Origin: a virus | Lineage: Duplodnaviria; Caudoviricetes | IMG/VR virus record: IMGVR_UViG_3300013426_000017 | Span: 111,407 to 175,406 of that record | DNA: 64,000 bases | Direction: 5' to 3' (one strand) | Part shown: one piece after another, positions 1-64,000 of the stretch | Layout: each line of letters opens with the position of its first letter | Numbering within the stretch: the first letter of the stretch is position 1 | Program-made: the position numbers and the translations under genes | The notes under the pieces: model-generated | What the model was told of the DNA's origin: nothing | The model's input: the letters and a program-made list of their open reading frames with translations, nothing else | Databases searched by the model: none

Positions 1-1772
1 ATGCGATTAGTCGATATGATGAGTTAATTGATTTAGCAATCTCATTAGGACATACTTGTATTGCGTTTACTGAACATGACTGTGTATCTAATGCCGTTAA
101 AATTCAAAAATATTATCGCAAGATAAAAGAAAAACATCCCGATTTTAAAGTAATATTAGGTAATGAGATTTATTTATGTCATGATGAGATGGATAAAGAA
201 CATTACAACAAGGGTGAAGATAAATTTTTTCATTTCATTCTATTGGCAAAAGATGCCATAGGCCATCAGCAAATTCGAGAAATTTCAACTCGAGCTTGGA
301 TGCGTTCATGGATGGATGGTAAAATGCGTCGTGTTCCAACTCATTATCAAGATTTGATAGATATTATTGGTAAAAATCCTGGCCATGTAATTGGTAGCAG
401 TGCTTGTCTTGGTGGCTTCTTGCCCACACTAATTCTTAAAGGGAAAGACAATCCTAATATAGATATTACACCAATAATTCATTCTTGGTTTGATAAAATA
501 TTGAGCATTTTTGGAAAAGACAATTTTTATTTTGAATTGCAACCTCCTGCAAAAAAGGATAATGAACAAGATTATGTAAATCAATATCTATATAATCTAT
601 CTAAAGATTATAATATTCCATTCATTATTACTACAGATACTCATTATCCTACAAAAGATGATGCATTTATACATAAAGCGTATTTAAATTCTCAGAATGG
701 TGAACGTGAGGTTGATAGTTTTTATGCAACTACTTATCTTATGGATACAGATGAAATAGAAAAGTATTTTTCAGTATCTAATATAGATGTATCATTAGCA
801 TATCAAACCATTCAAAAAATTGCAGATCAATGCGAAGACTATGATTTAACTCGTTCATTAAAAATTCCTCGTTTACGTTGGAAAAGTGCTCAATTTTCAT
901 ATCTAACATTTGAATCCAAATGGTATGATTTAATTCCAATGATTAAACATTTTATGGATTCAGATTATGATGGAGATAAACTATTAGTTAATTTATTAAT
1001 AGAAAAAATTCGTTCAGATGAACGTCTACAAAATCAAGCGACTTACGATGCTGTTAATACTTGTCTTCAAATGACATGGGAATCATCTGAGATTAATAAC
1101 ACTCATTGGTCAGCGTATTTCCTTAATCTGCAAAAAATTATTGATGTATGTTGGGAAGCCGGAACGTTGGTCGGTCCTGGTCGAGGTTCTGGCGTCGGCT
1201 TTATTTTGCTATACCTATTAGATATTACTCAGATCAACCCGCTATGGGAAACTACACGAACTTTTCCTTGGCGTTTCCTTAATCCTAGTCGTGTTTCTGT
1301 ATTGGACGTTGATGTTGATATCGAAGGGTCTAGACGTGGTGAGGTTTTGAGCAAGCTGCGCCAAGTATATGGACAAGATCGAGTAGCAAATGTTATTACA
1401 TTTGGTAGTGAAAAGAGTAAAAGCGCTATATTGACAGCCGCCAGAGGATTAGGTATTGATAGTGATGAAGCACAATATATTTCATCATTAATACCAGCAG
1501 ACCGTGGACAAATTAGAACATTATCACAATGTTATTATGGTGATAAAGATAATGATTTTAAACCAGTATCCCAATTTATTAGTGCCATGAATAATAATCC
1601 TGAGTTATGGCGCGTAGCACAAAAGATAGAAGGTTTAGTATGCCGCTCAGGTATTCATGCTGGTGGCGTTATCTTTGTAGATGAACCTTTTACCAATACT
1701 ACAGCTTTGATGCGGGCGCCTGACGGCACAATAATCACAGCTTACGATCTTCATGATGCGGAAGACTGTAGT
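1..1772 (+). CDS. dnaE: DNA polymerase III alpha subunit, exon 1 (5'-truncated by window edge)
   Basis: Frame is open from nt 3 (AISRYDELIDLAISLGHTCIAFTEHD, PHP domain). Motifs SSACLGG, TDTHY, GPGRGS, DVDVDIE, GIHAGG. Ends ...DAEDCS at the intron 5' splice site. Confidence 0.95.
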
Positions 1773-2998
1773 TGACGAAATGTTAGGCTACTAAATATCT
1801 AACTGTTTATCAGCAGCGTATTATAGGCAGCATTCTGCGTAAGTAAAAAATACCTATAATGCGTCGGGGAAGCCTAAGTCTATAAAAAGATATGGTAATC
1901 CCGAACCAAAATATTAAAGTAAGTGTTTAATTTATCTATATATGAAAGGTGGTGAAAAGACAATGTATGTTTATAAAATTACAAATAAAATTAATAATAA
2001 AATTTATATAGGAATTACAAATAATATTGAAAAACGTTGGGGAAATGAAAAAAGCTATCCTTCAGACCCAAAAAGACGACAAGTAATCCAAGAAGCGATA
2101 CATAAATATGGAGTAGAAAATTTCAAATTTGAAATATTAGAGCGCAATTTATCTATTGAGCAAGCAGTTGCCAAAGAAATGCATTTAATTCAAGAATTAA
2201 AATCGCTCGTTCCTAATGGATATAATATAGATTCTGGTGGTTATTATCATCCAAAATGTGCCCCTCAATATGGCGCTGATAATGGACACGCTAAATTAAC
2301 TCAAGAAGAAGCGCAATATATTTTAGATCACCGAGACCAACCCATTTATTTATTATATGATGAGTTCAGTGATAAAATTTCATACGAAGCTTTTTTAAAA
2401 ATTTATAATCATAAAACATATACTAATTTAACTACGTCAGTAGATATTTACCCTTATAATCGTGAATTTTCTGGTCAATTTACGAGTGGTCCATTAGATT
2501 ATGATGATATAGTAAAAATCAGAATTAGATATTCAGATGGAGAATATTGGCGCGATGTATATGAAGATTATAAATGGGCCTATGATAATGAGTGGACCTT
2601 TTGGAATGTATACTATGGTAATAGATATAAATTAGTAATGCCTGAAGTTTTTACTAAGGAAAATCGCCATAAACATGCGGGACGTAGCAAATCTGGAACT
2701 TTAAATGGCCGAGCTAAACTTATTGAATCAGATGTTCTTGCAATTCGAGAAAAATGGCAGAATGGCGCCACACGACAAGAATTATATCTTGAATATCCAC
2801 AAGTGTCTACTACTTCAATTTGTGATATTATTAATGGAAAAACCTGGAAACATTTACTTTAATATATGTGTGTATCGACTATCCCCGGTTAGACGGGGAG
2901 TAGAGCATCTATTGATACGATGTTCGAAACGGTATTCTTTTACAAATTATTGTAGAAGTAAGAGATAGTCAGGACATATAGAAATATATGACAAACTG
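1773..2998 (+). mobile_element. Group I intron in dnaE carrying a GIY-YIG homing endonuclease
   Basis: P1 GTAGT/GCTAC with U.G at the splice site. IGS TTAG pairs the 3' exon CTAA (P10). P7 GACTAT (2877)/ATAGTC (2965), terminal G at 2998. Removal restores EDCS-LIKYDLLSIEAL, the DnaE KxDxL motif. Confidence 0.93.
1963..2862 (+). CDS. Intron-encoded GIY-YIG homing endonuclease
   Basis: MYVYKITNKINNKIYIGIT...LVPNGYN. C-terminal repeated N..AKL...IR DNA-binding-type units. RBS AAAGGTGG precedes ATG 1963 (the track starts at 1942). Confidence 0.9.
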   Translation: MYVYKITNKINNKIYIGITNNIEKRWGNEKSYPSDPKRRQVIQEAIHKYGVENFKFEILERNLSIEQAVAKEMHLIQELKSLVPNGYNIDSGGYYHPKCAPQYGADNGHAKLTQEEAQYILDHRDQPIYLLYDEFSDKISYEAFLKIYNHKTYTNLTTSVDIYPYNREFSGQFTSGPLDYDDIVKIRIRYSDGEYWRDVYEDYKWAYDNEWTFWNVYYGNRYKLVMPEVFTKENRHKHAGRSKSGTLNGRAKLIESDVLAIREKWQNGATRQELYLEYPQVSTTSICDIINGKTWKHLL

Positions 2999-5086
2999 CT
3001 AATTAAGTACGATTTATTGAGCATTGAAGCGCTAGATAAAATGCATATTTGTCTAGATCTGTTACATGATTATAATTTGATACCAGATGGTACAATTAAA
3101 GAGCGATATGATAAAATTTTAAATATTTATACCATTAATCGTACCGATCAGAACATGTGGCATAAAGTATGGAATCATGAAATATTATCATTATTTCAGA
3201 TGGAGAAGCAGAGCGGTATTAAAGGTATCGCCACATTAAAGCCTACGTCAGTTGATGATTTATCAGTTTTAAATTCTACTATTCGACTTATGGCGCAAGA
3301 AGGCGTTGATGAAATGCCAACTGATAAATTAGCAAGATTTAAAGCTGACCCAAAAGCTTGGGATAGAGAATTAGCACAATGGGGTCTTGGCACCTTGGAA
3401 AAATCTATTCTTGAACCAATCCTGAAATCATCTTATGGTCTATGTATTACACAAGAGCAGTTCATGGAACTGGTTCAATTACCTGAACTAGGCGGCTTCT
3501 CATTAACCTGGGCAGACAAATTACGTAAATCAATCGCGAAGAAAAATCCAGCAGCATTTGATGCATTAACCGAAGAATTTTATGCTACCACAAAAGAAAA
3601 ACATATAAAAGAAAATTTCGCAAAATATGTGTGGCAAGTCCTAATTAGTATGTCGAAGGGATATGGATTTAATGCTTCTCATACGCTAGCCTATTCGCTC
3701 ATTGCGCTACAGGAAATGAATCTTGCAACAAGATTCCCAATTATTTATTGGAATTGTGCTTGTTTAATTAATGATAGTGGTACCGGTATAGATGATAATG
3801 ATGCATGCATTGATTATGATGAACTCGAAAATGAAAAGGATAAAGCAAATACTGATTACGAAAAACTAGCTCGTGGAATCGGCAAAATGAAAGACTTTGG
3901 AGTCCAAGTTAATTTGGTCGATATTAATAAATCTGGATTTACATTTGTTCCTGATGCTGAAACAAATACCATCTATTGCGGTTTGAAAAGTATGCTCAAT
4001 ATTAATGATGATATTGTAAATCAAATCATTGAGAATCGTCCTTATTCATCGCCTAAAGATTTCTACCAAAAGGTAAAGCCAAAGCGCCAAGCAATGATTT
4101 CATTAATCAAAGGTGGCGCATTTGATTCCATGATGGAACGTAGCGATTGTATGATTTGGTATATTTGGGAAACCTGTGATAGGAAAAGTCGTATTACATT
4201 GCAGAATATGCCAAGTTTAATTAAATATGATTTGCTACCAAAAGATACAGAAGAACGTAAAACTGCATTTCGAGTTTATGAATTTACAAAGTATTTAAAA
4301 GCGACATGTAAGAACAAGGCAAAGCCTGGTTATTATATTCTAGATACTAGAGCAATTAATTTTCTTGTTGAAATAAAATGCGATGATAAAATTGAAATGA
4401 AAGAGCAAGAGCTTGTATTAGACGAAAAAGTCTGGGATAAAATTTACCAAAAATGGATGGATGTTTATCGAGCTTGGATTAAGAGTAATCATGACCAAAT
4501 CTTGCAAGATTTAAACACTATTATATTCTATGAAGATTGGAAGAAGTACATTAAGAAGAATAATTATTCTGCTTGGGAAATGGAAGTGCTGTGTTTCTAT
4601 TATCATGCCCATGAATTACAAGATGCTAATGTGGCGAAGTATGGAATAAAAGATTTTTATAAATTACCAAAAAACCCGATAATTGAATATTCGTATCCAA
4701 TTAAAGATAGAATAATTAATATTTACCAATTAACCAAAATTTGCGGCACTTGTATTGCCAAGAATAAAAATAAATCTACTATATCATTACTTACGCCTAG
4801 CGGTGTTGTAGAAGTAAAATTTGCAAGAGATTTTTTCTCAATGTATGATAAGCAAATATCTCAGCGCCAAGAGGATGGAAAAAAGAAAATCATAGAGCGT
4901 AGTTTTTTCCAGCGCGGTAGCATGCTCATGATTACCGGTATACGTAGTGATGATATGTTTATTTGTAAGAAATATAAAAACACCCCTGGACACAGATTGT
5001 ATAAAATAGAAGAAGTGGCGCCAGATGGTGATTTAATATTAAGAAGTGAAAGATACAAAGGAGAAATGGAAGAAGATGGCATATAA
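2999..5086 (+). CDS. dnaE: DNA polymerase III alpha subunit, exon 2
   Basis: LFQME, CITQEQFM, ADKLRKSIAKK, YGFNASHTLAYS, DINKS, LIKGGAFD and a C-terminal OB-fold-like region. Confidence 0.95.
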   Translation, partial: LIKYDLLSIEALDKMHICLDLLHDYNLIPDGTIKERYDKILNIYTINRTDQNMWHKVWNHEILSLFQMEKQSGIKGIATLKPTSVDDLSVLNSTIRLMAQEGVDEMPTDKLARFKADPKAWDRELAQWGLGTLEKSILEPILKSSYGLCITQEQFMELVQLPELGGFSLTWADKLRKSIAKKNPAAFDALTEEFYATTKEKHIKENFAKYVWQVLISMSKGYGFNASHTLAYSLIALQEMNLATRFPIIYWNCACLINDSGTGIDDNDACIDYDELENEKDKANTDYEKLARGIGKMKDFGVQVNLVDINKSGFTFVPDAETNTIYCGLKSMLNINDDIVNQIIENRPYSSPKDFYQKVKPKRQAMISLIKGGAFDSMMERSDCMIWYIWETCDRKSRITLQNMPSLIKYDLLPKDTEERKTAFRVYEFTKYLKATCKNKAKPGYYILDTRAINFLVEIKCDDKIEMKEQELVLDEKVWDKIYQKWMDVYRAWIKSNHDQILQDLNTIIFYEDWKKYIKKNNYSAWEMEVLCFYYHAHELQDANVAKYGIKDFYKLPKNPIIEYSYPIKDRIINIYQLTKICGTCIAKNKNKSTISLLTPSGVVEVKFARDFFSMYDKQISQRQEDGKKKIIERSFFQRGSMLMITGIRSDDMFICKKYKNTPGHRLYKIEEVAPDGDLILRSERYKGEMEEDGI

Positions 5087-5687
5087 AATCTTGGCACTCA
5101 TGGGTGCTGCTGGTGTGGGCAAAAGCGCCGTGCTTCATGCACTCATGACCCAGGCGCCTCGCTTCCATGAAATTATTAGCTGCACTACTCGCCCTCCTAG
5201 AGAGGGTGAAGTAGATGGTATTAACTATCATTTTTTATCACATGATGATTTTGCTGAACAAATTAATCAAGGAAAAATGATGGAAGTGGCAATATTTCGT
5301 GGTTGGTGTTATGGCACCTCATTTGATAATTTGGCGCCAGATAATATAAATGTCGGCGTATTTAATCCGTCAGGTATTGCAATGCTAATGGATGATAGTA
5401 ATATAGATCTGTTTCCTGTTTGGATTCAGGCATCTGATAAAACTCGGCTATTACGCCAGTTGAATCGAGAGCACAATCCCGATGTAAAAGAAATCATTCG
5501 TCGATATTCTACTGATGAAGAAGATTTTAGCGATATAATAATAAAAGATGATCTAGGGTATAAAGCCTATTATGAATCATACCCTATTGCAATTATTAAC
5601 AATGAAAATCGCACACCAGAAGAAACAGCAATAGAAATTCTAAATCTTGTATCCGCTTGGACAAAATCAGATAATTTATCTATTTAA
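5076..5687 (+). CDS. gmk: Guanylate kinase
   Basis: P-loop GAAGVGKS, SCTTRPPREGEVDGINYHF, YGTS. ATG at 5076 overlaps the dnaE end. Confidence 0.92.
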   Translation: MAYKILALMGAAGVGKSAVLHALMTQAPRFHEIISCTTRPPREGEVDGINYHFLSHDDFAEQINQGKMMEVAIFRGWCYGTSFDNLAPDNINVGVFNPSGIAMLMDDSNIDLFPVWIQASDKTRLLRQLNREHNPDVKEIIRRYSTDEEDFSDIIIKDDLGYKAYYESYPIAIINNENRTPEETAIEILNLVSAWTKSDNLSI

Positions 5688-5702
5688 AAACCTATATATA
5701 GT
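5659..5702 (+). promoter_or_regulatory. Putative promoter with shared upstream motif (nrdD operon)
   Basis: GGACAA-N5-GATAAT-N21-TATAGT, one of nine similar copies. Confidence 0.55.
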
Positions 5703-5737
5703 GATATGAAATTTTAGAATAGAAAGGAGATAATTTT

Positions 5738-8700
5738 ATGACAGTTGAAAAACGAGATGGTTCATTAGTGCCATTTAGTAGTGATAAAATTATTAAAGCA
5801 ATTGAAAAAGCATTTCTTGAAGTAGATGGTGAAATCTATGAACATGACACAGCTAAGGATATTGCATACGAAATTGGTAAAGAATTAATGAATCAATTAT
5901 CGCCCATGTCTGTTGAAGATATACAAGATCGAGTAGAAGATTACTTGATGCGCTCTGAGAGACGAGATGTGGCGCGAGCCTATATTCGTTATAGATATAA
6001 AAAAGAAATGCTACGACAATCTAATACTACTGACCAGTCTATTAAGGAACTGCTGGATGGTAATAGCGATTATTGGAATAATGAAAATTCAAATAAAAAC
6101 GCAAAACGCACTACCGTTCAACGTGATTACATGGCTGGTATTGTAAGCACTGATATTACCCGTAGATTTCTATTAGATCAAGATATAGTAGATGCACATG
6201 ATGCAGGCATAATCCATTTCCACGATGCAGATTATTTCGCACAAAATGCAATTCATAACTGTTTTTCAAGAAATACTAAATTTATTACTAAAAAGGGCAT
6301 GTGCTCTTTTAATGATTTTAAAGATGGAGATACTATTGAAGTTCTGTCAATTGATGGGAAGTATCATAAAGCAAAAGTAAGACAATATGGCCTACAAACA
6401 CTTTATAAATATACTTTTTACAATGGGAAAAAAGAATATACCCATGATGTAATAGCAACAGAAAATCATCGGTGGATTCTAAAAGATGGAAAAGAAACAA
6501 CTTCTTTAAAAGAAGGAGATAAATTATGTAAAGCTCCCGCTATCTACTCACAAGAATTAGACTGGGACAAATTAACAGAAAATGAAAAGATGATGTGGTG
6601 TAAAGGCTTTGGAATGGGTGACGGAACTAAAGAATATAATACCAATTCTACTAAAATCCGGTTGTGCGGAGAAAAAGATTTACAATTTATAAAGCGTTTT
6701 TCTATACCAGGATGCAGTATTAGAAATACTTATTTTACTAATGGCGATAAAGAAGTCGTGATTTATAATTATAAAAAAACCATACCAGAATTTAATTCAA
6801 TTAAAGAATTACAATGCTTTATTAATGGCTTATATTGTGCCGACGGACGAAAGAAAAAAATGGCAAATGGTAAATATAATTTTGGCTTACAATCTTCTTC
6901 TTTAGAAATAATTGAATTTTTAAGAAAAATGGCTGGAACGGCTGGTTTATATATTACTAGAGAAAATGATCGCACTGGTGAGATAACTAATTTTACCTCA
7001 AAAGAAGGACGTCCTTACACAATTCTTTTTTCTTTTAATAATGATTTTTATTTTAATTATACCGTTTTGAAAAAAGAATATTATGGAGAAGATATTGTTT
7101 GGTGCCTTGAAGTTGAGGATACACACAATTTTATTCTTGAATATGGAATACCAACTGGAAACTGCGAATTAATTAATCTTGAAGATATGTTGCAGAATGG
7201 AACAGTTGTTAATGGCGTAATGATTGAAAAGCCTCATAGATTATTAACAGCAACAACTATAGCTACTCAAATTATTGCAGCTGTGACATCCTCATCCTAT
7301 GGCGGCGCCACAATTTCATTGACTCATCTTGCCCCATTTGTTCGAGATAGTTATTATTATTATTGCCAAAAATATAATAAACGTGGCTGTTCAGCAGTCG
7401 ATAGTTTAAAGTTCGCAAAAGAAGACTTGGCTAAAGAAATTTCTGACTCTGTGCAAACATTTAATTATCAAACCAATTCAATGACTAACACTAATGGTCA
7501 AGCGCCCTTTCTCTCAGTATTTATGTATCTCAATGAAACAGATGAATACAAAGACGAATTAGCTATGTTAATTGAAGAATTTTTGAAACAGCGAATTCAA
7601 GGATTTAAAAATGAAAAAGGCGTATATATTACACCAGCATTTCCTAAACTCCTCTATGTTCTTGAAGAAGATAACATCACATCTGATAGCAAGTATTGGT
7701 ATTTAACAGAATTAGCAGCCAAATGCACGGCTAAGCGTTTGGTGCCTGATTATATATCTGAAAAGATAATGAAACAACTCAAGGGTGGTGATGTATATCC
7801 ATGCATGGGTTGTAGAAGTTTTCTCACACCTGACCCTGTCGAGCATAAATACTATGGACGGTTGACTGCTTAGGGTTAAGCCGTCGTTAAATCGCGTGAA
7901 CATATGAAAAAATGGTGTGGGCAATATGCCTGCTAACGGTGAAACCCAAGGGCAATACCGTGCCAAGTCTTATTATAATTACTAAAATAAAGGAGTTTTT
8001 ATAATGAAAACTATATTTTTACAAAATAAAACATTTAAACAATTTAAAAAAACTAAATATTATTGTGATGATAATGGTACTATTTATTCCGATTACTCAC
8101 ATAAAATATTAAAACCTATGACTAAAGGTAAAGAAAAGCCTTATTATTATATTGATATAAATTTTGGTGAAGGACAAAAGCACTATCCTATTCATAAAAT
8201 TGTTTATGAAACATGGATTGGCCCAGTAGAAAATGGATTAAGTGTTTTACACAAAGATGATAATAGTTTAAATAATAATATAAATAATTTATATTTAGGA
8301 ACTCAAAAAGAAAATATTCAAGATTGTATTGAAAATAATCATAGAGTAGGAAATATTTGGATTTTAACAATTTTTGACAAAGAAAAAAAAGAAACTATTA
8401 CATTTTGTCCAGCTAAAAAATTTATTGAATATAGTGGCCACTCCAATAAAAGTGGATGTTTAAATAAGTTTTTCAATAAAAATTGGTTTAAGCAAAGATA
8501 TAAAATTATTGATTATTATAGATGTAAAAATTTAGTTGAAAAGAAAGGTGTAACGACTATGGATGATGAATGTAATCCAGTAGGGCAGAATTTATCACTG
8601 CTCGAAGCGCGCGACACTTGTTTAAATATAAGTGAAGAGATAGTCTAATTTTGTTAACCAAGGCGTAGTCACAATTAATTTGGCTGATGTAGCATTTAGC

Positions 8701-10553
8701 TCTCATGGTGATATGAATGAGTTTTGGCGTATTTATGATGAACGATTAGAATTATGCCATCGTGCATTGCAAGCACGTCATGATCGTTTATCTCACGCAA
8801 TAGCTGATGTATCTCCTATCCTGTGGCGTTATGGTGCTCTAGCTCGCTTACCTCAAGGCTCCAGCATACACGAATTACTACATCATAATTATTCTACCCT
8901 CTCTCTTGGCTATGCTGCATTATATGAATGCGTTAAATATATGACGGGTGAAAGTCACACTAAAGGTGGCAAAAAGTTTGGCCTAGCCGTTATGCAACAT
9001 TTGAATGATGTCTGTGCCAAATGGCGACAAGAAGAAGACATTAGCTATAGTGTTTATGGAACACCAATAGAGTCAACAACCTATAAATTTGCTAAATGCT
9101 TGAAAAAGCGTTTTGGTGATGATATTTTTATTAAGCTAGATGGAAAAGATAGAAGCTACATAACCAATAGTTACCATGTCCCAGTATTTGAAGAAATAGA
9201 TGCATTTACAAAACTTGCATTAGAGTCTGAATTTCAAGAGTTAAGTCCAGGTGGTTAAATTTCAATATAACTTAAAATAGCCACCTTGAAACTGTGTGAA
9301 CGTAAGAAAAAACGGTGTTTAGATTATATAAATCTAAGCTAACGGGGGACACTTAATTGGAAATCCCGTGCCAAGCTTTATTATTTTATTTAATAAAGAA
9401 GGTGTACAGACTAATTGTACTGATGATTTTATCACATCAGGAAGCGCACAGCTAATGAAGCGGAGGTATCCCGCTATTAGAAGATATAGTCGAAAGGAAA
9501 AAATATGTATAATTGTGAAATTTGTGGAAGAACAGTAAATAAAAAAATCCGTTTAGGCGGATACACTTTATGCTCGAAGCATATGCATCAGCTATACTCT
9601 CATGGAAAATTCTTAGATAATTGTCCTAGAACCCAAAATGATTTAAATGAATATAGAATAGAATCGGACGTTGTTTATGGCGGACTATATGATGGTGTCA
9701 CCTCAGAAAAAATTGATGAATTTATAATTGACTCTGAAGATTTACCAAAAGTGAAATATCATAAATGGAGATTTAGCCATGGACACATAGTAACAGGTTT
9801 ACCCGCACAAAAGACCCAGCGAGAATTAAGTTGGGTTGTTTTGGGGCTTGATAATCGTGTTGAGAAAGATATTGTTATAGACCATATAAACTGTAACCCC
9901 AAAGACAATCGCAAACAAAATTTAAGAATTTGTACACAAAGTGAAAACACTCGAAACAAATCTTTTATGAGTAATAACACCTCTAATTTTATCGGAGTAT
10001 CATACCGAAAAGATAGAGATAGATACGATCCTGAAATTAGAAAAAGCTCTATTCGTTGTCATTTAGGATATACCAAAACACTTGAAGAGGCAGTTTATAA
10101 AAGATATTATGCAGAGCAACTTGTTTTCGGAGAATTTGCAAATCAAGCCGAACAGGATAAAAAACAAAAATTTACCGAAAATCTTCCAATAGAAACTAAA
10201 GAGCAATTACAAACTATTGTTAAAGAAAAATTACAAGCAAAAAACCTTTGGCAATAAGTTATATTGAGACTTCTAACTTACAAAATAATATCGAGGCAGT
10301 AGAAGAAGTTATGAAATTTATTTATGACCATATCATGTATGCTGAGCTCAATACCAAAAGCGATTATTGTCAAGAGTGTGGATATGATGGCGAAATTCTA
10401 ATTGATAATAATATGGAATGGTATTGCCCCAATTGCGGAAATAGAAACCATGAAACCTTGAATGTGGCGCGACGCACCTGTGGCTACATCGGTTCTCAAT
10501 TCTGGAACTATGGTCGCACAGAAGAAATAAAAGATAGGGTTCTTCATTTATGA
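5738..10553 (+). CDS. nrdD: Anaerobic ribonucleoside-triphosphate reductase; join(5738..7862,8654..9255,10251..10553), 1009 aa precursor, 708 aa after intein removal
   Basis: ATP cone (VEKRDG), IHFHDADY, HN-CELINL, GQAPF, FPKL, MGCRS, YGR-FNQGVVTINL, YITNSYH, PGG-AISY, CxxC..CxxC and the glycyl-radical motif RRTCGYIG. Confidence 0.95.
6260..7162 (+). mobile_element. Intein (301 aa) with LAGLIDADG endonuclease domain in NrdD
   Basis: Starts CFSRNTKFIT. Block B ATENHRW, LAGLIDADG-like KGFGMGDG and FINGLYCADG. Ends VWCLEVEDTHNFILEYGIPTGN followed by +1 Cys. Confidence 0.92.
7863..8653 (+). mobile_element. Group I intron 1 in nrdD with HNH endonuclease
   Basis: P1 GACGGT/GCCGTC. IGS GGTTAA pairs the 3' exon TTAACC. 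P7 GACTAT (8555)/ATAGTC (8640), terminal G 8653. Splicing restores YYGR-F-NQGVV. Confidence 0.92.
8004..8648 (+). CDS. Intron-encoded HNH homing endonuclease
   Basis: IHKIVYETW..VLHKDDNSLNNNINNLYLGTQKEN (HNH_3-type). Confidence 0.88.
   Translation: MKTIFLQNKTFKQFKKTKYYCDDNGTIYSDYSHKILKPMTKGKEKPYYYIDINFGEGQKHYPIHKIVYETWIGPVENGLSVLHKDDNSLNNNINNLYLGTQKENIQDCIENNHRVGNIWILTIFDKEKKETITFCPAKKFIEYSGHSNKSGCLNKFFNKNWFKQRYKIIDYYRCKNLVEKKGVTTMDDECNPVGQNLSLLEARDTCLNISEEIV
9256..10250 (+). mobile_element. Group I intron 2 in nrdD with HNH-AP2 endonuclease
   Basis: P1 AGGTGGT/GCCACCT. P7 GACTA (9409)/TAGTC (9487) within AAGATATAGTC, terminal G 10250. Splicing restores ELSPGG-AISYIE. Confidence 0.92.
9505..10257 (+). 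CDS. Intron-encoded HNH endonuclease with AP2-like C-terminal domain
   Basis: IDHINCNPKDNRKQNLRICTQSEN, then NTSNFIGVSY..HLGY..LEEA (AP2-like). N-terminal CxxC..CxxH. Confidence 0.88.
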   Translation: MYNCEICGRTVNKKIRLGGYTLCSKHMHQLYSHGKFLDNCPRTQNDLNEYRIESDVVYGGLYDGVTSEKIDEFIIDSEDLPKVKYHKWRFSHGHIVTGLPAQKTQRELSWVVLGLDNRVEKDIVIDHINCNPKDNRKQNLRICTQSENTRNKSFMSNNTSNFIGVSYRKDRDRYDPEIRKSSIRCHLGYTKTLEEAVYKRYYAEQLVFGEFANQAEQDKKQKFTENLPIETKEQLQTIVKEKLQAKNLWQ

Positions 10554-11062
10554 AATATGCAGGAATTGTAAAAAATGATACAGCGAATGCTCCAGGCGTC
10601 TGCGTATCATTCTACGCTCAAGGATGCGACCACCGGTGCTCGGGGTGTCATAACCCTGAGACTTGGGATTTCGAAGGCGGTAAGGAATTTACTCCCGATG
10701 TGTTAAAACAAATAGATAAAGCATTAGTCGCCAATGGCGTGCATCGTGATTTTTGTCTATTGGGCGGCGAACCACTACACGAGAAGAATTTAATGCTATC
10801 ATACCTATTAATTGAGCATATTCGCCAAATACATCCCGATGTAAAAATATATATTTGGTCTGGTTATTTATATGAAGATTTACTCGAAACAGCAAAAACC
10901 AACCATAAATTAAGATTCATATTAGATAATTCAGATTATTTAATAGATGGGCCATTTATCCTCGCAAAAAGGGATATAACCTTGTGGATGAGGGGCTCTC
11001 CCAATCAACGCATTTGGGATTTAAAAAATAAAAAAGAGATAAAGGAGAAAAATGAATTATGA
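10550..11062 (+). CDS. nrdG: Anaerobic RNR activating protein (radical SAM)
   Basis: QGCDHRCSGCHNPETWDF, LLGGEP, DGPF, RGSPNQR. ATGA overlap with nrdD. Confidence 0.95.
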   Translation: MKYAGIVKNDTANAPGVCVSFYAQGCDHRCSGCHNPETWDFEGGKEFTPDVLKQIDKALVANGVHRDFCLLGGEPLHEKNLMLSYLLIEHIRQIHPDVKIYIWSGYLYEDLLETAKTNHKLRFILDNSDYLIDGPFILAKRDITLWMRGSPNQRIWDLKNKKEIKEKNEL

Positions 11063-11400
11063 TAATTACATTGTGCGGCAGCACCAAATTCAAAGACTTA
11101 TTTTTCGCAGTTGCCCGAGAATTGACCCTAGCTGGTAACATAGTTCTCATGCCGATGGTATTTCATCATGCCGATAATGATGAATTGACTGAAGAGCAAA
11201 AAATTCGTCTTGATAATTTGCACAAGCTCAAGATTAATATGAGTGATGCAATTTATGTTATTAATTACGGCGGCTATATTGGAAAGTCCACCTACGGCGA
11301 AATCGACTGGGCTAGTAAGTTAAATAAACAAATATTTTTCTTGGAGAATGCAGAACAGACGCCAGTAGAAGGAGAGGCTAAGGAGGAAACTGAAGAATGA
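11059..11400 (+). CDS. Nucleoside deoxyribosyltransferase-like (Rossmann) protein
   Basis: ITLCGSTKF, KINMSDAIYVINYGGYIGKSTYGEI. Confidence 0.6.
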   Translation: MIITLCGSTKFKDLFFAVARELTLAGNIVLMPMVFHHADNDELTEEQKIRLDNLHKLKINMSDAIYVINYGGYIGKSTYGEIDWASKLNKQIFFLENAEQTPVEGEAKEETEE

Positions 11401-11915
11401 GAATTTATTTAGCCGGCCCCATATTTTTCTTGGGCGACAAATTTAGGAATGATTATTTTTATCAGAAACTAACTGAAGCTTTTCCTGATGCCGATATTTA
11501 TGACCCACTACAAAATACTGATATCAATGGGGTAGAAGGTAAAAAGAAATTTGCTGATTCCATAATGATTGCTCAAGCTGATAATGCTCGTCTTGATAAC
11601 ACTGATATACTTGTAGCTTGCATAGACGGCGATATAATTCCGTCAGGGACTAGCTCAGAGATCGGAAAGCTGCATGAGAAGATTCGTCATGGCGAAAAAA
11701 AGGCGTTAATTGGTATTTGCACAGATACAAGACAATGTTATTTAACTCATAGTGCCGAAAAAGATGCTGGAGGTTGCTCTCGTCTTGGTGAGCAGCAATA
11801 TTCCTATCAAAATTTATATACCACTGGATTAATTAATGAAGTTGGTGTGCTTGTTTCTAATATTGATGATGCTATCGAAGCCATTAAGCAAGCCAGGAAG
11901 GAGCTTGGCATATGA
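11397..11915 (+). CDS. Nucleoside 2-deoxyribosyltransferase family protein
   Basis: RIYLAGPIF, YDP, D..DILVA..D...SGTSSEIG, NLY. Confidence 0.8.
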   Translation: MRIYLAGPIFFLGDKFRNDYFYQKLTEAFPDADIYDPLQNTDINGVEGKKKFADSIMIAQADNARLDNTDILVACIDGDIIPSGTSSEIGKLHEKIRHGEKKALIGICTDTRQCYLTHSAEKDAGGCSRLGEQQYSYQNLYTTGLINEVGVLVSNIDDAIEAIKQARKELGI

Positions 11916-13165
11916 TTTATAATATTAATGATAGACCACCAATAGGTAAAATGATAGCATTTGCTATTCAGATGCTATTGTCAATATTTGTGGCGACCAC
12001 CCTCATTGCTCAAATATGTGGCGTCGCCACGTCTGGCGCGCTTGTAGGCGCCGGTCTCGCCACACTAATCTACCTCTTAGTGACTCGTGGACAATCTCCC
12101 ATGTTTATCTCGAATAGTGGGGCCTTTGTAGCGCCGGTTCTTCTAGCATTAGGCGCTGGTGGTTATACTGCTGTAGCAGTAGGTGGTTTAACTACTTGTA
12201 TTATTTATTGTCTATTCGGTTTTATATTTAGTCACACTTCGGTTGATAATATATATAAAGTCTTCCCCAAGTCTTTGATAGGCGCAATTACAGTAGTCAT
12301 TGGTATTAACCTCATGCCTTTTATTCTTACTTATGTTCAAGTTGGTGGCGAGGTTAATATGTGGGGTGTTTCTGTAGCGATGATAACTATGTTGGCTACG
12401 GCTATTGTTTCTCATTATGCCAAGGGTCTTTGGAAAATACTCCCATTCCTTGTGGGTATATTAGTAGGCTATGTTTGCGCCATTATTCTTACATTAACTG
12501 GTCTTTGTCCAATGGTTGATTTTAGTGTGTTTACTAACCTTTCATTGTTTAGCATGCCCAACTTTGCATTTACACTTATGCATCCTGTAGCTTGGTCGGT
12601 TCTCATCCCTGTTATTATAGTTTATATTGCATATACCATTAGTGCAATGATGGAATGTCTGAGTGATCATGCTGCTTTGGGTGGTATTATTGGCGTTGAC
12701 CTCTATCGCAAGCCCGGCTTGAGCCGAATTTTCTGCGGCGAGGGCCTTGCTAACTTATTTAGCGCATGTGTAGGTGGCTTGGGTGCTTGTAGTTATGGTG
12801 AATCTGTAGCATGTATTGGTTTCTCCAAGGTTGCTTCTGTATGGGTCACTGGCTTAGCTTCAATCTTTCTTATCATTCTTGGTTTCTTGGCGCCAGTGCA
12901 AGCCTTTATCGCCTCTATACCTAGCTGCGTATTCGCAGGTAGTGCAGTTATTTTGTATGGGTTCATAGCTTGTAGCGGCATAAAAATGTTGCAGCATGTT
13001 GATTTAAATATTCAAAAGAATTTAATTATTGTATCTGTTATTTTATCTCTTGGTATCAGCGGTATAGCAATTGGCGGCGCCACATTCTCACTTAGTGCCA
13101 CTGCCCTTGCCCTTGTAGTTGGTATTATATTAAATTTTATTTTGCGTGATAATAAAAAAAGTTGA
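11912..13165 (+). CDS. NCS2-family nucleobase (uracil) permease, UraA/PyrP-like
   Basis: 417-aa polytopic membrane protein. Q.LLS.F.AT, PMFISNSGAF, MMECLSDH, GEGLA, SYGES signature, LYGFIA.SG, NL.IVS..L..G. Confidence 0.88.
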   Translation: MIYNINDRPPIGKMIAFAIQMLLSIFVATTLIAQICGVATSGALVGAGLATLIYLLVTRGQSPMFISNSGAFVAPVLLALGAGGYTAVAVGGLTTCIIYCLFGFIFSHTSVDNIYKVFPKSLIGAITVVIGINLMPFILTYVQVGGEVNMWGVSVAMITMLATAIVSHYAKGLWKILPFLVGILVGYVCAIILTLTGLCPMVDFSVFTNLSLFSMPNFAFTLMHPVAWSVLIPVIIVYIAYTISAMMECLSDHAALGGIIGVDLYRKPGLSRIFCGEGLANLFSACVGGLGACSYGESVACIGFSKVASVWVTGLASIFLIILGFLAPVQAFIASIPSCVFAGSAVILYGFIACSGIKMLQHVDLNIQKNLIIVSVILSLGISGIAIGGATFSLSATALALVVGIILNFILRDNKKS

Positions 13166-13190
13166 CGTAGAATAAAAAATATGATACAAT
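13162..13190 (+). promoter_or_regulatory. SigmaA/sigma70-type promoter
   Basis: TTGACG-17-TACAAT with extended -10 TG, upstream of 13214. Confidence 0.75.
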
Positions 13191-13213
13191 AAAATAAAAA
13201 AAGAGGTAAAGTA

Positions 13214-13723
13214 ATGATAACAGTTCCTAATAAGCAAGTCTTGTTTGCCTTACCCCGTGCCCCAAAAGACAATGAGCTTGCTGTGTGTGAAGATACACAG
13301 CAAGCCTATGTGGGCAAAGATGGCAAATGGGAACCAATGGATACCAAAAGCGAAGTAAAAGTTAATTTGTATGAAATTAATAAAACAGTAATGGCTCAAA
13401 TGAAGCCATTAAATCTCAAACAGCGTCTTGAAGCGGCTGAAGTTATTAAAGAATTTTGTGGCGGCGCCACATCTGATAACTATTACATGTTGCTCTGCAA
13501 AGATTTAAATTATTATACAATATTTACAGTTAAGAATAACAACATAGGCTCAACTCCAATAGCGTCAACTGCTCTGAAGTGTGCTGAAGATATGGGCCAG
13601 ATTGTTAGCGTAGAAAAAAATAATGATATGAATAGTATTGAAATTTGGATTAAAGATAAAGATGATGCATATTGTATGATATTTTTCGACTATACAGCGG
13701 GCGTTGTTCCAGTAAAGGTGTGA
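13214..13723 (+). CDS. Hypothetical phage protein
   Basis: 169-aa ORF with RBS AGAGGT. No motif recognised. Confidence 0.75.
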   Translation: MITVPNKQVLFALPRAPKDNELAVCEDTQQAYVGKDGKWEPMDTKSEVKVNLYEINKTVMAQMKPLNLKQRLEAAEVIKEFCGGATSDNYYMLLCKDLNYYTIFTVKNNNIGSTPIASTALKCAEDMGQIVSVEKNNDMNSIEIWIKDKDDAYCMIFFDYTAGVVPVKV

Positions 13724-13728
13724 ATAAA

Positions 13729-13989
13729 ATGAAAAAAATAATTTGTCATATTGAATTATGGGATACCTATCAGCATCCCATTCTCTTGGATTGTGGGCAG
13801 ATTACTGAATTGCCAGAATGTTCACTTGACAAGTTAGATGAAGTATTAGCCTTGTATAGCAAGGAATATGATACAAATGCAATTGCCCTATATGGCGCAA
13901 GGGTATTTAATGAAAAGCTAGCTCATGATATTTATGAGTATGGCGCCACCCATTATGGAATAAATGATTTAGAAATAGAGGTAAATTAA
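13729..13989 (+). CDS. Hypothetical protein
   Basis: MKKIICHIELWD..., RBS AAAGGTG. Start moved from 13672 to 13729. Confidence 0.7.
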   Translation: MKKIICHIELWDTYQHPILLDCGQITELPECSLDKLDEVLALYSKEYDTNAIALYGARVFNEKLAHDIYEYGATHYGINDLEIEVN

Positions 13990-14252
13990 TGAAGCATCTA
14001 ATTAAAGTCCAGGAAGTCTATCGTGTTAATACCGACGCAGAAGCCGAGGCATTGATTGCTGAGGCTAAGAATGATGATCGGTTTGTTCTTGTTAAATATA
14101 ATTGCGAATCCAAAGAGGTAAAAGCTAAGGGTGAGATTATTGATGAATATATCCGTATTACCCTGAATAAAGTATTTACTGATGAAAAAATGCCTGATAG
14201 TAAGGTAAGTATTGATTATGTAATTGAGGAACCTAATTATGGCACGTTTTGA
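13989..14252 (+). CDS. Hypothetical protein
   Basis: 87-aa ORF, TAATG-coupled, RBS AGAGGT. Confidence 0.7.
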   Translation: MKHLIKVQEVYRVNTDAEAEALIAEAKNDDRFVLVKYNCESKEVKAKGEIIDEYIRITLNKVFTDEKMPDSKVSIDYVIEEPNYGTF

Positions 14253-14778
14253 GAAAGTATCTAAATACGCAGATGTCGATCTCACGATGCCCAGCCGCGC
14301 TACTGAGTATTCAGCAGGATATGATTTGTATGTGGCGGAGGACACTATAATTCCCCCTATTAGCGAACATATTCATGCTATGAAAACTGCATCTGGTAAT
14401 CCTGTTGGTCGAGTTCTCACGCTCGACCAAATGAAAGATATGACTAAGACCCTTGGCGCCAAGCCCACACTCGTTCCTACTGGAATGAAATGTAAACTTG
14501 AGAATAGAACATACTTGAAGCTTGTTCCTCGTAGTTCTACGCCCCTCAAGTATTGGTTGGTCATGGCGAATGGGGAAGGAATAATCGACGCCGATTACTA
14601 CAATAGTCCGGAGTCCGAGGGCGCCATATACCTGCAACTCATTAATCTTTCACCATTCCCTATCAAACTCCAGAAAGGTGATTGTGTGGCGCAGGGCATT
14701 ATTTGTCCCTACGGCTTGACTGAAGATGATATGCATGGCGGCAAGCGTATGGGCGGACATGGGAGCACTACCACGTGA
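14239..14778 (+). CDS. dut: Trimeric dUTPase
   Basis: SAGYDL, VPTG, PRSS, GIIDADYY, AQGI, R.GGHGST. Confidence 0.93.
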   Translation: MARFEKVSKYADVDLTMPSRATEYSAGYDLYVAEDTIIPPISEHIHAMKTASGNPVGRVLTLDQMKDMTKTLGAKPTLVPTGMKCKLENRTYLKLVPRSSTPLKYWLVMANGEGIIDADYYNSPESEGAIYLQLINLSPFPIKLQKGDCVAQGIICPYGLTEDDMHGGKRMGGHGSTTT

Positions 14779-15257
14779 TTCTTTTAGCGTTAGACCAAGC
14801 CTCATAGACATCTGGTTACGCAATATTTGATGAACAAGAATAGTTAATCACTAGTGGCGCATTTACAATATCTGGGCCATTAGAAAAACGATTAATGAAA
14901 ATACGATAGAAAATTTAGCAATTAATTACAAAATATAATATTACAGAAGTTGTATTAGAAGATATCCAAATGGAAAAGGGTGTAGGTAATAATGTAGTAA
15001 CATTTAAAGCACTTGCTGAAGTAATTGGTGTTATTACAGAGTTACTTGCCGAATTAAAAATTCCATTCAAGATTATCCCCTCATCTACGTGGCGCAGTGG
15101 CCTTGGCATTAAGGGTAATTAGCGTTCGGTTTATAAGAAGAATGCCCAAATGTTTGTGGAAAAAAATTATTCCAAAGCCGCCACAGAAGATGAATCTGAT
15201 GCTATTTGTATTGGAACCCATTATATTAGAAATGAAAAAATGTCCTCGGCGTTCTGA
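14775..15257 (+). CDS. RuvC-like Holliday junction resolvase (160 aa, 5 in-frame TAG)
   Basis: GTG start overlaps the dut stop. MILLALDQAS[TAG]TSGYAIF, VVLEDIQ, PSSTWR, TEDESDAICIG give the RuvC D/E/D catalytic pattern. Absent from the ORF track because of the TAGs. Confidence 0.87.
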
Positions 15258-15275
15258 CGCACGAGGACAATTTTA
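15241..15275 (+). terminator. Hairpin at end of the replication operon
   Basis: TGTCCTCG..GCGT-TCTG-ACGC..CGAGGACA followed by ATTTT. Confidence 0.5.
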
Positions 15276-15309
15276 ATTAATGTATAACAACAGAAAATCA
15301 TAATATAAT
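15265..15309 (+). promoter_or_regulatory. Putative promoter with shared upstream motif
   Basis: GGACAA-N5-ATTAAT-N22-TATAAT upstream of 15350. Confidence 0.6.
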
Positions 15310-15349
15310 AGGAGCATACGAGTATTTCAGGAAAGGGGGAAATTAATCT

Positions 15350-15874
15350 ATGTTGGAATTTATAGCACAATACTGGCTGGAATTTGTATTAGGCATCGTC
15401 GCTGCTGGACTAATTGGTCTAGCTAAATATTTTTGGGGCTTATTTAAAAAGCACATTAAAGAAACTCTTACAAATGAGATTAGCGCCATGACAACTACTA
15501 TACAAAAGTCCATGGAAGCTAATGATGAGAAACTGGGTATCCAAATCAATAAACTAGATCAAAAGATTACTGATTTGGAACAAAAGGCCACCCAAACGGC
15601 CGCCACAGAAAAAGGCTTGGATGATAGGCTCGACAAACTCGAAGAAGATCTTACAATTCTCAAGGATGGCGTTTTGTCCATCCAAAAACAACAATTTATG
15701 GACGAATGCAAAACACTCATTAATTAGGAAACGCCAATTGAGTATGAACAATATGAAAAAATAACCAATGAGCATCGGGTATATAATGCACTTGGCGGAA
15801 ACCATGATGGTGATGAGTTATATAAACTTGTATTTAATAAGTATAGCGGCCAGTTAGAACATACACAGAAATAA
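15350..15874 (+). CDS. Holin-like single-pass membrane protein (174 aa, 1 in-frame TAG)
   Basis: N-terminal TM helix and coiled coil. After TAG 15725 it continues to YNALGGNHDGDELY, a YxxLGGN motif I recall from Firmicute phage lysis-region proteins. Confidence 0.65.
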
Positions 15875-15924
15875 AAAAATGGGGAACTAATACTGTGAAT
15901 ATTAGTTCCCCGATTTATTTTTTA
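15875..15924. terminator. Bidirectional intrinsic terminator between convergent genome arms
   Basis: A-run, GGGGAACTAATA-loop-TATTAGTTCCCC, T-rich run. Confidence 0.85.
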
Positions 15925-16233
15925 TTCTGTCATACGAGTAAATATTTTATTAGTTGTATCTATGATTTCCTAACCATAAGTAGCAATAAGGTCTGCTAGT
16001 AATTCTTCTTGCTAGACATTTAATTCTACATTATAGCTAAACATCGCCGCGTGTGTTATTTCATGGCACAGCACTTTTTTCATGCGCTCTGGTGATAAAT
16101 TTTCATTGATATAAATTGTTTTCGACTCATCATCACATGAACCAATGGCTAATGTGCCATTACTACGGATTAATTTAGGATGAATAGTGGATGTTAATGC
16201 AATCATCCACTATTCACCATTTATCTTGAACAT
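15922..16233 (-). CDS. Small HEXXH metallopeptidase-like protein (103 aa, 3 in-frame TAG)
   Basis: MFKINGE[TAG]WMI...G.CD...IYINENL...VLCHEITHA...[TAG]QEELLAD. Minimal zincin (ImmA/IrrE-like) layout. Confidence 0.75.
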
Positions 16234-16234
16234 C

Positions 16235-16804
16235 TCATTTTATCTTTGCTGCTAGAGCGGAAATCTTGCTTTGTAGCATCTGCTTTTCTTCGGGCGATGC
16301 ATCATCAATCATTTCTGCAATATCAACAGAGAGTTCTTGCATGTAATGTTCCAAATCCTTTAGCTGAGTTGTTTTATCTTTATGTAATTCTTTCGATTCC
16401 ATATACATTTTACGGCTCATAGGGCTGCGTCCTTCGCGCCTATCCCGCAATTCCATGGGATAAGGGCGTTCAGTATAATACGTGGCGCCGCCCGATTTAC
16501 CGGTCTCATAACCACCAGTATCATGCCCGCCAGACCTGTCGCCGCCATAATACATACGACCATAATCTTTATCCATGTCTCTTAGATAATCTCTGCTGTA
16601 TGGACGATACTCGGTGTAATATTTTTTTTCTTCTTCGCTCTTCTCCATGGCTTCGGTAATCTTCGCGTAGTAGCAGGCCTCCTCCATATCCTTGATCATG
16701 TCTACTACTTCACCAAGTTCTTTTGCATCAACTTGATCGAGCTTGCCCATTTGGCCACTGACCTGAGTTATCAAGCAATCTTTAATGCTTTTTAATCTTT
16801 CCAT
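16235..16804 (-). CDS. Hypothetical protein of the six-gene module (charged, helical, Tyr/Arg/Gly-rich middle)
   Basis: 189-aa ORF, LGEVVDMIKDMEEACYY...EEKQMLQSKI. Confidence 0.8.
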   Translation of the reverse strand: MERLKSIKDCLITQVSGQMGKLDQVDAKELGEVVDMIKDMEEACYYAKITEAMEKSEEEKKYYTEYRPYSRDYLRDMDKDYGRMYYGGDRSGGHDTGGYETGKSGGATYYTERPYPMELRDRREGRSPMSRKMYMESKELHKDKTTQLKDLEHYMQELSVDIAEMIDDASPEEKQMLQSKISALAAKIK

Positions 16805-16805
16805 A

Positions 16806-17225
16806 TTACGCCACCCTTTCTACTATTAAGCTAGCGTTCTGAACATCTACTGCAACCGTAGAGGTATTCTCAACACTAACTTGTGTGCAGCATCCAGAAG
16901 GAACGTTCAAGAACAACGTGCGAGAAACATTAAAGAATTCCTCAACGGCTGCTGGGGTTACTATCATTTGGGTTGCTGATACAGGTTCGCCATTAATTGC
17001 AATTGCTAACTGAATTGGACCGGCAGTTCCGCCAGTAGGCAGTGCAATGTTGGCGCCGAAGGTCACGCGAAATCTGGCGCGACTCTGGTTAGTTATGCCG
17101 CGGAGGGTAATGAGACCGCTACCCTCTCTGTGCATAATGGAACAGCTACCAGCAACAGCAGTATTAGTAAATTCTACATTAGAGCCGGCATTAACCGTCT
17201 ATAAAGCATTGGCTGTTATTTCCAT
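16806..17225 (-). CDS. Beta-sandwich protein, possibly BclA-C/TNF-like (139 aa, 1 in-frame TAG)
   Basis: RBS AGGAGG. MEITANAL[TAG]TVNAGSNVEF...FRVTFGANI...LAIAINGEP...VSVENTS...NASLIVERVA. Alternative ATG at 17231. Confidence 0.7.
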
Positions 17226-17245
17226 AATCATTTACCTCCTGTTAA

Positions 17246-18318
17246 TTAACCGTTGCAGTTACAAGTGTTACCATAAAGGTAATTGCATCCGCCGTAGGAA
17301 GCATAGGGATTCTGCACAACGTATGCAGGAATAGGTGCGCGCTGTGCCAGCTGAGATACGAGGTATGCATTTTGCTCACTCTGAGAAATCTGACCACGAA
17401 GCGAAGCATTCTCTGCATTAAGCATATCAAGTTTATCCTGAACAAGGAAGTCAAGAATAGAACGCATGCTAGCGTTAGTGTTGTCAATAATGTCACGTGC
17501 TGCATCCTGAGTAGCGCGACGATTCTCACAAGCCTGGCTCGCCAAATTGTAGTTTAAGTCGGCAAATGAACTCTGAATAAGCTGTTTTGCATCGCAGCAG
17601 CACTGTGCTTGCTGAGCGGCCATTGCAGCTAACTGACTATTGGTCTGATAATGTGCATCAATGATCGCACCAGTAATAGCATTGGTATTCTGCAAGTTGG
17701 TCATGCCCATGTTACAGATATCACTTTGGATATTACGTGCACTACCATTTACAGTCTCATTGACACCCGAGAAACCAGCCAAGAGGCTAGAGTTAAGACC
17801 ATAAGCACTATTAGCAACATCGCTAGTGATACCACGGATGCCACTTCTAATATCGCTAAGATCGAAACCATAAGTGAGTTCGTCGCGAGTAAGAGCACCC
17901 TGATAGCCTGCACCGTTGGAGCCATTATTGCCACCCCAACCGCCGCCCCAGCCAGCGAAGCAAAACAGAAACAGGATGATGATCCCAATAATGTTACCCT
18001 ATAGGCTTTTTATCCTATAGTTCTAATACTTGAATTCGTATTAGTTCAGCATATCTTTTTAATTTTTGTATTTTATCAAAAATTATCGCGGCCTCGTGGT
18101 AGGATTATATCTTTTCACCTACTATGCGTTGCCCCTGACTAGTCTTAGACTAGCCTTCGGTTCGGATTAGCATCTCAGCCTTCCCGCTTAATTCCGCGAT
18201 TTAACCATGGCAAATCATCTTACCATGCACCGTCTCCGCCCCACATGCCGCCATTGCGGTCGTTACCAGTAGCCGCAGCTATGTCAGACAAGCTGTAGCC
18301 CGAATTTGTGTTGAACAT
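17246..18318 (-). CDS. Gly-rich membrane/coiled-coil protein, 278 aa; join(complement 18318..18222, 17985..17246)
   Basis: MFNTNSGYSLSDIAAATG...GGDGAW-W-IIILFLFCFAGWGGGWGG...AQCCCDAK...coiled coil...PIPAYVVQNP..CNCNG after intron removal. RBS AAAGGGG. Confidence 0.85.
17986..18221 (-). mobile_element. ORF-less group I intron (236 nt)
   Basis: Minus strand: P1 CATGGT/GCCATG (U.G), IGS GATGATTT pairs the 3' exon GGATCATC, P3 ATCGCGG/CCGCGAT, P7 GCATA/TATGC in AAGATATGC, P9 hairpins, terminal G. Removal restores the frame. Confidence 0.88.
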
Positions 18319-18348
18319 ATTAAATGTCCCCTTTCATAAAATATATTT

Positions 18349-18591
18349 TTACAACCCCAAATTATTTTTGAAGTTTGTAAATTCTTGATCAAAATCTACG
18401 CCACGAGAAGCGCAGAAGTTGCGGGCAAATTGTTCAATACCTTGAGCATTATTATTCTGGGCTAATGATAATAAGTTTGCTCCAACAGGATTAGATTGAG
18501 CTTGGTTCTGAAGCATATTAAGCATTAACTGTTGAGGATTTTGCCCACTTTTAATCATTTGAATTAATTGCATAGGATTCATTTGCGGCAT
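18349..18591 (-). CDS. Small Met/Gln/Asn-rich helical protein (NP repeats, STI1-like appearance)
   Basis: MNPMQLIQMI..QNPQQLMLNML..SNPVG. RBS GAGGTG. Confidence 0.75.
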   Translation of the reverse strand: MPQMNPMQLIQMIKSGQNPQQLMLNMLQNQAQSNPVGANLLSLAQNNNAQGIEQFARNFCASRGVDFDQEFTNFKNNLGL

Positions 18592-18607
18592 TGTAATTCA
18601 CCTCACT

Positions 18608-18985
18608 TTAAAATTTGTATGGCGCCGGCTCGGTTTGTGCCTCATTAGTCGGCGTGGTAGTAGGTGCGCTAGGTCTAGGCTGCGCCACTAACTCTTGAAT
18701 CTTTAGCAATGCGCTTTCAAATTCTGCTCTTGTGACGTAATCAGCTGTAGGCGCTACTGGCATAGGCTTCAGTTCATACATATTCAATGTAGCAGTTCCA
18801 TCCATATTAATTTGTTTAGTATATATTTTCTTATTCGCCAAATCAGGAAAATAAAATACTGAACCATCAAAATCAATGGAGAGCGCACGAGCTTCTTCAA
18901 GAGAGGACACAGGGCGTCCTTTCAATGAGTAAGAAGGCTGCCTAGGCGGTTGAGTTGGTGCTTGGAAATAATTATTACTATACAT
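18608..18985 (-). CDS. Hypothetical protein, first gene of the six-gene module
   Basis: LKGRPVSSLEEARA..DFDGSVFYFPD..KIYTKQINMDG..YVTRAEF. Start at 18985 or 18994. Confidence 0.78.
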   Translation of the reverse strand: MYSNNYFQAPTQPPRQPSYSLKGRPVSSLEEARALSIDFDGSVFYFPDLANKKIYTKQINMDGTATLNMYELKPMPVAPTADYVTRAEFESALLKIQELVAQPRPSAPTTTPTNEAQTEPAPYKF

Positions 18986-19015
18986 TGCTAACATCCTTTC
19001 ACTATTTTTCTTTCC

Positions 19016-19060
19016 ATTATATATTGGAAATTGGGATAGAATGATTAATCTACTTTGACA
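19016..19060 (-). promoter_or_regulatory. Putative promoter of the six-gene module with shared motif
   Basis: TGTCAA-N5-ATTAAT-N22-TATAAT. Confidence 0.6.
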
Positions 19061-19095
19061 ATGTTTGTAAAATTTTTTGTTACAAATTTTTGGGC

Positions 19096-19138
19096 AAAAA
19101 AATAAGGGACATCCTAAAAATTAGGATGTCCCTTTTTT
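19096..19138. terminator. Intrinsic terminator after holin
   Basis: AAGGGACATCCTAA-AAA-TTAGGATGTCCCTT flanked by A and T runs. Confidence 0.85.
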
Positions 19139-19148
19139 CTATTATATA

Positions 19149-19541
19149 TTACTGTTTAGACTCTTTAACCGATGCTTCAATACGTTCAGTGATATAGGTT
19201 TGCAAGTCGCCAATCACCATCGGCAAATATTTATTGGCCTCATCGCCAAGCGTGCCTAGAACTGCATTATAAGTTTTATTAAACGCTTCTTTCTGTGCGT
19301 CAGCATCAAATGCGTTCTTCTCTTTCAACGATTCAACATAAGTCTGATTTGTTGCCGTAACGCACTTGACTATTGTATCATTGAGAATATCAAGATACTT
19401 CTGCGCCAACTCATTATCGGTCTGTGCCTTGATTTGATCTTTCTTCTGGGCGATATATTCAATAACGAACTTCGCCACAATGCCCAGCAAGGGCACAATA
19501 CATAATTCAAAAATCTGCTGTAATATAGATAACCAATCCAT
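19149..19541 (-). CDS. Holin (LL-H-like)
   Basis: MDWLSILQQIFELCIVPLLGIVAKF TM helix, then TIVKCVTATNQTYV..LK...F...KEA...IEASV. Confidence 0.7.
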   Translation of the reverse strand: MDWLSILQQIFELCIVPLLGIVAKFVIEYIAQKKDQIKAQTDNELAQKYLDILNDTIVKCVTATNQTYVESLKEKNAFDADAQKEAFNKTYNAVLGTLGDEANKYLPMVIGDLQTYITERIEASVKESKQ

Positions 19542-19555
19542 TAGATTATCCTCCT

Positions 19556-21874
19556 TTATATTTTGGTTAATTTCCAATTGGAACCATCATACACATATGG
19601 AATAGCTTGCTACCAACCGCTGTTAGAAGTAGCGCCAGTGTATATCCATACATGATAATCGCCCCAATCGGTACCATTATTTATCTTTACTGACCATTCA
19701 GGTTCCCAAATGGCATATAACGACATATTAGATGTCTATTCATAATTTGTTCCTGAAGAATAATTAGTTCCTGTGCCATCTGCAGATGTATTCCAAGCAA
19801 CGAATTTATAACCAACTCGTGATACATTTGGTGGGTTAAATTTAGCTTTAATTGTTGTCCATTCAGGATATAATGTTAAATTAGATGTAAGAGTATAAGT
19901 GCTACCACATCGCCAATAATCTACACCATCACCTGATGAAGCAACCGCACCGCTATAATTCTGATTCCAATAATTCTACTAGTATTGAATTGCATCTTTT
20001 ATCTAATACCTTGGTCCGTTAGCGACTGCGGTTGCAGAATAAGTATAACCAGAGGAAGGATAGTTATATGATACAATACTACCACCCGATAAATAATAAT
20101 TAGTATAGTATGTTGTACCATTAGAACGAGTATAAGTGGCATCTCGAATCTTGAGCTTATAATTAGTAGTGGTTGCAGAATAAGTGGTAGATGGTGAACC
20201 ATATCGACCGGGATTATAAGTTACAGTATATTCATTTGCTTGCCAAATTGCGTATAAAGTACCGGTATATCCCGCATCAAGTGCATCCATAGGAGCGTCA
20301 TAACTGGTACCAGTACCACTTGAATTTGTGTTCCATTCAATAAAAGTAGCAGAACTATTAACTGGCTAATAAGAATGATTTGTAGAATATCGAGTACTCG
20401 TGGTTGTGGTAGAACCATAACCATATTTTCGTTTAGTAACCTATTTCCAAGCCGATGAAGAAGCAATAGAATACCCGTTACCGTTTAATGAACAAGTAGT
20501 AGTTGTTGTTCCATCCCAAAGGGCATATAACGAACCAGCATATCCAGCTTCAAACGCGCTCTATGGATTAGAATAGACAACAGTATATGAACCACTTGAA
20601 GTGGCCCAGCCTTTAAAACTTGTATATCCCGAAGGAGCTGAAGGGGAATAAGAACCATTGGTATATGTAGTTCCACCACCGCTTGGAGTAGGTGATTCAC
20701 CATATAACCAAGCTTCAGCCGTCGTGCTTTTCGCAGTTGCGACAAAAGAACTAGAACAGTTATATAGAGTTATAGACTTGCTGCTAGCGCTTTTTTTGAA
20801 TACACACCAACGCTCTTTGTTATTATAGGTAGCAACCCAAGTGGAACTCGCAGTCTAATCTACTGACGTTGTATTTGGGGAAGATGCATAGCCAACAAAC
20901 GTGTATCCACTAATTGGTGGGTCCTGGCTACCGAGTGTATAATCTTGTGATTTATATTTGTCAGCGCTAGTCATTTCAAAAGTGCCAGTAGAACATAAAT
21001 GAACTTGCCAAGTGTATGATGGGGCCACAAAAGTTAAATAATTAGCTGTGCCTGAGTATGTAGCTGTCTAATTAGGAATAACTGTGCAATAATATAATTT
21101 ATAATATCGAGAAGTGCTAGTATCCTAATCCACTTTAAAATTACACGAAGTAGAATTAGCAGTAGACTCACTACGAACATAATAAGGACCAGTGGGATTG
21201 TTACCCACAAGCCATCGACCTGAATAAGAACTTTTTCCCTAAAAATATTGTGCACCAGAATATAAACCGTAGCCAAAAGTAGTTCGAGTTATGCTTGTAG
21301 GCTTGTATGTATTTACAGTAGGTTCTGTATAGTTGAAAGTCACTGAAAAACGAGACGCTGTAGATAAATTCCACTGGCACATAGCCGATGTATTCCAAGG
21401 ATAGGAAGCAATATAAATGTAAACTCCACTGGTATTAGCCGCAGACAAATTAAACTGTTTTGCAGAATAATTAAAAGTAACATTGCCAAAACTATCTACG
21501 GCTGCTGTTGGCGTAGTGGCGTAGACTAAAGTAGTATCGCCTAATTTTGTAGGACCTGAATTCATCCAACCAGAAGGCGTGTCTGTGGAAGCGGTAGAAA
21601 CAGACATATAACTACCCAGCTATTTCCCACTTGCAATACCCGAACAGCGTGCCAACTAAATGGTAAAATTAATATAATTAATTGTAACCTTTTGATTTTT
21701 TAAAGCGGTTGGGATTGGAACATAAAAGACTGCAACTGCACTACCACTACTACCGTATCCTACATAGCCGCCTCCACCTCCAGAATATTTTGTACCCCAA
21801 GTCCAACTTGATCCCACACCAGATTTACCATAAAATCCGGACAGGTTATTATGAGAATACGTTACTGAAGCCAT
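19556..21874 (-). CDS. Ser/Thr/Tyr-rich virion accessory/fibre protein with InlB-B (Listeria-Bacteroides)-like repeats (772 aa, multiple TAG)
   Basis: Track fragments 21656-21874, 21239-21607 and 20003-20290 share one frame. Repeats GY.F.GW/WNT..GTG..Y...LYA.W. C-terminus GW[TAG]QAIPYVYDGSNWK. Confidence 0.75.
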
Positions 21875-21888
21875 TTATTCACCCCACT

Positions 21889-22530
21889 TTACGCCAATTT
21901 AAAAAATATTTGTCCAGTGGTTCCACTTGAAGGTAGTGTAGAACCATATGAATTATTACCAATCACAATCTTAGCATTACTAGTAAATGTAGCGCTACTA
22001 TTAGTAAATGATACATTAGATTTTATGTTAGTCAGTCCATGAATATGATCAGCTCTAGCTACTTGGTTACTAGAACCTGCACTTGTGGTTTCGCCTAGAT
22101 TTGAGGCGCTACCAAAATTAGTAGACAAAGTTATATTGCCAGCTAAACTACTACCACCCTTTAATCCACTATTAGCATCCGTGACTATTTTTACAGTTTT
22201 TAATGCATAACTATTCTCAGAACCTAACTCTTCCCAGTTACTACCTAACCATACAAATTCACCATTACCATTGGATAATACAACATCGCCAATGGTCGGT
22301 GTAGATATAATACCAGTTGGCATATTTGATTGACCGTTTACCATGATATCAGTAGTCGAGCCTGCGAATTTCAACGCTTGAGATAAGCCTAAATTAGAAG
22401 CGGTAATAGTCACAGGCGTTGAGCCATTAAATTCTGAATCGCCAATAGTTAATGTATGATAAGTCTAAATACCTCGTGTGTCGCCATTAGGTAATTCAAC
22501 TTGATTTATAAAACTATCTATTTCTGTCAT
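21889..22530 (-). CDS. Tail-fibre-like protein (213 aa, 1 TAG)
   Basis: Extended upstream through TAG to ATG 22530. GDVV..GEFVWLGSNWEELG, ARADHIH, C-terminal YGSTLPSSGTTGQIFFK. Confidence 0.7.
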
Positions 22531-22540
22531 GTCTCACACC

Positions 22541-22945
22541 TCACTGCATTTTGGACCAGTCAAGTTCTTGTTGAACTTGATGTTCACCCACATTAGAATT
22601 AGAATAATATAAAAACTTTTCTTCGCTAACGCTCTCTTGTGGCTCTAATAATACTTCTGGCGTAAGCTGCGACAACTTTAATGCCTTATCCGAAAACTCT
22701 GCCTTGTTAACACAATTATCTTCTTTATATTTGAATTGTTGAAGCATACTTTTAAATACAATACGCTAATCAACATTGTCCCATTTAACATAAGTATAGG
22801 GATCATCATCTATAATAAACAATTCATTAGGTGCGGCATTTTTTATTACGTCATTAATAAATGCCTAACTCATCACACCTTTTTGGACCTTGTGGATTGT
22901 TAATCCATTAACTTGCGTGCTACTATTTGAATATTGCAATCCCAA
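22541..22945 (-). CDS. Hypothetical protein (2 TAG)
   Basis: TTG start after AGGAGG. In frame with track ORF 22541..22747. Confidence 0.55.
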
Positions 22946-22971
22946 TTAAATCATCCTCCTTTATAATATAA

Positions 22972-24246
22972 TTAAAAACAGAAACCGAAGGAAACGCCCT
23001 TCTCATGTTCATAGTATGGTGTTGCACTATGGTCGCCTGTGCTATCTATATATGCATAATAATGTTTATCTGTAAATGAAGACAACCACCAATCAATAGG
23101 TTCTCCATTCACTTTTTTTATTCTGCTATTACCTATAGCATAATACTCATAACGCGTACCTTCAGTATACCCGGTGCTATAAGTATTGCCACCAATTTCG
23201 GTCTCAGAAAATACAAACAAAATTTCCGTATTATTATGACCATGCAATCTTTTAATTATCGGTTTAAGGCGACTCTATAAGCTATCTGGCATAATGGTTT
23301 TATCAACACTAATGACACGCTTACTCAAAACAGTTAAGCAGTTATGTAGCTAAAAAGTTAATGGCGCTATACCACCAGTTTCATAAATATCATGATATTT
23401 CCCAATAATATCAATTTGCTACTTGACTCCAGCAATTATCATCATTTTACTATCTCCAACTTTCCAACCCACTGGAACCATATTCAATTCACATGCTGTT
23501 GCAATATCTTCCCAAGAATTTTCAGAAAATATTGGAGACAAAATTGGGCCAGGTTTATTAGTAAATGTAAAAAATGCAGGATTCTTATTAGTCTATCCCA
23601 AGAAATCTACATCCTATTCTACCCATATACCGTTAATTTTTTGATATACATTAGAACATTCAACCCATTCCCCGTTTTGTTTCACAGATAAAAAGACAGG
23701 CTCATAATCTACGTTAATAAATAACTAATCTAAAGAAAGCGCGCCAGATTTTGCTGAACTAGAGGCTTCATGAACACCACTAATTTGCAATGTCATTGGC
23801 CCAAAATTTTGTAAACTATCAATATAGGTATTTGTTGAACCAACACCACGAGAATAATTAGCTAAAATACGCGCATTCGTTTGATTAGAGTTTAATAATA
23901 ATTGCCGAGTTAATATGCTGCTACCGGAAGCATTGGTAAATGAATTAGACAACAAGTCTAAAGTGGTATCAATGGTACCCGTAGTTAGATTTTTACCAGA
24001 ACTATAAATACCTTCTATACCAATATTTGTGATATGAAAACTAAAACAATCAGGCTTTGTACTCTCATCTAATGCCAACTATAATTTAATAGTGCCATTA
24101 GATTCTGCTTTGCCTTTCATATAAATATATTCATCATCCAAATTAACAAGTGCCGCCGCACAAGACATATTAGAATTACTTTTTTCCCAATCACCAATAC
24201 TGCTTACATCAATATCAGAAACAGGCCGAAAAATCATTGTTGCCAT
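22972..24246 (-). CDS. Virion accessory protein with C-terminal DUF6273-like domain (424 aa, multiple TAG)
   Basis: WKVGDSK..IIGKYHD..GGIAPLTF[TAG]L...LFVFSETEI..YEYY..WWLSS..GVSFGFCF. Confidence 0.65.
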
Positions 24247-24264
24247 TTTAATCTACCCTCACTT

Positions 24265-25716
24265 TTAACCAGATTTTAACTATAAATAAATATCACCATC
24301 ATTACCTAAATAACTAGACGGAGCGGTTTTTTCAACATAGTAAGTATTATATTCAGTAGAAATATTAGCTGTAACAGTACCAGTCCCATCATGATAGCCT
24401 TTAGGTATAGTATAAACGCCACCCTGTTCTGTAATTTGACCAGTGATATTTTGATTATTTGGCATAGAACCTACCCCATGTTTGATAATTCGATCGCTGT
24501 TATTATCATCATGCATATAAAATTCAGTGCCCATAACGACCAAACCAGTTAATTCACTCGTGGCATTTAAATCACTATCACAGAAGTATAATTTGCTAGT
24601 ATCAATGGTTACTTGAGCCATTCCTTGATAATCAGTATCAGGCAATACATTATAACTATTCCCTGTTGCAAACGTGCTACCAGTAGGAGCAATTGATTTG
24701 TTTTCTTGCAAATTAATTGTGCTACCTACTGGTACATTAACAATTATACTATCATAATAATTGCCATTTGCATCATAAGTAGCAATTGTTCCATTCGCTG
24801 TAATGCTAGGTGCAGTAGAATTACTACCTAATATTACACTGCCTAAGCCATTATGATAACCCTTGCCAATAGTATAAGACTTGGTAGAATGATTTAAAGT
24901 GGCGCTGACCGCTCCGTGATTTGCCATGCTGCCATACACTGGGCGCAAAGCGTGGGCGCCATGTGCTTCACTAATCTAATAACCGCGTACGCCAGCCAAA
25001 ATATATTCATTAGCCTGCTCTTGATCAGTCTCCTCCGCTAATATAGCAAATAAATTGGTGGTGTCGATAACTACCTCTGTCATGCCGTCATAGCCACTAT
25101 CTGGCCTAATGATTTTTGAAACATTAGATGCCGCAGCGTTATCTATATTAACTGTCTTGCTAACCTGAATATTGCTTGCCCCACTGCCGCCACTATTTGG
25201 CACCGCAATAGTAAATGATTTGAACCACTTACCATCTACCGCAGTAACCGTTGTGTTACTGGTAAATGTCTGACCATTACGACTATCTAACGGAACTGGA
25301 TTAATGGTTACTGAAGATAAATAATCATAACCAGCAGAAGGAGTAATAATTTTCGTGGCGCCGCTGGGCGTTGCGGTAACAGCCTGCGCATTAATGGCCT
25401 CCGAGCTGGATCCCGCCACATTTACAATTACTTTATTAAATATCTAACCATTCTCTGGGCCATATGTGCCATTTGCAGTAATGGTCTTGGTAGTAACCTT
25501 GTTACTAAATGCTACACTGCCAGAACTGGTCTTATAGCTCGATGACAAGGTGCCGCTAGGAATTGAGACAGCGGCACTAACTTGGGGAACACCATTTGCA
25601 TCTAACGTCAAACTTGGTGTAATCCCAATCTATGTCTTGTCCATTTCAACTGTGCCGGAAGCGGGCATTGATACCGCAACCATGCCAGCTGAAGTTCCAC
25701 CTCCTAAATATATCAT
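24265..25716 (-). CDS. Tail-fibre-like repeat protein (483 aa, multiple TAG)
   Basis: Repeats ITPSAGYDYLSSVT / RPDSGYDGMTEV / PDTDYQGMAQV and TI.KGYH.G.G.V. C-terminus APSSYLGNDGDIYL. Confidence 0.72.
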
Positions 25717-25919
25717 GAGTTATTCACACTCCATGTCTTAATTGTTACAGGATAATCCTCGGCATATGAGGCTGCTAACTTGGCTCTTTTATCAGACTAC
25801 ACGTCCACATAAAAATAATAATGATTTTTATTATCATGCGCCACATAGCAATAACCTTCATGTATTTCTTTCTGCTCCAATCCACTTTCTGGGCCTTTAG
25901 CTATCTTAAATAATGCCAT
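25713..25919 (-). CDS. Small fibre-adaptor-like protein (68 aa, 1 TAG)
   Basis: MALFKIAKGPESGLEQKEIHEGYCYVAHD... RBS AGGAGG. TGA overlaps the next ATG. Confidence 0.65.
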
Positions 25920-25942
25920 AATCAATCCCTCCTATACATTAT

Positions 25943-25994
25943 ATTATATAATAAAAAATTGGGTGAGTCAAGCCCAAATAGGCAAGACTCACCC
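25943..25994 (-). promoter_or_regulatory. Terminator hairpin overlapping a sigmaA promoter
   Basis: Hairpin GGGTGAGTC...GACTCACCC plus T run. Its arm supplies TTGACT-17-TATAAT upstream of 25919. Confidence 0.65.
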
Positions 25995-26125
25995 TTAAAT
26001 ATATAGTAATCCCTATAGCAATGAGATTTAAATTACTAATTGTGAATCAAGACGATATCTTACCTTTTCTTAACTCATTAAACTATGAAAATTACACGAT
26101 ATCGTCTATCATCTTTTGTCCAAAA

Positions 26126-26752
26126 TTATACATCATACCAATAGGTCTGTTGTAAACTGGTTAATTGATTTATCTGAGCTTGTAGATGTTCCAACTCATT
26201 CGGCGTCACCTTATACTCACTTGGTGGTGTATCATCATCTTCAGCTATAATACTATCAAATACATCCATACCATAGAGAATAGAGGATATATTGGGCTTA
26301 AGGTTGAGCTTATAATCAAATTCAACTGAGCCATCTGGATTCTTATTCAAGCGATAGAACATCATAGTAAATTTAATTTTACCCGATGCTGATGTGGCGA
26401 GGCCACTTATCGGCCATGCGAATACTAGCATTCTATCTTCAGTGAATAGATTGTAGCCCTCAACGCAATAGATGTATTGCTTCTTATTAGCCGTCTCATA
26501 CATGATGATACAATCGGCGGTCGCCAAATCCACGTCACCAAAATATCTATCTACTTTAAAATAAATAGTTTCTGCTCGATGGTCTTTCTCAACACTCAAG
26601 CATTCCGGAACATCAATAGTTCTCTTATTTAAATCAATTGGATGGCAATCATCTAATGTGATATTGTATTTAATCCAATTACCGTCATCATCTTTTTGCC
26701 ATTTCCAAAAGGGGTCAACAAACCTTGGGGAATCATTAAGACTGGTATTCAT
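26126..26752 (-). CDS. Baseplate upper protein (BppU N-terminal-like)
   Basis: DH.AETIYFKVDRYFGDVDL...FAWPI...SGKIKF. TAG-free. Confidence 0.6.
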   Translation of the reverse strand: MNTSLNDSPRFVDPFWKWQKDDDGNWIKYNITLDDCHPIDLNKRTIDVPECLSVEKDHRAETIYFKVDRYFGDVDLATADCIIMYETANKKQYIYCVEGYNLFTEDRMLVFAWPISGLATSASGKIKFTMMFYRLNKNPDGSVEFDYKLNLKPNISSILYGMDVFDSIIAEDDDTPPSEYKVTPNELEHLQAQINQLTSLQQTYWYDV

Positions 26753-26777
26753 AATCCATACCTCCCATCTTTAATGA

Positions 26778-28718
26778 TTAACCTTCAACAGTAGCAAAAT
26801 TAATTGTTAATGTCTTAAATTTATCGCTATCCCAAGAAATCACGCCGATATCTTGAGTCGCGCCAGGTATTGCTTTCTTGCCAGTAATTGCAAGCTTAAA
26901 ATTAGCAATACTATTTATCTCCGCCAAGTCAGCTTTCTTTAGTGTGGCGACGATGACGCCATTCTCAATAGCCATTATGCCCTGCGAATTGGTTAATGCG
27001 TCCAATGTGCCTGCATCATTTACCCTATACCACTGGTACGAATACTGATTATAATTGCCTGAAACAGTGAAACGCCAGTCGACATCTCTCTTGTCTTGAG
27101 GATTCATGTTAATGCTTGTTTTATTATTTAGACTATCTGCTACTGGCATCGTCACAGGCTGATAGATAATGACATCCTCAGAGGTCTTAGACTTTATGGC
27201 GCCGTTCTTGGTATGCGACACAGTGGCCTACCAATAGCCCTCCGCATCAGCTGACTGACTAGATTCAATACCCTTGTTTTCATATTCTGCGCCATCAGCA
27301 AATGTCTTGTATTCCCATTGATACGAGGATACAGCGCGATCATTCTTATTCTCTTCATTCACAATCTTTAATTCTGCGCCAACTATCTGCGCCTCACTAT
27401 TGGATAACGCAAATGTAAAATCTTCAGGGGCTTTAACGGTAATTTTACCAATCTTGTATACTTCATTTTCTAAACCATCAATGTCAGTAAAATATTCAGG
27501 GCGAGTATAGCCATACTGGCTATTCTTCGCCAAGCAGCGATATTCGCCAGTCACATCGCCTACACTAGGTAAGGTCGCCATGCCCATGATGGTATAGTAG
27601 TTGCCACTAGCAACAGTCGATGAGGTAACGCCTTCGGCCAAGACATATTTATATTTGCCATTAACTTGCTCCTTGGTGTAATACTCCATACCCTCATCCC
27701 AAAAGGATACAGGAACATAGGCATACGAATTTGTGGCGCCTTCGCTATAAGCTGCGCCAGTTGTAGTCCATTCATAACGAATCGTGCCGCTATTACTCTT
27801 CGCCCAGACATAATAAGTATCGCCAGCATCGGCATCGTCAATATTAAAATTGCCGACATTAGCGACCTTGCCATTGGTCATCTTGGCATAACGAACAACA
27901 TACTCGGGTAAATCAACGTCGTTCACCGTCTTATTAGTAGCTGGTGAACTACGCAGACGCTTAAACACCGCTTCATGGACTTCGCCCGAGGATTTAAACT
28001 CTGGTTCAATCTTATCTTCACCAGCAGCTTCCAAATTGAAATTCATACTAGGATTGATAACAACATTAGTTACCAAAGTAGCAAAGCTAGACTCAAGTTG
28101 GCCATCTTCGCTCAAGCTATATAAACGAATAGAAAACTTGACAATACCAGCCTTCTCAGTTGCCTTATCGGTTAATACCCAGCCAATAATTAATTTTTCA
28201 TCATCATCAGACAATATCTTTGTCCAAGCGGGGGAATAGCATTTCTCACCCTTGGCATTAATCCATTCTACTATTGCCTTGATATTCGATTGAGCAAAGT
28301 CAGTAGTATCAAAGTATCTATCAATAGTAAAATACAAGCTCTCAACGAAATGGTCGCCCTCAACGCCAACACCATTGCGCGCAAACTCTTGAGGAATGCC
28401 AATCTTACGCGAGTTAGCATCAATAACAAAATCATTCTCGCCAAATGGAATAATGAATAATTTATCATTATATAACTTGGCATCATAGCCCTTGTTATTT
28501 GACACAACAGTTTTTACTACCTTAGCGAGTATTTCTAATACAGAAAAATATTCATCAATCGAAGTTACACGAACCTTGCCGTCATCTGTTAATTTTAACG
28601 TTTCACTTAACTTTTTTTTATCATCAGCAGATACGTAGTCAGAATTTAATACCTAAGTTACTTTCTCATACAGTTTCTGATATTCGGATTTATTGCTACT
28701 AGTTTCCTTTGTAATCAT
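26778..28718 (-). CDS. BppU-like baseplate protein with Ig-like domains (646 aa, TAG at 27228 and near 28654)
   Basis: GDHFVESLYFTIDRYFDTTD..IGW..AGIVKFSIR, then YEW/YQW..GEYRC Ig-like motifs. Confidence 0.65.
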
Positions 28719-28821
28719 ACGCTTTCAAATCCTTTCTATTAGATTGGGCAAGACTGAATGACCAATCTTGCCCTAATATATTTATAATTTAAATCAATAT
28801 AATTAATTTAAATTGCCCGTA

Positions 28822-29025
28822 TCATCGAGATACTTCATACCATTGGGATGCATCTGCCTCTGGTACAGTCGTACTCTGACAAAACATTACTCCATCTTTT
28901 GTAAGCTATTTACCATCATCTGCAATAAGTCTTATTAAACGAATATAATAAATATCCTCAAGATGGACAGGGGAAGTAATAATTCCATTAGTCCCCATAT
29001 ATTGATATAAAACTTCAGTTATCAT
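28822..29025 (-). CDS. Small hypothetical virion protein (67 aa, 1 TAG)
   Basis: MITEVLYQYMGTNGIITSPVHLE..RLIADDGK[TAG]LTKDG..WYEV. RBS AGGAGG. Confidence 0.65.
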
Positions 29026-29043
29026 ATTACATCCTCCTTTAGC

Positions 29044-32000
29044 TTAATTTATTAATGTAATGGGATTTTTAGGGCTACCATAACGGCCATAGCCAAAGAA
29101 ATTACCTAAGGTGGTTGTAATCGTAATACCACTAACCGTCTAGCTAAATTTCTACGAAAGATCAACATTATTACCCCAAGTTGGCGTCCCATAAAAATAA
29201 ATATCTTCATATTTATATCCAGAGTTCTAGCCAATTGCCAACATTTCTGATGTATCTTGTAATAGAGAACCACCATTTGGGCCGTATGCATAACTTGAAA
29301 AATGATTTAACAAACTGGAATCAATAGATAGTTGCGATGGAGATTGACTAGACCCGACGCATAACGTATAATTTGCAAAATCGTTCCAAGCCATACCTTC
29401 ACATCCAATTTCTTTTACTGAACCTGGGATTGTAAAAATCGCCCCGCTATCGGTGTGTGTAAATGCAGCAGCAAAAGCGCTAGGATAAATAACCTAAACT
29501 GAAGACCCTAAGCCATAATTAAGTTTTAAGTTGTGCACCATATTAAATGCAAATGCGCCGATACTATACAACATTGGTAGATTATCAAAATCAAAATATT
29601 CTAAACGTTCGCAACGCCTAAAAGCGCCAGTATCAATACGTTTAAGAGGATGATTCTTCTCAAAAAAGACATACGTGACATATGCCGCCAATGCCTAATC
29701 CACACTAGTACTGTGGCCAAAACCAGCTATATTTATAATATCTTGTCCATTATATTGCGAAGGTATGGTAATTTTCCCATAAGGCGGATTGTACGGATTC
29801 GGACTTACACTGTACCCTGAATACTAAATACCATCAACAGTGATTGGTGATGTTAATAGCGTGAAGGTAAAATAACTATCATCTGTAATTGTTTGATAAA
29901 CATTTTCTAAAACATACGCTGCATAAAATGTATTATCTTCAGTAATTGCAATTTTACTAAAGTCTACTAAGGCGGCAGAATGCTCATTATTATAAATATT
30001 TGTTGTATTATTACCCGCAATTGTGCGCGTATAGCCAATAAATCGAGTACGATCTTCCAATTTTAAATGCTAATGTACATTCTACAAATTCGCAATTGGA
30101 GCATGTAGCGTAGTACCATGCACTGCTTCATAATCAATAGTAGCGCCGCCAAGTGTCAAAGCCTATTGTGGCCGCATAGCATTACCATTAGCATTTACAG
30201 GAACTTGCATGAATGACACTTTCCATTTGTGATCTTGGAAAACTGCATAGAAGGTATAATCATACACATCTTGGGTTAATCTTAACTCATCCCATTTACG
30301 AATAGATTCACTGTTCCCCAGTAAGTCTATCCAAATCTTATCATAAGATAATACCAAATGCTCGCTATCATTGGCGCTGCCCCAGCCCAAAAAGTCCTAA
30401 GCCGGCCGCTAATTGTTGATATAGCTAGACTGGAAAAGGCGTTCACCATTATCAGCTCGATCGAATGGGCTTGTAAAGAATTTAGTATCACTATAATCAG
30501 CCGCATTAATACGTTCAGTACCAATAACAGTTTGAGTTATTAACATTTCACCATCAGAACCCAAAGTTTCTTCCTAAATAACAAATTTTGCCACATAACC
30601 CTTATTAACATTCTTAAAGAATAAATGTAAATTAGGATAATTAACAGATAATTCGTTATAAATAGTGCCTTCATCTACAGCGGTTTCATTATCAATATAA
30701 ACATAGCCAGAAATATTAGGCACTGTAGAATCTTCAACCGAACTTACAAATATTGAATTATCAATTAGATTTTTAAATAAGTCAATATCAGTAATATTCA
30801 CACTATCTAATTTTTTAGACTCATCATACTCATATAATTGGTTATTATTTAAATACCGTTTCCAAGAACTCTTATCTGCTGTATAATCAGCTTCGGTATA
30901 AACAGCTAATCCATAGTGGCCATTATCATAATAATAATTTCCACTAGTATCAACTGGTAAATCAGTGTCTGTTACCAAAACATAAGGACTCCACTATACA
31001 CTAGTTAAATCAATTTGTCGTTTAATCTTATCTTCATTCTTGCAAGCGTTATAATACTTGTTTAACAAAGCATAAGAATAATAACCTAAATTACCGCCAT
31101 TAATTGACAAACTGGTTAGCGCGGGCACAATAGAGTCTTCGCCCTTATCTTCCCAGTCAGTTAATCCAGCAATATACAATCCTGGTTCGGCTAATAAAGT
31201 CTAATCCAATTGCAATTCAGGTATTTTATATTCTTCAATTAAATTTGTTAATAAACGAGCTTCAGTTAAGTTGAGACCCCTCGTCGTATTAGATAAATAC
31301 AAAGTATTTAATGCTACACCTTCTGCAAATGTAACGCCAACAATGTTGGAACCCGTATCTCTAAACACTTGCAATTTAGGGCTCTTAGATAAATCAAATG
31401 TAATATTTTCATTCTTAAACTTGATATTACATAGATTAATTTCTCTAACCAAAGGCAAACCGTTACTACCAGTTATATTCCAAGCATTAACATTTTCGTT
31501 TTTATATGGACGATTACCTTCATCAAGTCCATCATAGCCCAAACACAAATCAGTTAATTTATTGGCGGAACCACTTAATACAAACTCTTGGAAATAAAGT
31601 TTACTCAAGTCACCCAGTGAACGCATCTAATCTAAACCATAGATGTAATACAATTGTTCACGATAGTTCTTAGATTGACGAACGCCATTCTCTAAGTCAA
31701 TTGCACTAAAACGAATTGGTGTACCCGTATATTTTAAAGATGGGAAGTTCGCTGTATCGGTACCAACAGTGACATACATATCACGAACAGGAGTCATAGT
31801 AATCCAATATTCACCATCAAACATATGAGTTTTGACATTATCAGATGTCCAATAATTTTCTTCATTCTCGCCTTCAACCCAAAGGTCAGAAGTGTCAATA
31901 CTATTATTTGCCGAAATTCGAGAACGAATATTGTTAGCACCATTGCGTTCATAGTTACCCACAGTTAACCATGAATCAATATAATTTAAACGATTTATTA

Positions 32001-35000
32001 AGAATTGCTCACGAGACATACTTCTATTGCCCTGTAAGGCATAAAAATAAGTGTTACTATCATCAACCTGTAATACTGGGCTATCGCCAGAACCTAAATA
32101 ACCAACCTCCGGATTTGTAATAGAAATATATTTATATTGTTCATCCAAGTTGGATGCGATTAAAGGCCGCCTACCCTACATTGAATAACTCTTCGTAAAA
32201 GTAGGATCACAATTATAAATAGACTCAATAATTTCTACATTATTGAAAGGCGATACGGTTAATTTACCACCGAAATTATTACTTGGATTGCCCTTTAATT
32301 GACGATATTTCTCACGAATTAAATTAAAGTATGTAGCATAGAAATTATTCCATAAGACACTATCATTAGTTGAGAATGTACCATCATTTGTTGCATCAAT
32401 ATTATAATCAAATGATGGAATACCAGTATTATTAATACCTAATTGTGTATCCATATCATAGAAAATAGGATACCAAATATATTCACCGCCAGCCTCTTGA
32501 GGACCCCAAGAAGCCATCATACAGTTTTTACCACGAGAATCATAACATTCTAATACTTCAGTGATAATAAAATATGTCGCCAAATATTCTAAATTAAAAT
32601 GGTCTTCTAACTCATTTTTAAATTTAGCCAAGCGATATTCTTTTGTATCATAATTATAAGTCTTCTTACCATAGGTGACTGGCGCAGCCAGCTTCCATGC
32701 GTCATCAAACTCGGTCTATTCAATTGGCTCATAATAAATCTCACTGGCATCAAATGTATCTTCAGCTAATACATAAGTTCTGTCTTCCAAAGGTAAGGAT
32801 TCATTAGTGGTATAATATTTTGATGGCGCATAAACCTTAGCAGCGTCTATAGTAAGTTTAATACCACGATAATTGCCATCTTCTAAACAGAAATATATTA
32901 TTGTAGAATCAAAATTGCCTTGCGCCAAGGTATATTTATTAGCTTCTGTAGCTATATAATATTTATTAGATTCATATAATGCTTCTGCTAAATCTATTGG
33001 TGAATAACTATTCAAATCAGGTACACTAACTAAGGTGCCATCTCCTTTAAGATCGATCTTGGCATCAGTTGCAGTACTCCAAACCCAAGCAACCGCTTTT
33101 TCCCAATTGCCATATAATTCTAACAGCTTGGCGCGGCCCTCGTCTAAATTGGTAATATCAATACCCAAAATATTTTGAATATCCTCTTTAATTTCATTAC
33201 CGCTTGCGGCCGACGTATTTAAATCAACAAGGTAATCAATATAATCATCTAATGCATTATAACGATATTCAAATGAATCAGCTACAATAGGGGCATTAGA
33301 TGCAGTAAAACTATTTTTTACACCTGCTGGTGCAGCGAATGTTAATTCTCTACGATTCCAGGGATCGCGGAAAGAACAGAAACCACGCGAGTTATTTTCA
33401 AATTCCCAACATTCGGCAATGTCGTCCATACTCTTGTTATCATTAAATGCCGATAACACATTCAGTCCCTTAAAGCCATAAGCTTCATCAGCACCTTTAT
33501 CTAACAGCATATTATAACGACCAATAAATAGTGGTTCTTGATTGTTTTCTTTCATTGTTTTAGTTTGCCAGAATGCTAAAGTGGGGAAGCCCTAAGCCGA
33601 AGTGCGATAATCGCTTAAATTAGTTACTTCAGCCGTTTTATATGCGGGAATAAGTGTATACCATACGTTGGTACAATTTTCATTAGTATCAATCATAGTT
33701 TTTTCAACTTTTGAATAATTTGGTTCTGCACCAATGCCACCTAAAACCTTTTCTTGTCCAATAGAAATTGCATAGCCACGAGGACCTTTAGCAAAATCTT
33801 CTGCGGAAGCTAACGACTTTAATTCATCAACACTAGTATTTTTTAATGTACCCTTGTGATTATAATAATAATACACAGTATTAGGGTCGTATAAACTAGC
33901 ATCATTTTCCACTTTAGTCTATATCTAATTCTCAGTATCAACAACCGAAAACGCCCCAACCTTGTTATAATCTGCTAATGGATGGTGCGAATAGACATAG
34001 TTAACCAAATTCGCCAAACCCATATTATAAGAACCAGAAGACTCCATGTAATCAACTTTTAAGGTAAATTTATTGCAGCCCACAGTGTCATTATCGTAAT
34101 AGAACCATTTCAAACTTTTTTCTTTGTCTTGGACAAATGGTCCACGATTCATTTTCATTTTTCCCTTAGCCTTAGCCTTATAATTACGGCGTGGATAATA
34201 TTCAGAAGAAGTACCTTGTACACTCAAAGTCACACCTTCAGCCGACCAAGAAGGACAATGATGTTCATAATAATCAGCAATATCAACCTCGCCCGCGGCG
34301 ACATTTAGATCTCCACTAGCATAAGCAGCATCAAGACCGGTATTTACAAATTCCATATCTACAGTAATTGGAATAGATTTTTTCCAAGGTAAATTACCCT
34401 TAGATTGTACGTCAGAATCGTCTGTGGTAAATACAATATAAGGCATGATAGGGTCTGTTGTATGCTCATCATTATAGGCAATCATTTTATTATATGAGAA
34501 CTAGAATGGTTCATTAATATCATTATTTGTAATTGCTAAATTGGATAAATCCCAGGCTGTAGTATCCGTATTATCATAAGCCATATTTTGCAAAATTTGT
34601 GTTAAAGTTAAAGCCTAATCATATACACGGAATTTATATAAGTCAATATCACAATTTGTCGAATTAACAATTAGATTTTCAGTATCTATAATCCAACGAT
34701 TTGCCAGGGTAGATCGCGCCACGCTGGTCAAAACACCATTCAAATAGAATTTCATTAAGTTATCATTGCCAGAAACAGTACCACTACCTTTGTCATAAAC
34801 GATTGCAATATTTAAAATCTGATCTTCGACAAAATCAATAGCTACTGAATTGGTACCATTAGTAAAATAACCATCCTAAGCTCCTAAACAAATACCAGGA
34901 TTGGATTGTTCATTTTCGCCAGACTCAACTAAATACTTAATTACTGCCGTGTCTAAATTGTATTGGCGGCTTAGGCTAGCAAATTCCAAATCTTCATAAG

Positions 35001-36870
35001 TTGGAATAGTATTATCTGTTAAACGCAATTTTGGCAATATCATTGCCAAATAAGCATCATAACTTGAATAGCCCGTGGCACGTTGTGCTAAAAATTGCTC
35101 AAACACTTCATCATCTTTCCATCCTCTATTGATATTGCTATCACTAGGATTATCAACTACTTGGTATCGAGTATATGTAGTAATAATCTTATCATAATTT
35201 TGAATATTACTAATTTTCATTTTAAACTCTATGGTATGAGAAGACTTATTCTATCCTGCAAACGCCATAGAGCCAATAGGAAATGATACAGAAGCGCCGT
35301 TGCTAATTCTTAAACAGGTTGGACTATTATCTTCCATAATCCAACCATTGTTATACCAGTTAAAATTAGATAATGTTGCTTTTGAATCACGAATCTCAAT
35401 TACAGAACGCTTTTTCGCTGACTCAGAATTAGAACGACCACGAGCATCAAAATTAACAATGGCACCATCTACAATTCCCATATGTCTTTCATCTGGCAAA
35501 ACTGTAAATTCAGGAACTCGCTCCATGGCTTCATGTTCACCATCGCCGACACGAATTTGATATACTGTTGTTTGACCAGCAACCAAATTAGTTAACTCCC
35601 AAATTTCATAAGCAGTTTTATCTCTATCAACTGCACGGCCATCCTCGCCAGACACGTTCTTACTATTTTCATATAAGTATAAATGCATTACACTATTGTT
35701 AGGGTCATAAGCACGAATTGGAATAGCAGGTGTATCAAATTCATAATATGTTTTTTTAACATCACCGAACCAAATCAAAGGCTCTTGCTCATTAAGATAC
35801 AATCCTACTTCTCGCGTGATTACATCAGTGCCACTGCCACGAGTGCCATCAGATTTTACTAAACTTAATTTAGCTGAAATTGTGTGGCGACCATGATTAT
35901 AACTCGCTCCCAAGGCCACTCCTGTAGATTCATGCGTATCATAATCCACAATTTCACTTGCAGCACGCACATTTATCTCAACGTCGGTAGTTTTCTCATT
36001 CTCCATTTTACTATATATCAAATAGTCATCAAAATAGATATCTAATATTCTACGTGAACCGCCAAGGATTTGAACTGCAACAGTAAAATTATCGCGGAAA
36101 TATGATAAATTAGTAAATCGACTATTTATCCAGCTAATATCCATTGCATAAGTGGTCACATTACGAGAAACTTGGCCACCACCTACAAAGATGTTACCAG
36201 GACTACCTGATAAAACAAACATTAAATCTGTTGAAGTGGACTGGCGCAAATGTTCAGGCTTATAAATTAATGTTTGGCCATGCGCAACCTTAATCACTTC
36301 AGTATAATAAGGCTCAGTATCTTTAGCTGCCATATAAGTAATAGTCAACTTCATGTCTTCTGGATCAATTGGTTGGCCATCTTCAGTGGCTGAAGTTGCT
36401 GTAATACTGAAGGAGCACTCTTCGCCATTCAACAATTCAGTCTCACCTAAACTAGTAACAACTAAGCGACCGCGCACTTTTGAGCTGCCGTCATTGCCGC
36501 TACCAGCTAGCGCCAAACGATATACGGATAGCGAACCGTCTTCTTCATAACCCAATACTCTATAAAAACATTGGTCAGACTCGTTAATAACCAAATCGTC
36601 TTTTCGGGGCTAAATGATGTAATTTGCAAAAATTTCAGCGGGATTCATAATACTCATTTCGCCAGTGTTATCACCCAGCTCACTTGAGTCGAAACTAGCA
36701 TAAAAAATACCAGTATTTCCGCCACCCATTAAAATAAATTCATTGCCATCACTATAATAAATTTTATGAGTATCAATAGCAAACCACACTTTGCCCTCAT
36801 CAGGTGGCTCATTAAAAATAGAATCCTCTTTACCACGAATCGGTATAAATGGAACTTTACTATTTAGCAT
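29044..36870 (-). CDS. Giant (2608 aa) virion-region protein with LamG-like, CotH-kinase-like and LRR domains
   Basis: Fourteen track ORFs from 36610 to 29494 share one frame and are separated by TAG. CotH-like motifs QGTSS..YPRRNYK, TLKVDYMESS, GRYN, WEFENN, DSRGKN, PIFYDMDT.LG. C-terminal BspA-like LRRs (IDTGAF..C..L, IGAFAF). Confidence 0.8.
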
Positions 36871-36896
36871 AAACCTTCTCCTTTCTATCCTTATAA

Positions 36897-36929
36897 TAAA
36901 AAATCGGGACAAGGAAAAATCCTTGTCCC
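36897..36929 (-). terminator. Intrinsic terminator-like hairpin
   Basis: Minus strand GGGACAAGGA-TTTT-TCCTTGTCCC followed by GATTTTTT. Confidence 0.7.
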
Positions 36930-36993
36930 AATCGAAAATTTTCCTCATAGAATTTTAAATAATTCTATAAATTAATTAATGTGTTTTGTCCAA

Positions 36994-39294
36994 TTATGTG
37001 AAATCATCCCATACTAAATCAATTAAATAACTTACGTCAGTATCTGAAGCAGACGTATTAGAAATAGTTAAGTTCGAAGAAGTTAATGAATAATTAAACG
37101 AATTTCGTTCCTTAGTATTAATCTTTAATGCTTGGTGGAATTTTAATACATTATTCTCTAATGTGCTAGAAAGAGTGTAGTCAATTACTTGCTCTGTAGG
37201 CAGGGTTAACTCATGTGCCCCAATGCTAGTTACATGACCAGCTTTATCAACTTGTACCACAGGAACAGAGAATGAGCCATTAAATCCTAAATTAGAATCT
37301 TCGCTTGGGCCATAAGCCACACTATCATTTAACGAATCTTTTGTAGTATGGGCAAACTCAATTTTCTTATCTTTAGCATCATCAGCACTGGTCTTAATAG
37401 TTATATATTTGTCACCAGTTAATGAAATCAAATCTTGCTCACTAGCATTCGACCACAAAGCCAATGCAGTATTCTCATTACTCGTAGTTAATTTATAAGT
37501 AGTATTATTGTTTTCATATTCTGGCAACTGGACAGTATTTGTATGCACATTAGTGATATGGCCTTGCGCATCATAAACGACAACCGGAATTTTAAATGTT
37601 CCCTCAGCCTGTGGAGTTTGAGCATCATCAAGACTCGATCCTGCTGCAATTGTATTTGTATGGCCAATGGAAAATACGGCCTTATTGCTTCCATCAGGCT
37701 GCGCCACATCCACAGAAGAAACTTTTAAGCCATCACTAATTTGAATAGGCTCGCCATCTTTATCAGCGGTCAAATTATGTAAAATAATATTACTATTTGC
37801 TACATCCGCACGTAAGGCGTATTGAGTATCAATCTCATCACCAGATGGAATAATATCAAAATCAGTATAGGCAGGCGCTTCATTTTCGCCCTTATCCGCG
37901 CCCTTATAAATTACCAAATCGCCAGCATCAATCGAAATATTAATTTGTGTGCCAGGTGGCGTGTAAATAAATGATTCAGCTGCTTTATAGGTATCACCAG
38001 TTTGAATACCACCCAAACCATCAGGGAATTGATCTTGAGTTAAGACACCCTTATAGGTCATAGCGTCCATGTCTGCCTTAGCCTTAACAATTAACGCATC
38101 AACGGCCTTTTTAGAATAAATCTCGCCTAACGAGCCCTGATTATTAATTGTTTTTAAATTATGACCATTTTCGGCATCATCATATATATCCGCTGTAAAT
38201 CCAATACTTGCGGCAGGAATGGTTGCTTCTTCATTCTCTTTATCGCTACCATTTTGCTAATGTTTCAAGGTTAATTGAATATTACCAGATTCATCTACTG
38301 CGCCAGTGTGTGAGCCAAATTGATAAGTATGAACCGTATCGGGAATATCTAATTGGGTAGACTTGGCATTTGAAATATGGCCCTGAGAATCTACAGTAAA
38401 CTGAGGCACAGTAAGAGCGCCTGACTTAAATGTAGCTTCATATTCTTGTGCCGTGACTCCAGAATCCTTGTGACCAATCTTAATTGAATTAATTTCCTCG
38501 GTAGCGATTTCGATTTGGTCTATACCCTCTATAGATACCACATCTTCACTACCGCCACCTTGAGGCTTTAATTTAATCGTACTAATATTATTGGATACTG
38601 GTGCTTCAAGGTCATATTTAGTATCTGTCGCACCAATAACAAAAATATTATCGTTTACAGTGTCCTTTTTAACAGATACACTTCCGCTACCTTTAATAGT
38701 AACATTTTGGTCGCTATTAGCACCGCTACCCTCTGCACTTAAAACAAGGCCGTCTTTTTCTGCGGTCTCAGTCGCCGCTACACCAACAGAAACATTTGTA
38801 ACTATTGAAGTTAAATCGTTCTGTGAAATGGTTAATTGTCCAGTAGCAGAATGAGACTTTTCTGTATCTTTATTGCTAAGAGCATTCCACTCATGGCTTG
38901 TTATATTAATATCATAAACCAATTGGTCGTTGTTGGACTTAGTGTTCTTGTTTACGGTAATACTTTCAATACGGGTATCTGTATCTTGATTCGTATCAGG
39001 GTTTATTTGCACCCACTCACCATCAGGTTTGGCATTAGTTTTAGCGAAAGTACATAAAATATTCTTATCGCTTAAATAATAAAACTGACCCTCAACCTTG
39101 GGGACAGTAGAATTCTCACGAAACACTTCATCATAAGTATAAAATTTAATGCTTTGATTCAGCAATTCAAGTTTATTATTCGCGCCACCAACGTATAGTC
39201 TATTAGTATCAGTGGTTAAATAAAAAGCACCATCTACAATATTACTGCTAGGCAAATTCGCTTGTAGACCGCGTTTAAAACTTACACTTGCCAT
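36994..39294 (-). CDS. Tail fibre protein (766 aa, 2 TAG)
   Basis: N-terminus SFKRGLQANLP...DGAFYLTTDTNRLYVG. Three VP...D..GH(I/V) repeats. AMTYKG..GDTYK..GDLVI. Confidence 0.75.
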
Positions 39295-39313
39295 ATGTAA
39301 TTTCCTCCTTCAG

Positions 39314-40048
39314 TTATTCCGTCATGTCAACCCATTGTAAACGAGTATCAAGATCATTCATACGCGAGTTTATATTACTCTGCATGGTTTCCAAATTACC
39401 AACACGAGTAATCAACTTAGTAGTTGCATCGCCATCAGTGGTAATCCAATCCTGAATCTCTTTCAATGTGTCAAATGCTTCAGATGCGCCACCAACAAGA
39501 TTTGTTACCTCCTGCTTAATAACTTGGCGGAATGAGCCTTCAGTATTCTCATCACCGTCAATTCTACCAACAGTAGTAATCAGGCCAGGGATCGCATTAA
39601 TCTACTCCTCAGTTAAATTAACTACAGGAACCTCAGCCCAGCTACCGTCGCCACGCAAGAATTTATTTTGGTCTCCTGCTTGTGGCGCCGGCACTAATCC
39701 AGCCTTGCCAGCCGTCTCAGCAGTCGCGCCAGCCATTACCTCAGCAACAATCTCATCAATGGAACGATTAACCCATTTTCCCGATGCCGCGTCATAAGAC
39801 AATATATCTTTATCTTTAACGCCTGCTTCAGACATAAGAACATTTTTTAAATCGCCTAAATCTAATTCTGTAGTAGTGCTACCGCCGCTTGTTCCAGTAA
39901 TAATCTATTTATTGCCTAACCAGAGTGAACCTTTACTAGCATCCTCAGAATTATAGATAAAATACAGGGTATCCTTATCTTTTGTTGTAAGTTTGTTAAA
40001 TGCGCTTTCAGTGCCGCGCAAAAATTTTACATAACTACCATTAGCCAT
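39314..40048 (-). CDS. Tail-fibre-associated protein (244 aa, 2 TAG)
   Basis: YVKFLRGT...DTLYF, L.DL.NV...DIL.YD...KW.N, GLVPAP..D..KFLRGDG.W, A.EAFDTLKEI.DWI. Confidence 0.72.
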
Positions 40049-40085
40049 TTATAAAATCTCCCCTTTCTAATATATTTCAAAAAAT

Positions 40086-40118
40086 AAATAGGCCGATTAA
40101 CTAGTTTCGGCCTATTTG
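40086..40118. terminator. Hairpin overlapping a copy of the promoter motif
   Basis: AAATAGGCCGA...TCGGCCTATTT inverted repeat. Confidence 0.6.
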
Positions 40119-42178
40119 TTTTCTAATGAATTAAATACGAGTGGCTACAATGTTCGACTATATGATGCAATTTTCTATAGTGGTTTTATTCGCTTTAACT
40201 CAGGACCGTCATCATCCACTTTATAATAAATATAATATTGAGTTAGTTGCGTGTTATCTTCACTGGCTTTAATATAGGCAAAACCATTTGAATCACCCTT
40301 GCGAGCACGAATTACTGGTGCTTCGTCACTTATCAAGTCTGCTGGCACATTTATCGAAATACTGCTCAAGCTTGTATAATGTCGACCTTGATATTCGTAA
40401 TACAAAAATGCATCACCATAATCAGCGTTAGTATCAAAATTCGATGGGGAATATTTATAAACACCATCAGAATCCGCAATAAACCAATATTTCTTTGTGC
40501 CAATCCAATATACAATTGCTTTATAATCTTTTTCGGCCTTAATCGTAATATTATCTTTATAATAAACAATATCATAATAGTTATCCTATGACTTGGATGT
40601 TAGTTGATTGCCCAATGATTGCCATGTGGAAGAAGCCCAGCCAACTGGCGCCGCCACATTACTTGCACTAGGAAATACTAACTTATTTGCAAATTGATTT
40701 TCGAATGTTAAGGGCTGCGTAGAACCAGATGAGAGGCTAAAACTATTAAAGCTCTATGGTAATAAGCCTTTATAATTATCCACAAATGAAAAATAATTCT
40801 CATAAGTCACAAACGAATCACTTGTGATCCAATCACTACTGGCCCCAGCATAATTACTTTTAGCTAATAGTGTTGTGCCGCCAACAAACGTCTACAATTT
40901 AATTTTATACACTGGCATCGTTACGATAGTATGCTAATCATTATCCATACTAATAATACTCTTTATCGAACTATTTGGAATCGCTACCTAACTACCAAAT
41001 TTGTCTCTGTAGTTAGAACCGGTATATAATGAATTCCAACTAATAGTTCCACCAGTATTAGTTGCTAAATCAATACTGCGATCATCTAATGCAATTAACT
41101 AAACAGAATAAGTATTAGCTGCTGCATTAAAAAACGTAACATTGTCGGTTCCTCGACCAGACAAGCGATATGTGAAATATTTAGTACTATCACGTTCCGA
41201 TTGATAAGGACCATGCAACATATGCCAAGCATCGCCTTGCTAAACATACAATAAACGCCTTTTCAGATTCTCGTCCTCTATCATTGATTTAGGCACATCA
41301 ATACTCATACCGCTGTAACCATGAGGACCTTGAAATGCATGTGTGTATCGAGTCGCGTAGTCATAAGGTGCCATTAATATTGTATCTTCCGTAGGGACAA
41401 AATGATCTAATAGTGCCCCTATTGGATACAAATCAGTATCTTTAGTAACATTTATAGTGGCGCCGGGCGCTATGCGTTCGCTATCCGGTCGTCTATATAA
41501 TTTATCACTCGGTTTAGTTGCCCAAGTTACAAAATATGCACTTTGATTTTTCCAGTGTTCTTTAAGTGTCGTGCCAGCAATCTTATAACTAGCAGGATCG
41601 ATCGCTTTATAGCTACCTGGCACAACCTCCTGAGTAACCATAGGCTCTAAACCATTAAATTGCATATATCGCAACTTTAACGCTGAAGTATCATAATCTA
41701 ACCAAATTTCAGGATACCAACTAGTTGTAATAGATAACTAACACTCAATAGCATTGGGCGAATATAAACAAATATAATAGGTCTTGCCTGGTTCAACTAC
41801 AGTATTAAATGTAACGTTCACAGTAGTCTCACCATCTAATTTATCTATTAGATGAGTAGCTTCTGTCAAATATTGGTTATTATTGCCTATAGTGCGCCAA
41901 CCAACTGGGGTGTCATTCGAGGGCGCTGCCTCACATAAAAATCCTTTAAGACTACCAGAACCAAGCCATGTTCCTTGCAAACGTAGCCATAAAGAACGAA
42001 CCTTTGTAATTCTTACCCCATTAGCACTATTAGGCACATTAAATCTAAACACACCAACAGTGTAAGCACCATTTTTATAGCCAATTGGGCTGGCGCTTGT
42101 AGAAAAACTACTCGTGCCAAACTAATGCTCATAATTAGGAACCCTACTGTGGGACCAACCAGCTTGAGTCCAACTCAT
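40097..42178 (-). CDS. Putative receptor-binding/virion protein (693 aa, many TAG)
   Basis: Track fragments 41738-42052, 41240-41674 and 40175-40405 are in frame with ATG 42178. Confidence 0.65.
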
Positions 42179-42192
42179 TGAACCCAACCCCC

Positions 42193-43257
42193 TTACGAAT
42201 CAACAGGGATGAAAAATATTGTCCCTGCTGGGAGAGAAGTTAAATTTTCATCATTAAGAGTTATTGCACCAGTGCTACTGTTCTTTGTATACTGGCCTTG
42301 ACTCAAAATGTATGGCTTACCAGTATTTGATACCAGCGTCTAAACATGCTTATACAAAACTGCTTGATTTGACACCAGATTACCAGTAGCATTAGAAGTA
42401 ATAACACCAGTAACTTCAGTATCGTTCTCAATAGTCACTTTACTATTAGATGTACTTGCAGCAGATAGAGTCAATGTAACATTACCCAAATTATCTTTTG
42501 CCGAATTAACATTACCACCATTAGACCAAGATATTGCGCCAGTCATGGAATTACCACCATTAGACATCAAATATTCCAGGCTTAATCTGCCATCACCGGG
42601 ATCACTATCTAAATTTAAATATTTAGTAGCCCACTGCGCTTGATCGCTATTTATTGCATCCCAATCAATACCACTTAATACTTGATACAAACCATCTTCT
42701 GGCAGCGTCTTACCACCTGCTTGTATCTTGGCTAAATTTTCTTTGTTAGATGCGAATTCAACATTCTTATTACGATTATTAGAGCCATATAATATATTAA
42801 ATACTTGGCCAACAGCCTCGCCAAATATTGGTAAATTAAAATTCAACGGAATACTATATTTACCATTAGCATCGTAGCCGCCTTCACCCAGTGAAATAGA
42901 ATATTCAGAACCTCCAGCGACATCACCATTAAACACATTAGATGGATTAAAATATTCCGCGCCATAATTTTTTTCGTCGCCAATGCTAATTTGAGTTGTA
43001 GCGCCATCCAATATTGCCACGCGCTCATAGTCGTAGATACCATTTTTCATAACCTTGCGCCATGCTTCATTATGACCATCGTTTTCACCAACAGATTCAA
43101 TAAGAACATAACGGCCAAGAAATACGCCATCGCTTTGTGCTTTAGCTTGGCGCGCACTGTCAGTTGCAAAATCGCTACGAGAATATGTGCGATCATAGAA
43201 ATATAAATCACCGATACCGCCGGGGGTAATTGTATTACCATAAATACTATTCATCAA
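42193..43257 (-). CDS. Tail/baseplate protein (354 aa, 1 TAG)
   Basis: F.YDR.Y...SDGVFLGRYVLI. Reads through TAG 42340 to TAA 42193. Confidence 0.7.
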
Positions 43258-43604
43258 TTAACCCCCTCATAAATTACATCTATAATTAAATAACCAGTAG
43301 AAGGCATATTAGAATCAAAATAGGGAAGTAATGTATTCTCAATTACATCAAGTTTACCCAATGTGGCGCCGGTTGCCTCTACATCTAGCTCATAGGTTCC
43401 ACTTGGCCCTATAATAATATTTGGCGCATTTACACTATTATCATTTATATTAAATTCAACGCCGGGCATTGTTTGAATACCGATACGTTTAATCGTACCA
43501 CTTGGCCAATTATTGAATGTAATCTAATTATTAGCTAACGAAACACCCGAATTATTTGTATCATCGGCGCCGAAATATCTATACTATTTAAATTTCAATG
43601 CCAT
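43254..43604 (-). CDS. Small tail protein (116 aa, 2 TAG)
   Basis: MALKFK[TAG]YRYFG...IGIQTMPGVEF.IN...IIIGPSGTYEL. RBS AGGAGG. Confidence 0.7.
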
Positions 43605-43620
43605 AACGCCTTTACCTCCT

Positions 43621-46029
43621 TTAATAAATTGTATTTACGACTTTTGTCGCAGTTATTGACATCGTTCCATTATAGGTTAATGGAACAGTTAATTTACCTA
43701 CTAAATAATCTCCATTAATACCTCTATCATTATCCACAATTTCAATCTTGGTATTTACATCTAAATAATAAATTGGAATTGAGGTAATAGATATACTTTC
43801 TGAAATAAATGCATTATCATTTAATAATGTAGTTAATGCTTCTTTCGCGTTTTTTCCCATTGATGAGACCTTGAACATTTCTTCCATAGAGCGATTGATT
43901 AATAGAGGAGTATAACCAGTCATTGTCTTATTATAATCTTCATCTATAAATACAAATAAAACGTTCGGAGCTTCCTCATAATATATAGATTTTACTTTTG
44001 CATCATTAACAGCTTTTGCCCTATCCCCTAAACGTTGGATAGAGAATTTTGCCATCTCGCCTTCATCGCAAAAATCTAACCAATAGTTAATAGCAGTTGG
44101 ATTATCAAATACATCAACATGCCATTTTGCAGCAGACTAATTCTATTTCTTAATCGGACAATAATAGGTCGTTTTTGACTCGTAACCCTAGTCCGCCCCT
44201 ACTCGAATGTAATTAGCGCCAAGGTCTTCGGTATTTACCGTATATAATTGGTTCTTGCGCTCATTAAAATTATCAGCAGTTACTTCCGCACGTTCCATCA
44301 CCCACTCATCTTCTGGGAGATAGATCTAGCGCCAAAATGCTTGCATATCTTGATAGAATGGTTCATAGCCTGTATAACCAGTAGGATAATAGTCAGGATT
44401 AGCTTGCGCCACTCGCGCCAAGAAATCATCCTCTTGATTACAATGATAATAATCTTCTGCCATTTGATAAATCAATTCACGCCAATCATAACCGTCATTA
44501 CCAGCTATTTCATTACTTTTATATGTGGTGCCGCCAGGTCGTATGGACGTATAAACCTGCGGTTTCTCAGAAATGGCGAACCTATAATGAACAGGCACAT
44601 TGCTACCATTCACACTTGGTCTTGTTCCCCAGACCGAATAATCATTTTTAATCTTTGTAATCTGAGGAGTGATAGACATTTGCGTAAACAATTCACTATT
44701 CTAGTAGTTATAACTTTGTAATTGCTGCATTAGCTCGGTATTAAAAATAATGTCTGACTTTAATACGCCATTAACATTCCGTTCGGAGCGCTTTGAGGCG
44801 ACCGTCGCCAGCCCTAATGCTTCAGTCTAGATTTGTGACCTTTTCTTCTAGAATATAAAATGTCCATCAAGGTCATAGAAATATTCATAGTTACCAAATG
44901 TTTTAGTAATATTATCTAAAATGCTTGTAATAGAGGCGCCAACTACGCCTTTTAAATCGCCAGGATAAACCAATGGCGTAGCATGATAACCAATCAAATC
45001 ACCATAGGAAAATTTCATCAAGAACAATGCATCAGTATTATCAAATGGGTCAGCTACTAGACTAAATTCATTGAAATCACTACCAGCATCTAAGGTATTT
45101 AATACCAAGAATTTAAAATTTTCATTCTGGCTTAATGAGTATAATGTGGCGCCTTCCTCATTAATACGCTCGTAAGTTCCCGTAGCGTCATCCCATTGAA
45201 CAGGAAACACAACCATTTCATCATCCAGCACTAAGTTCTCAACCTCATTGGTTGATTTACGAACAAGCATATACATAGTCTTATCGCCACGATACTCCCA
45301 TAACTCAACGCCATTCTAATCAATATCTTGAATAATAATATTATGATATGGCTCATTACCGTAAACATGAACTAACTCTTTAATAATGTCGCCAATCCAA
45401 ATCTTCGTCTGAGTTGAATTCATAATCTGCTCATAATAGGTAATATCTTCAAGCCATCCGTCGCCAGACGACTCATCTAATATATAATCATCGCCAGATG
45501 CAACATAATACTCACCAGGTCGCCATGTCTCAGAATTAACCTCTATTGGTTCGTAGGAATAGCTAATTTCTTCCACCTTATCAAAATCAATTGATAAAGC
45601 GGGGAGCGCGCCACCTACATCGCCATTCAGCAAGCACATCTTATCCTTGCCTTGTAGGTTAATAGTGTAACCATTAGTTGAGATAGATGAACTATAACTA
45701 GTGCATACATAAATACCTTGCTTAAACCAGATTATTTGCGGCGCGCCCTGGTTCTTGTCCGTCCCAAAAAATGGATTCTCAAGGCCAACTTCAAAACTAA
45801 ACTTGCTATGTATGCCCCATTGATAGGCTGATGTGTCTAATACCGAGGACACCATGCTAAATGAGCAAGAGCGCCGAACTGCCGAGGCCCCATCAACATT
45901 AATGGAGCCTGACGTGATTCGACCTTCAATCGTCTCAATGGGCGATTCATCTAAATTTAATAAAATTACCCTAGCATATACAGTATGTAACCGATGCTTA
46001 ATAACTTCATTTAAAAAATCATAATTCAA
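43621..46029 (-). CDS. Baseplate hub/tail-tip-like protein (802 aa, multiple TAG)
   Basis: Four in-frame fragments. GSINVDGASAVRRSC, WFKQGIY, YEYFYDLDGHFIF, IKNDYSVWG, SIPIYYLDVNTKI..G.Y...L...GTMSI. Confidence 0.7.
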
Positions 46030-46043
46030 ACGAATTCGCCTCC

Positions 46044-49000
46044 TTAACTATTCTCAAGAATTTTCTTCAATGTCAACTCGTACTGCGCTTTAGCAAAATC
46101 ATATCGGCGCTCAAGAACAATACGCTGCGCATACCAGTTCATGTATTCTTGTGTAAAACCGTTCTCATCTACAAAGTTCTCATTATACTTCTGGTCGCGG
46201 TAGTTCAACAACTCAGTAGTGGCTTGAGTAAATGCATCTTTGGCCTCTTGCAAACTTTCATCAGCAATCATTTCTTCAGTAAGATAAATATTCTCAATCT
46301 ACTCATAGCCCATTTCCATATAGACACCTGCGCCCAAATTGATTTCCTTAATCTCCTGAGTGCCATTAATCTCCAGAATCTTCTCTGATGCTACCATAAA
46401 TTGACTCGAATCACCAGACTTGTATTTAATAACTACATTTCTATAGCCAACAGGTAATTCCTCATCGGGCAAGGTGGTTGTAGAAAATTCAAAATTACCC
46501 GTGCCTTTACGATACACATAGGATAAATCAAGTAATTGATTCTATCTCAAACCATTAGTATCAGACTTTTTAATGAGATACAACGGCAAGCGGGATATAT
46601 AAGGGAATATCAACGACGCCATGTTCGGCACATTAATGCCATAACCATTAGCAGTATTCCAAGACCGATAAATGCCAGACCTTGTGGCCGTTACATACTC
46701 AACCGGACGTGGTATGAATCGTAGATATTTAACCGCTGATATTGATTCTTTAATATGATTACTTGCATCGCCAGGAGTCAGTAATGGGTTAGAAACAAAA
46801 TCACCAACTACAGTTGCATGGCCCAAAACCGCTTGTGTGGGGCATTGGGTAATACCTACATCCTTAATCTAATCAAATGTCGTAGCTTGATAAGTTTTAT
46901 AGGATATGGTAATTGTGCCATGGCTCGGCGCATTCTGAGTCGGCAAGCCAATAGTATTACAAGTGACTCCGTAGGGTAACTCATATTTACCTGTGGCGCC
47001 GATGGCTACGGGGCGATTATCTATTAATATATAACTATTAATATTGGCGGGGTATGCTTCTACTCTGACCGACTGGATACCGACACCCAAGTCGCCAAAT
47101 AAATCAGCCTTGCCCCAATCGGCTTCTGTAAATGCATAGGATGATTGCACGAATACCGATTCTGATATATCGCTATCGCTCTCCATAATTTGGTAATTCG
47201 TCAAATTAGTATTATTACACGCTGCTACTTCATAGGCTGTGCATGTGAATGTATGTAACATACGACTTAGCTTATCTTCTGGCGACAATGAGATATTCAT
47301 TAATCTCACAATATAATTACCTTCGGCCGGTGAGCGGAACAACTTGGGTTTGCCATTAGTCAGCCAATCAAGAACAGCAAGTTTAAATTCGCGCTCGGCC
47401 TTTATATTTTCATCCACTAAATCTGTGGCGCTGTAGCTTGGTATTTCCTCAAGCGCCGGCTGCGCCACGCCAAATTTATCATTCTCTAATCTCGATATTA
47501 ATCCTGAGATAGGGAACTCTTTATACGATACCGAGCCATTGCGGAAAATAAATGGATACTTACCGCCTATGGTATCAGTCTTACTCTCTAATACATCCTA
47601 TTTAAACGAAGATACTTTGGGGTTGTAGCGCACTCTTAACTGGCGCTCACCGTCGCTTAGAAAGGTGTCCTCAAAATTAGCAGTAATATATTTCTCGCCA
47701 TCCTCAGTAGTTGCATAGATAGGTTGAGAATATATACCAGCTTGATTAATCCTCTCCAATACATATTGATACTTAATACCATGCTCAATAGTATTATCAA
47801 TATATGGATTTGTCTCAATCAAATCAACGCCAAGATTAACTCGCTTCAGTTTTTCTTTAATGGTCTTACCATCTGCTTCATGCAAACGAGACAAAATAAA
47901 TGTTCCCTGCTAGAATATTGCATCAGGTGAGCTAAAGGTCAGCGCCACACAACCATTATCTAAATCAGGCTTAATAATGAAATTGACATTTACATCACCA
48001 AGGTCTAGATAATTATTACGAGTAATCTTATACTGAGGAGACTACAACTTCAATCCACTCATGGTCTCGACACTATACTGGACAGTATATATCTTACCTC
48101 GTTCAATTGAGATTGGATAGCTATAATTATCAATGCTGATTAATTGACCATCGGCAATTCTTGTATCAGATTCGTTATTATGCACTTGATCAACCACTGA
48201 ATCTACTATATTGCCGTTTTCGTCACATATAACAAAACTATACTTTTTAATACGCTCGGTCAAATCCGAGTTCTCATACTGGCCTACGAACTCACCATTG
48301 CGACTAGATATTTTATAATCCAATAAATTCTATATCTTAATAGTAGGGATACCTGTATATTTAATAACCGCTGTAATCGAATAGTATCCAACTACTGGAT
48401 AGGTATCATCTACCTTAACACTCTTATAGGCTGAGCTAATAGAATCCTCAACCAGCGATATGAGATGCGACTTGATCTCTGTAAATTTCTCAACACTTGA
48501 ACCAGCCATAATACTACATAAGTCAGTATATGATTTCACAAAGCTAGAACTTGCCTTAGATATATCCGCATCATTAGTCATATTAGCAACTTCTTCTATT
48601 TCTTGCTTGTTAAACATGCCACTATTAGCCACCTCTTGGAAATAGCTTTTGATAATACTAGCTTGTATTGCATCTGACTTAATGTAGTTATTCTGCATGG
48701 CTTCTAATACTTGATATAATGCATTATAATAGGTCTTAATATTTGCATAGCCATTTGCAGTATTAGCTTCTTGATCATACAAATCAAGCAATGCATCAAT
48801 TCTATCCTGATCGCCATCATCAACATCGAATGCTGTATTCTTCAATAGCTAAATCAAACGCTGATGCAATGTGTATTCAATAGACTCATTCCAATATTGT
48901 TCCCAATTGCCTTGAATGTCACCAGTCGCCACTAGCTTCTGCTCATCAGCGCCATGAAACGAATTGTAATATTGAGACATAATCTTCTTGAATTGGTCTT

Positions 49001-49391
49001 TGAGTTGCGTAATACCAACGTTAGAATTTATATAGTTAATATTCTTTAATACTTCTAATTCTTGTTCTTGTTCCCCTAATAGCTTTCCGCCACCAGAATA
49101 TCCTTTTGGTAGATATGCTATTTGTAATCTATAATATTGTCCTATATTTAATTTACTAATCTATGTATCTATTAATGAAAATCGAGCAACTCCTTGCTCA
49201 ATATCATAGTTATTTGTTGTCAAGTTATTAATTACAATTGAATTGCTTGTTAAACTACGCAATTGTAATATAAACCCCTCAATAGAATCTTTACCCACCG
49301 TGCTATTCATTTCAAACGGGACCTCGAGTGAGGTCCCATAAAACGCCGGTAACGTATTCTCTATTGTAGGGGGATATAATCTATTTGCCAT
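46044..49391 (-). CDS. Large tail protein (1115 aa, multiple TAG)
   Basis: Eight in-frame track fragments. D.TIEHG..Y.Y, YNPKVSSFK, EREFKLAVLDWL.NGKPKLFRSP.EGN.IV.L (distal-tail-like). Confidence 0.7.
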
Positions 49392-49416
49392 TGATTATTC
49401 ATCCTCCTTTAACTCA

Positions 49417-52400
49417 TTACGTTTTCGTCCACAAGGTCGCACCTTGCTTCTAAACACCATTTTCAAAATACTAAATGTATACCTGGCCTTCGGCCACTAC
49501 TAAAGCAGTATGATTTTTGTTAGTAGAATAATAACCGACACGAGCGCCACCCTCAGTAACAAATGCGTATCCACCTTTTAAATACCTTTTAATCGTTCCA
49601 TCTTCCCATTCTGCTGGAACATCATGCGGACCAAGCTAAGTGGGATATAAAGGATCGGCAGCCATACCAACGCCATATGTTTTTACATCATTATCCCCCA
49701 TTCCTCTACCTGAGCCTAAACGGCCAGTTACAAAATTTAAATCATAATCACGGGTTCGCAGAGCGCCATGAACATCAATAACATCAGATTCAAGATATTG
49801 CGCAGCTAATGCAGTTGCTTTAATATATAAATTCCCTTGATTATCATAGGTAAGCAAATTATTACCATCGATACTATCCAACGCCGCTTTAAGTTTATCT
49901 GCCGTTAACTCATATTTTGCACCAGAAATATCATCTTTGGTTGCGTAATTACTCAAATCTATATCCACTATATCATTGACACTATTTTTTGCGTTGATAT
50001 CAAATTTAATGCTACCAGTCAAGCTAATTCCATCACTTTTAATTTTAACAGCATTATTTCCATCGCTAATACTTATGCCTTCAGCATTCATTACTAAACT
50101 GTTATTATGAACAATATTATTAATAGTGATGCTGCCACCGTTTAAATTTAAGTCACCATTATCACGTACTGAAAATGCAGCGTCAGTTTTATTACTTATG
50201 CTATTACTAATATAAATAGGATAGTCACCAGGCTAAAAATAAATACCGTATTGATCCTGCTGTCCCCTCACTGGACTACTAATAATATATCCACTACCAT
50301 CTTTATCTAAGTGATAACCATTTTCAGCACTACCGCCAGTAACTGAGCCAGTTAAATTAACATCACCATCAGCCTCAACCGAGAATACAGGGCGATTAAT
50401 ATTACCAATCGTCAACACTTCTTTATTACTACCGCCATTATTAAATGTAATACGAGTATTACTATTAGCACCAATAAATCCAGTGCCATTATTACGAAAA
50501 GCATAGGCCTATTGTCCTTGTTTAAAACCATAAATACCTGGAATCGCCATAGATGCTTCAGTGTCTTTATCTGCAAAATCGCCAATAGCTACACCGCTAA
50601 ATTGCTTGTTACCGGTGCTACCTACATTATCGGGTGCTTCATACCTACCAGCTAAAAACCTTGGTGCATAAATAGTTCCTAATGTTTCATCTATTTTAAT
50701 ACCACCATCATATTTAGCCATTTTGTCAATGTAAATAGATGGATAACGATTAATATCTATTCTCAATGGAATGCGAGCTAGTATATAACCAGTATAGGTA
50801 TATACATTAATACTAAAAATATAATCACTCATAGTCTCAAAATATACGCCTTTTGGTTGTAAGTCTACAGTCGAACGTATTAAACTTGATTCTTTTGCCG
50901 ATGGATTATAAACCAAACTGAAATATGGACATTCTACGCTTGTTCCATTTTTCCAAGTCTCATAGTCACCATTAACATCACGCATAAAATATTCATCAAC
51001 TAATCTTCGATTACTCATGCCATAAATACCAATGCTCCAATTGCTTGGTCCAGAAAAATACGCAATAGGTTTTTCACCATCGGCATCATACAAAAATCCA
51101 TTTACAAGCTCTTTCTTTTGCCCCTCATTTTCTTTATTTTCGTCATTAGTCTTATGTTCAATATTATTGAGTTCCTACTGAATCTAATTAAATCTTTCTC
51201 TTTTAATCTCTTCTCCAGTATACGGGTCCCAATAGATACCATCAGCATACTATTGATTATGAGTAGCTCCATCTTCGAGCAACAACTCTAATCTATATTG
51301 AGGGATTACATCTGCTTCTGATGTGCCATCACGCATGTGAGTTGTTCCATCGCTTTGATAAATTAATTGAGTCATACCTTCAATAATATTATCTTCATTA
51401 TAACTAATCTTAGCGCCTAACCAACAACCAAGTCTTAATGTAGTATCTGTTTTTCCTGCGTTTTCATTCGCCTCATCAATCTCAGCATCACTAATAGACA
51501 CTACACCTTTACGCATGTGAATATCATTAATAGTTGGAGTATAGGTCTCTCGTAATTCAACCCCACTAGTATCAAACCATGTTGGACTAGTCACTTCTTT
51601 ACCGTCTAACAGTAAATGAGCTTTATAGGTCTTGCCAGGTATAAGACAATTAACTACTTCCTCCGCACTATTAGTCCAATAGGCGGTTAATGAATGTTCA
51701 GTGCCCTCACAGCTATAATATCCAAATAATAACTCAATCTAATTCTCAATCGTAACATTCTCATACACATCCTTGATATTATCACTTTCATCTCGGACTG
51801 TAATATCACAAATTGCTGTAACTGTTACAATATTATTGGTCTTGCCTGGATTATATTTTCTATCTATAGTAATTAATTGCTTATAATAACCATCCTCAGC
51901 CGTGGCGGCGCCATTTGCTTTGGCCATAGTATTTCCACTGGGAAACCCCCATGTCAAACTTTTAATAATAGTGTCCTTATCCGAGGAATGGCAACGCAAA
52001 CCATAATTTCTTAGCTTCTCACTCTCACGAATCAAGCCACTACGGGTATAATAATAATATAAGCCATTATTATTATTGAATGCCGTTGTTCCATCTTCAT
52101 CCTCGACATAATAGCCGCTCTCAATAATCAAGGCATTAACCGCGCGCTTATTTGCATCTATTAACTCGCGGTCTTTTTCCGCTTGGTCTATTAAATCTTT
52201 CTTGATTTCTTCTATCTAATCATTCTTAGCATCTACACGATTAATCAAGGTTAATTGATTACTCATGTAATATTTATTCTTATAGTAAACGAGTGCGACA
52301 AGCATCTCGTCATTAGCCTCATAATCGGGAGTAAAAATCAAATAACCATCATCGGTCATAGGATTTAAATCCTTATCAAATTGACCAGTAAGTTCCCAAC

Positions 52401-53688
52401 CAGAATGCAAATCATCAGGCAAATTAATATCATCAATCGTAGCCTCTCGGTTACGCCGATACCAACGAATAAATAGATTTCGTGCTTGGCGACCCTCGGT
52501 TGTAGAGGTATCAAAGCTAGGCAATGAGGTCAAATATTCAGGCTTGGCTTCGGTGTTAATCAACAGACTAAATCCAATTTGCGGAACCTCGATAGACAAC
52601 TCACGTAATACAGTGTTCGTCGCCATACCCTTCCATTCAGCTTCGCGCACATCGCCAGCAACAATTTGTTTTATAATTTCATTTTCTTCGAGCCACAAAT
52701 TAATTCTTGTTTTTTGTACTGAGGTAAAATTAATAAATTCGTCCTCTAATACATTATTTACACTTTCTTCTGTTGGATTTTCAATAGAACAAATATTATG
52801 TAATAATGTATCAAATTGCGCATTTAACTCGGCGTCACCATCTTTTTGATAGACTGTGCTGCCACTATTAGCCTTAATAGTAAATTTAGAATCTAACACT
52901 TCACTAGTTAGCTTACCAACGCCGACATACAAATCAGTTAGAATAATGTTGCTAGTCTGCACCACTGCTACTAATCTATCATTTTCATTATAGAAATCAG
53001 CATCTTGATACACATAAGCTTCGATACGAGTAACAGTAGTCTGAGTAGTTAATGTAAATACTTGGTTAACCCTTGTGCTATAAATGTAATTGTATGGATT
53101 ACCATAATATTCACTACATGGAAAATCATACTCGGTAATGGCACCTACATTATTCATGACTCGCAATTTAAGGCCGTAGGTTCCTTCCACTACACCAAGA
53201 GCTTTGAGTATCGTAACAAAACTACCTTCAATACCAATCTTAGTCACGCCAGAGTATTCGCCAGTCCATGAGCCAAGATAAGCAACTAGCTACTCATCAT
53301 TCGCAATTAAACCAACATCGCCATGCAATTTAATTAATGAATCATTTCGCCCATTAAAAAATACCACATCGGCGAAATTATCCGCTAGCTCATAGGCATC
53401 ATCACCTGTCTAACGCATACCTAAAATAATTTTATCGCCATCATTTTGGGCATTTGGCATTTGCACATAGACCAAATCACCCACTTTGTATTGTGTTTTA
53501 TTTAATGAATAAGCAGTAAATGATGAATAGCCACTACTAACCAAGTAGGCACCAGTGGCACTATCAATAATCTCCGCCACGACGCAATCTTTTGTAATCG
53601 TGGTTTCAGTACGATCAACTACACTCTAGGCAACTATTTCCATTGCCTGTAAGGTGTTTTCACTAATTTGACCTGCATTACTACTCAT
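49417..53688 (-). CDS. Large tail protein following tape measure (1423 aa, multiple TAG)
   Basis: ATG 53688 after RBS AAGGAG. Six in-frame track fragments. Ends at TAA 49417. Confidence 0.7.
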
Positions 53689-53717
53689 TTATCATCACTC
53701 CTTTTTCTCATTACTCT

Positions 53718-53762
53718 ATTATATCATAAAATTTGGGCCAAGTCAATTAATCAGTCTAGACC
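53718..53762 (-). promoter_or_regulatory. SigmaA promoter with shared upstream motif
   Basis: GGTCTA-N5-ATTAAT overlapping TTGACT-17-TATAAT (extended -10 TG). Confidence 0.7.
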
Positions 53763-53797
53763 AAATAAAAATAGGGGAACCACTTAAGGTTCCCCTA
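53763..53797 (-). terminator. Intrinsic terminator after tape measure gene
   Basis: TAGGGGAACC-loop-GGTTCCCCTA with a T-tail on the minus strand. Confidence 0.85.
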
Positions 53798-53804
53798 GAT
53801 AAGA

Positions 53805-56800
53805 TTATTTGCGATTTGCATACTGTGATGCTAAGTTAACTATATTCTCAAATGCCTGTTCAATTTCATTGTGGTCGACTGCGTTCGGGAACGAAGCCTC
53901 AATGTGAACATTCTACTCAAGAATTTCAGTTGCTGTGGCGGCGCTGGCCGGTATGAGTTCCCTAAGCGCAGACCATACGGACGCTTGATCGAGCCGCGCC
54001 ATCAAATCATGCAGTAATGTAATCGTAGTTAACAGATTACTTGTATCATTCTTATTTAGCACCAGTTCTTTCTCATGAAGTAATGCCCAACGGCCCTCGT
54101 TGCCCCAAGAGCCAGTATAGCCACCAGTGTCGTATTGAGATGCGGTTGCCAAGATACGACGCTTCTACTCAGCCGACATTTCATTGGGATCTTTTGCATA
54201 CTAATTAATTTTTTCTTGTAGCTATGCCTCGGACCAAGCTACAGCTTTTAAACTAGCATCATTATGAACTTTATAGGCTCGATATTCAGCATAGAGCCCC
54301 GCATCATCATAATTACCAGCCTGCAGTGCTTTTTCCATTTCGGTGCCCCAGTCAGTTTTCTTGATATAAGGCGTTTTAGCGGTTGATAATATTGCATCAC
54401 GCTCATCTTGACTCATTGGATTATTTTTATCCTGTTTTTCATCAATGATTTGATTCATTTTATCTTTATCCCAGTCGTATTCGCCATAAGCGTCAGGATT
54501 AGAATCAATCTTTTGGCGCCGCGCCTTGGCGTAGCGTTCTGCCATCTCGTAGTCACCATTAGCAAGGGCGGAATAGAATAATAAACTCATATCTTCGCCA
54601 CTGAGTCGCGCCAAATAAACCATGAGCTCCTCGATCATATCTCTAAAATCTTCGCTCATTTCTCGAATAGCCTTCGCCACTTCGTTAAAATTATTTGTTG
54701 CGTTTGTAGTAGCCTCATTTAATGATTTTTGTGTATTACTCATGTATTCCACCCATGCTTTCTAGGCTTCTTCATAGCTATTAATCTATTTGCCAGTAAT
54801 GTCGCTAACCATTTGGGTAAATGCATCTTGATACTTTTGAGTCTCACTAATCATCTATCCGGTCATTTCAATACTTGCATGACCAAATGTCTCCATAACC
54901 TCTTGCAGTGACTTAGTATTTGTGGCCTGGCCTAGGATGGTTTCTTCATAGGCTAACCCACTCGCTTCTAACGCTTGAGCATAGGTCTGATAATAATAAT
55001 CCAATTGCTTCTAATACAGACTTGTGAGCTCTTCGGCGCGCTTCTGTTTTTGCTCATCACTCAAGTCACTGGATTGTAATTCTGTCATCGCGTCAATGTA
55101 ATCATTCTGTAGCGATAGAATCTTTTCGCCCGCATCTTTGAGCGTATCCTCTTGTAACTCTTGTAATGCGTATTGCTTATCCTCTAACTCTTGCTCAGCT
55201 TTATCGACTTCCTCAGTATTAGCGGTATACATGTAGCCCCAACGACCTTCGTTATCACGAGTTAGACGCACCTCACTCTTGGCGTTACGTGCATCTTCAA
55301 GCGCGATCTCCGCCAAACGCAATTCATACTGGGCTTGCAAGTTCTTTAATTCGTACTCACTCATCTTAACATTATCAGCATAATAGCCATTAATGTCTTT
55401 CATTAGATCGCGTAACTTAGTCTTGGCGACTACGCTATCAAGCTTATTAATATCAGCTTGAATATTACGATTGAGCTTGTTGAGTTCATAGACTTTACGA
55501 GTATTACTCAGATACAACTCACTGAGGTCAGTCAAGTCGCCATACTTATCAATTGCCCATTCAAGGCCCTCATACAAGGCGTCTTTAGTCTTTTGGCCAA
55601 TCAATTCAAGATTCTCGACCCACTGATCTTTGATAGCATTGAGATAGTCACTTGCTAATGAAATTAATTCCATTTGTTTCTCATGAACTTGTTGATCAAT
55701 TTCATCAATCTAGTCTTGCAACTTCTCACTATAGGCTAATGCACTATCTTCCATAATGGTGAGGTCGCCAACGTTTTCAAGCTTGCGTATATCGGCAACA
55801 ATACCATCAATTAAATGGCCCTGCTCATCAACGCTCTTACCCAAGGAACTACGAGATTTATCCAACTCTTCTCTACGAGCCTTGAGCAAGTCAATCTCGC
55901 TCTAAATGCCCTTAGCTTCTGCCTAATAGGTCTTCCTAATACTATCATTCATGGCGCGATTATCTTCGACAGTCGCCACACCAAGTAATGAATACATATC
56001 CTTGATAGTCTCTAATGAGTCTCTATAATCACGAATCCTATCTTGGTAGTTCTCTAACTAATCGAATAGGTTGTTATATCTATCACTTATACTATCTATT
56101 TCATCGTTATACAACTCATAGATATTATCTTCCATCTCACCCAAGGCTTTTTTATAGTCTCGTAACTTCTGAATTTGCTCATCAGTGATTTCAAGACCTT
56201 TGGCTTTTTGCTCATTAATCTGAGCTTCAATACCTCTAATAGCTTCAGCATAGATAGCATACTAACTCCAATAAGACATAATCTTCTCTTGATTAATTGC
56301 AAATACTTCTAAGCTTGCTTTCTCTACCTCAGACAAGCGAGTCAAGCGACGCTCAAGGTAATCGAGTTTATCCTCTTCAATCTCAACCTTGTATTCAACC
56401 TTATAGGTAATCTTTTCCAATTTGGCAGATACAATCTCGTATTGCTTATCTAATAGATTACCAGCTTCCTCGAGTTTGAGAGCTAGGGTTTCTTCGTATT
56501 GGTCAAGAGTTTCTTTAAATGTGTTATAGGCCTCTTCTGCTTCATCGGTGAGTGATGCATTGAATATATCTAATTGCTTCTGCATGAGAGCGTCGTAGTT
56601 AGTGATAATACCATTAGCATCAAATACTGCGCCATATTTAGCGATTGCTTGGCGATCCTGCTGATAGTAGCGGTTAATCTCGTCGAGATAGCGCTTCTAT
56701 ATTGCTTCTTGTTCTTGAAGCTTGGCGATTTCATTATCAATAGCTTTGAGTTTGTCAGGACCATAAGCACGATCTTTTGCGGCAGATAACTAATCATATT

Positions 56801-59800
56801 CAGAAGATAGGCGATTGAGTTGCTGCTTAACAACATGGTAGCGTTCTATTTCATCGGAAGCTTTCTTTTTGTCTTTCTTAGAACCGCCGCCACCACCACC
56901 GGACGAAGAAGACGACAGATTTCCAGTTGAACCTTTCCCAGTAAAAGTGGCATTAGCAATGATTTTTCCACCACCGGATTTAATTGCAGACTACTAATCT
57001 TTGGTTAAATTACCGATAATAGGAATCCTAATAACGTCTGCGCCTATAGCTTTTAGATCATTTTTAGTAGTAATTGTCTTTTTATCATAGCCACCATCAT
57101 CATTAGGCACTAAAACCTCTTGTTCTTGGCTACCAATAAATGCTGAGGCCTAATCAGTAGGTATTTCTACATAACTTACATCAGGCGTAAAACCAATACC
57201 ACTTAAAATGGCATTCATATCATCAACAGTTATTTGCCCATCAGCCAATAGCTACTCTAAAACGCCTTTAAAACCAGAGTCATCGAGTGTGGCGCCGACC
57301 TCTAAATCGGGCATAAGCTCAATTAAATTGTATAAACCCTATAATTGAATTGGTAATTCGTCTACAGAAGAAGCTCCCTTGATATCTAAAACGACTTGTT
57401 TAGCAGCTAACTTCTATAGTCGTTTATATGCTTCTTCATCACCCTCTAGGGCTGCTTGAATAGTTTCAAAATTTTCTATTAAAAAATCATCACTAAACTA
57501 AATACCAAATAATTCTTTTAAGCTTTTCTTAAAACTATTAACCTTTTTCTAAGCCTCTAAACTTTTATCCAAGCCTTTGGCCCAATCACTTAAAACCTAT
57601 TTATTATTTTTAAACTCCTCTGACGCAGTATCTAAGGCCACTTGAGCCTTTAACTAACTTTCAACTAAATCTAACGCTGCCTTTTGATTATTGGCATATG
57701 CTTTATTATTCGCCATAATGGCAGCTGTTTGCTCTTCAATATACCCAGTTGTAACGCCATATTCATCAGATAGATCATTAGTTTTTTGATTAATACTATC
57801 CTAATACGCCCGTTCGCCCTAATCGGAATTACGATAATTTATTCCTTCTTGAACACGTTCAGGAATAAAAGCCTTGGTCTATTTTATAGCGTCAGCAAAA
57901 GCGTCAGCAACCTCTGTAGATAAACCTGTAAAATCCCATTCACCAGTATCTGCATAATGCTATAAAATATTATCTCTATCTTCATCTGAGATATTGACAT
58001 TATTATCGGCTAAATTTGCACGAACTTGCTAATAAGCAGCAAGCTACTTCCCTACAGCTTCTTCGGTGGCCTATCCTACATTATATTTGGCCAAGTACTC
58101 TGCCATCTCATCAGCGGTAATTTTAAAACCATCATTCCAATTACCAGCAGCGTCCTAGGTGCGTAATACCCAATCACCATCTTCGTTTTTCTCAATTGTC
58201 TAGGTCTCTGGATCATAACCAGCTTTTTCAAAATAATCTTCTGCAATTGCCTTATCTGTATAATTTTTCTCAATGCGCTCCTGCTCTTTATCTATATCTT
58301 CTTGAGTTATTTGTCCTGCTCGAATACTAGCCGCTAATTGCTAGTCAGCATCACTCAAACTATTATAATAATCATTATCAGAATTTATGCCGTCAGCAGA
58401 GGTTTTAAACCAGGCCCGCAGCGCTGCAGTATTCGCCTATAATGCAGTCACATTATCTGAAACAGCATCAAACTGACTATCCAATGCATTAAGCATACCA
58501 TCAGAAATATCAGCCAATCCATCAATAGACCGCACTGCTTTTGCAAATGCTTGATCATCATTCTATGCTTGTGCGGCTTGAATTTCTGCCCAGGTTTTTT
58601 TATCGGCTTTCGCCAACTCTTTTATGACTTCGACTTCATCTTTTGAAGCCATTCCACCATTATCAGCAATAGTTAATCCAGTACCTATAACTCCTAAAAC
58701 ACTACCTATAAGAGCGCCGCCCAAAGCTCCAACAACATTACCCAGAACTGGAACTATTGAACCTAATGCGGCTCCTGCTAATGCACCAGCCATAGCACCT
58801 CCTACAGCGCCTTCAGCCATATAATTTGCGGTAGGAGCAATATCTGATGCAGTATGCATCTTTCCAGCCGTAGTTTCAATATCGACATCTGTTTGTGCTG
58901 CTGCAGCATTTAATTTTGCCGATTGTGCTACGGTCTATTGTTGTAATAGCCGTTTAGATTCTTCTTGCCGCGCAACTAAAACAGAATCTTCATCTAATTC
59001 AATGAGTCCATCTGTGCCTATTGTATATTTTATTCCATCATAATTATTAATTAATTGCAAAGCTGCTTCATTAGCTTCTCGCACGGCATCAGTATATTCA
59101 ATGGTGCCCTCAGTTAATTCTTTTAAATTATCTTTAGCGGTATTATAATTATCCCAAGCCGTGGTTAATTCATTATAAGCTGTTTTTGCTTCATTATATG
59201 CATTTGCTAAACTAGTAGCATTTTCCTATGCAGCTTCTGCCGCATCCTAAGTCGCATTCATCGCATCTTTTAGCATTTTAGAAACCTAAACAGCTATTGC
59301 AATAGCCGCTGCAATTAATATGAAGGCTTTATATTTTGAAATAACTGCACCTAAACGCTGCATGGCAGCGGTCAAAACATCTGTAGCCGTTGCTTCTTGC
59401 AATTTCGCTGCTGCATCTTTATAATGGGCAAATGTATCGTCATCTGTAATTTTAATACCTGTTAATTTTTGAATGTTTTGTATTGCTTCTTCTCGACTTA
59501 ATTGCCCTGTCGCTTCTTTTTCAAAAATAACAGCTAATGCATTTTTATTTTTAACAACCGCGGCTGCTTCATTCATAGAAACTGACATTGCTTGCGCCGC
59601 TGCTTCTGCCTCAACAGCAAATTTTAAATCAGTGTATATAGTCTTTACAGAATTTAAAATAGGTAAAAAGCTACCTAAAACCATACTAGCGCTCATTAAA
59701 ATTGATGTAAATTTATCCCAGGCTGATAGGTCTGGATTTGAAATTGTATCAATAGCAGATTTAAAACTACTTATTCCCATGGTTAACGAAGAAGCTAAAT

Positions 59801-62591
59801 TGACAGCATTTTGCACCTTCTGCAACGCGGTTAATGTATGTGTAAATCTCTTTAATGCCGTATCTTGTATTTCTGCTGCCGCACTAGCAGCTTCTAAGGC
59901 CTTTTTTAAAGCCTATTCAGCACTTCCTGTTTTAATCAACTCATTTCGAAAAACTTCTAAATCTTTCGTGCTTAAATTGAACTACTTAGCCAATTTTTCT
60001 TCTAAACCACGAATCCGCTCTAAATTATCTTCAGTAGCCTATTGAAAACCCGAAGAAATTATATTACCCTTCTTATCACGACTGCCTTCGCTTAGCATTT
60101 CTATTAAAGCTGGTAAATCGTCATTAAATTCACTAGGATCATCTAAGGATAAACCGTCTAAAGTCTTTTGTAAAGCGGTGGTTTTAACTCCAGCTTCTCC
60201 TAATAAATCTATTAATCCCTATAATTCATTCTTTAAAACATTCCAACTATCAGAATCTAAAGTCTCACCGGAAATATCTGGCACTCGTGCAAGAATAGCT
60301 TGTAATTGTTCCGAACCCGTATCTAATTTACCCTATAATTTAGAATAATTTTCTAAACCACCCTATCCATTAATACCATAAATTAAATCATTATAATAAC
60401 GTGCCTAACCTAAATCCTCCGTAGAATAAGATTGAATTCGTTTAAAAATCTTCTATAATTCTTTATTTTTACCTGTTCTTTTTCCATTTAAAAATTTACT
60501 AATATCATTTTCGCTAATTGAAGAACCACCTAACTCCTGAATAAGTGAAGTAATTTCTGTTTTCTCTGTATCAAAACTTGTAGAATTATTACCCCATATC
60601 GCTTTTATCCAATCCTGCGACCATTCTTCTTTGGACATTTTTAACCAATTACTAGTTAACTAACCAACACCCTCAAATTGTGTAACTTTATCTTTTCTTA
60701 CATTTGAAGATAAATATAAACTACGTTCCGCAATCTTGGCCTACTAATTACCCGCGTCAACCTATTTTGCCATATTTTCAACCATTTCAGCTTCAACACG
60801 AGCTTGGTCAATTAACAAACTTAACTGCTAAGATTCTTGTGCAGTTAATTTATCTGCATTATTTAAACGATATTGCTATAATTTATTAATCTAAGCATAA
60901 ACATCAACGACCCCAGTACCAGTAGCATTACCCTGAGCCTAATACATAGATTGCAAATTAGACATTGCTTGCTCACGCAACTATTGGTCAGCCTCGTTAC
61001 GCGCTTGACGAACACTAGGAATTAAACCGCCAATATTATAAGCGGCCGTAGAAATACCTGCAGCAATCTTATCCCCCCAGAGTTTGTTCATCAATAGAAT
61101 TAAACCAGGCAACAATCCTGCTAATCCGCCCATTGAATCAATGATTTTATCAATTAAACCAACTACATCAGATAATGCATCCGTTAACCAAATAAAGAAA
61201 TCATCCTTCAGCAAATCATCATATAAAGTTTCCATAGATGCTTGCAAACGATTTCTTGCAGCTTCCCAAGACTCTTCATAAATCTTCTGCTGTTCATCAA
61301 GAGTACCTTCTGCGCCATAAGCAGTCGCCAAGTTCTCGCCCATGAAGTCCCAGTTATCCATTAACGCAACGAATTGCGTATACTGACGAACACCTGCAAC
61401 CGTCTGCGCCAATGCAATCTACTGGTCCTTACCGATAGTATCCCACTTAGAACCAATCTCATCTAGAATTTCATCCATGTCTTTCAGTTGGCCCGCTTCA
61501 TCCTTAATATTGACACCAACAGCTTCAAGAGCAGATGAATATTTATTCAAAGTAGTGCCATCATCTAGCGTCTCACCCAGATTCAAACCTTCAATACGAG
61601 CAAATAAGGTCTTTAATGCGGTACCAACAACATCAGCACTTTGGCGAGTCTTTGCAGTAATCGTAGTGAGTGCCGCAGTTGCATATTCATAACTTAATCC
61701 AACAGTATCAGCAACTGCTGCAAACTTTTCCAAGCCATCAGCAATCTCGTCAGTGCTAGATGCCGTGGCGGCGCCAAGTGCTGTCATTACATCGGCATAG
61801 TATTCAGCAGCATGTTCGCCATTTTTCATAAAGTTTTCCCATACTGCGGTCATTTGCTGCGATACGGTCTGTGCAGTCGTACCAGTAACATTCGCCATCT
61901 TGATGGTAGTATCAGTACGTTCCTTAACAGCCTTATCATCCAAGCCTTGCTGGTAATAAATCAAACTAGCATCAGTATAATCAAGTGTAGTAGCACTTAA
62001 CTCTTTCGCCGCTTTATTCGCTTGCTTGGCGAAGTCCGCCATACGATCTGCACTATAGCCAGTAACAATACGAATATCATTAAGAGACTTATTTAAATCC
62101 TTAGCATAATTATAGGCATCAGATAACCCACTCTACAGACCATGCATAATATTCGATGAAATCTGCCAGCCTGCTGTACGCTTTAAGGTATCCCATAATT
62201 TATCTAGTAGCCCCAAAGAACGAGTAAGTGGCGACTCTGATGCTACAATAGCCTTCGCTAAATCTGCAAACGCCGCCTGGCCACTCGGGCCTATCTAAAC
62301 CAATGCAGTACGATACTTCTCTAAACTCATTCCTGACTTCTGCATTTCCCTGTTGAATTTGGTTAAGTCAAGACTATTAGTATTAACATTAAGTGCGTTC
62401 TATAAATTCTGGCGCAGCTTGATTGCTGCTTCGGATGCCTAATTTAATTCGTTAGACAATTTATAGCCGCCCAAATCTAAATTCTATTGATTGGTTATAT
62501 TTCGTAATGATGATTGTAGTTTATTCAGAGCCTACTCGGCCGAAGAAGTCTCCGCAGTAAAATTCAATCTAACTTCAACAGTTCTACTCAT
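53805..62591 (-). CDS. Tail tape measure protein (2928 aa, many TAG)
   Basis: N-terminal TP901-type TMP domain (L..IRIVTG, YYQQG, VGTALKTLFARI, G...KDMDEIL, AGVRQ), TM-like segments, long coiled coils, C-terminal DTGGYTG..ALLHEKELVL. All large in-frame fragments join via TAG. Confidence 0.9.
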
Positions 62592-62627
62592 TACTCAATT
62601 CTCCTTTCTCTCGCTTTTATTTTTGCG

Positions 62628-62670
62628 CAAAAATAAAATAAGTCCGTCGAAAAATAATCGACGGACTATT
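62628..62670 (-). terminator. Intrinsic terminator-like hairpin before the tape measure gene
   Basis: AGTCCGTCGA-loop-TCGACGGACT followed on the minus strand by TATTTTATTTTT. Confidence 0.75.
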
Positions 62671-62703
62671 TCTCTATTTTATTTAAAAATTAAAATAGAT
62701 AGA

Positions 62704-63222
62704 TTAACCTAATTTATCCAAGACATCCTTTACCATAGTCAAACTTTCCGGCGCCAGATTAATATCCTTTACGATATCCTCTAACTCCAAATTCGACTCC
62801 TTAGCGTCGGCCATTAAGCCCTTCAAGATGCCACGTGCCGAGTTCTTATACTCATAAATTGAATGAATAAATTCCTCAACGCCACGGACTATGAAAGAAT
62901 AATCAGGACTTTCAGACACAATTGGAATAATAGCTTGGAAAACTCCATTGGAAAAAATGTCATACAAATCAAATATGCTAGCATTTTCATCCACTTTAAT
63001 ATCTGTGTATGCCAATACTAATTTTACAAGTAAATTAATTTTACCTAAACAAGGGTTATAGAAATCATTATCATCAATAGATGCATTAACAATATCACTT
63101 ATCAATTCCATTTTTTCCAATATGGGAATATTTTTCTTAACAGTAACTTGAGTATTGCCAATTGGAACAAGATCGGTAGAAGTATCAATACCTTCTATAC
63201 CCAATTCATTTATATTAATCAT
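62704..63222 (-). CDS. Hypothetical protein (position typical of tail assembly chaperone)
   Basis: 172-aa TAG-free ORF immediately upstream of the TMP. RBS AAAGGAG. Confidence 0.65.
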   Translation of the reverse strand: MININELGIEGIDTSTDLVPIGNTQVTVKKNIPILEKMELISDIVNASIDDNDFYNPCLGKINLLVKLVLAYTDIKVDENASIFDLYDIFSNGVFQAIIPIVSESPDYSFIVRGVEEFIHSIYEYKNSARGILKGLMADAKESNLELEDIVKDINLAPESLTMVKDVLDKLG

Positions 63223-63260
63223 GGTTAATTAATTTCTCCTTTATCACATCTTCTAACGAT

Positions 63261-63289
63261 ATTATATCGAAAAATTTTTATTTTGTCAA
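63261..63289 (-). promoter_or_regulatory. Consensus sigmaA promoter
   Basis: TTGACA-17-TATAAT, perfect match. Confidence 0.8.
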
Positions 63290-64000
63290 GTTTTTAATGA
63301 TTTTATCCACTTCCTAGGTAATCATGCCGGTATTAAATACTGCATTATGTTTACCAACCATAGATGTTTCTATGGTTTGCGTAAAGGGCACTAAAATCTA
63401 TCGTATTATCTCAGCAGTCAGCTTAGGATTATTCTTAGCATCTAACGAACCAAAAATAGCATCTAGCTAATTGATAACATCATTTAGGCTTCTTTCCGAA
63501 GACAAACCTAATATACTATGATTTGTTTTAGACTTCCTAACTATTTTATCAATATTAGAAAAATTTAAACTTTTAACAGAAACATTATCAATATCTCCGC
63601 CAGAATACCAGCTTAGATTGTCAACGGCCCTAGTGAAGTATAAACGTCGAATACCATCCCAATCTTGTAATCTATCATCAGTGGCATTCGCCATTGTTAT
63701 AAAAGCCTTAGCCTACTAACTATAATCAAATTTACAGTAACCTCGAGAATAATGCGCTTCAAAAACCTCTTGTGCTACACCTGGCGATTTAATTTTTCCG
63801 CCTACCACTTCTAATAAATGTCCTTGAAAATATCGGTAATGCTAACTAATATCAATTTGACTAGCTGCAGATTCCTACTTTAAAATATTGCCAGCATTAT
63901 CAAAAAAACGACTCAGGGCAGTTTTTGCGTCTAATCCTATGCGTTTACCTTGAGTAGAAAATATTTCATTAATTTGATTAGCAGAATACTCAACCCTCTG
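63278..64000 (-). CDS. Hypothetical protein, 5'-truncated, TAG-rich
   Basis: Frame of 63467..63694 continues through TAGs to TAA 63278. I did not trace the upstream part codon by codon. Confidence 0.55.

Follow-up and report, generated by a model that had tools for sequence, protein, structure and literature searches.

An asymmetric five-letter word, CGCCA/TGGCG, behind the GGCGCC excess of an uncultured gut phage

Why is the palindrome GGCGCC so frequent in phage DNA with a GC content of 36.8%? The stretch analysed here (the window) comprises 64,000 nt of the 175,406-bp genome of an uncultured gut phage (IMGVR_UViG_3300013426_000017; hereafter G0), which belongs to a group of large TAG-recoded gut phages. 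No match to the window was found by megablast among GenBank phages. G0 was compared with its sole close relative, G1 (84% nucleotide identity), and with four more distant relatives, G2-G5, whose GC content equals that of G0 and G1. The question has a wider bearing, as Chi, uptake sequences, KOPS and HIP1, each a word selected genome-wide, have all revealed a DNA-handling machine.

The GGCGCC palindrome and the word within it

The excess reported in the initial annotation was confirmed: the window holds exactly 33 copies of GGCGCC against 2.4 expected (order-0), and the 31 positions listed there were all correct, with 43566 and 54515 absent from the list. GTGGCG and CGCCAC are, as stated there, common (35 and 40 in the window), and the longer forms GTGGCGCC and GGCGCCAC occur ten and five times. 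With 112 copies, GGCGCC is the top all-G/C hexamer of the whole 175,406-bp genome, and other GC-rich words (GGCC, CCGG and CGCG) are depleted in G0. The refuting outcome named there, an excess that disappears under control for amino-acid sequence and codon usage, did not occur: the excess survives two nulls keeping both. The weak null, a synonymous shuffle within genes with protein sequence and per-gene codon usage fixed, gave 86 observed versus 26.9 expected (z 12); the strict null, which additionally fixes all dinucleotides and the base after each codon (codon-plus-next-base tetramers), gave 91 versus 44 genome-wide (z 8) and 32 versus 15.1 in window genes (z 5.6).

The hexamer itself is explained by its sub-words, because an order-3 Markov model predicts 28 of the 33 window copies. 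A 5' T or a 3' A flanks 29 of these 33; copies with neither are not enriched (9 versus 8.6 expected), and the overlap form TGGCGCCA stands at the level expected from independent half-words (24 versus 26.9). The palindrome excess is thus a by-product of an asymmetric pentamer, CGCCA/TGGCG. Its best extension is G-CGCCA-C-A, with soft flanks c-g-G-CGCCA-C-a. Among all NGCCA and CGCCN words CGCCA alone is clearly enriched (2.15-fold; CGCCG 1.33, the rest 0.76-1.12), its 15 single-mismatch neighbours range from 0.56 to 1.41, and every one of the five letters is required.

Under the weak null, the coding strand carries 262 CGCCA versus 89 expected and 507 TGGCG versus 257, and enrichment extends to each of the six frame-by-strand classes (z 5-19), which bears out the earlier impression of a motif iterated in different frames and on both strands beyond codon usage. 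Under the strict null, genome-wide counts were 768 versus 498 for CGCCA/TGGCG (z 22), 229 versus 99 for CGCCAC and 112 versus 35 for CGCCACA; the corresponding values for window genes were 269 versus 177 (z 10.3), 74 versus 28.3 (z 10) and 35 versus 9.8 (z 12.6). Unannotated DNA contains 75 sites versus 21 expected. No frame or strand lacks the excess, unannotated DNA shows it too and the proteome is bent by it; the pressure therefore acts on DNA and not on translation. After words containing CGCC, GGCG or GCGC had been set aside, no second word exceeded z 6 under the strict null.

The genome holds about one site per 208 bp, both strands counted. Gaps between sites are clustered, not even (CV 1.25 versus 1.00 for random placement), and no preferred spacing or helical phasing was found among them. 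Both TGGCG and CGCCA are in excess on one and the same strand, and no polarity exceeding the codon-usage expectation was found. The extended word GGCGCCACA occurs ten times in the window versus 0.13 expected, each time on the coding strand of its own region (Table 1).

Table 1 Mapped sites of the word and of the unflanked palindrome in the window
Feature	Position	Strand	Remark
Field of CGCCA/TGGCG	1..64000	.	179 CGCCA and 100 TGGCG on the + strand; ~1 site/230 bp; in every 5-kb bin
GGCGCC without 5' T or 3' A	1715..1720	.	Window has only four such sites; class not enriched
Other GGCGCC without 5' T or 3' A	5153, 12047, 43566		Same non-enriched class
GGCGCCACA	2764..2772	+ (coding)	Gly-Ala-Thr codons GGC GCC ACA
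GGCGCCACA in nrdD	7304..7312	+	Preceded by GGC: GGC GGC GCC ACA, peptide GGAT
GGCGCCACA	13076..13084	+	GGC GGC GCC ACA form
GGCGCCACA	13463..13471	+	TGTGGC directly upstream; two words overlap
GGCGCCACA	27732..27740	- (coding)	Plus strand reads TGTGGCGCC
GGCGCCACA	39681..39689	- (coding)	Counted copy
GGCGCCACA	43362..43370	- (coding)	Counted copy
GGCGCCACA	45145..45153	- (coding)	Counted copy
GGCGCCACA	46992..47000	- (coding)	Counted copy
GGCGCCACA	57288..57296	- (coding)	Counted copy

Peptides, conservation and the word in relatives

Enrichment of the word also reaches the encoded peptides and alters their frequencies. Gly-Ala-Thr (GAT, 2.8-fold), WR (1.8-2.2-fold) and VA (1.3-fold) are in excess in G0 and G1 only, and AA (1.4-fold) in G2 and G3 only. 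CGCCA thus costs the phage synonymous freedom and even amino-acid choices, a cost for which the annotation offers no explanation. Between G0 and G1, 52% of CGCCA, 62% of CGCCAC and 72% of GCGCCAC sites are conserved, whereas the median for GC-rich words is 32-36%. In the TGG-C-G context the C is retained and regained more often than in GGY elsewhere, and per-site conservation of GGC is 63% in word context versus 46% outside. In a test for amelioration, genes poorly conserved in G1 carry fewer sites (3.3 versus 6.0 per kb), yet their observed/expected ratio is the same (2.1 versus 2.25). In a comparison aimed at compensatory turnover, sites present only in G0 or only in G1 lie about twice as close as background, and shared sites and control words are equally close. 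Mosaic segments contain the longest stretches without the word.

CGCCA is a property of G0 and its sole close relative. G1 has 56 copies of GGCGCCAC, whereas four relatives close to it in size and GC content have 7, 7, 3 and 2, and under the strict null CGCCA shows no excess in G2-G5 (0.97-1.06). These four enrich CCGCA/TGCGG instead (1.38-1.79, z 7-20), for which G0 and G1 gave 1.11 and 1.01. Among the genomes compared, this amounts to a switch of word. Both the CGCCA word and the CGCCA/CCGCA switch are new in this analysis; a literature search did not find GTGGCGC/GCGCCAC as a phage word. The two 5-mers have the same GC content and share the form C..CA. Sister lineages of equal GC content and with largely orthologous genes use different words, which makes the question testable: any reader of the word must differ between them.

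Comparison of gene content revealed no candidate reader that tracks the switch. Core genes absent from G0 and G1 were considered as readers and comprise one nucleotidyltransferase and two small proteins without known function. GyrB is divergent, but cannot explain a shared word because G0 and G1 carry different GyrB (36% identity). In the block of genes restricted to G0 and G1 at 46.6-49.9 kb, a search for a cluster for 7-deazaguanine or another modification returned a phosphoesterase match only. The phage encodes a set of replisome and recombination proteins: DnaB, primase, a RecJ-like nuclease, a Dda/RecD-like helicase, Sak4, gyrase and ligase. The primase (genome positions 104494-105603) is orthologous across G0-G3, at 97%, 57% and 50% identity; the DnaB-like helicase is encoded at 102437-103729.

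Candidate readers of the word

We consider CGCCA/TGGCG to be, with a probability of roughly 0.45, a word selected for recognition by a predicted and likely phage-encoded reader; the GGCGCC excess is a side effect of the word. Selection for a recognition sequence is preferred over mutational drive because the word is sharply specific, is conserved above background and was cleanly switched, and a phage-encoded reader is favoured because relatives that differ widely in restriction avoidance nevertheless all keep CCGCA. Such a sequence-reading protein might use the sites as replication starts for the phage primase-helicase, or to control a helicase-nuclease, as a 'phage Chi' or self-mark. The protein-binding signal offered as a fallback in the initial annotation therefore stays viable, and the specific HIP1 and methylation reading is not upheld. 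More tentatively, a phage-encoded system could read a private five-letter word along its own DNA, with genome and reader changing together from CCGCA to CGCCA in the G0/G1 lineage; the system could serve as a self-mark, or through start or control sites for the replisome or a helicase-nuclease.

The first proposal for this motif was a palindrome of the HIP1 kind, spread by C5 methylation together with Vsr-type repair. Here, a methyltransferase would mark the word, which would then multiply through methyl-directed mismatch repair or a function that reads the methyl mark. HIP1 and the alternate HIPs (GCGATCGC) resemble the G0 word in being short, GC-rich and genome-wide, in coding and non-coding DNA and beyond codon usage, and in that a different word takes over in some lineages; in cyanobacteria, an alternate HIP is found together with a methylase of matching specificity (Elhai 2015, PMC4390886). 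HIPs are, however, palindromes with cognate methylases (PMC4390886), and CGCCA is not palindromic. No C5 methylase (PF00145), Vsr (PF03852) or N6_N4 methylase (PF01555) was found in the G0 genome, so that the suggested search for a C5-methyltransferase/Vsr pair was negative there, and neither PF00145 nor PF01555 was found in the five relatives. The sole methylase found in G0 is an adenine-acting enzyme of the EcoRI family (PF13651), and CGCCA does include a single A. Among the six genomes compared in full it is confined to G0 and G1, but it does not track the word: a relative whose enzyme is 89% identical has only 15 GCGCCAC versus 123 in G0 (123-145 in G0 and G1), four further carriers of the family have 2-5 each, and G2-G5 enrich CCGCA without any methylase of PF13651, PF01555 or PF00145. 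Neighbours of the deamination type are not depleted either (TGCCA 0.96, CACCA 1.10, CGTCA 0.82, CGCTA 1.09). With no C5 methylase or Vsr, T neighbours undepleted and the only methylase also present in phages without the word, a HIP1-like drive is unsupported, and methylation of any such kind is highly improbable. That no protein reads the word at all, and that context-dependent mutation, codon-pair bias or local GC heterogeneity produces the excess, is very unlikely. Such weak forces would fit the Markov prediction of the hexamer count, the moderate rise in per-site conservation and the somewhat clustered sites, but not an excess that persists at z 22 under the strict null, does not differ in size between the strands, occurs in all frames, needs all five positions and shifts amino-acid sequences, while GGCC, CCGG and CGCG are depleted though GC-rich and CGCCA gives no excess by the same test in four relatives of equal GC.

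The main rival to a phage-encoded reader is a Chi-like signal of the host: CGCCA/TGGCG, or GTGGCGC, would tame the host helicase-nuclease, AddAB or RecBCD, so that the phage gains protection and recombination of its linear DNA, and the change from TGCGG would record the adoption of a new host clade that uses another Chi. The Chi words described so far are short (5-8 nt), asymmetric, GC-rich and taxon-specific (AGCGG in Bacillus subtilis, GAAGCGG, GCGCGTG, and GCTGGTGG in Escherichia coli), and that of Pseudomonas syringae, GCTGGCGC, includes TGGCGC (PMC5959072, PMC3784561). CGCCA resembles such words in being short, asymmetric and over-represented given composition, and its 2.2-fold excess in G0 is similar to the 2.3-4.8-fold over-representation of Chi in phages without RecBCD inhibitors (PMC3784561). 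Avoidance of GTAC arose in the lineage that carries the new word, and a single change of host would account for the two together. Unlike Chi, the G0 word has no orientation bias beyond codon usage, the phage has recombination genes of its own, and the sister word CCGCA is common to relatives that avoid differing restriction-type words. The metagenome-assembled genome (MAG) that includes G3 has 88 GCCGCAA, of which about 72 belong to the 175-kb phage contig and about 16 to the remaining 3 Mb, which argues weakly against a host word, as binning is no proof of host and the MAG is more AT-rich. Contigs binned with G3 share its depletion of GATC, TCGA and CTAG, and CCGCA is mildly raised in a 109-kb sample of this MAG, a sample that is small and biased by contig choice. 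We regard a host Chi as rather unlikely, and as slightly less likely still that a different DNA transaction targets the word, such as sequence-specific base hypermodification, phosphorothioation or a phage protein that coats or condenses the genome. The latter would suit a word that is double-strand symmetric, uniformly distributed and phage-specific, and G0 and G1 share many genes of unknown function found only in them, including one for a winged-helix protein weakly similar to ScpB; against it, no modification genes were recognised and the sites lack preferred spacing or helical phasing.

Two further known systems offer comparisons. Primases recognise short sequences, 5'-(G/T)(G/T)GTC-3' in T7 gp4 and trinucleotides in DnaG. 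Like such sites, CGCCA is pentamer-sized, could be read on a single strand in either orientation by a phage-encoded enzyme and could change with that enzyme, and both phage words consist of four G/C letters followed by A; the spacing of CGCCA, though, is uneven. A simple lagging-strand priming signal is disfavoured because both orientations are enriched on one strand and spacing is clustered, not even. We know of no report of genome-wide enrichment of primase recognition sites in this manner. DNA uptake sequences (USS/DUS) of Pasteurellaceae and Neisseriaceae, 9-12 nt long, at about one per kb and serving bacterial competence, are likewise selected words that distort codon and peptide usage and form lineage 'dialects', but a competence role has no obvious meaning for a phage.

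If it exists, a phage-encoded reader would represent a recognition code of a new kind, carried by a virus and spanning its genome, and the change of word in the G0/G1 lineage would provide a handle for locating it by comparative genomics. Words of this type also distort k-mer-based host prediction and binning, and yield apparent palindrome excesses open to misreading as methylation signals. A further observation concerns CCAANAG, whose polar coupling to TGCGG is clear in G3 and G4 (1.75 and 1.41); in the G0 lineage its coupling to the word is weak and without orientation specificity (1.21 and 1.26).

An asymmetric pentamer beneath the GGCGCC excess

The window is the final 64 kb of the 175,406-bp IMG/VR phage record (G0), which is 37.4% GC and is estimated to be 96% complete. 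When TAG is taken as a sense codon, the coding density of G0 rises from 75% to 87% and ORF fragments fuse into ORFs as long as 2,929 codons; because of these two effects, TAG-sense ORFs were used for all codon-based tests. TAG also behaves as a sense codon in the closest relative, G1, and in three of four more distant ones (G2–G4), while G5 uses the standard code.

The initial annotation reported, by eye, at least 33 copies of GGCGCC in the window against about 2 expected. The number is exactly 33 (all 31 positions listed were right, two were missed), where base composition alone would give 2.4. The expectation climbs to 5.0, 9.4, 28 and 35 copies under Markov models of order 1, 2, 3 and 4, respectively; the count is real, yet the hexamer is accounted for once its tetramers are given. 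In the whole genome GGCGCC occurs 112 times and is the commonest all-G/C hexamer. Two null models were applied: synonymous codons were shuffled inside each gene, leaving proteins and per-gene codon usage unchanged, or were shuffled while additionally preserving all dinucleotides and the base after each codon (the strict null). The genes of the genome contained 86 copies against 26.9 expected under the former (z 12); under the latter, 91 were observed against 44 genome-wide (z 8) and 32 against 15.1 in the window. Disappearance of the excess after control for amino-acid sequence and codon usage, which the initial annotation would have taken as a refutation, was thus not found under either null.

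The unbiased k-mer ranking against shuffles was headed by CGCCA, TGGCG, GCGCCA, CGCCAC, CGCCACA and GCGCCACA. Enrichment of GGCGCC was limited to the forms TGGCGCC or GGCGCCA: a 5' T or 3' A flanks 29 of the 33 window sites, and the nine flank classes with neither total 9 copies against 8.6 expected. When the first or the last letter is varied (NGCCA, CGCCN), CGCCA is the one form with clear enrichment (CGCCG 1.33, others 0.76–1.12), and its 15 single-letter neighbours have ratios of 0.56–1.41. For the overlap palindrome TGGCGCCA, 24 copies compare with 26.9 expected from independently enriched half-words, and no other preferred spacing between half-words was found. Flank dependence, neighbour ratios and the TGGCGCCA count therefore identify the signal as the asymmetric pentamer CGCCA/TGGCG (hereafter the word), with soft flanks c-g-G-CGCCA-C-a. 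The GGCGCC excess is secondary to it.

The pressure acts on DNA and extends to protein sequence. In every coding-strand frame, both CGCCA and TGGCG exceed expectation (ratios 1.4–3.7, z 5–19), with similar excess copies on both strands (GCGCCA +91, TGGCGC +96; CGCCAC +72, GTGGCG +73). The 23 kb of G0 without called ORFs hold 75 word sites against 21 expected, the word is present in each 5-kb bin, and no positional bias inside genes was found. Relative to composition, proteins of G0 and G1 are enriched in Gly-Ala-Thr (2.8-fold), Trp-Arg (1.8–2.2-fold) and Val-Ala (1.3-fold), none of which is elevated in the other relatives. One GGCGCC lies within a near-consensus promoter spacer, and the word is therefore tolerated in regulatory DNA. 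Artefact or context bias was excluded by the strict null, the negative-control relatives and the need for every letter of the pentamer. A separate observation concerns AACCGCTA, with 10 copies against 1.4 expected, all on the coding strand.

Exchange of the word among relatives

A polymerase search in IMG/VR yielded relatives at 20 loci. The word is common to G0 and G1 (174 kb) only, which align over 76% of G0 with 84% of nucleotides identical; a CGCCA excess is missing from genomes of equal GC at 68–69% polymerase identity. Strict-null ratios for CGCCA are 1.54 in G0 (z 22) and 1.45 in G1 (z 26) and remain flat at 0.97–1.06 in G2–G5, which validates the null. The sister word CCGCA/TGCGG reaches 1.38–1.79 (z 7–20) in G2–G5, with 1.11 in G0 and 1.01 in G1. 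The family thus has an over-represented GC-rich pentamer that was exchanged in the G0/G1 lineage. Three points are new: the word itself, the demonstration that the GGCGCC excess derives from it, and the lineage switch involving CGCCA and CCGCA; a literature search found no publication describing the word or the switch.

Sites are conserved between G0 and G1 at 52% for CGCCA, 62% for CGCCAC and 72% for GCGCCAC, compared with medians of 32–36% for comparable words, and rates of both retention and regain of the synonymous C are higher in T-GGC-G than elsewhere. Among GC-rich heptamers the highest conservation (89%, n=19) was that of CCCGGGC/GCCCGGG. Proteins of a mosaic segment are 94–96% identical to those of G2, but only 23–57% to those of the otherwise much closer G1, a pattern suggestive of recent exchange with a lineage of the CCGCA type. 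Word density in the G0 genome is lowest in the bin holding this segment.

Candidate causes of the word

Methylation-directed repair, as in HIP1, had been proposed as a driver, with a C5-methyltransferase/Vsr pair to be sought. Neither of these nor an N6_N4 methylase was found in G0, nor any C5 or N6_N4 methylase in the five relatives, and no depletion of T-containing neighbours of CGCCA was seen. The single methylase detected in G0 is of the EcoRI family and adjoins a GmrSD_N (DUF262)-HNH nuclease; of the six genomes compared, only G0 and G1 carry this pair, which has homologues in other IMG/VR phages and might serve the phage in restriction or exclusion. A copy of the methylase with 89% identity resides in a 165-kb relative with just 15 GCGCCAC, against 123–145 in G0/G1, and four further carriers have 2–5 each. 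The methylase thus occurs without the word, and the HIP-like explanation was discarded. What stands from the initial interpretation is an iterated DNA-level signal, seen in all frames, on both strands and in DNA without called ORFs; the palindrome does not, with GGCGCC unenriched outside the T/A flanks and TGGCGCCA at half-word expectation, and neither does the repair drive.

We tentatively favour, at a probability of roughly 45%, the view that the word is under selection as a recognition sequence, probably that of a DNA-transaction protein encoded by the phage. Such a protein would recognise the word, and this would fit its phage specificity, family-wide persistence and one clean switch; G0 encodes its own replisome and recombination genes. 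Gene-content comparison of the relatives pinpointed no such protein, and the clustered, rather than even, spacing of the word in G0 counts against it. Coupling of TGCGG to CCAANAG is present in G3 and G4; the corresponding coupling of the word in G0 is weak. The main competing explanation, a Chi-like signal of the host, is considered less likely. In its favour, the word is similar to known Chi words (that of Pseudomonas syringae contains TGGCGC), which phages accumulate to a comparable extent, and avoidance of GTAC arose in the same lineage as CGCCA: GTAC is strongly avoided in G0 (95 vs 219, strict null) and, among the compared genomes, in G0 and G1 only. The word, however, is without polarity, and in the MAG containing G3 the heptamer form of the sister word CCGCA is almost wholly on the phage contig. 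Moreover, CCGCA is common to relatives that differ in restriction-avoidance profiles: GATC is avoided in all, TCGA and CTAG in G3, TGCA, CTGCA and AGCGG (43 vs 126) in G4, and TCGA in G5.

Features of the phage genome

Coordinates of features in the window and in the G0 genome
Feature	Window	Genome	Remark
GIY-YIG homing-endonuclease gene	1942–2862		Interrupts DnaE-type polymerase (window 189–5086)
Mosaic segment	5738–10553	117144–121959	Parts of nrdD and two downstream genes
TAG-sense ORFs	14775–64000	Genome-wide	2,929 aa (65 TAG); 2,635 aa (25 TAG)
Promoter with GGCGCC in spacer		28696–28730	TTGACA, 17 nt, TACAAT; outside window
Two Mtd_N (major tropism determinant) domain proteins		55175–58087	Outside window
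EcoRI-family adenine methylase and GmrSD_N-HNH nuclease		70646–73062	Outside window
GyrB		88387–90276	Outside window

The split DnaE-type polymerase of G0 shares about 36% identity with its counterparts in SPbeta-like and Enterococcus phages. The Mtd_N proteins hint at a possible target of a diversity-generating retroelement. GyrB is 36% identical between G0 and G1, genomes that are 84% identical overall, and G2–G4 have a different GyrB in common (62–69% identity); the gyrase B gene has undergone repeated replacement.

Follow-up and report, generated by a model that had tools for sequence, protein, structure and literature searches.

Read with code 11, the minus strand between 16.2 and 64 kb of the window (the whole 64,000-nucleotide stretch analysed, starting at position 111,407 of a 175-kb, 96% complete phage genome) holds only fragments of reading frames, none longer than 447 aa. 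Are these the remains of broken genes, or are the genes intact and TAG a sense codon in them? If so, which amino acid does TAG specify and how is it decoded? A sequence-only reading of the window had proposed that TAG is sense, probably Gln as in code 15, from 14775 to 64000.

Gene reconstruction in the late arm

When TAG is taken as sense, the fragments fuse in identical frames to ORFs of 2928, 2634, 1423, 1115, 802, 772, 766, 696 and 646 aa. The late arm, from about 14.8 kb to the window end, thereby resolves into 21 tightly packed minus-strand genes (about 20 had been proposed), 17 of which contain in-frame TAG, with 172 TAG per 14,648 codons (Table 1). In bins of genome positions 130-175 kb, the fraction covered by ORFs of 100 aa or longer increases from 0.43-0.70 to 0.93-0.99. 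In the same bins, coverage is 0.52-0.70 with TGA and 0.69-0.87 with TAA as sense, and neither of these codons brings about the minus-strand fusion. Shine-Dalgarno matches of at least 4 nt precede 19 of the 21 reconstructed starts but only 9 of the 55 at which code-11 fragments begin, which bears out the proper ribosome binding sites claimed earlier. The individual lengths given by the sequence-only reading (2928, 2608, 1423, 1115 and 802 aa) hold as well, and the five TAG-containing peptide contexts it quoted are all present in the genes named for them. For the 2608-aa protein, the longest ORF has 2634 aa, but the ATG at 36870, with AAAGGAGAAGG as ribosome binding site and a terminator-like hairpin ahead of it, is the true start.

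It is also correct that every reconstructed gene ends in TAA or TGA, but this is true by construction. Independent support comes from the intact orthologues in G004, a 194-kb relative with standard code and no tRNA-CUA, in which the same giant genes are uninterrupted. The tape measure protein aligns along its residues 1-2928 to a 3228-aa G004 ORF with no TAG, and the 2608-aa protein along residues 11-2565 to another open frame (code-11 ORF of 2603 aa).

Such an arm appears shattered under code 11, as would pseudogenes of a decaying element or a sequence with assembly or sequencing errors. The sequence-only reading had named breaks by TAA, TGA or frameshift as the mark of pseudogenes; breaks in the late arm consist of TAG exclusively, and neither these other stops nor frameshifts interrupt the reconstructed genes. 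Moreover, 62 of 82 related loci show the TAG-recoding pattern, as do three complete relatives (G001-G003), each with a tRNA-CUA; the ribosome binding sites fit the reconstructed genes, and gene sizes match those of the intact G004 orthologues. Decay or error as the source of the fragments has, in our judgement, a probability next to nil.

The TAG-coded arm runs on beyond the contig end, at genome positions 2023-18789, with portal, terminase and head genes. The sequence at genome positions 17701-18789 carries a "sigma factor" label based on PHROGs only, with no Pfam support. For most tail genes, no family was found by Pfam or PHROGs. Annotation with code 11 breaks about one third of the genome, all tail genes included, into false fragments; this genome and 60-odd recoded IMG/VR relatives require table 15.

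Table 1. Features of the window (window coordinates; * in the peptide context stands for TAG)
Feature	Position	Strand	In-frame TAG	Remarks
Early/replication arm, 13 code-11 ORFs	189..14778	+		Includes part of dnaE, permease and dUTPase (Pfam); TAG-free contrast region
RuvC-like Holliday junction resolvase, 160 aa	14775..15257	+	5	PF02075 1.6e-7 and phrog_827 1e-19 with TAG=Q; in the alignment, TAG at codon 11 is CAA in G001 and TAG in G002/G003
Late gene, 141 aa	16806..17231	-	1	Context ANAL*TV; TAG in G001-G003, CAA (Gln) in standard-code G004
772-aa protein with Listeria-Bacteroides repeat domain	19556..21874	-	14	
Four late genes, 213, 134, 424 and 483 aa	21889..25716	-	1, 2, 7, 4	
Late gene, 646 aa	26778..28718	-	2	Aligns to G004 open frame
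Structural protein, 2608 aa	29044..36870	-	25	phrog_14959
Four tail-module genes, 766, 244 (tail-tip domain), 696 and 354 aa	36994..43257	-	1, 2, 12, 1	
Tail protein, 802 aa	43621..46029	-	8	phrog_32343/phrog_1887
Tail protein, 1115 aa	46044..49391	-	9	
Tail protein, 1423 aa	49417..53688	-	13	Orthologues in G001-G003 with 6-14 in-frame TAG each
Tail tape measure protein, 2928 aa	53805..62591	-	65	No TAA/TGA; phrog_4211 3.6e-68, PF10145 2.4e-27; TAG is 34% of Gln-type codons
Late gene, 172 aa	62704..63222	-	0	Putative tail assembly chaperone, from position alone
Late gene, at least 176 aa	63278..64000	-	5-7	Reaches contig end

The residue at TAG and the suppressor tRNA

Residues opposite TAG were tabulated from alignments (a Codetta-type analysis) with every TAG, in query and relative alike, masked as X. 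Of 134 TAG columns compared with 82 related loci of IMG/VR, 39 have Gln as majority residue, 37 TAG itself and 9 Lys, the next, with log-likelihoods of -267.5 for Gln and -359.8 for the runner-up Glu. When only standard-code lineages are considered, Gln occupies 38 of 81 cells and Glu 3 (-182 vs -269). With window genes alone, Gln leads by 17.6 log units in the comparison with G004, by 100 with G001 and by 151 with all four whole genomes. Six of the seven strongly conserved TAG columns are Gln and one is Leu. The poorly conserved tail genes of G004 give Gln opposite only 18 of 104 TAGs, along with 14 Glu and 12 Lys.

Codons exchanged between close relatives agree with this. Opposite window TAGs, the 85%-identical G001 has TAG 51, CAA 27 and CAG 8 times; in reverse, G001 TAGs stand opposite 102 TAG, 55 CAA and 31 CAG of the present genome. 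This pattern is not an effect of mutational neighbourhood, since the preferred CAA lies two steps from TAG and tracks Gln codon usage.

No tRNA was detected within the window by ARAGORN and no release factor is encoded there, as the sequence-only reading had stated. Whole-genome scanning revealed one tRNA with anticodon CUA at genome positions 69572-69647, 42 kb upstream of the window and within the TAG-free plus-strand arm. RF2 and GlnRS, which that reading had raised as further genes to be sought genome-wide, proved absent from the 96%-complete genome, as did RF1 (PF00472, PF03462 and PF00749 gave no hits; controls were positive).

The tRNA passes the Rfam RF00005 threshold narrowly (32 bits vs 29). 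The Rfam covariance alignment yields a cloverleaf. The minimum free energy fold of the single sequence contains none and is no better than shuffled sequences, which is common for single tRNAs; ARAGORN sets the tRNA in another register. The molecule has a U1-C72 mismatch, G73, G10, U35, A37, an encoded CCA and C2-G71/C3-G70 pairs. Its T stem carries a bulge, and its GG and TTCGA loops are normal. Among these traits, G73, G10, U35 and the weak pairing at 1:72 belong to the identity features recognised by GlnRS. The tRNA is 100% identical in G001, where its flanks are 90.6% identical, and U1, unpaired 72 and G73 are common to the suppressors of G002 and G003 and to the tRNA-Gln(UUG) of G004. Its nearest non-suppressor relatives are phage tRNA-Gln(UUG) species (56-63% identity), ahead of other tRNAs (39-53%). 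The situation resembles supE, the classical amber suppressor of E. coli, a tRNA-Gln body with anticodon CUA that inserts Gln at UAG; the C2-G71/C3-G70 pairs and the bulged T stem set the phage tRNA apart from it.

A residue other than Gln, such as Glu, Lys, Tyr, Leu or pyrrolysine, could be argued from the rank of Glu and Lys next to Gln opposite TAG, from charging through GluRS in a host without GlnRS, and from the "Pyl" call of ARAGORN. That call derives from the anticodon only, and tRNA-Pyl identity is rejected, as the normal GG and TTCGA loops are unlike those of tRNA-Pyl. The phage tRNA is also closer to phage tRNA-Gln than to phage tRNA-Glu (49%), and Gln leads Glu and Lys by 92 log units over all loci and by 87 in standard-code lineages, besides its lead in the window genes and in the conserved columns. 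We consider another residue very unlikely. The assignment of TAG as a Gln codon, made earlier from peptide contexts, is thus supported by these alignments: no other residue fits as well in any comparison, even when standard-code relatives alone are considered.

Early genes, late genes and decoding

TAG accounts for 172 of 618 Gln-type codons (28%) in the late arm and for none of 142 in the early plus-strand genes (p = 2e-18), 13 genes with 4215 codons among which are 111 CAA and 31 CAG. Stops of these genes are TAA (6), TGA (6) and a single TAG at 7871-7873, with TAA one codon further on. Just two plus-strand ORFs in the genome have TAG in their last 7 codons; as a terminator TAG is practically absent, and genes end in TAA or TGA. 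The assignment of TAG-containing genes to a minus-strand "virion arm" by the sequence-only reading is slightly narrow: TAG is also found in the plus-strand RuvC gene and, outside the window, in homing endonucleases and in a gene for a 1390-aa repeat protein.

Among late genes the TAG share is uneven, from 0 to 0.62 (heterogeneity p = 3e-6), and three head genes have no TAG. That abundant virion proteins might avoid TAG is disfavoured by the 7 TAGs in a gene that probably encodes the major tail protein. A candidate capsid protein gave no match in PDB sequence search.

This unevenness, together with the presence of only one tRNA-CUA gene and the lack of a release factor or synthetase gene, would fit TAG acting as a stop with partial read-through, be it regulated leakiness or limitation by the suppressor, and with products that are mostly truncated. 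With 65 TAGs to pass in the tape measure gene, which is essential, and 25 in that of the 2608-aa protein, however, partial read-through is unworkable. Besides, TAG almost never terminates (the one case in the 13 early genes of the window is ambiguous), and at the TAG positions dozens of relatives keep TAG or Gln. We regard this explanation as highly improbable.

Might the host itself read TAG as sense, with the phage merely following? Phages that infect code-25 hosts do adopt the code of the host (Borges et al., preprint 10.1101/2021.08.26.457843). Yet a TAG-free early arm with its many CAA and CAG codons would be unexpected if the host read TAG, and the phage possesses its own tRNA-CUA. The standard code is found in close relatives within the clade, and at least three code changes are required on the portal tree (a quick IQ-TREE version). 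A recoded host is therefore extremely unlikely.

Judged from sequence, the stretch very likely constitutes the arm with the tail genes in a gut phage of siphovirus type (175 kb) whose late genes use code 15 with TAG as Gln, whose early and replication genes are TAG-free and which supplies its own tRNA-CUA. The host is probably a bacterium of Bacillota/Clostridia with standard code. Because early and replication genes avoid TAG, they should be readable by an untouched host. Host RNA polymerase would account for the synthesis of both the early proteins and the tRNA, which a host enzyme (GlnRS, or GluRS with GatCAB) would load with Gln, and full-length translation of late genes would become possible only after charged tRNA-CUA is present. 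The tRNA gene is preceded by two perfect sigma-70 promoters (TTGACA-17-TATAAT). There are 24 such perfect promoters in the genome, 22 of them on the plus strand of the TAG-free early arm and one in the 66-kb late arm. Since these promoters suggest early rather than late expression of the tRNA, it is by itself no late timer. Overall, virion genes would be under a translational lock, superimposed on transcriptional timing.

Suppression must be nearly complete, because the tape measure gene demands 65 consecutive read-throughs: 0.99^65 is 0.52 and 0.95^65 is 0.04. It follows that host RF1 must be outcompeted or neutralised. In this respect the phage differs from supE, where suppression is partial and competes with RF1. 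A gene with 65 TAGs and the lack of a phage release factor sharpen a question for the field, namely how host RF1 is beaten.

A four-base insert, TAGC, lies inside a catalytic motif in two early genes, dnaE (genome position 111372, just before the window) and a phosphoesterase gene (83830), and it would need to be skipped or shifted over to yield enzyme. TAG could then have two opposite roles, with tRNA-CUA switching late proteins on and early enzymes off, if in-frame decoding of the insert's TAG by this tRNA, as it accumulates, diverted ribosomes to a nearby TAA. We find such a dual role unlikely; in G002 and G003 the dnaE insert reads TAAC, whose TAA is unreadable by tRNA-CUA, and this counts against it.

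Relatives and known recoded phages

The genome belongs to a large IMG/VR clade with genomes of 110-200 kb. Among named phages, phAss-1 is closest by portal (38.6% identity, 89% of the protein covered), followed by Enterococcus EF1-like phages. Portal matches are Bacillota siphoviruses only and crAss-like homology was not encountered; the predicted tape measure protein is giant, which points to a long non-contractile tail. Members of the proposed Phassvirus share 80-86% nucleotide identity among one another (PMC10607447). Megablast of a 20-kb tail segment against GenBank phages returned no match, so that our phage is not placed in the phAss-1 genus. A host search via the xanthine/uracil permease gave only matches of 28-34% (uncultured Clostridia MAG, Paenibacillus), too weak for naming the host.

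Reports of code 15 in gut phages date from 2014-2022 onwards. The recoding of TAG to Gln, cited by the sequence-only reading as established for gut phages, was indeed described in 2023 for phAss-1 and other human-gut phages of the proposed Phassvirus (GenBank OQ749652; Babkin et al., PMC10607447). Both that group and the phage analysed here use TAG for Gln in virion genes and in certain DNA enzymes and have a phage tRNA-CUA with no dedicated synthetase, a giant tape measure protein (3149 aa in phAss-1, 2928 aa here) and a suspected Clostridia host. Standard-code and recoded members are mixed in both, in the phAss-1 case as one monophyletic group. The differences concern genome size (175 kb here vs 133-138 kb), number of tRNAs (9-10 vs 28-36) and number of suppressor genes (one vs two or three).

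For crAss-like phages, metaproteomic evidence for code 15 is reported by Peters et al. 2022 (PMC9523058). As described in that paper and in the preprint of Borges et al. (10.1101/2021.08.26.457843), crAss-like, Lak and "gemstone" code-15 phages resemble the present one in that the recoded stop is mainly found in late and structural genes while early genes stay host-compatible, in the phage-encoded suppressor tRNA and in repeated code changes among close relatives. Our phage is not crAss-like, its relatives being large siphoviruses of Bacillota, and it lacks the RF2 present in some Lak and Agate phages. Among accessory traits of code 15, a suppressor tRNA is frequent and not universal; RF2 or a synthetase occurs in few members and is not defining. 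A bias to lysis genes has been stressed for code-15 phages (10.1101/2021.08.26.457843); here the only recognisable lysin candidate, Amidase_2 at genome positions 86710-87162, has no TAG, so the lysis-timing version of the published recoding model is unsupported in this phage.

TAG-to-Gln recoding in this genome is thus no new biology, being well documented in gut phages. The genome is a new relative of the phAss-1 group and provides a clean, controlled example of such recoding, with a TAG-free early arm, a late arm in which TAG makes up 28% of Gln codons, a suppressor tRNA under consensus promoters and a standard-code sister lineage.

Open reading frames with TAG as sense

The genome is a single contig of 175,406 bp (CheckV completeness 96%), of which the window constitutes the final 64 kb. 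Under the standard code (code 11), the largest minus-strand ORF in the late arm, which carries tail and head genes, is 447 aa. When TAG is read through, ORFs of 2928, 2634, 1423, 1115, 802, 772, 766, 696 and 646 aa emerge, and ORF coverage in genome bins 130-175 kb increases from 0.43-0.70 to 0.93-0.99. No comparable gain was obtained in these bins with TGA or TAA as sense. The real start of the 2634-aa frame is the ATG at window position 36870, behind a strong Shine-Dalgarno (SD) site and a terminator-like hairpin, which gives 2608 aa. SD matches of at least 4 nt were found at 19 of 21 reconstructed starts, versus 9 of 55 starts of code-11 fragments. The sequence-only reading had described late-arm frames broken by TAG, giant genes on read-through (2928, 2608, 1423, 1115 and 802 aa) and proper ribosome-binding sites, and had proposed the comparison of coding densities; all of this was borne out, and the five peptide contexts quoted there were all found.

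The 2928-aa product is the tail tape measure protein (phrog_4211, 3.6e-68; PF10145, 2.4e-27), with 65 TAG codons in its gene. The hairpin and T run between the 766-aa and 2608-aa genes imply that the late arm is not transcribed as a single continuous unit. The terminase large subunit is apparently in pieces around a homing-endonuclease ORF, which may represent an intron or intein-like insertion.

Positions of features in window (W) or whole-contig (G) coordinates
Feature	Position	Strand	Remarks
Early/replication genes	W 1-14,778	+	include dnaE part, permease, dUTPase
Xanthine/uracil permease	W 11912-13165	+	early arm; PF00860, 7e-51
RuvC	W 14775-15257	+	5 TAGs
Late arm	W ~16.2 kb to end	-	continues beyond contig end into G 2023-18789
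Terminator-like hairpin with T run, then strong SD	W 36871-36993	-	between 766-aa and 2608-aa genes
Head end of late arm	G 2023-18789		portal, terminase pieces, head genes, LAGLIDADG endonuclease
Three head-module late genes	G 6119-8630		locus L001
Terminase large subunit pieces	G 12220-15037		locus L001
HNH_3 + NUMOD1 ORF	G 13103-13864		within terminase
tRNA-Gln(UUG)-like gene	G ~54570-54644		locus L087
Tail-fibre-like protein, Mtd_N domain	G 55175-56467		L087 15175-16467
Two perfect promoters	G 69421-69547		L002 9421-9547
tRNA-CUA, ARAGORN	G 69573-69643		
tRNA-CUA, Rfam	G 69572-69644		32 bits (threshold 29)
TAGC insert, phosphoesterase	G 83830-83833		outside window
Lysin candidate, Amidase_2	G 86710-87162		
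TAGC insert, dnaE	G 111372-111375		32 nt before W 1

Identity of the amino acid

All genes of the genome were aligned, with TAG masked as X in query and subjects, to 82 related IMG/VR loci and to four whole related genomes: three recoded (G001, G002, G003) and one using the standard code (G004). Among the 134 TAG columns from the 82 loci, 39 have Gln as majority residue, 37 have TAG and 9 have Lys; in all cells pooled, the commonest codons facing TAG are CAA (495), TAG (377), CAG (108) and AAA (104). Likelihoods were calculated with a substitution profile derived from the same alignments, and Gln (log-likelihood -267.5) exceeds Glu (-359.8) and Lys (-360.6). In standard-code lineages only, Gln occupies 38 of 81 cells and Glu 3 (-182 versus -269). 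Window genes alone also favour Gln, by 17.6 against G004, by 100 against G001 and by 151 against all four genomes. Seven TAG columns are strongly conserved, six as Gln and one as Leu; one of the Gln columns comprises 56 Gln and 16 TAG and no other residue. In G001 (85% identical), TAGs are mostly faced by TAG, then CAA, then CAG. Getting from TAG to CAA takes two mutations, so the pattern tracks Gln codon usage and not mutational proximity. The assignment to Gln, initially only probable, is thus upheld in the 82-locus, standard-code-only and window-gene sets; Glu, put to an explicit test as the alternative, is rejected. The Mtd_N (major tropism determinant) protein departs from the usual pattern: three relatives have TAT (Tyr) opposite its TAG at codon 323.

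Partition of TAG and the suppressor tRNA

The 13 early ORFs of the window contain no TAG in 4215 codons despite 142 CAA/CAG, whereas 21 late genes contain 172 in 14,648 codons, so that TAG makes up 28% of their Gln-type codons (Fisher p = 2e-18). The stop codons of the early genes are TAA (6), TGA (6) and TAG (1), the last with TAA one codon downstream. Recoding had been placed in the virion arm; late genes are indeed heavily TAG-coded, but the plus strand has in-frame TAG too, in RuvC. Outside the window it also occurs in HNH, LAGLIDADG and GIY-YIG homing endonucleases (2-8 in-frame TAGs) and in a 1390-aa Ig/Listeria-Bacteroides-repeat protein. Three head-module genes lack TAG and prefer CAG over CAA (25 versus 7), the reverse of the remaining late arm; they might be capsid or scaffold genes whose codon choice reflects high expression.

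ARAGORN detected nine tRNAs in the whole genome, one with anticodon CUA, also matched by the Rfam tRNA model. In Rfam register it displays a U1-C72 mismatch, G73, encoded CCA and a one-base T-stem bulge. Classical GlnRS identity features are U1 with a weak or absent 1:72 pair, G73, G10, U35 and A37, while U1-A72 marks tRNA-Gln for GatCAB. The U1/unpaired-72/G73 pattern is common to the G002 and G003 suppressors and to tRNA-Gln(UUG) of G004, and the nearest non-suppressor tRNAs are phage tRNA-Gln genes. The suppressor is 100% identical to that of G001, in a region that elsewhere is 90.6% identical. A tenth tRNA, tRNA-Gln(UUG)-like with an unusual T arm, was missed by ARAGORN; it is 89% identical to a G001 gene that ARAGORN called. 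Of the decoding machinery sought genome-wide, tRNA-CUA was found but GlnRS and RF2 were not: RF1/RF2 domains (PF00472, PF03462) and the GlnRS/GluRS catalytic domain (PF00749) are absent from the 96%-complete genome, and positive controls worked.

tRNA-CUA is preceded, at 25 and 123 nt, by two perfect TTGACA-17-TATAAT promoters. The whole genome has 24 perfect 12/12 sites (TTGACA-N16-18-TATAAT). Of these, 22 lie in the TAG-free arm on its plus strand, and a single one falls within the 66-kb late arm. When one mismatch is tolerated (at least 11 of 12 positions), the count is 47, versus 9.4 in shuffled sequence. Several perfect promoters also precede other tRNA genes. In the most likely course of events, host polymerase would transcribe the TAG-free arm, tRNA-CUA included, a host enzyme would charge this tRNA with Gln, and late messages could then be translated. 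Because one essential gene has 65 TAGs, each codon would have to be read with an efficiency of about 99% or better, so that RF1 would have to be outcompeted or disabled by a factor not yet recognisable. As the sole recognised lysin candidate has no TAG, such a lock would bear on virion, packaging and recombination genes, not visibly on lysis.

Two early genes carry TAGC inserts within catalytic motifs, splitting the DnaE PHP motif LHN/HTDYS and the phosphoesterase motif SDTHFG/HDKEF. The motif is restored by deleting the four nucleotides but not by reading TAG as Gln. At the dnaE site the insert is TAAC in G002 and G003 and is missing from G004. From the sequence, ribosomes seem either to make a programmed +1 shift at the stop codon or to bypass 4 nt there.

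Code plasticity and known systems

G004, a 194-kb relative, has no tRNA-CUA, gains no ORF coverage from TAG read-through, and has giant genes whole under code 11 (3228 and 2603 aa); its 3228-aa TAG-free ORF spans residues 1-2928 of the tape measure protein in alignment. Like the genome under study, G001, G002 and G003 each have tRNA-CUA and gain from TAG read-through; their coverage rises from 0.42-0.49 to 0.75-0.77. Among 82 related head-module loci, 62 contain in-frame TAGs and 19 none, and a quick portal tree requires at least three changes of code state. Comparable plasticity was reported for other recoded clades (preprint 10.1101/2021.08.26.457843).

The portal protein is closest, among named phages, to phAss-1 (38.6% identity), followed by Enterococcus, Brevibacillus, Bacillus and SPbeta-like siphoviruses (25-29%); with such kin, the phage is not crAss-like. 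The nearest bacterial matches of the phage-borne permease, from a Clostridia MAG and Paenibacillus, are just 28-34% identical.

crAss-like and Lak phages, along with several further clades from the gut, are known to recode TAG to Gln with suppressor tRNAs of their own (preprint 10.1101/2021.08.26.457843), and PMC9523058 lends this metaproteomic support. The same arrangement is described in the nearest named relatives, the phAss-1 group (PMC10607447). The group shows recoded virion genes, tRNA-Sup-CTA without a synthetase and a ~3150-aa tape measure protein; it combines different codes, and its hosts are suspected to be Clostridia. Judged from sequence, our genome is too distant for Phassvirus membership yet is the same kind of system. 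As TAG-to-Gln recoding is already published for gut phages including phAss-1 relatives, it represents a further example of a known system.

Follow-up and report, generated by a model that had tools for sequence, protein, structure and literature searches.

What do six adjacent genes of a gut phage encode, when none of them resembles a standard capsid, tail, replication or lysis gene, and do they form one functional system? We examined this question in a 64,000-nt window, namely positions 111,407 to 175,406 of the 175-kb Caudoviricetes record IMGVR_UViG_3300013426_000017, whose late genes read TAG as Gln; a neighbouring 772-aa ORF, for example, has 14 in-frame TAGs. The first-pass annotation, which was made from sequence alone, had proposed here a terminator-bounded six-gene module with its own motif promoter, and had interpreted it as a fibre or coat built on the host membrane, spore or virion, for protection, spore hitch-hiking or superinfection exclusion. 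The observation itself was confirmed by our analysis, because all six ORFs are present on the minus strand (15922-18994) and form a self-contained cassette, which is carried by thousands of gut and rumen phages. The interpretation was supported only in part, as explained below.

Both bounding hairpins, at 19104-19134 and 15881-15911, have a 14-bp stem followed by a T run on both strands and form bidirectional terminators, in a region that holds 10 terminator-like sites against 3.2 expected. The former, whose stem has 6 GC pairs, separates the cassette from a TAG-free holin gene directly upstream (19149-19577, minus strand; phrog_13712 at 3e-30), and relatives have a hairpin at the same place. 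The latter is shared with a convergent gene (15350-15874, plus strand, one TAG) for an XhlA-like protein with a TM segment and a coiled coil, which was assigned by weak matches to phrog_4257 and the hemolysin XhlA families and whose position is conserved in relatives. The claim of an own promoter was only partly confirmed. The leader or putative promoter region (18995-19103, minus strand) holds a block of TTTTTGNCAAA type that is conserved at the same place in relatives, together with the palindromes TTGTAAC...TTACAA and TTTCCAATATATAATGGAAA, but the block is not clearly enriched in the window (10 matches against 5.3 expected) and no sigma-70-like site was found there on the right strand.

We next examined the genes one by one in the order of transcription. 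Searches of Pfam, PHROGs, NCBIfam and PADLOC gave no capsid, tail, replication, lysis or defence assignment for g1 to g5. The first gene, g1 (18608-18994), encodes 128 aa from the first ATG, or 125 aa from the ATG at 18985, which has the better-placed AAAGGA; its product has a Q/P/Y-rich N-terminus, a small conserved core and a C-terminal helix, matches phrog_21718 at 9e-6, and has no PDB or Pfam relative. The second gene, g2 (18349-18591), encodes an 80-aa Met/Gln/Asn-rich helical protein. The first-pass annotation had read it as an STI1-type holdase for TM segments, but this reading is not supported, because no STI1 or related chaperone hit appeared in Pfam at E<=1 and the only hit was DUF6240 at E 0.012, below its cut-off; only the composition resembles STI1.

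The third gene, g3, reaches 278 aa only when exon 1 (18222-18318; 32 codons plus the T of a split TGG codon) is joined to exon 2 (17246-17985), and its translation ends at TAA if unspliced. An uninterrupted 278-aa homologue in a 95%-related phage reads ...GDGAWWIIILF... across the junction and fixes it at T|GG, and other uninterrupted homologues also span both exons, so that precise removal of the 236-nt intervening sequence (17986-18221) restores the reading frame. This sequence is a group-I-like intron: its RNA fold has z = -4.9 with a P1-like pairing of the 5' exon end, and its core is 75-93% identical to intergenic or endonuclease sites in Listeria, Bacillus, Exiguobacterium and C. difficile phages. 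However, the Rfam group I covariance model gave no hit at the gathering score or at E<=10, and contigs from RNA libraries, which cannot show absence, contained only 90-95% relatives and no spliced joint. The g3 protein has, encoded by exon 2, a hydrophobic WWIIILFLFCFAGW segment flanked by Gly and Trp, a Gly-rich linker and three long predicted helices. It matches phrog_16490 at 2e-34, and an alignment of the family shows invariant C161-163 (the CCC), C185, R188 and C274-G-C276 (the C-terminal CxC). The AlphaFold2 model is an all-helical rod, but with low confidence (pLDDT 58). The family has 3,796 clusters at 50% identity. The earlier description of g3 as having one hydrophobic segment, long helices and conserved cysteines was thus supported, whereas the disulfide linking proposed for it is doubtful in strict anaerobes.

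The fourth gene, g4 (16806-17225), encodes 139 aa with an invariant CC and matches phrog_20016 at 8e-56. Its family has more than 5,100 clusters, nearly all of 139 aa and standing alone, and a search for longer proteins found only one fused form, so that the protein is not a head domain at the end of a collagen-like or coiled-coil stalk in the same polypeptide. The AlphaFold2 model (pLDDT 91.7) has a ten-strand jelly-roll beta sandwich of the TNF/C1q type, in agreement with the proposed BclA-C/TNF-type fold. In a Foldseek search against the PDB the top hits were F-BclA (9h38), ExsFA (7r1m), BxpB (8d02) and BclA (1wck) at E about 1e-6 to 1e-5 (full range 6e-7 to 3e-5) and TM 0.70-0.77, followed by TNF-family ligands (4-1BBL, EDA) and C1q-domain proteins (C1QTNF5, C1QL1, C1qA). 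Sequence membership in Pfam BclA_C (PF18573) was not obtained, because the score was 17.0 bits against a cut-off of 38 (E 0.006), although the match covers the full length. The single in-frame TAG of g4, at codon 9, falls on the invariant Gln9 column.

The fifth gene, g5 (16235-16804), encodes 189 aa with conserved N- and C-terminal helices around a variable Tyr/Gly/Ser/Arg-rich linker and has no Pfam or PDB relative. The last gene, g6 (15922-16233), encodes 103 aa with TAG at codons 8, 74 and 88 and an HEITH motif, and the earlier assignment to HEXXH peptidases was supported. Peptidase_M78 (PF06114) scored 34.4 bits against a cut-off of 22 (2e-8), DUF6782 was also matched, H57, E58, H61 and E76-E77 are invariant in 15 sequences, and the nearest solved structures are the minigluzincins selecase MJ1213 and projannalysin at E 0.002 (PDB 4qhf-4qhj, 4jix). 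It differs from ImmA/IrrE of the Peptidase_M78 family in having no partner repressor or HTH, and from both groups in being fixed at the 3' end of a six-gene cassette.

Co-occurrence of the genes in conserved order, whose absence had been named beforehand as a refuting condition, was then examined in about 90 phage loci, and the order was kept; similar clusters do exist in gut phages, as the first-pass annotation had suggested. Among the 63 loci with full flanks, the g2-g3-g4-g5 order is kept in 62-63. On the basis of local profile HMMs, g1 was found in 53 of the 63, always upstream of g2, and g2 in 62, directly upstream of g3, while iterated HMMs merged all post-g4 genes into one family (that of g5) present in all 63. 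Cassettes carry either the HExxH gene at the 3' end (27 loci) or an unrelated protein at the 5' end (30 loci); three loci have both, but the g6-like gene there is unlinked, and three have neither. The 5' protein has invariant Cys18, His98 and Asp109, in papain-like order, and a CPxC motif, but its peptidase nature is unproven, because Pfam gave no hit and hhalign against a three-sequence C39 alignment gave a probability of 0.09; the only lead is an ESM Atlas neighbour cluster in which 20% of members carry C39. The order holin, cassette and convergent XhlA-like gene is kept in about 25 large relatives. The flanks vary and include holin, endolysin, integrase, TerL and head genes, and the genomes range from 20 to 190 kb. 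Introns or inserts occupy g3 at two or more sites in different relatives.

What, then, does the cassette do? Our best explanation, to which we assign a probability of only about 0.4, is that it is one copy of a mobile accessory cassette of gut and rumen phages, expressed in the late phase, that builds a membrane-tethered rod-and-knob complex in the infected cell. The analysis established that g3 carries the only hydrophobic segment in the cassette, followed by about 170 residues of predicted helix and the invariant cysteine clusters; that g4 is a stand-alone protein of predicted TNF/C1q fold, always encoded next to g3; that g2 and g5 are universal partners, within the counts given above; that g6 is a minimal Zn peptidase by sequence; and that g4 and g6 cannot be translated without TAG=Gln. 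The rest was inferred: that g3 oligomerises into a rod held in the cytoplasmic membrane by its Gly/Trp-flanked segment with its bulk on the cytoplasmic side, that a g4 trimer docks on the rod, that the low-complexity proteins g1, g2 and g5 act as adaptors or a matrix, and that the peptidase processes one component, cutting of g3 at the conserved GG(D/N)GAWW just before the hydrophobic segment being one possibility. In this view, the complex would act on the membrane at or near lysis, in timing, membrane disruption or a related late step, and would not be a spore or virion coat.

Late expression is suggested by the TAG codons of g4 and g6, that at Gln9 being expected to gate translation of g4 to the late phase, and by the position of the cassette at the end of the TAG-rich late arm. 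The cytoplasmic-side reading is based on the finding that g1, g2, g4, g5 and g6 have no signal peptide or hydrophobic segment, and that the flanks of the g3 hydrophobic core carry only 0.5 and 0.8 K/R on average with an acidic N-tail; an external fibre or coat is accordingly not supported, and an assembly on the cytoplasmic face, or one released at lysis, fits better. The occurrence of one or the other small protein in most cassettes suggests that an enzyme is an integral part, and the intron invasions suggest that g3 matters during lytic growth. A lysis neighbourhood was found also in unrelated lineages: Ceridwen and Dulem virus 33 carry the cassette just after the endolysin, Dulem virus 35 has XhlA-like and small TM genes beside it inside the head module, and crAss-like cr116_1 has its g3 homologue 1.2 kb from the holin and L,D-carboxypeptidase genes. 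However, lysis genes usually sit at the end of late operons and next to cargo slots, so this adjacency may be positional coincidence; the phage already has a holin and an Amidase_2 endolysin, the latter 43 kb away; and a position beside integrases and before terminases is typical of morons. The hydrophobic core is short (12-15 residues) and has no positive-inside signal, so it may not be a classical transmembrane anchor. No experiment, proteome or paper that we found assigns any function.

Comparison with individual systems gives partial resemblances. The resemblance of g3 to lysis accessory membrane proteins, such as the i-spanin Rz and XhlA of PBSX, lies in an N-terminal hydrophobic segment followed by a putative coiled coil with conserved cysteines, in its location next to holin or XhlA-like genes and in its inferred late expression. 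However, g3 has no spanin or XhlA match in PHROGs or Pfam, no cassette protein is a candidate lipoprotein partner, the cassette occurs in phages of monoderm hosts, where spanins are not needed, and its five soluble partners have no counterpart. With ExsFA/BxpB and the C-terminal domains of BclA and F-BclA, which belong to the exosporium and F-type endospore appendages of the Bacillus cereus group (PDB 8d02, 7r1m, 9h3d, 1wck, 9h38), g4 shares the predicted jelly roll, and like ExsFA/BxpB it is a stand-alone protein of about 140 aa and is paired with a cysteine-rich partner, but sequence identity is only 11-16%, the collagen-like stalk is absent and the invariant CC motif is its own. The g3 profile also matches residues 2-79 of influenza HA2, the N-terminal fusion-peptide and helix region of a class I fusion subunit, but only at E about 1e-3 and in a manner driven by composition. 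A Gly/Trp-rich hydrophobic segment, long helices (predicted at low confidence in g3) and a protease encoded alongside are common to this comparison, but g3 has a 30-residue segment in front of the hydrophobic stretch and tailed phages have no envelope.

Among the alternatives, a superinfection-exclusion, defence or counter-defence cargo, in which the membrane-anchored complex blocks DNA entry by other phages or interferes with host systems, is less likely but possible. Insulation by its own terminators, insertion next to integrases, after lysis genes or before TerL, and spread across unrelated phage types fit a self-contained moron, and a membrane anchor fits exclusion proteins such as T4 Imm and lactococcal Sie. 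On the other hand, PADLOC gave no match, g4 and g6 in recoded phages need TAG=Gln and so cannot be made early or from a silent prophage, and g4 was found in only 7 of 399 sampled host genomes of the class, so that it is mostly a feature of free or virulent phage genomes; six genes with three low-complexity proteins are also unlike known exclusion determinants, which are single proteins. A virion-associated module, in which g3 and g4 form a decoration fibre or an ejected membrane-penetrating protein whose Gly/Trp segment would act like a fusion peptide once freed by a protease, appears unlikely. It is favoured by TNF/C1q knobs being common tips of phage fibres and spikes (cyanophage A-1(L) fibre 8ke9 and phi812 spike 9eul are among the g4 hits), by the aforementioned HA2 match, by annotation of g3 homologues in crAss genomes as 'spike protein/glycoprotein' or 'viral fiber', by the location inside the head module in Dulem virus 35, by the inferred late expression, and by a neighbour of the g3 homologue in a Bacteroides phage that hits phrog_473, 'virion structural protein', at 1e-8. 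It is, however, hard to reconcile a fit to a specific capsid or tail lattice with the occurrence of the same cassette in phages of very different size and gene order, including crAss-like ones, and g4 is almost never fused to a fibre or collagen stalk.

The spore reading, an exosporium-like coat or fibre that lets the phage ride on or modify host spores, is strongly disfavoured. The structural neighbours of g4 and the Cys-, Tyr- and Gln-rich compositions of g3, g5 and g1 do recall coat proteins, but the TNF/C1q fold is widespread, carriers include a phage of non-sporulating Butyrivibrio fibrisolvens and MAG contigs binned to Selenomonadaceae and wall-less Anaeroplasmatales, and the g3 family reaches Crassvirales, a Bacteroides phage and viruses of Methanomassiliicoccales. 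A more far-reaching possibility, which we regard as unlikely although it is not excluded, is a previously unrecognised, protease-activated membrane-remodelling machine, shared by phages of Gram-positive bacteria, with its g3 rod also shared by Gram-negative and archaeal gut viruses. Cleavage at GG(D/N)GAWW would free a fusion-peptide-like N-terminus on an oligomeric, metal- or disulfide-stapled rod capped by a TNF-like trimer, and the machine would execute or time a late membrane event such as rupture, vesiculation or release; this would be a new class of phage lysis or egress factor, independent of holin-endolysin-spanin logic.

These families are very large, with at least 7,900 clusters of the alternative 5' protein besides those of g3 and g4, and they are strongly conserved and move between unrelated gut and rumen phages, yet no library or paper that we searched describes the cassette or gives them a function. 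Newly found here are the invariant Gln of g4 written as TAG, which serves as a natural timing marker, the alternation of two small proteins, one a peptidase by profile and the other a candidate enzyme, with the exceptions counted above, and the absence of export signals in the partner proteins. Because culturable carriers exist, namely Butyrivibrio phage Ceridwen for the whole cassette and Bacteroides phage C3_41T2LP for the rod protein, the question of function is directly testable. A six-gene unit that so many phages retain, and that mobile introns target, is likely to give a general fitness benefit in anaerobic gut ecosystems.

The region examined is the last 64 kb of a 175,406-bp IMG/VR virus record that is 96% complete, and its minus-strand late genes are open only if TAG is read as Gln; for example, a 772-aa ORF at 19556-21874 (minus strand) has 14 in-frame TAGs. 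No tRNA, and so no suppressor tRNA, was found within this region. Six co-oriented genes lie between two strong bidirectional hairpin terminators (19104-19134 and 15881-15911), each composed of a 14-bp stem with a T run: g1 at 18608-18994, g2 at 18349-18591, g3 at 17246-18318 (interrupted), g4 at 16806-17225, g5 at 16235-16804 and g6 at 15922-16233. A holin gene (phrog_13712, 3e-30) lies just upstream, at 19149-19577, and an XhlA-like gene encoding a TM segment and a coiled coil converges from downstream. The 772-aa ORF lies directly upstream of the holin gene, and its product, a Ser/Thr/Tyr/Gly-rich repetitive protein, is probably a fibre or adhesin. A late-promoter motif valid for the whole region could not be shown. 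The observation of six genes made in the first-pass annotation held, and the sizes that it gave (125-128, 80, 278, 139 and 189 aa, and an HExxH protein) are all correct.

The g3 gene stops after 32 codons and resumes in another frame 236 nt later. Because an uninterrupted 278-aa homologue in a 95%-related phage reads ...GDGAWWIIILFLF... across the gap, an intron that splits a TGG codon is fixed at 17986-18221 (minus strand). This is a group-I-like intron in a gene not concerned with DNA metabolism; the intervening RNA folds strongly (z -4.9), and its core is 75-93% identical to intergenic or endonuclease sites in unrelated Firmicutes phages, namely Listeria LIS04, Bacillus BpSp, Exiguobacterium and C. 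difficile phiCD211 phages, although an Rfam search found no group I model on it either at the gathering score or at E<=10. We also looked for spliced RNA in sequencing runs. A DNA-type run (X7) holds the stretch with the intron, whereas contigs of RNA libraries (X3 from pig gut, X4, and X1 from wastewater) cover only parts of g1, g2 and g3 exon 1, come from relatives at 90-95% identity and give no joint over the intron, which is no evidence for or against expression or splicing. Many contigs hit only the intron core, and those resembling only this core reach summed depths of 200-470 in RNA-seq and wastewater runs, with loose ends at 17986-17992 and 18024-18032.

To examine whether the six genes form a conserved unit, we collected by tblastn and pattern scans 7 GenBank phage loci that carry the cassette, 6 genome contigs and 77 IMG/VR loci, and applied iterated local HMMs to all ORFs. 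In the 63 loci with complete flanks, g2-g3-g4-g5 are present in that order in 62-63 loci and g1 is detected in 53, and g3 and g4 are adjacent wherever both genes were detected. About 25 large (100-190 kb), TAG-recoded relatives keep the whole arrangement of holin, g1 to g6 and then a convergent XhlA-like gene. In other phages the cassette sits in different places: after the endolysin in Butyrivibrio phage Ceridwen and Dulem virus 33, beside an integrase in Dulem virus 39, between head genes in Dulem virus 35, and upstream of the large terminase. The cassette therefore behaves as an insulated, mobile unit.

The families are very large. The g4 family has more than 5,100 clusters at 90% identity, nearly all of 139 aa, and a search for fused forms found only one, a 521-aa protein (P0121) carrying Pfam PF05133 (SPP1 Gp6-type portal), which may be a gene-calling merge or a real fusion. 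The g3 family has 3,796 clusters at 50% identity, all of 200-360 aa. By contrast, only 7 of 399 sampled host genomes of the relevant class carry g4. One genome, an Anaeroplasmatales MAG (G004, the source of locus L009), holds two g4 copies, at 75217-75633 of contig C2 and at 22283-22699 of contig C37, one of them with two in-frame TAGs, suggesting a recoded phage contig binned with, or infecting, this wall-less lineage. The g3 family (phrog_16490) reaches further than the rest of the cassette: it occurs in Crassvirales, where it is annotated 'spike protein/glycoprotein' (1.8e-50 to the PHROG), in a cultured Bacteroides uniformis phage, and in viruses assigned to Methanomassiliicoccales. In one of these viruses with a Methanomassiliicoccales host (Caudoviricetes sp. 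vir215, locus L094) the g3 homologue at 3878-4759 sits just downstream of a reverse transcriptase and a tail protein, which looks like the neighbourhood of a diversity-generating retroelement. The genes next to the g3 homologues outside the cassette are not detectably related to g4 or g5, as examined by hhalign against the genes that follow the g3 homologue in crAss-like cr116_1, and only the rod protein, and perhaps a small peptidase, are shared with Bacteroides phages.

The AF2 model of g4 is confident (pLDDT 91.7) and is a TNF/C1q jelly roll, whose best matches among solved structures are F-BclA CTD, ExsFA, BxpB and BclA CTD (E 6e-7 to 3e-5, TM 0.70-0.77, 11-16% identity), followed by TNF-family ligands (4-1BBL, EDA), C1q-domain proteins (C1QTNF5, C1QL1, C1qA) and phage fibre or spike knobs. 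BFVD holds many stand-alone phage look-alikes. At the sequence level, however, g4 fails the Pfam BclA_C cut-off and a PDB profile search gave nothing significant; Cys112-Cys113 are invariant. The g6 product is a minimal HExxH peptidase by sequence, with Peptidase_M78 above the cut-off, an invariant H57-E58-xx-H61 and E76-E77, and MJ1213 selecase as the nearest solved relative at E 0.002.

The g3 product has a conserved N-terminal motif, a short hydrophobic core (WWIIILFLF type, 12-15 residues) and a Gly-rich linker, and predicted helices span 75-105, 116-171 and 177-247; C161-C163, C185, R188 and C274-G-C276 are invariant. The model has low confidence (pLDDT 58), and a Foldseek search with it found no structural neighbour. 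A PDB profile search gave only a marginal, composition-driven match to the fusion-peptide region of influenza HA2 (E about 1e-3), which probably explains the 'spike' annotations. We considered a double-glycine leader at the g3 N-terminus, but the GG motifs that are present do not lie at a constant distance from the conserved N-terminal helix, and the idea stays speculation. For g1, g2 and g5 we found no relatives of known function: PDB profile searches gave nothing significant for g1 and g5, and the ESM Atlas returned only unnamed viral clusters for g1. The g1 product is a Q/P/Y-rich tail plus a small core and a helix, g2 is an 80-aa Met/Gln/Asn-rich helical protein, and g5 has two conserved helical ends around a variable Tyr/Gly/Ser/Arg linker. 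PADLOC and NCBIfam gave nothing for any of the six proteins.

We next explain five results that this analysis newly adds, the first of which concerns timing. The single TAG of g4 is codon 9, the column of the family's invariant Gln, which is a clean internal confirmation of TAG=Gln decoding, and g6 has TAGs at codons 8, 74 and 88. Without TAG=Gln decoding, g4 stops after eight residues, and in this phage the cassette therefore belongs to the late, recoded programme, not to an early or prophage-expressed one. Another result is the existence of two cassette architectures. Twenty-seven loci end with the HExxH gene, whereas thirty instead begin with an unrelated 125-aa protein (phrog_3754) having invariant Asp17-Cys18, His98 and Asp109 and a C73-P-x-C76 motif; three loci have neither, and in the three with both the HExxH-like gene is unlinked and on the other strand. 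The family of this 5' protein is also very large, with at least 7,900 clusters, and has no Pfam. Its fold is unproven, because an hhalign comparison with C39 peptidase domains was negative and only a lead from the ESM Atlas, which otherwise returned unnamed viral clusters, points to C39; on the other hand, the invariant NTCPxCYTVKEF stretch (columns 69-88 of the family alignment) resembles the glutaredoxin active-site region (7c10, E 0.05), and a redox role, rather than or besides a peptidase role, is therefore possible. This near-exclusive alternation suggests that an enzyme acting on a cassette component is integral to the function.

The remaining three results concern export, inserts and the endolysin. 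No hydrophobic or signal segment was found in g1, g2, g4, g5 or g6; the flanks of the g3 hydrophobic core are almost free of Lys/Arg (0.5 and 0.8 on average), and its N-tail is acidic. By the positive-inside rule this argues against export of the large C-terminal domain and favours a complex on the cytoplasmic face, or a segment that is not a classical anchor. The g3 gene is also a recurrent target of mobile introns or homing elements, since it is interrupted at two or more different positions in relatives by inserts of about 0.3 to 1 kb: about 1-kb inserts occur in loci L019, L022 and L023 (about 5590-6566), and other interruptions in loci L025, L026 and L039-L045 (listed as L025, L026, L039, L040 and L042; L043; and L044 and L045). 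As for the endolysin, the holin gene is TAG-free and has no endolysin gene beside it, but the phage has an Amidase_2 endolysin candidate, the only one, 43 kb away on the other arm (86710-87162 of contig C1 in the genome, G000); Amidase_3, GH25, NlpC/P60 and CHAP were not found in the genome. The cassette need not supply a muralytic enzyme.

The interpretation offered in the first-pass annotation was only partly supported. Its spore or exosporium reading rests only on the fold of g4 and on composition, and is contradicted by carriers on non-sporulating, diderm, wall-less and archaeal hosts; its proposal that g2 is an STI1-type holdase has no profile support. Because lysis genes recur next to the cassette in at least five unrelated lineages, we tentatively favour a role at the membrane around lysis, with a probability of about 0.4, although this adjacency could still be positional coincidence. 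Cargo for exclusion or counter-defence is less likely but remains possible, and a virion-associated fibre or membrane-penetration device, which appears less likely again, cannot be excluded either.

Literature searches found no description of the cassette, and it cannot be filed under any known system. The conserved gene order, the TAG codons and the alternation of the two small genes are direct results of sequence comparison and the fold of g4 is a confident prediction, whereas splicing, late expression, anchoring by the hydrophobic segment, the cytoplasmic location, processing by the enzyme and the role around lysis are inferred. What the evidence supports is a late-made complex centred on a hydrophobically anchored helical rod and a TNF-like protein, with three low-complexity partners and a processing enzyme.

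Follow-up and report, generated by a model that had tools for sequence, protein, structure and literature searches.

The window analysed here is a stretch of 64,000 nt from a 175,406-bp IMG/VR record that is 96% complete. A gene on its minus strand is split by a 236-nt insert, with exon 1 at 18318-18222, the intron at 18221-17986, and exon 2 at 17985-17246. The split gene has the following parts.

18222..18318, minus strand: exon 1, from the ATG at 18318 through 32 codons (the last three GAW) and on to the T that opens the following Trp codon
18220..18222, minus strand: in-frame TAA, formed by the last exon-1 base and the first two intron bases
17986..18221, minus strand: intron, 236 nt, terminal G at 17986, no endonuclease ORF
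17246..17985, minus strand: exon 2, in which GG finishes the Trp codon and IIILFLF... follows; stop codon TAA at 17248-17246
17246..17782, minus strand: truncated 178-aa ORF with a TTG start; automatic gene calls give this 178-aa product and not 278 aa

A GGGGA ribosome-binding site precedes the ATG at 18318, and the 32-codon frame that starts there terminates in ...GDGAW. Its 32 residues are the N-terminus of the intron-less homologue P0003 without a mismatch, and the part encoded by exon 2 is 94% identical between P0003 and the window protein. The exon-2 product consists of a TM helix, a Gly/Trp/Asn-rich linker, a long helix, and a Cys-rich tail. The downstream frame (17998-17246) is open for 250 codons, and the first start codon in it is the TTG at 17782. 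As the preliminary description had pointed out, unspliced RNA would encode a 32-aa peptide only, and ORF callers miss the N-terminus of the protein. In other words, the true product would be a 278-aa membrane-anchored protein, and the 178-aa fragment would be a gene-caller error. The error is also present in public protein collections, in which P0007 (178 aa, 99% identical) and P0009 are truncated gene calls.

The exact extent of the insert was established by comparison with intron-less alleles from related gut phages. In L005, the DNA that encodes P0003, positions 2669-3097 align with window 18650-18222 (96.5%) and positions 3098-3884 align with window 17985-17200 (88.6%). Because the two flanks abut in L005 with neither gap nor overlap, the extra DNA in the window is exactly 18221-17986, 236 nt. 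The intron therefore lies to the base where the preliminary description had placed it, at a pair of Trp codons. The insertion is exact against a second intron-less allele (L006) as well, and the same insertion point recurs in independent assemblies and samples. The junction falls within the second Trp codon (T/GG, the slash marking the insertion point here and below), across which the intron-less alleles read GAWW-IIILFLF. It is flush, with no terminal repeats and no target duplication. The joined exons comprise 837 nt, or 278 codons plus a stop codon, and L005 and L006 encode 278-aa products that are colinear with them. The full-length relatives P0002-P0004 are likewise 278 aa long, share 91-94% identity, and read ...GDGAWWIIILFLFCFAGW... 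unbroken.

The insert can be drawn as a group I intron with the elements listed below, in which the percentages are pairing frequencies among its relatives.

18206..18227, minus strand: P1/P10 guide region, in which exon 18227-18222 (CAUGGU) pairs with intron 18211-18206 (GCCAUG)
18049..18199, minus strand: catalytic core, a hand-drawn structure that was checked base by base
18199-18194 with 18091-18086, minus strand: P3, 94.2% paired, all six pairs with double changes
18186-18183 with 18166-18163, minus strand: P4, 98.6% paired
18180-18178 with 18171-18169, minus strand: P5, 90.0% paired
18155-18148 with 18144-18137, minus strand: P6, 98.2% paired
18127-18123 with 18053-18049, minus strand: P7, 95.9% paired
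18122-18118 with 18103-18099, minus strand: P7.1, 98.7% paired, 5/5 pairs covary
18084-18077 with 18068-18061, minus strand: P8, AU-rich, 88.2% paired
18069..18076, minus strand: P8 loop, 8 nt, the position of an HNH ORF in L198, L057, and L095
17999..18044, minus strand: peripheral 3' domain, consisting of P9 and P9.1
18044-18038 with 18029-18023, minus strand: P9, 98.2% paired
18020-18014 with 18005-17999, minus strand: P9.1, 98.7% paired

P1 has 6 bp, engages intron nt 11-16, and ends in U.G where the 5' splice site lies. Across the family it is paired in 92.7% of cases, and 6/6 of its pairs covary. P10 is an 8-bp contiguous pairing of intron 18219-18212 (nt 10 to 3) with exon-2 positions 17985-17978 (+1 to +8), and it fits the window's own exon-2 variant AUC AUC, including an exon-2 C that is absent from other alleles. 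The group I pseudoknot arises from the interlocked P3 and P7, with the P7.1 hairpin between P7 and P3'. The conserved G-C pair of P7 is present in 84 of the 93 rows of the family alignment. Double changes occur in all 14 pairs of P9 and P9.1, the domain that is most like the regions matched in phage Twort (see below). Neither a P2 nor a P7.2 hairpin is drawable in the window's copy; the spacing between P1 and P3 is only ~6 nt, and an invariant CCACGAGG stretch follows P7.1. The fold energy corresponds to z = -5.09, and none of 200 shuffles was equally stable. The group I identity proposed in the preliminary description is thus borne out by the U.G pair of P1, P10, the terminal G, the helices from P3 to P9.1 with their pseudoknot, and the covariation described next. 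The intron had also been called minimal and ORF-less. It is ORF-less, as no sense-strand ORF of at least 30 aa is found within 17986-18221, and it is minimal in a relative sense only, as the shortest full-length matches in other contigs are ~221 nt, including 13 exon bases.

Do relatives of the intron preserve this structure? A covariance model, R1, was built from the window intron and L021, an ORF-less intron at the same site. A search with R1 returned 118 matches in 98 sources, and the window intron itself scored 301.6 bits. Most of the matches above 100 bits span the model end to end, and G+C over the matches ranges from 0.22 to 0.57. Pairs were counted in 106 distinct relatives. Overall, 95.7% of pair cells form pairs, compared with 68.8% after shuffling and 32-41% when the partners were slid by 1-3 columns. 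Double (compensatory) changes are found in 55 of 59 pairs, the covariation score is 0.491 vs 0.127, and the observed values were reached in none of 500 shuffles. R1 was fitted to nested partners for the P3 and P7 positions and not to their true pseudoknot pairs, and the P3 and P7 counts are therefore an independent test. The true P3 and P7 pair in 94-96% of cells, whereas in the same alignment the three helices affected by the nested alternative pair in just 13-61%. For the other helices, the alignment was fitted to R1, which inflates the pair counts somewhat, but the margins are large.

The Rfam library is silent at this locus. No family reached its gathering score anywhere in the 64,000-nt window, and the Infernal classification that the preliminary description had proposed as a check gave no match to the Rfam group I models up to E=10 on 17850-18350. 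Because the fold has independent support, we take this silence as a sensitivity gap of the library and not as evidence against the fold. One short core pattern has matches in >102 IMG/VR contigs. A subfamily of more than 100 copies in IMG/VR contigs that Rfam does not see implies that split genes of gut phages are systematically mis-called.

The host gene is conserved. It has 2399 database relatives at E<=0.001, and in an alignment of 19 sequences W32, W33, and L37-F40 are invariant and I34 is nearly so. Between the window and the intron-less alleles L005 and L006 there are 58-66 synonymous and 15-17 nonsynonymous codon differences, which argues that the split gene is under purifying selection. 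These results uphold the earlier suggestion that the gene is conserved and selected. Its protein belongs to phrog_16490 (PHROGs, E 4.1e-34), a family of unknown function, and Pfam yields only sub-threshold matches of the coiled-coil type. The AlphaFold2 model of P0003 has a mean pLDDT of 47.4 and is essentially one long helix (75-248). In isolated phages, tblastn finds only 'hypothetical' proteins and two structure-style labels at 26-29% identity; these labels, 'spike protein/glycoprotein' and 'outer capsid protein/viral fiber', are distrusted.

The gene is part of a six-gene syntenic cassette on the minus strand (window 15922-18994) that consists of genes for 128 aa and 80 aa, the host gene, a BclA_C-like gene (phrog_20016), and genes for 189 aa and 103 aa. 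Across 82 loci, the neighbours are found on the same strand in 53 (128 aa), 61 (80 aa), 75 (the 141-aa BclA_C-like protein), 57 (189 aa), and 54 (103 aa), and the host gene is plausibly the core of this module. The 103-aa protein is metalloprotease-like (phrog_1233/phrog_87). Upstream, a holin homologue is present in 24 of the 82 loci within the 1.5 kb of flank covered. The BclA_C-like gene (window 16806-17231, minus strand) gives its 141 aa with one TAG read, and phrog_20016 is then matched over its whole length (2-141 of 141, E 8e-56). The late genes of this phage need TAG read as Gln. A 772-aa ORF at window 19556-21874 (minus strand) depends on readthrough of 14 TAGs. The 64-kb window has no tRNA gene, and hence no suppressor tRNA is located there.

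Comparison of alleles reveals what kind of element occupies the gene. Intron-less and HEG-bearing alleles, a search for which had been suggested at the outset, were both found at the same site (L005 and L006; L198, L057, and L095). Among the best 80 viral loci of the host gene, 74 are uninterrupted and read WW-I(I/L)(I/V)LF. In the DNA of these 74 intron-less alleles, TGGT/GG and the T at +4 occur in 100% and the A at +3 in 95%; the sequence of the empty target site is GCATGGTGGATCATC. Introns are present at the same site in at least eight other contigs. In seven of seven tabulated same-site alleles, the 5' junction creates TAA or TAG.

Three of the same-site introns have no endonuclease ORF: L021 (230 nt), L003 from bajarodcaudo virus 2 (248 nt), and L022 (1159-1498, 340 nt). 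L022 has a P2 hairpin (UAUAAG-GUGA-CUUAUA), which presumably resembles the P2 of td, and a non-coding P8 insert of ~110 nt that may be what is left of an endonuclease gene. In the IMG/VR loci L057 (797 nt) and L095 (790 nt), the P8 loop holds an HNH_3 ORF that is intact, and L027 (797 nt, also IMG/VR) has a broken HNH/NUMOD4 ORF, located in its P7.1 region. Direct confirmation of HNH_3 was obtained for all three of these alleles. In L067 (1-430), a truncated IMG/VR contig, in-frame TAGs of the HNH ORF stand at the Gln positions of L057. The protein encoded by exon 2 of L198 (1501-2037) equals a database protein only when TAG is read as Q. The TAGs of L067 at the Gln positions of L057, together with the TAG=Q reading in L198, suggest that the homing endonuclease has taken on the altered code used by the phages that host it. 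In L129 and L182 the host-protein match begins at residue 34, and in L129 the R1 matches adjoin it; the same site is probably occupied in both.

The nearest relative, L198, comes from a gut metagenome (ERZ943799). It is 94.8% identical to the window over exon 1 and the intron's 5' portion, and 88.4% identical from the 3' part of the intron on. The alignment runs up to window position 18080 and resumes at 18067, with ~520 extra bases in L198 between the two points. These bases encode a called product of 153 aa in the P8 loop, with a weak match to HNH_3 and a faint one to NUMOD4. The HNH gene of L198 thus sits exactly at the window's P8 loop, which argues that the window copy is the ORF-less form of a homing intron. 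The HNH-bearing alleles (L198, L057, L095, L027, and L067) share with the window copy the insertion point, the core, and the P1/P10 logic. They differ in that the P8 loop of L198, L057, and L095 holds an HNH ORF of 153-158 aa, whereas that of the window has 8 nt. The P7.1 stem of L198 is GGGAG/CUCCC and that of the window GUAGG/CCUAC, a compensated change. Exon and guide also covary among alleles (CAUGGU/GCCAUG vs CUUGGU/GCCAAG). Identity to the window copy is 68-91% in the introns but only 62-77% in the exons on either side, as expected from horizontal spread or strong structural constraint. A single site therefore displays a full series: empty, an intron with HNH, an intron with a broken HNH, and an ORF-less intron.

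It is very probable that 18221-17986 is an IA2-like group I intron without a homing endonuclease, an ordinary selfish element in a conserved late gene. How would it be removed and how did it arrive? A guide near the 5' end of the intron would pair with the last six bases of exon 1 (P1) and the first eight bases of exon 2 (P10). Guanosine would be bound by the P3-P8 core, which contains the P3/P7 pseudoknot, as in the standard group I pathway. Two transesterifications would then free the intron and join GCAUGGU to GGAUCAUC (GCATGGT-GGATCATC as DNA), restoring the reading frame. By this route the window intron is predicted to splice. Its arrival would have been by endonuclease-driven homing into the invariant TGGT/GGAT target. 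The window copy may be what remained once the P8 loop had lost its HNH ORF, or it may be the ORF-free precursor of the HNH-bearing form; the data are compatible with either direction. Alone, the copy is probably unable to move, and its phenotypic effect is probably close to nil.

The same genome contains another intron of this family outside the window, at C1:91603-91856 on the plus strand (L189 1501-1754; R1 178.3 bits). It splits a GyrA/ParC-like topoisomerase gene (...STAYFHG(K) / (D)ASCYGVLCKMAQ...), and a 326-aa LAGLIDADG ORF with eight in-frame TAGs (L189 526-1506) precedes its core. From P4' to P3', 84 of 84 consecutive core bases are identical between this intron and the window intron. 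The same 84 bases are matched at 78 positions in L198 by our own count, and core identity with L021 is 89%. These values hint that the genome's two introns have recombined with each other. If this is true, intron cores within a genome evolve in concert by recombination. A more far-reaching proposal is that the intron is more than a passenger, with its core homogenised with that of the GyrA/ParC intron and its splicing serving as a late checkpoint in a TAG-recoded phage, but we consider this improbable.

The preliminary description had suggested that splicing may gate production of the membrane protein. According to this explanation, the intron is kept since splicing that is slow or conditional controls when, or how much of, the protein is made, for example in the late phase of this TAG-recoded phage. 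The immediate in-frame stop does tie protein output strictly to splicing, the gene is among the late genes that need TAG as Gln, and a precedent exists in the regulated group I ribozymes of Clostridioides difficile (PMC3984707). However, no Rfam riboswitch or other RNA family is found within the intron or beside it, the intron is missing from 74 of the 80 best viral loci that hold the gene, and the close intron-less relative L006 has a nearly equal genome size. Moreover, the stop at the splice site is a by-product of an exon U followed by intron A(A/G), and the homing endonucleases of the sister alleles are the signature of a selfish element. The suggestion of a regulatory gate therefore finds no backing here and is considered very unlikely.

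Another explanation is that the insert is a dead relic that no longer splices. In that case, the gene would be inactive or would yield only its C-terminal 178 aa, started at the TTG (17782) and devoid of the membrane anchor. A copy with no endonuclease ORF is under no selection for mobility, and the 178-aa product is what gene callers give, but all helices are intact, and P1 and P10 fit their own exons exactly. Furthermore, both exons are open, in phase, and free of indels, with a synonymous excess of ~4:1, and the frame upstream of the TTG (17998-17783) is open and encodes the invariant TM helix of the family. A relic is accordingly very unlikely. The possibility that the insert is not an intron at all, but a small mobile element, an assembly chimera, or a 236-nt translational bypass, was raised because Rfam is silent; it has nothing specific in its favour and is effectively refuted by the exact, flush insertion at one point in independent assemblies and samples and by covariation that backs ten group I helices. 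To our knowledge, the only translational bypass is that of T4 gene 60 (~50 nt), and 236 nt is far too long for this mechanism. An intein is ruled out by in-frame stop codons, and an IS or IStron by the flush junction and the lack of a transposase.

The intron described here is thus best regarded as a known type of mobile element in a less usual target gene, and no principle is changed by it. What it adds is a new phage intron homing target outside DNA metabolism, namely an invariant pair of Trp codons where a TM helix begins, within a conserved cassette of late genes. Phage group I introns were already known outside DNA metabolism, for example in terminases (PMC3984707, PMC11878797).

The insert is assigned to subgroup IA of the group I introns as an IA2-like member, a label that is approximate since this copy lacks P2 and shows no clear P7.2. 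A P7.1 extension is typical of subgroup IA. It is among the peripheral elements that define group I classes (PMC3984707), and the IA2-like label is based on P7.1 together with homology to phage Twort. R1 matches Twort at 16997-17240 and 17448-17549, weakly (20.7 and 25.7 bits; E 4.2e-6 and 1.2e-7 on a 3.5-kb stretch). Both matches fall in unannotated DNA that is flanked by a virion structural protein and an 'intron encoded nuclease'. The orf142 gene of Twort contains three self-splicing introns, of which I2 and I3 closely resemble each other and are members of subgroup IA2 (PMC10136302), and the I2 ribozyme has been co-crystallised with CYT-18 (PMC10136302, PMC4275181). To judge by their position, the matches presumably are the orf142 introns. 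The Twort introns resemble the window intron in being compact (~250 nt), in having a common 3' domain (CUGAAC, P9, P9.1, UAACAU.AUUG), and in residing in a gene of the structural-gene region and not of DNA metabolism. They differ in that the match is weak and mostly via the 3' domain, and in their host gene and host phylum. Splicing has been demonstrated for the Twort introns, whereas that of the window intron is a prediction from sequence.

Further relatives of the core are found in phages of Firmicutes. In blastn against isolated phages, only intron-like stretches were matched, in Listeria phage LIS04, Exiguobacterium phage vB_EauM-23, Clostridioides phage phiCD211, and bajarodcaudo virus 2; the last of these matches is the homologous gene. 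R1 scores 105.7 bits in LIS04 (OQ999172) and 80.3 bits in vB_EauM-23 (MH844558), both in terminase-region DNA, and 67.1 bits in phiCD211 (L004, LN681537), beside the tape-measure gene. These three share the core family with the window intron (76-84% in blastn over core segments), and compensated changes in P3 and P4 can be seen by eye. They are unlike it in their host genes and flanks, and the matched stretches have no intron annotation. Endonuclease genes adjoin the matches in LIS04 and the Exiguobacterium phage. In phiCD211, the R1 match (1796-2080, 285 nt) is directly upstream of an annotated Intron_gpI (2098-2363), and both have the minor tail protein on one side and the tape-measure gene on the other. 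There may thus be two tandem group I introns before or inside the tape-measure gene.

In T4 and SPO1, phages with classical introns of subgroup IA, R1 has no match at E<=0.01. The introns of T4 td, nrdB, and nrdD and of the SPO1 DNA polymerase gene are alike in their P7.1-type extension, U.G pair, and terminal G, but they are hosted by genes of nucleotide metabolism or replication. The introns of the Bastillevirinae, covered by a recent survey in Bacillus phages, are mostly IA2/IA3-like, have ~350 nt of non-coding sequence, and carry HNH and LAGLIDADG ORFs in their loops (PMC11878797). Their targets are DNA polymerase, the large subunit of terminase, thymidylate synthase, and ribonucleotide reductase, and include no membrane protein of unknown function such as the one that is split here (PMC11878797).
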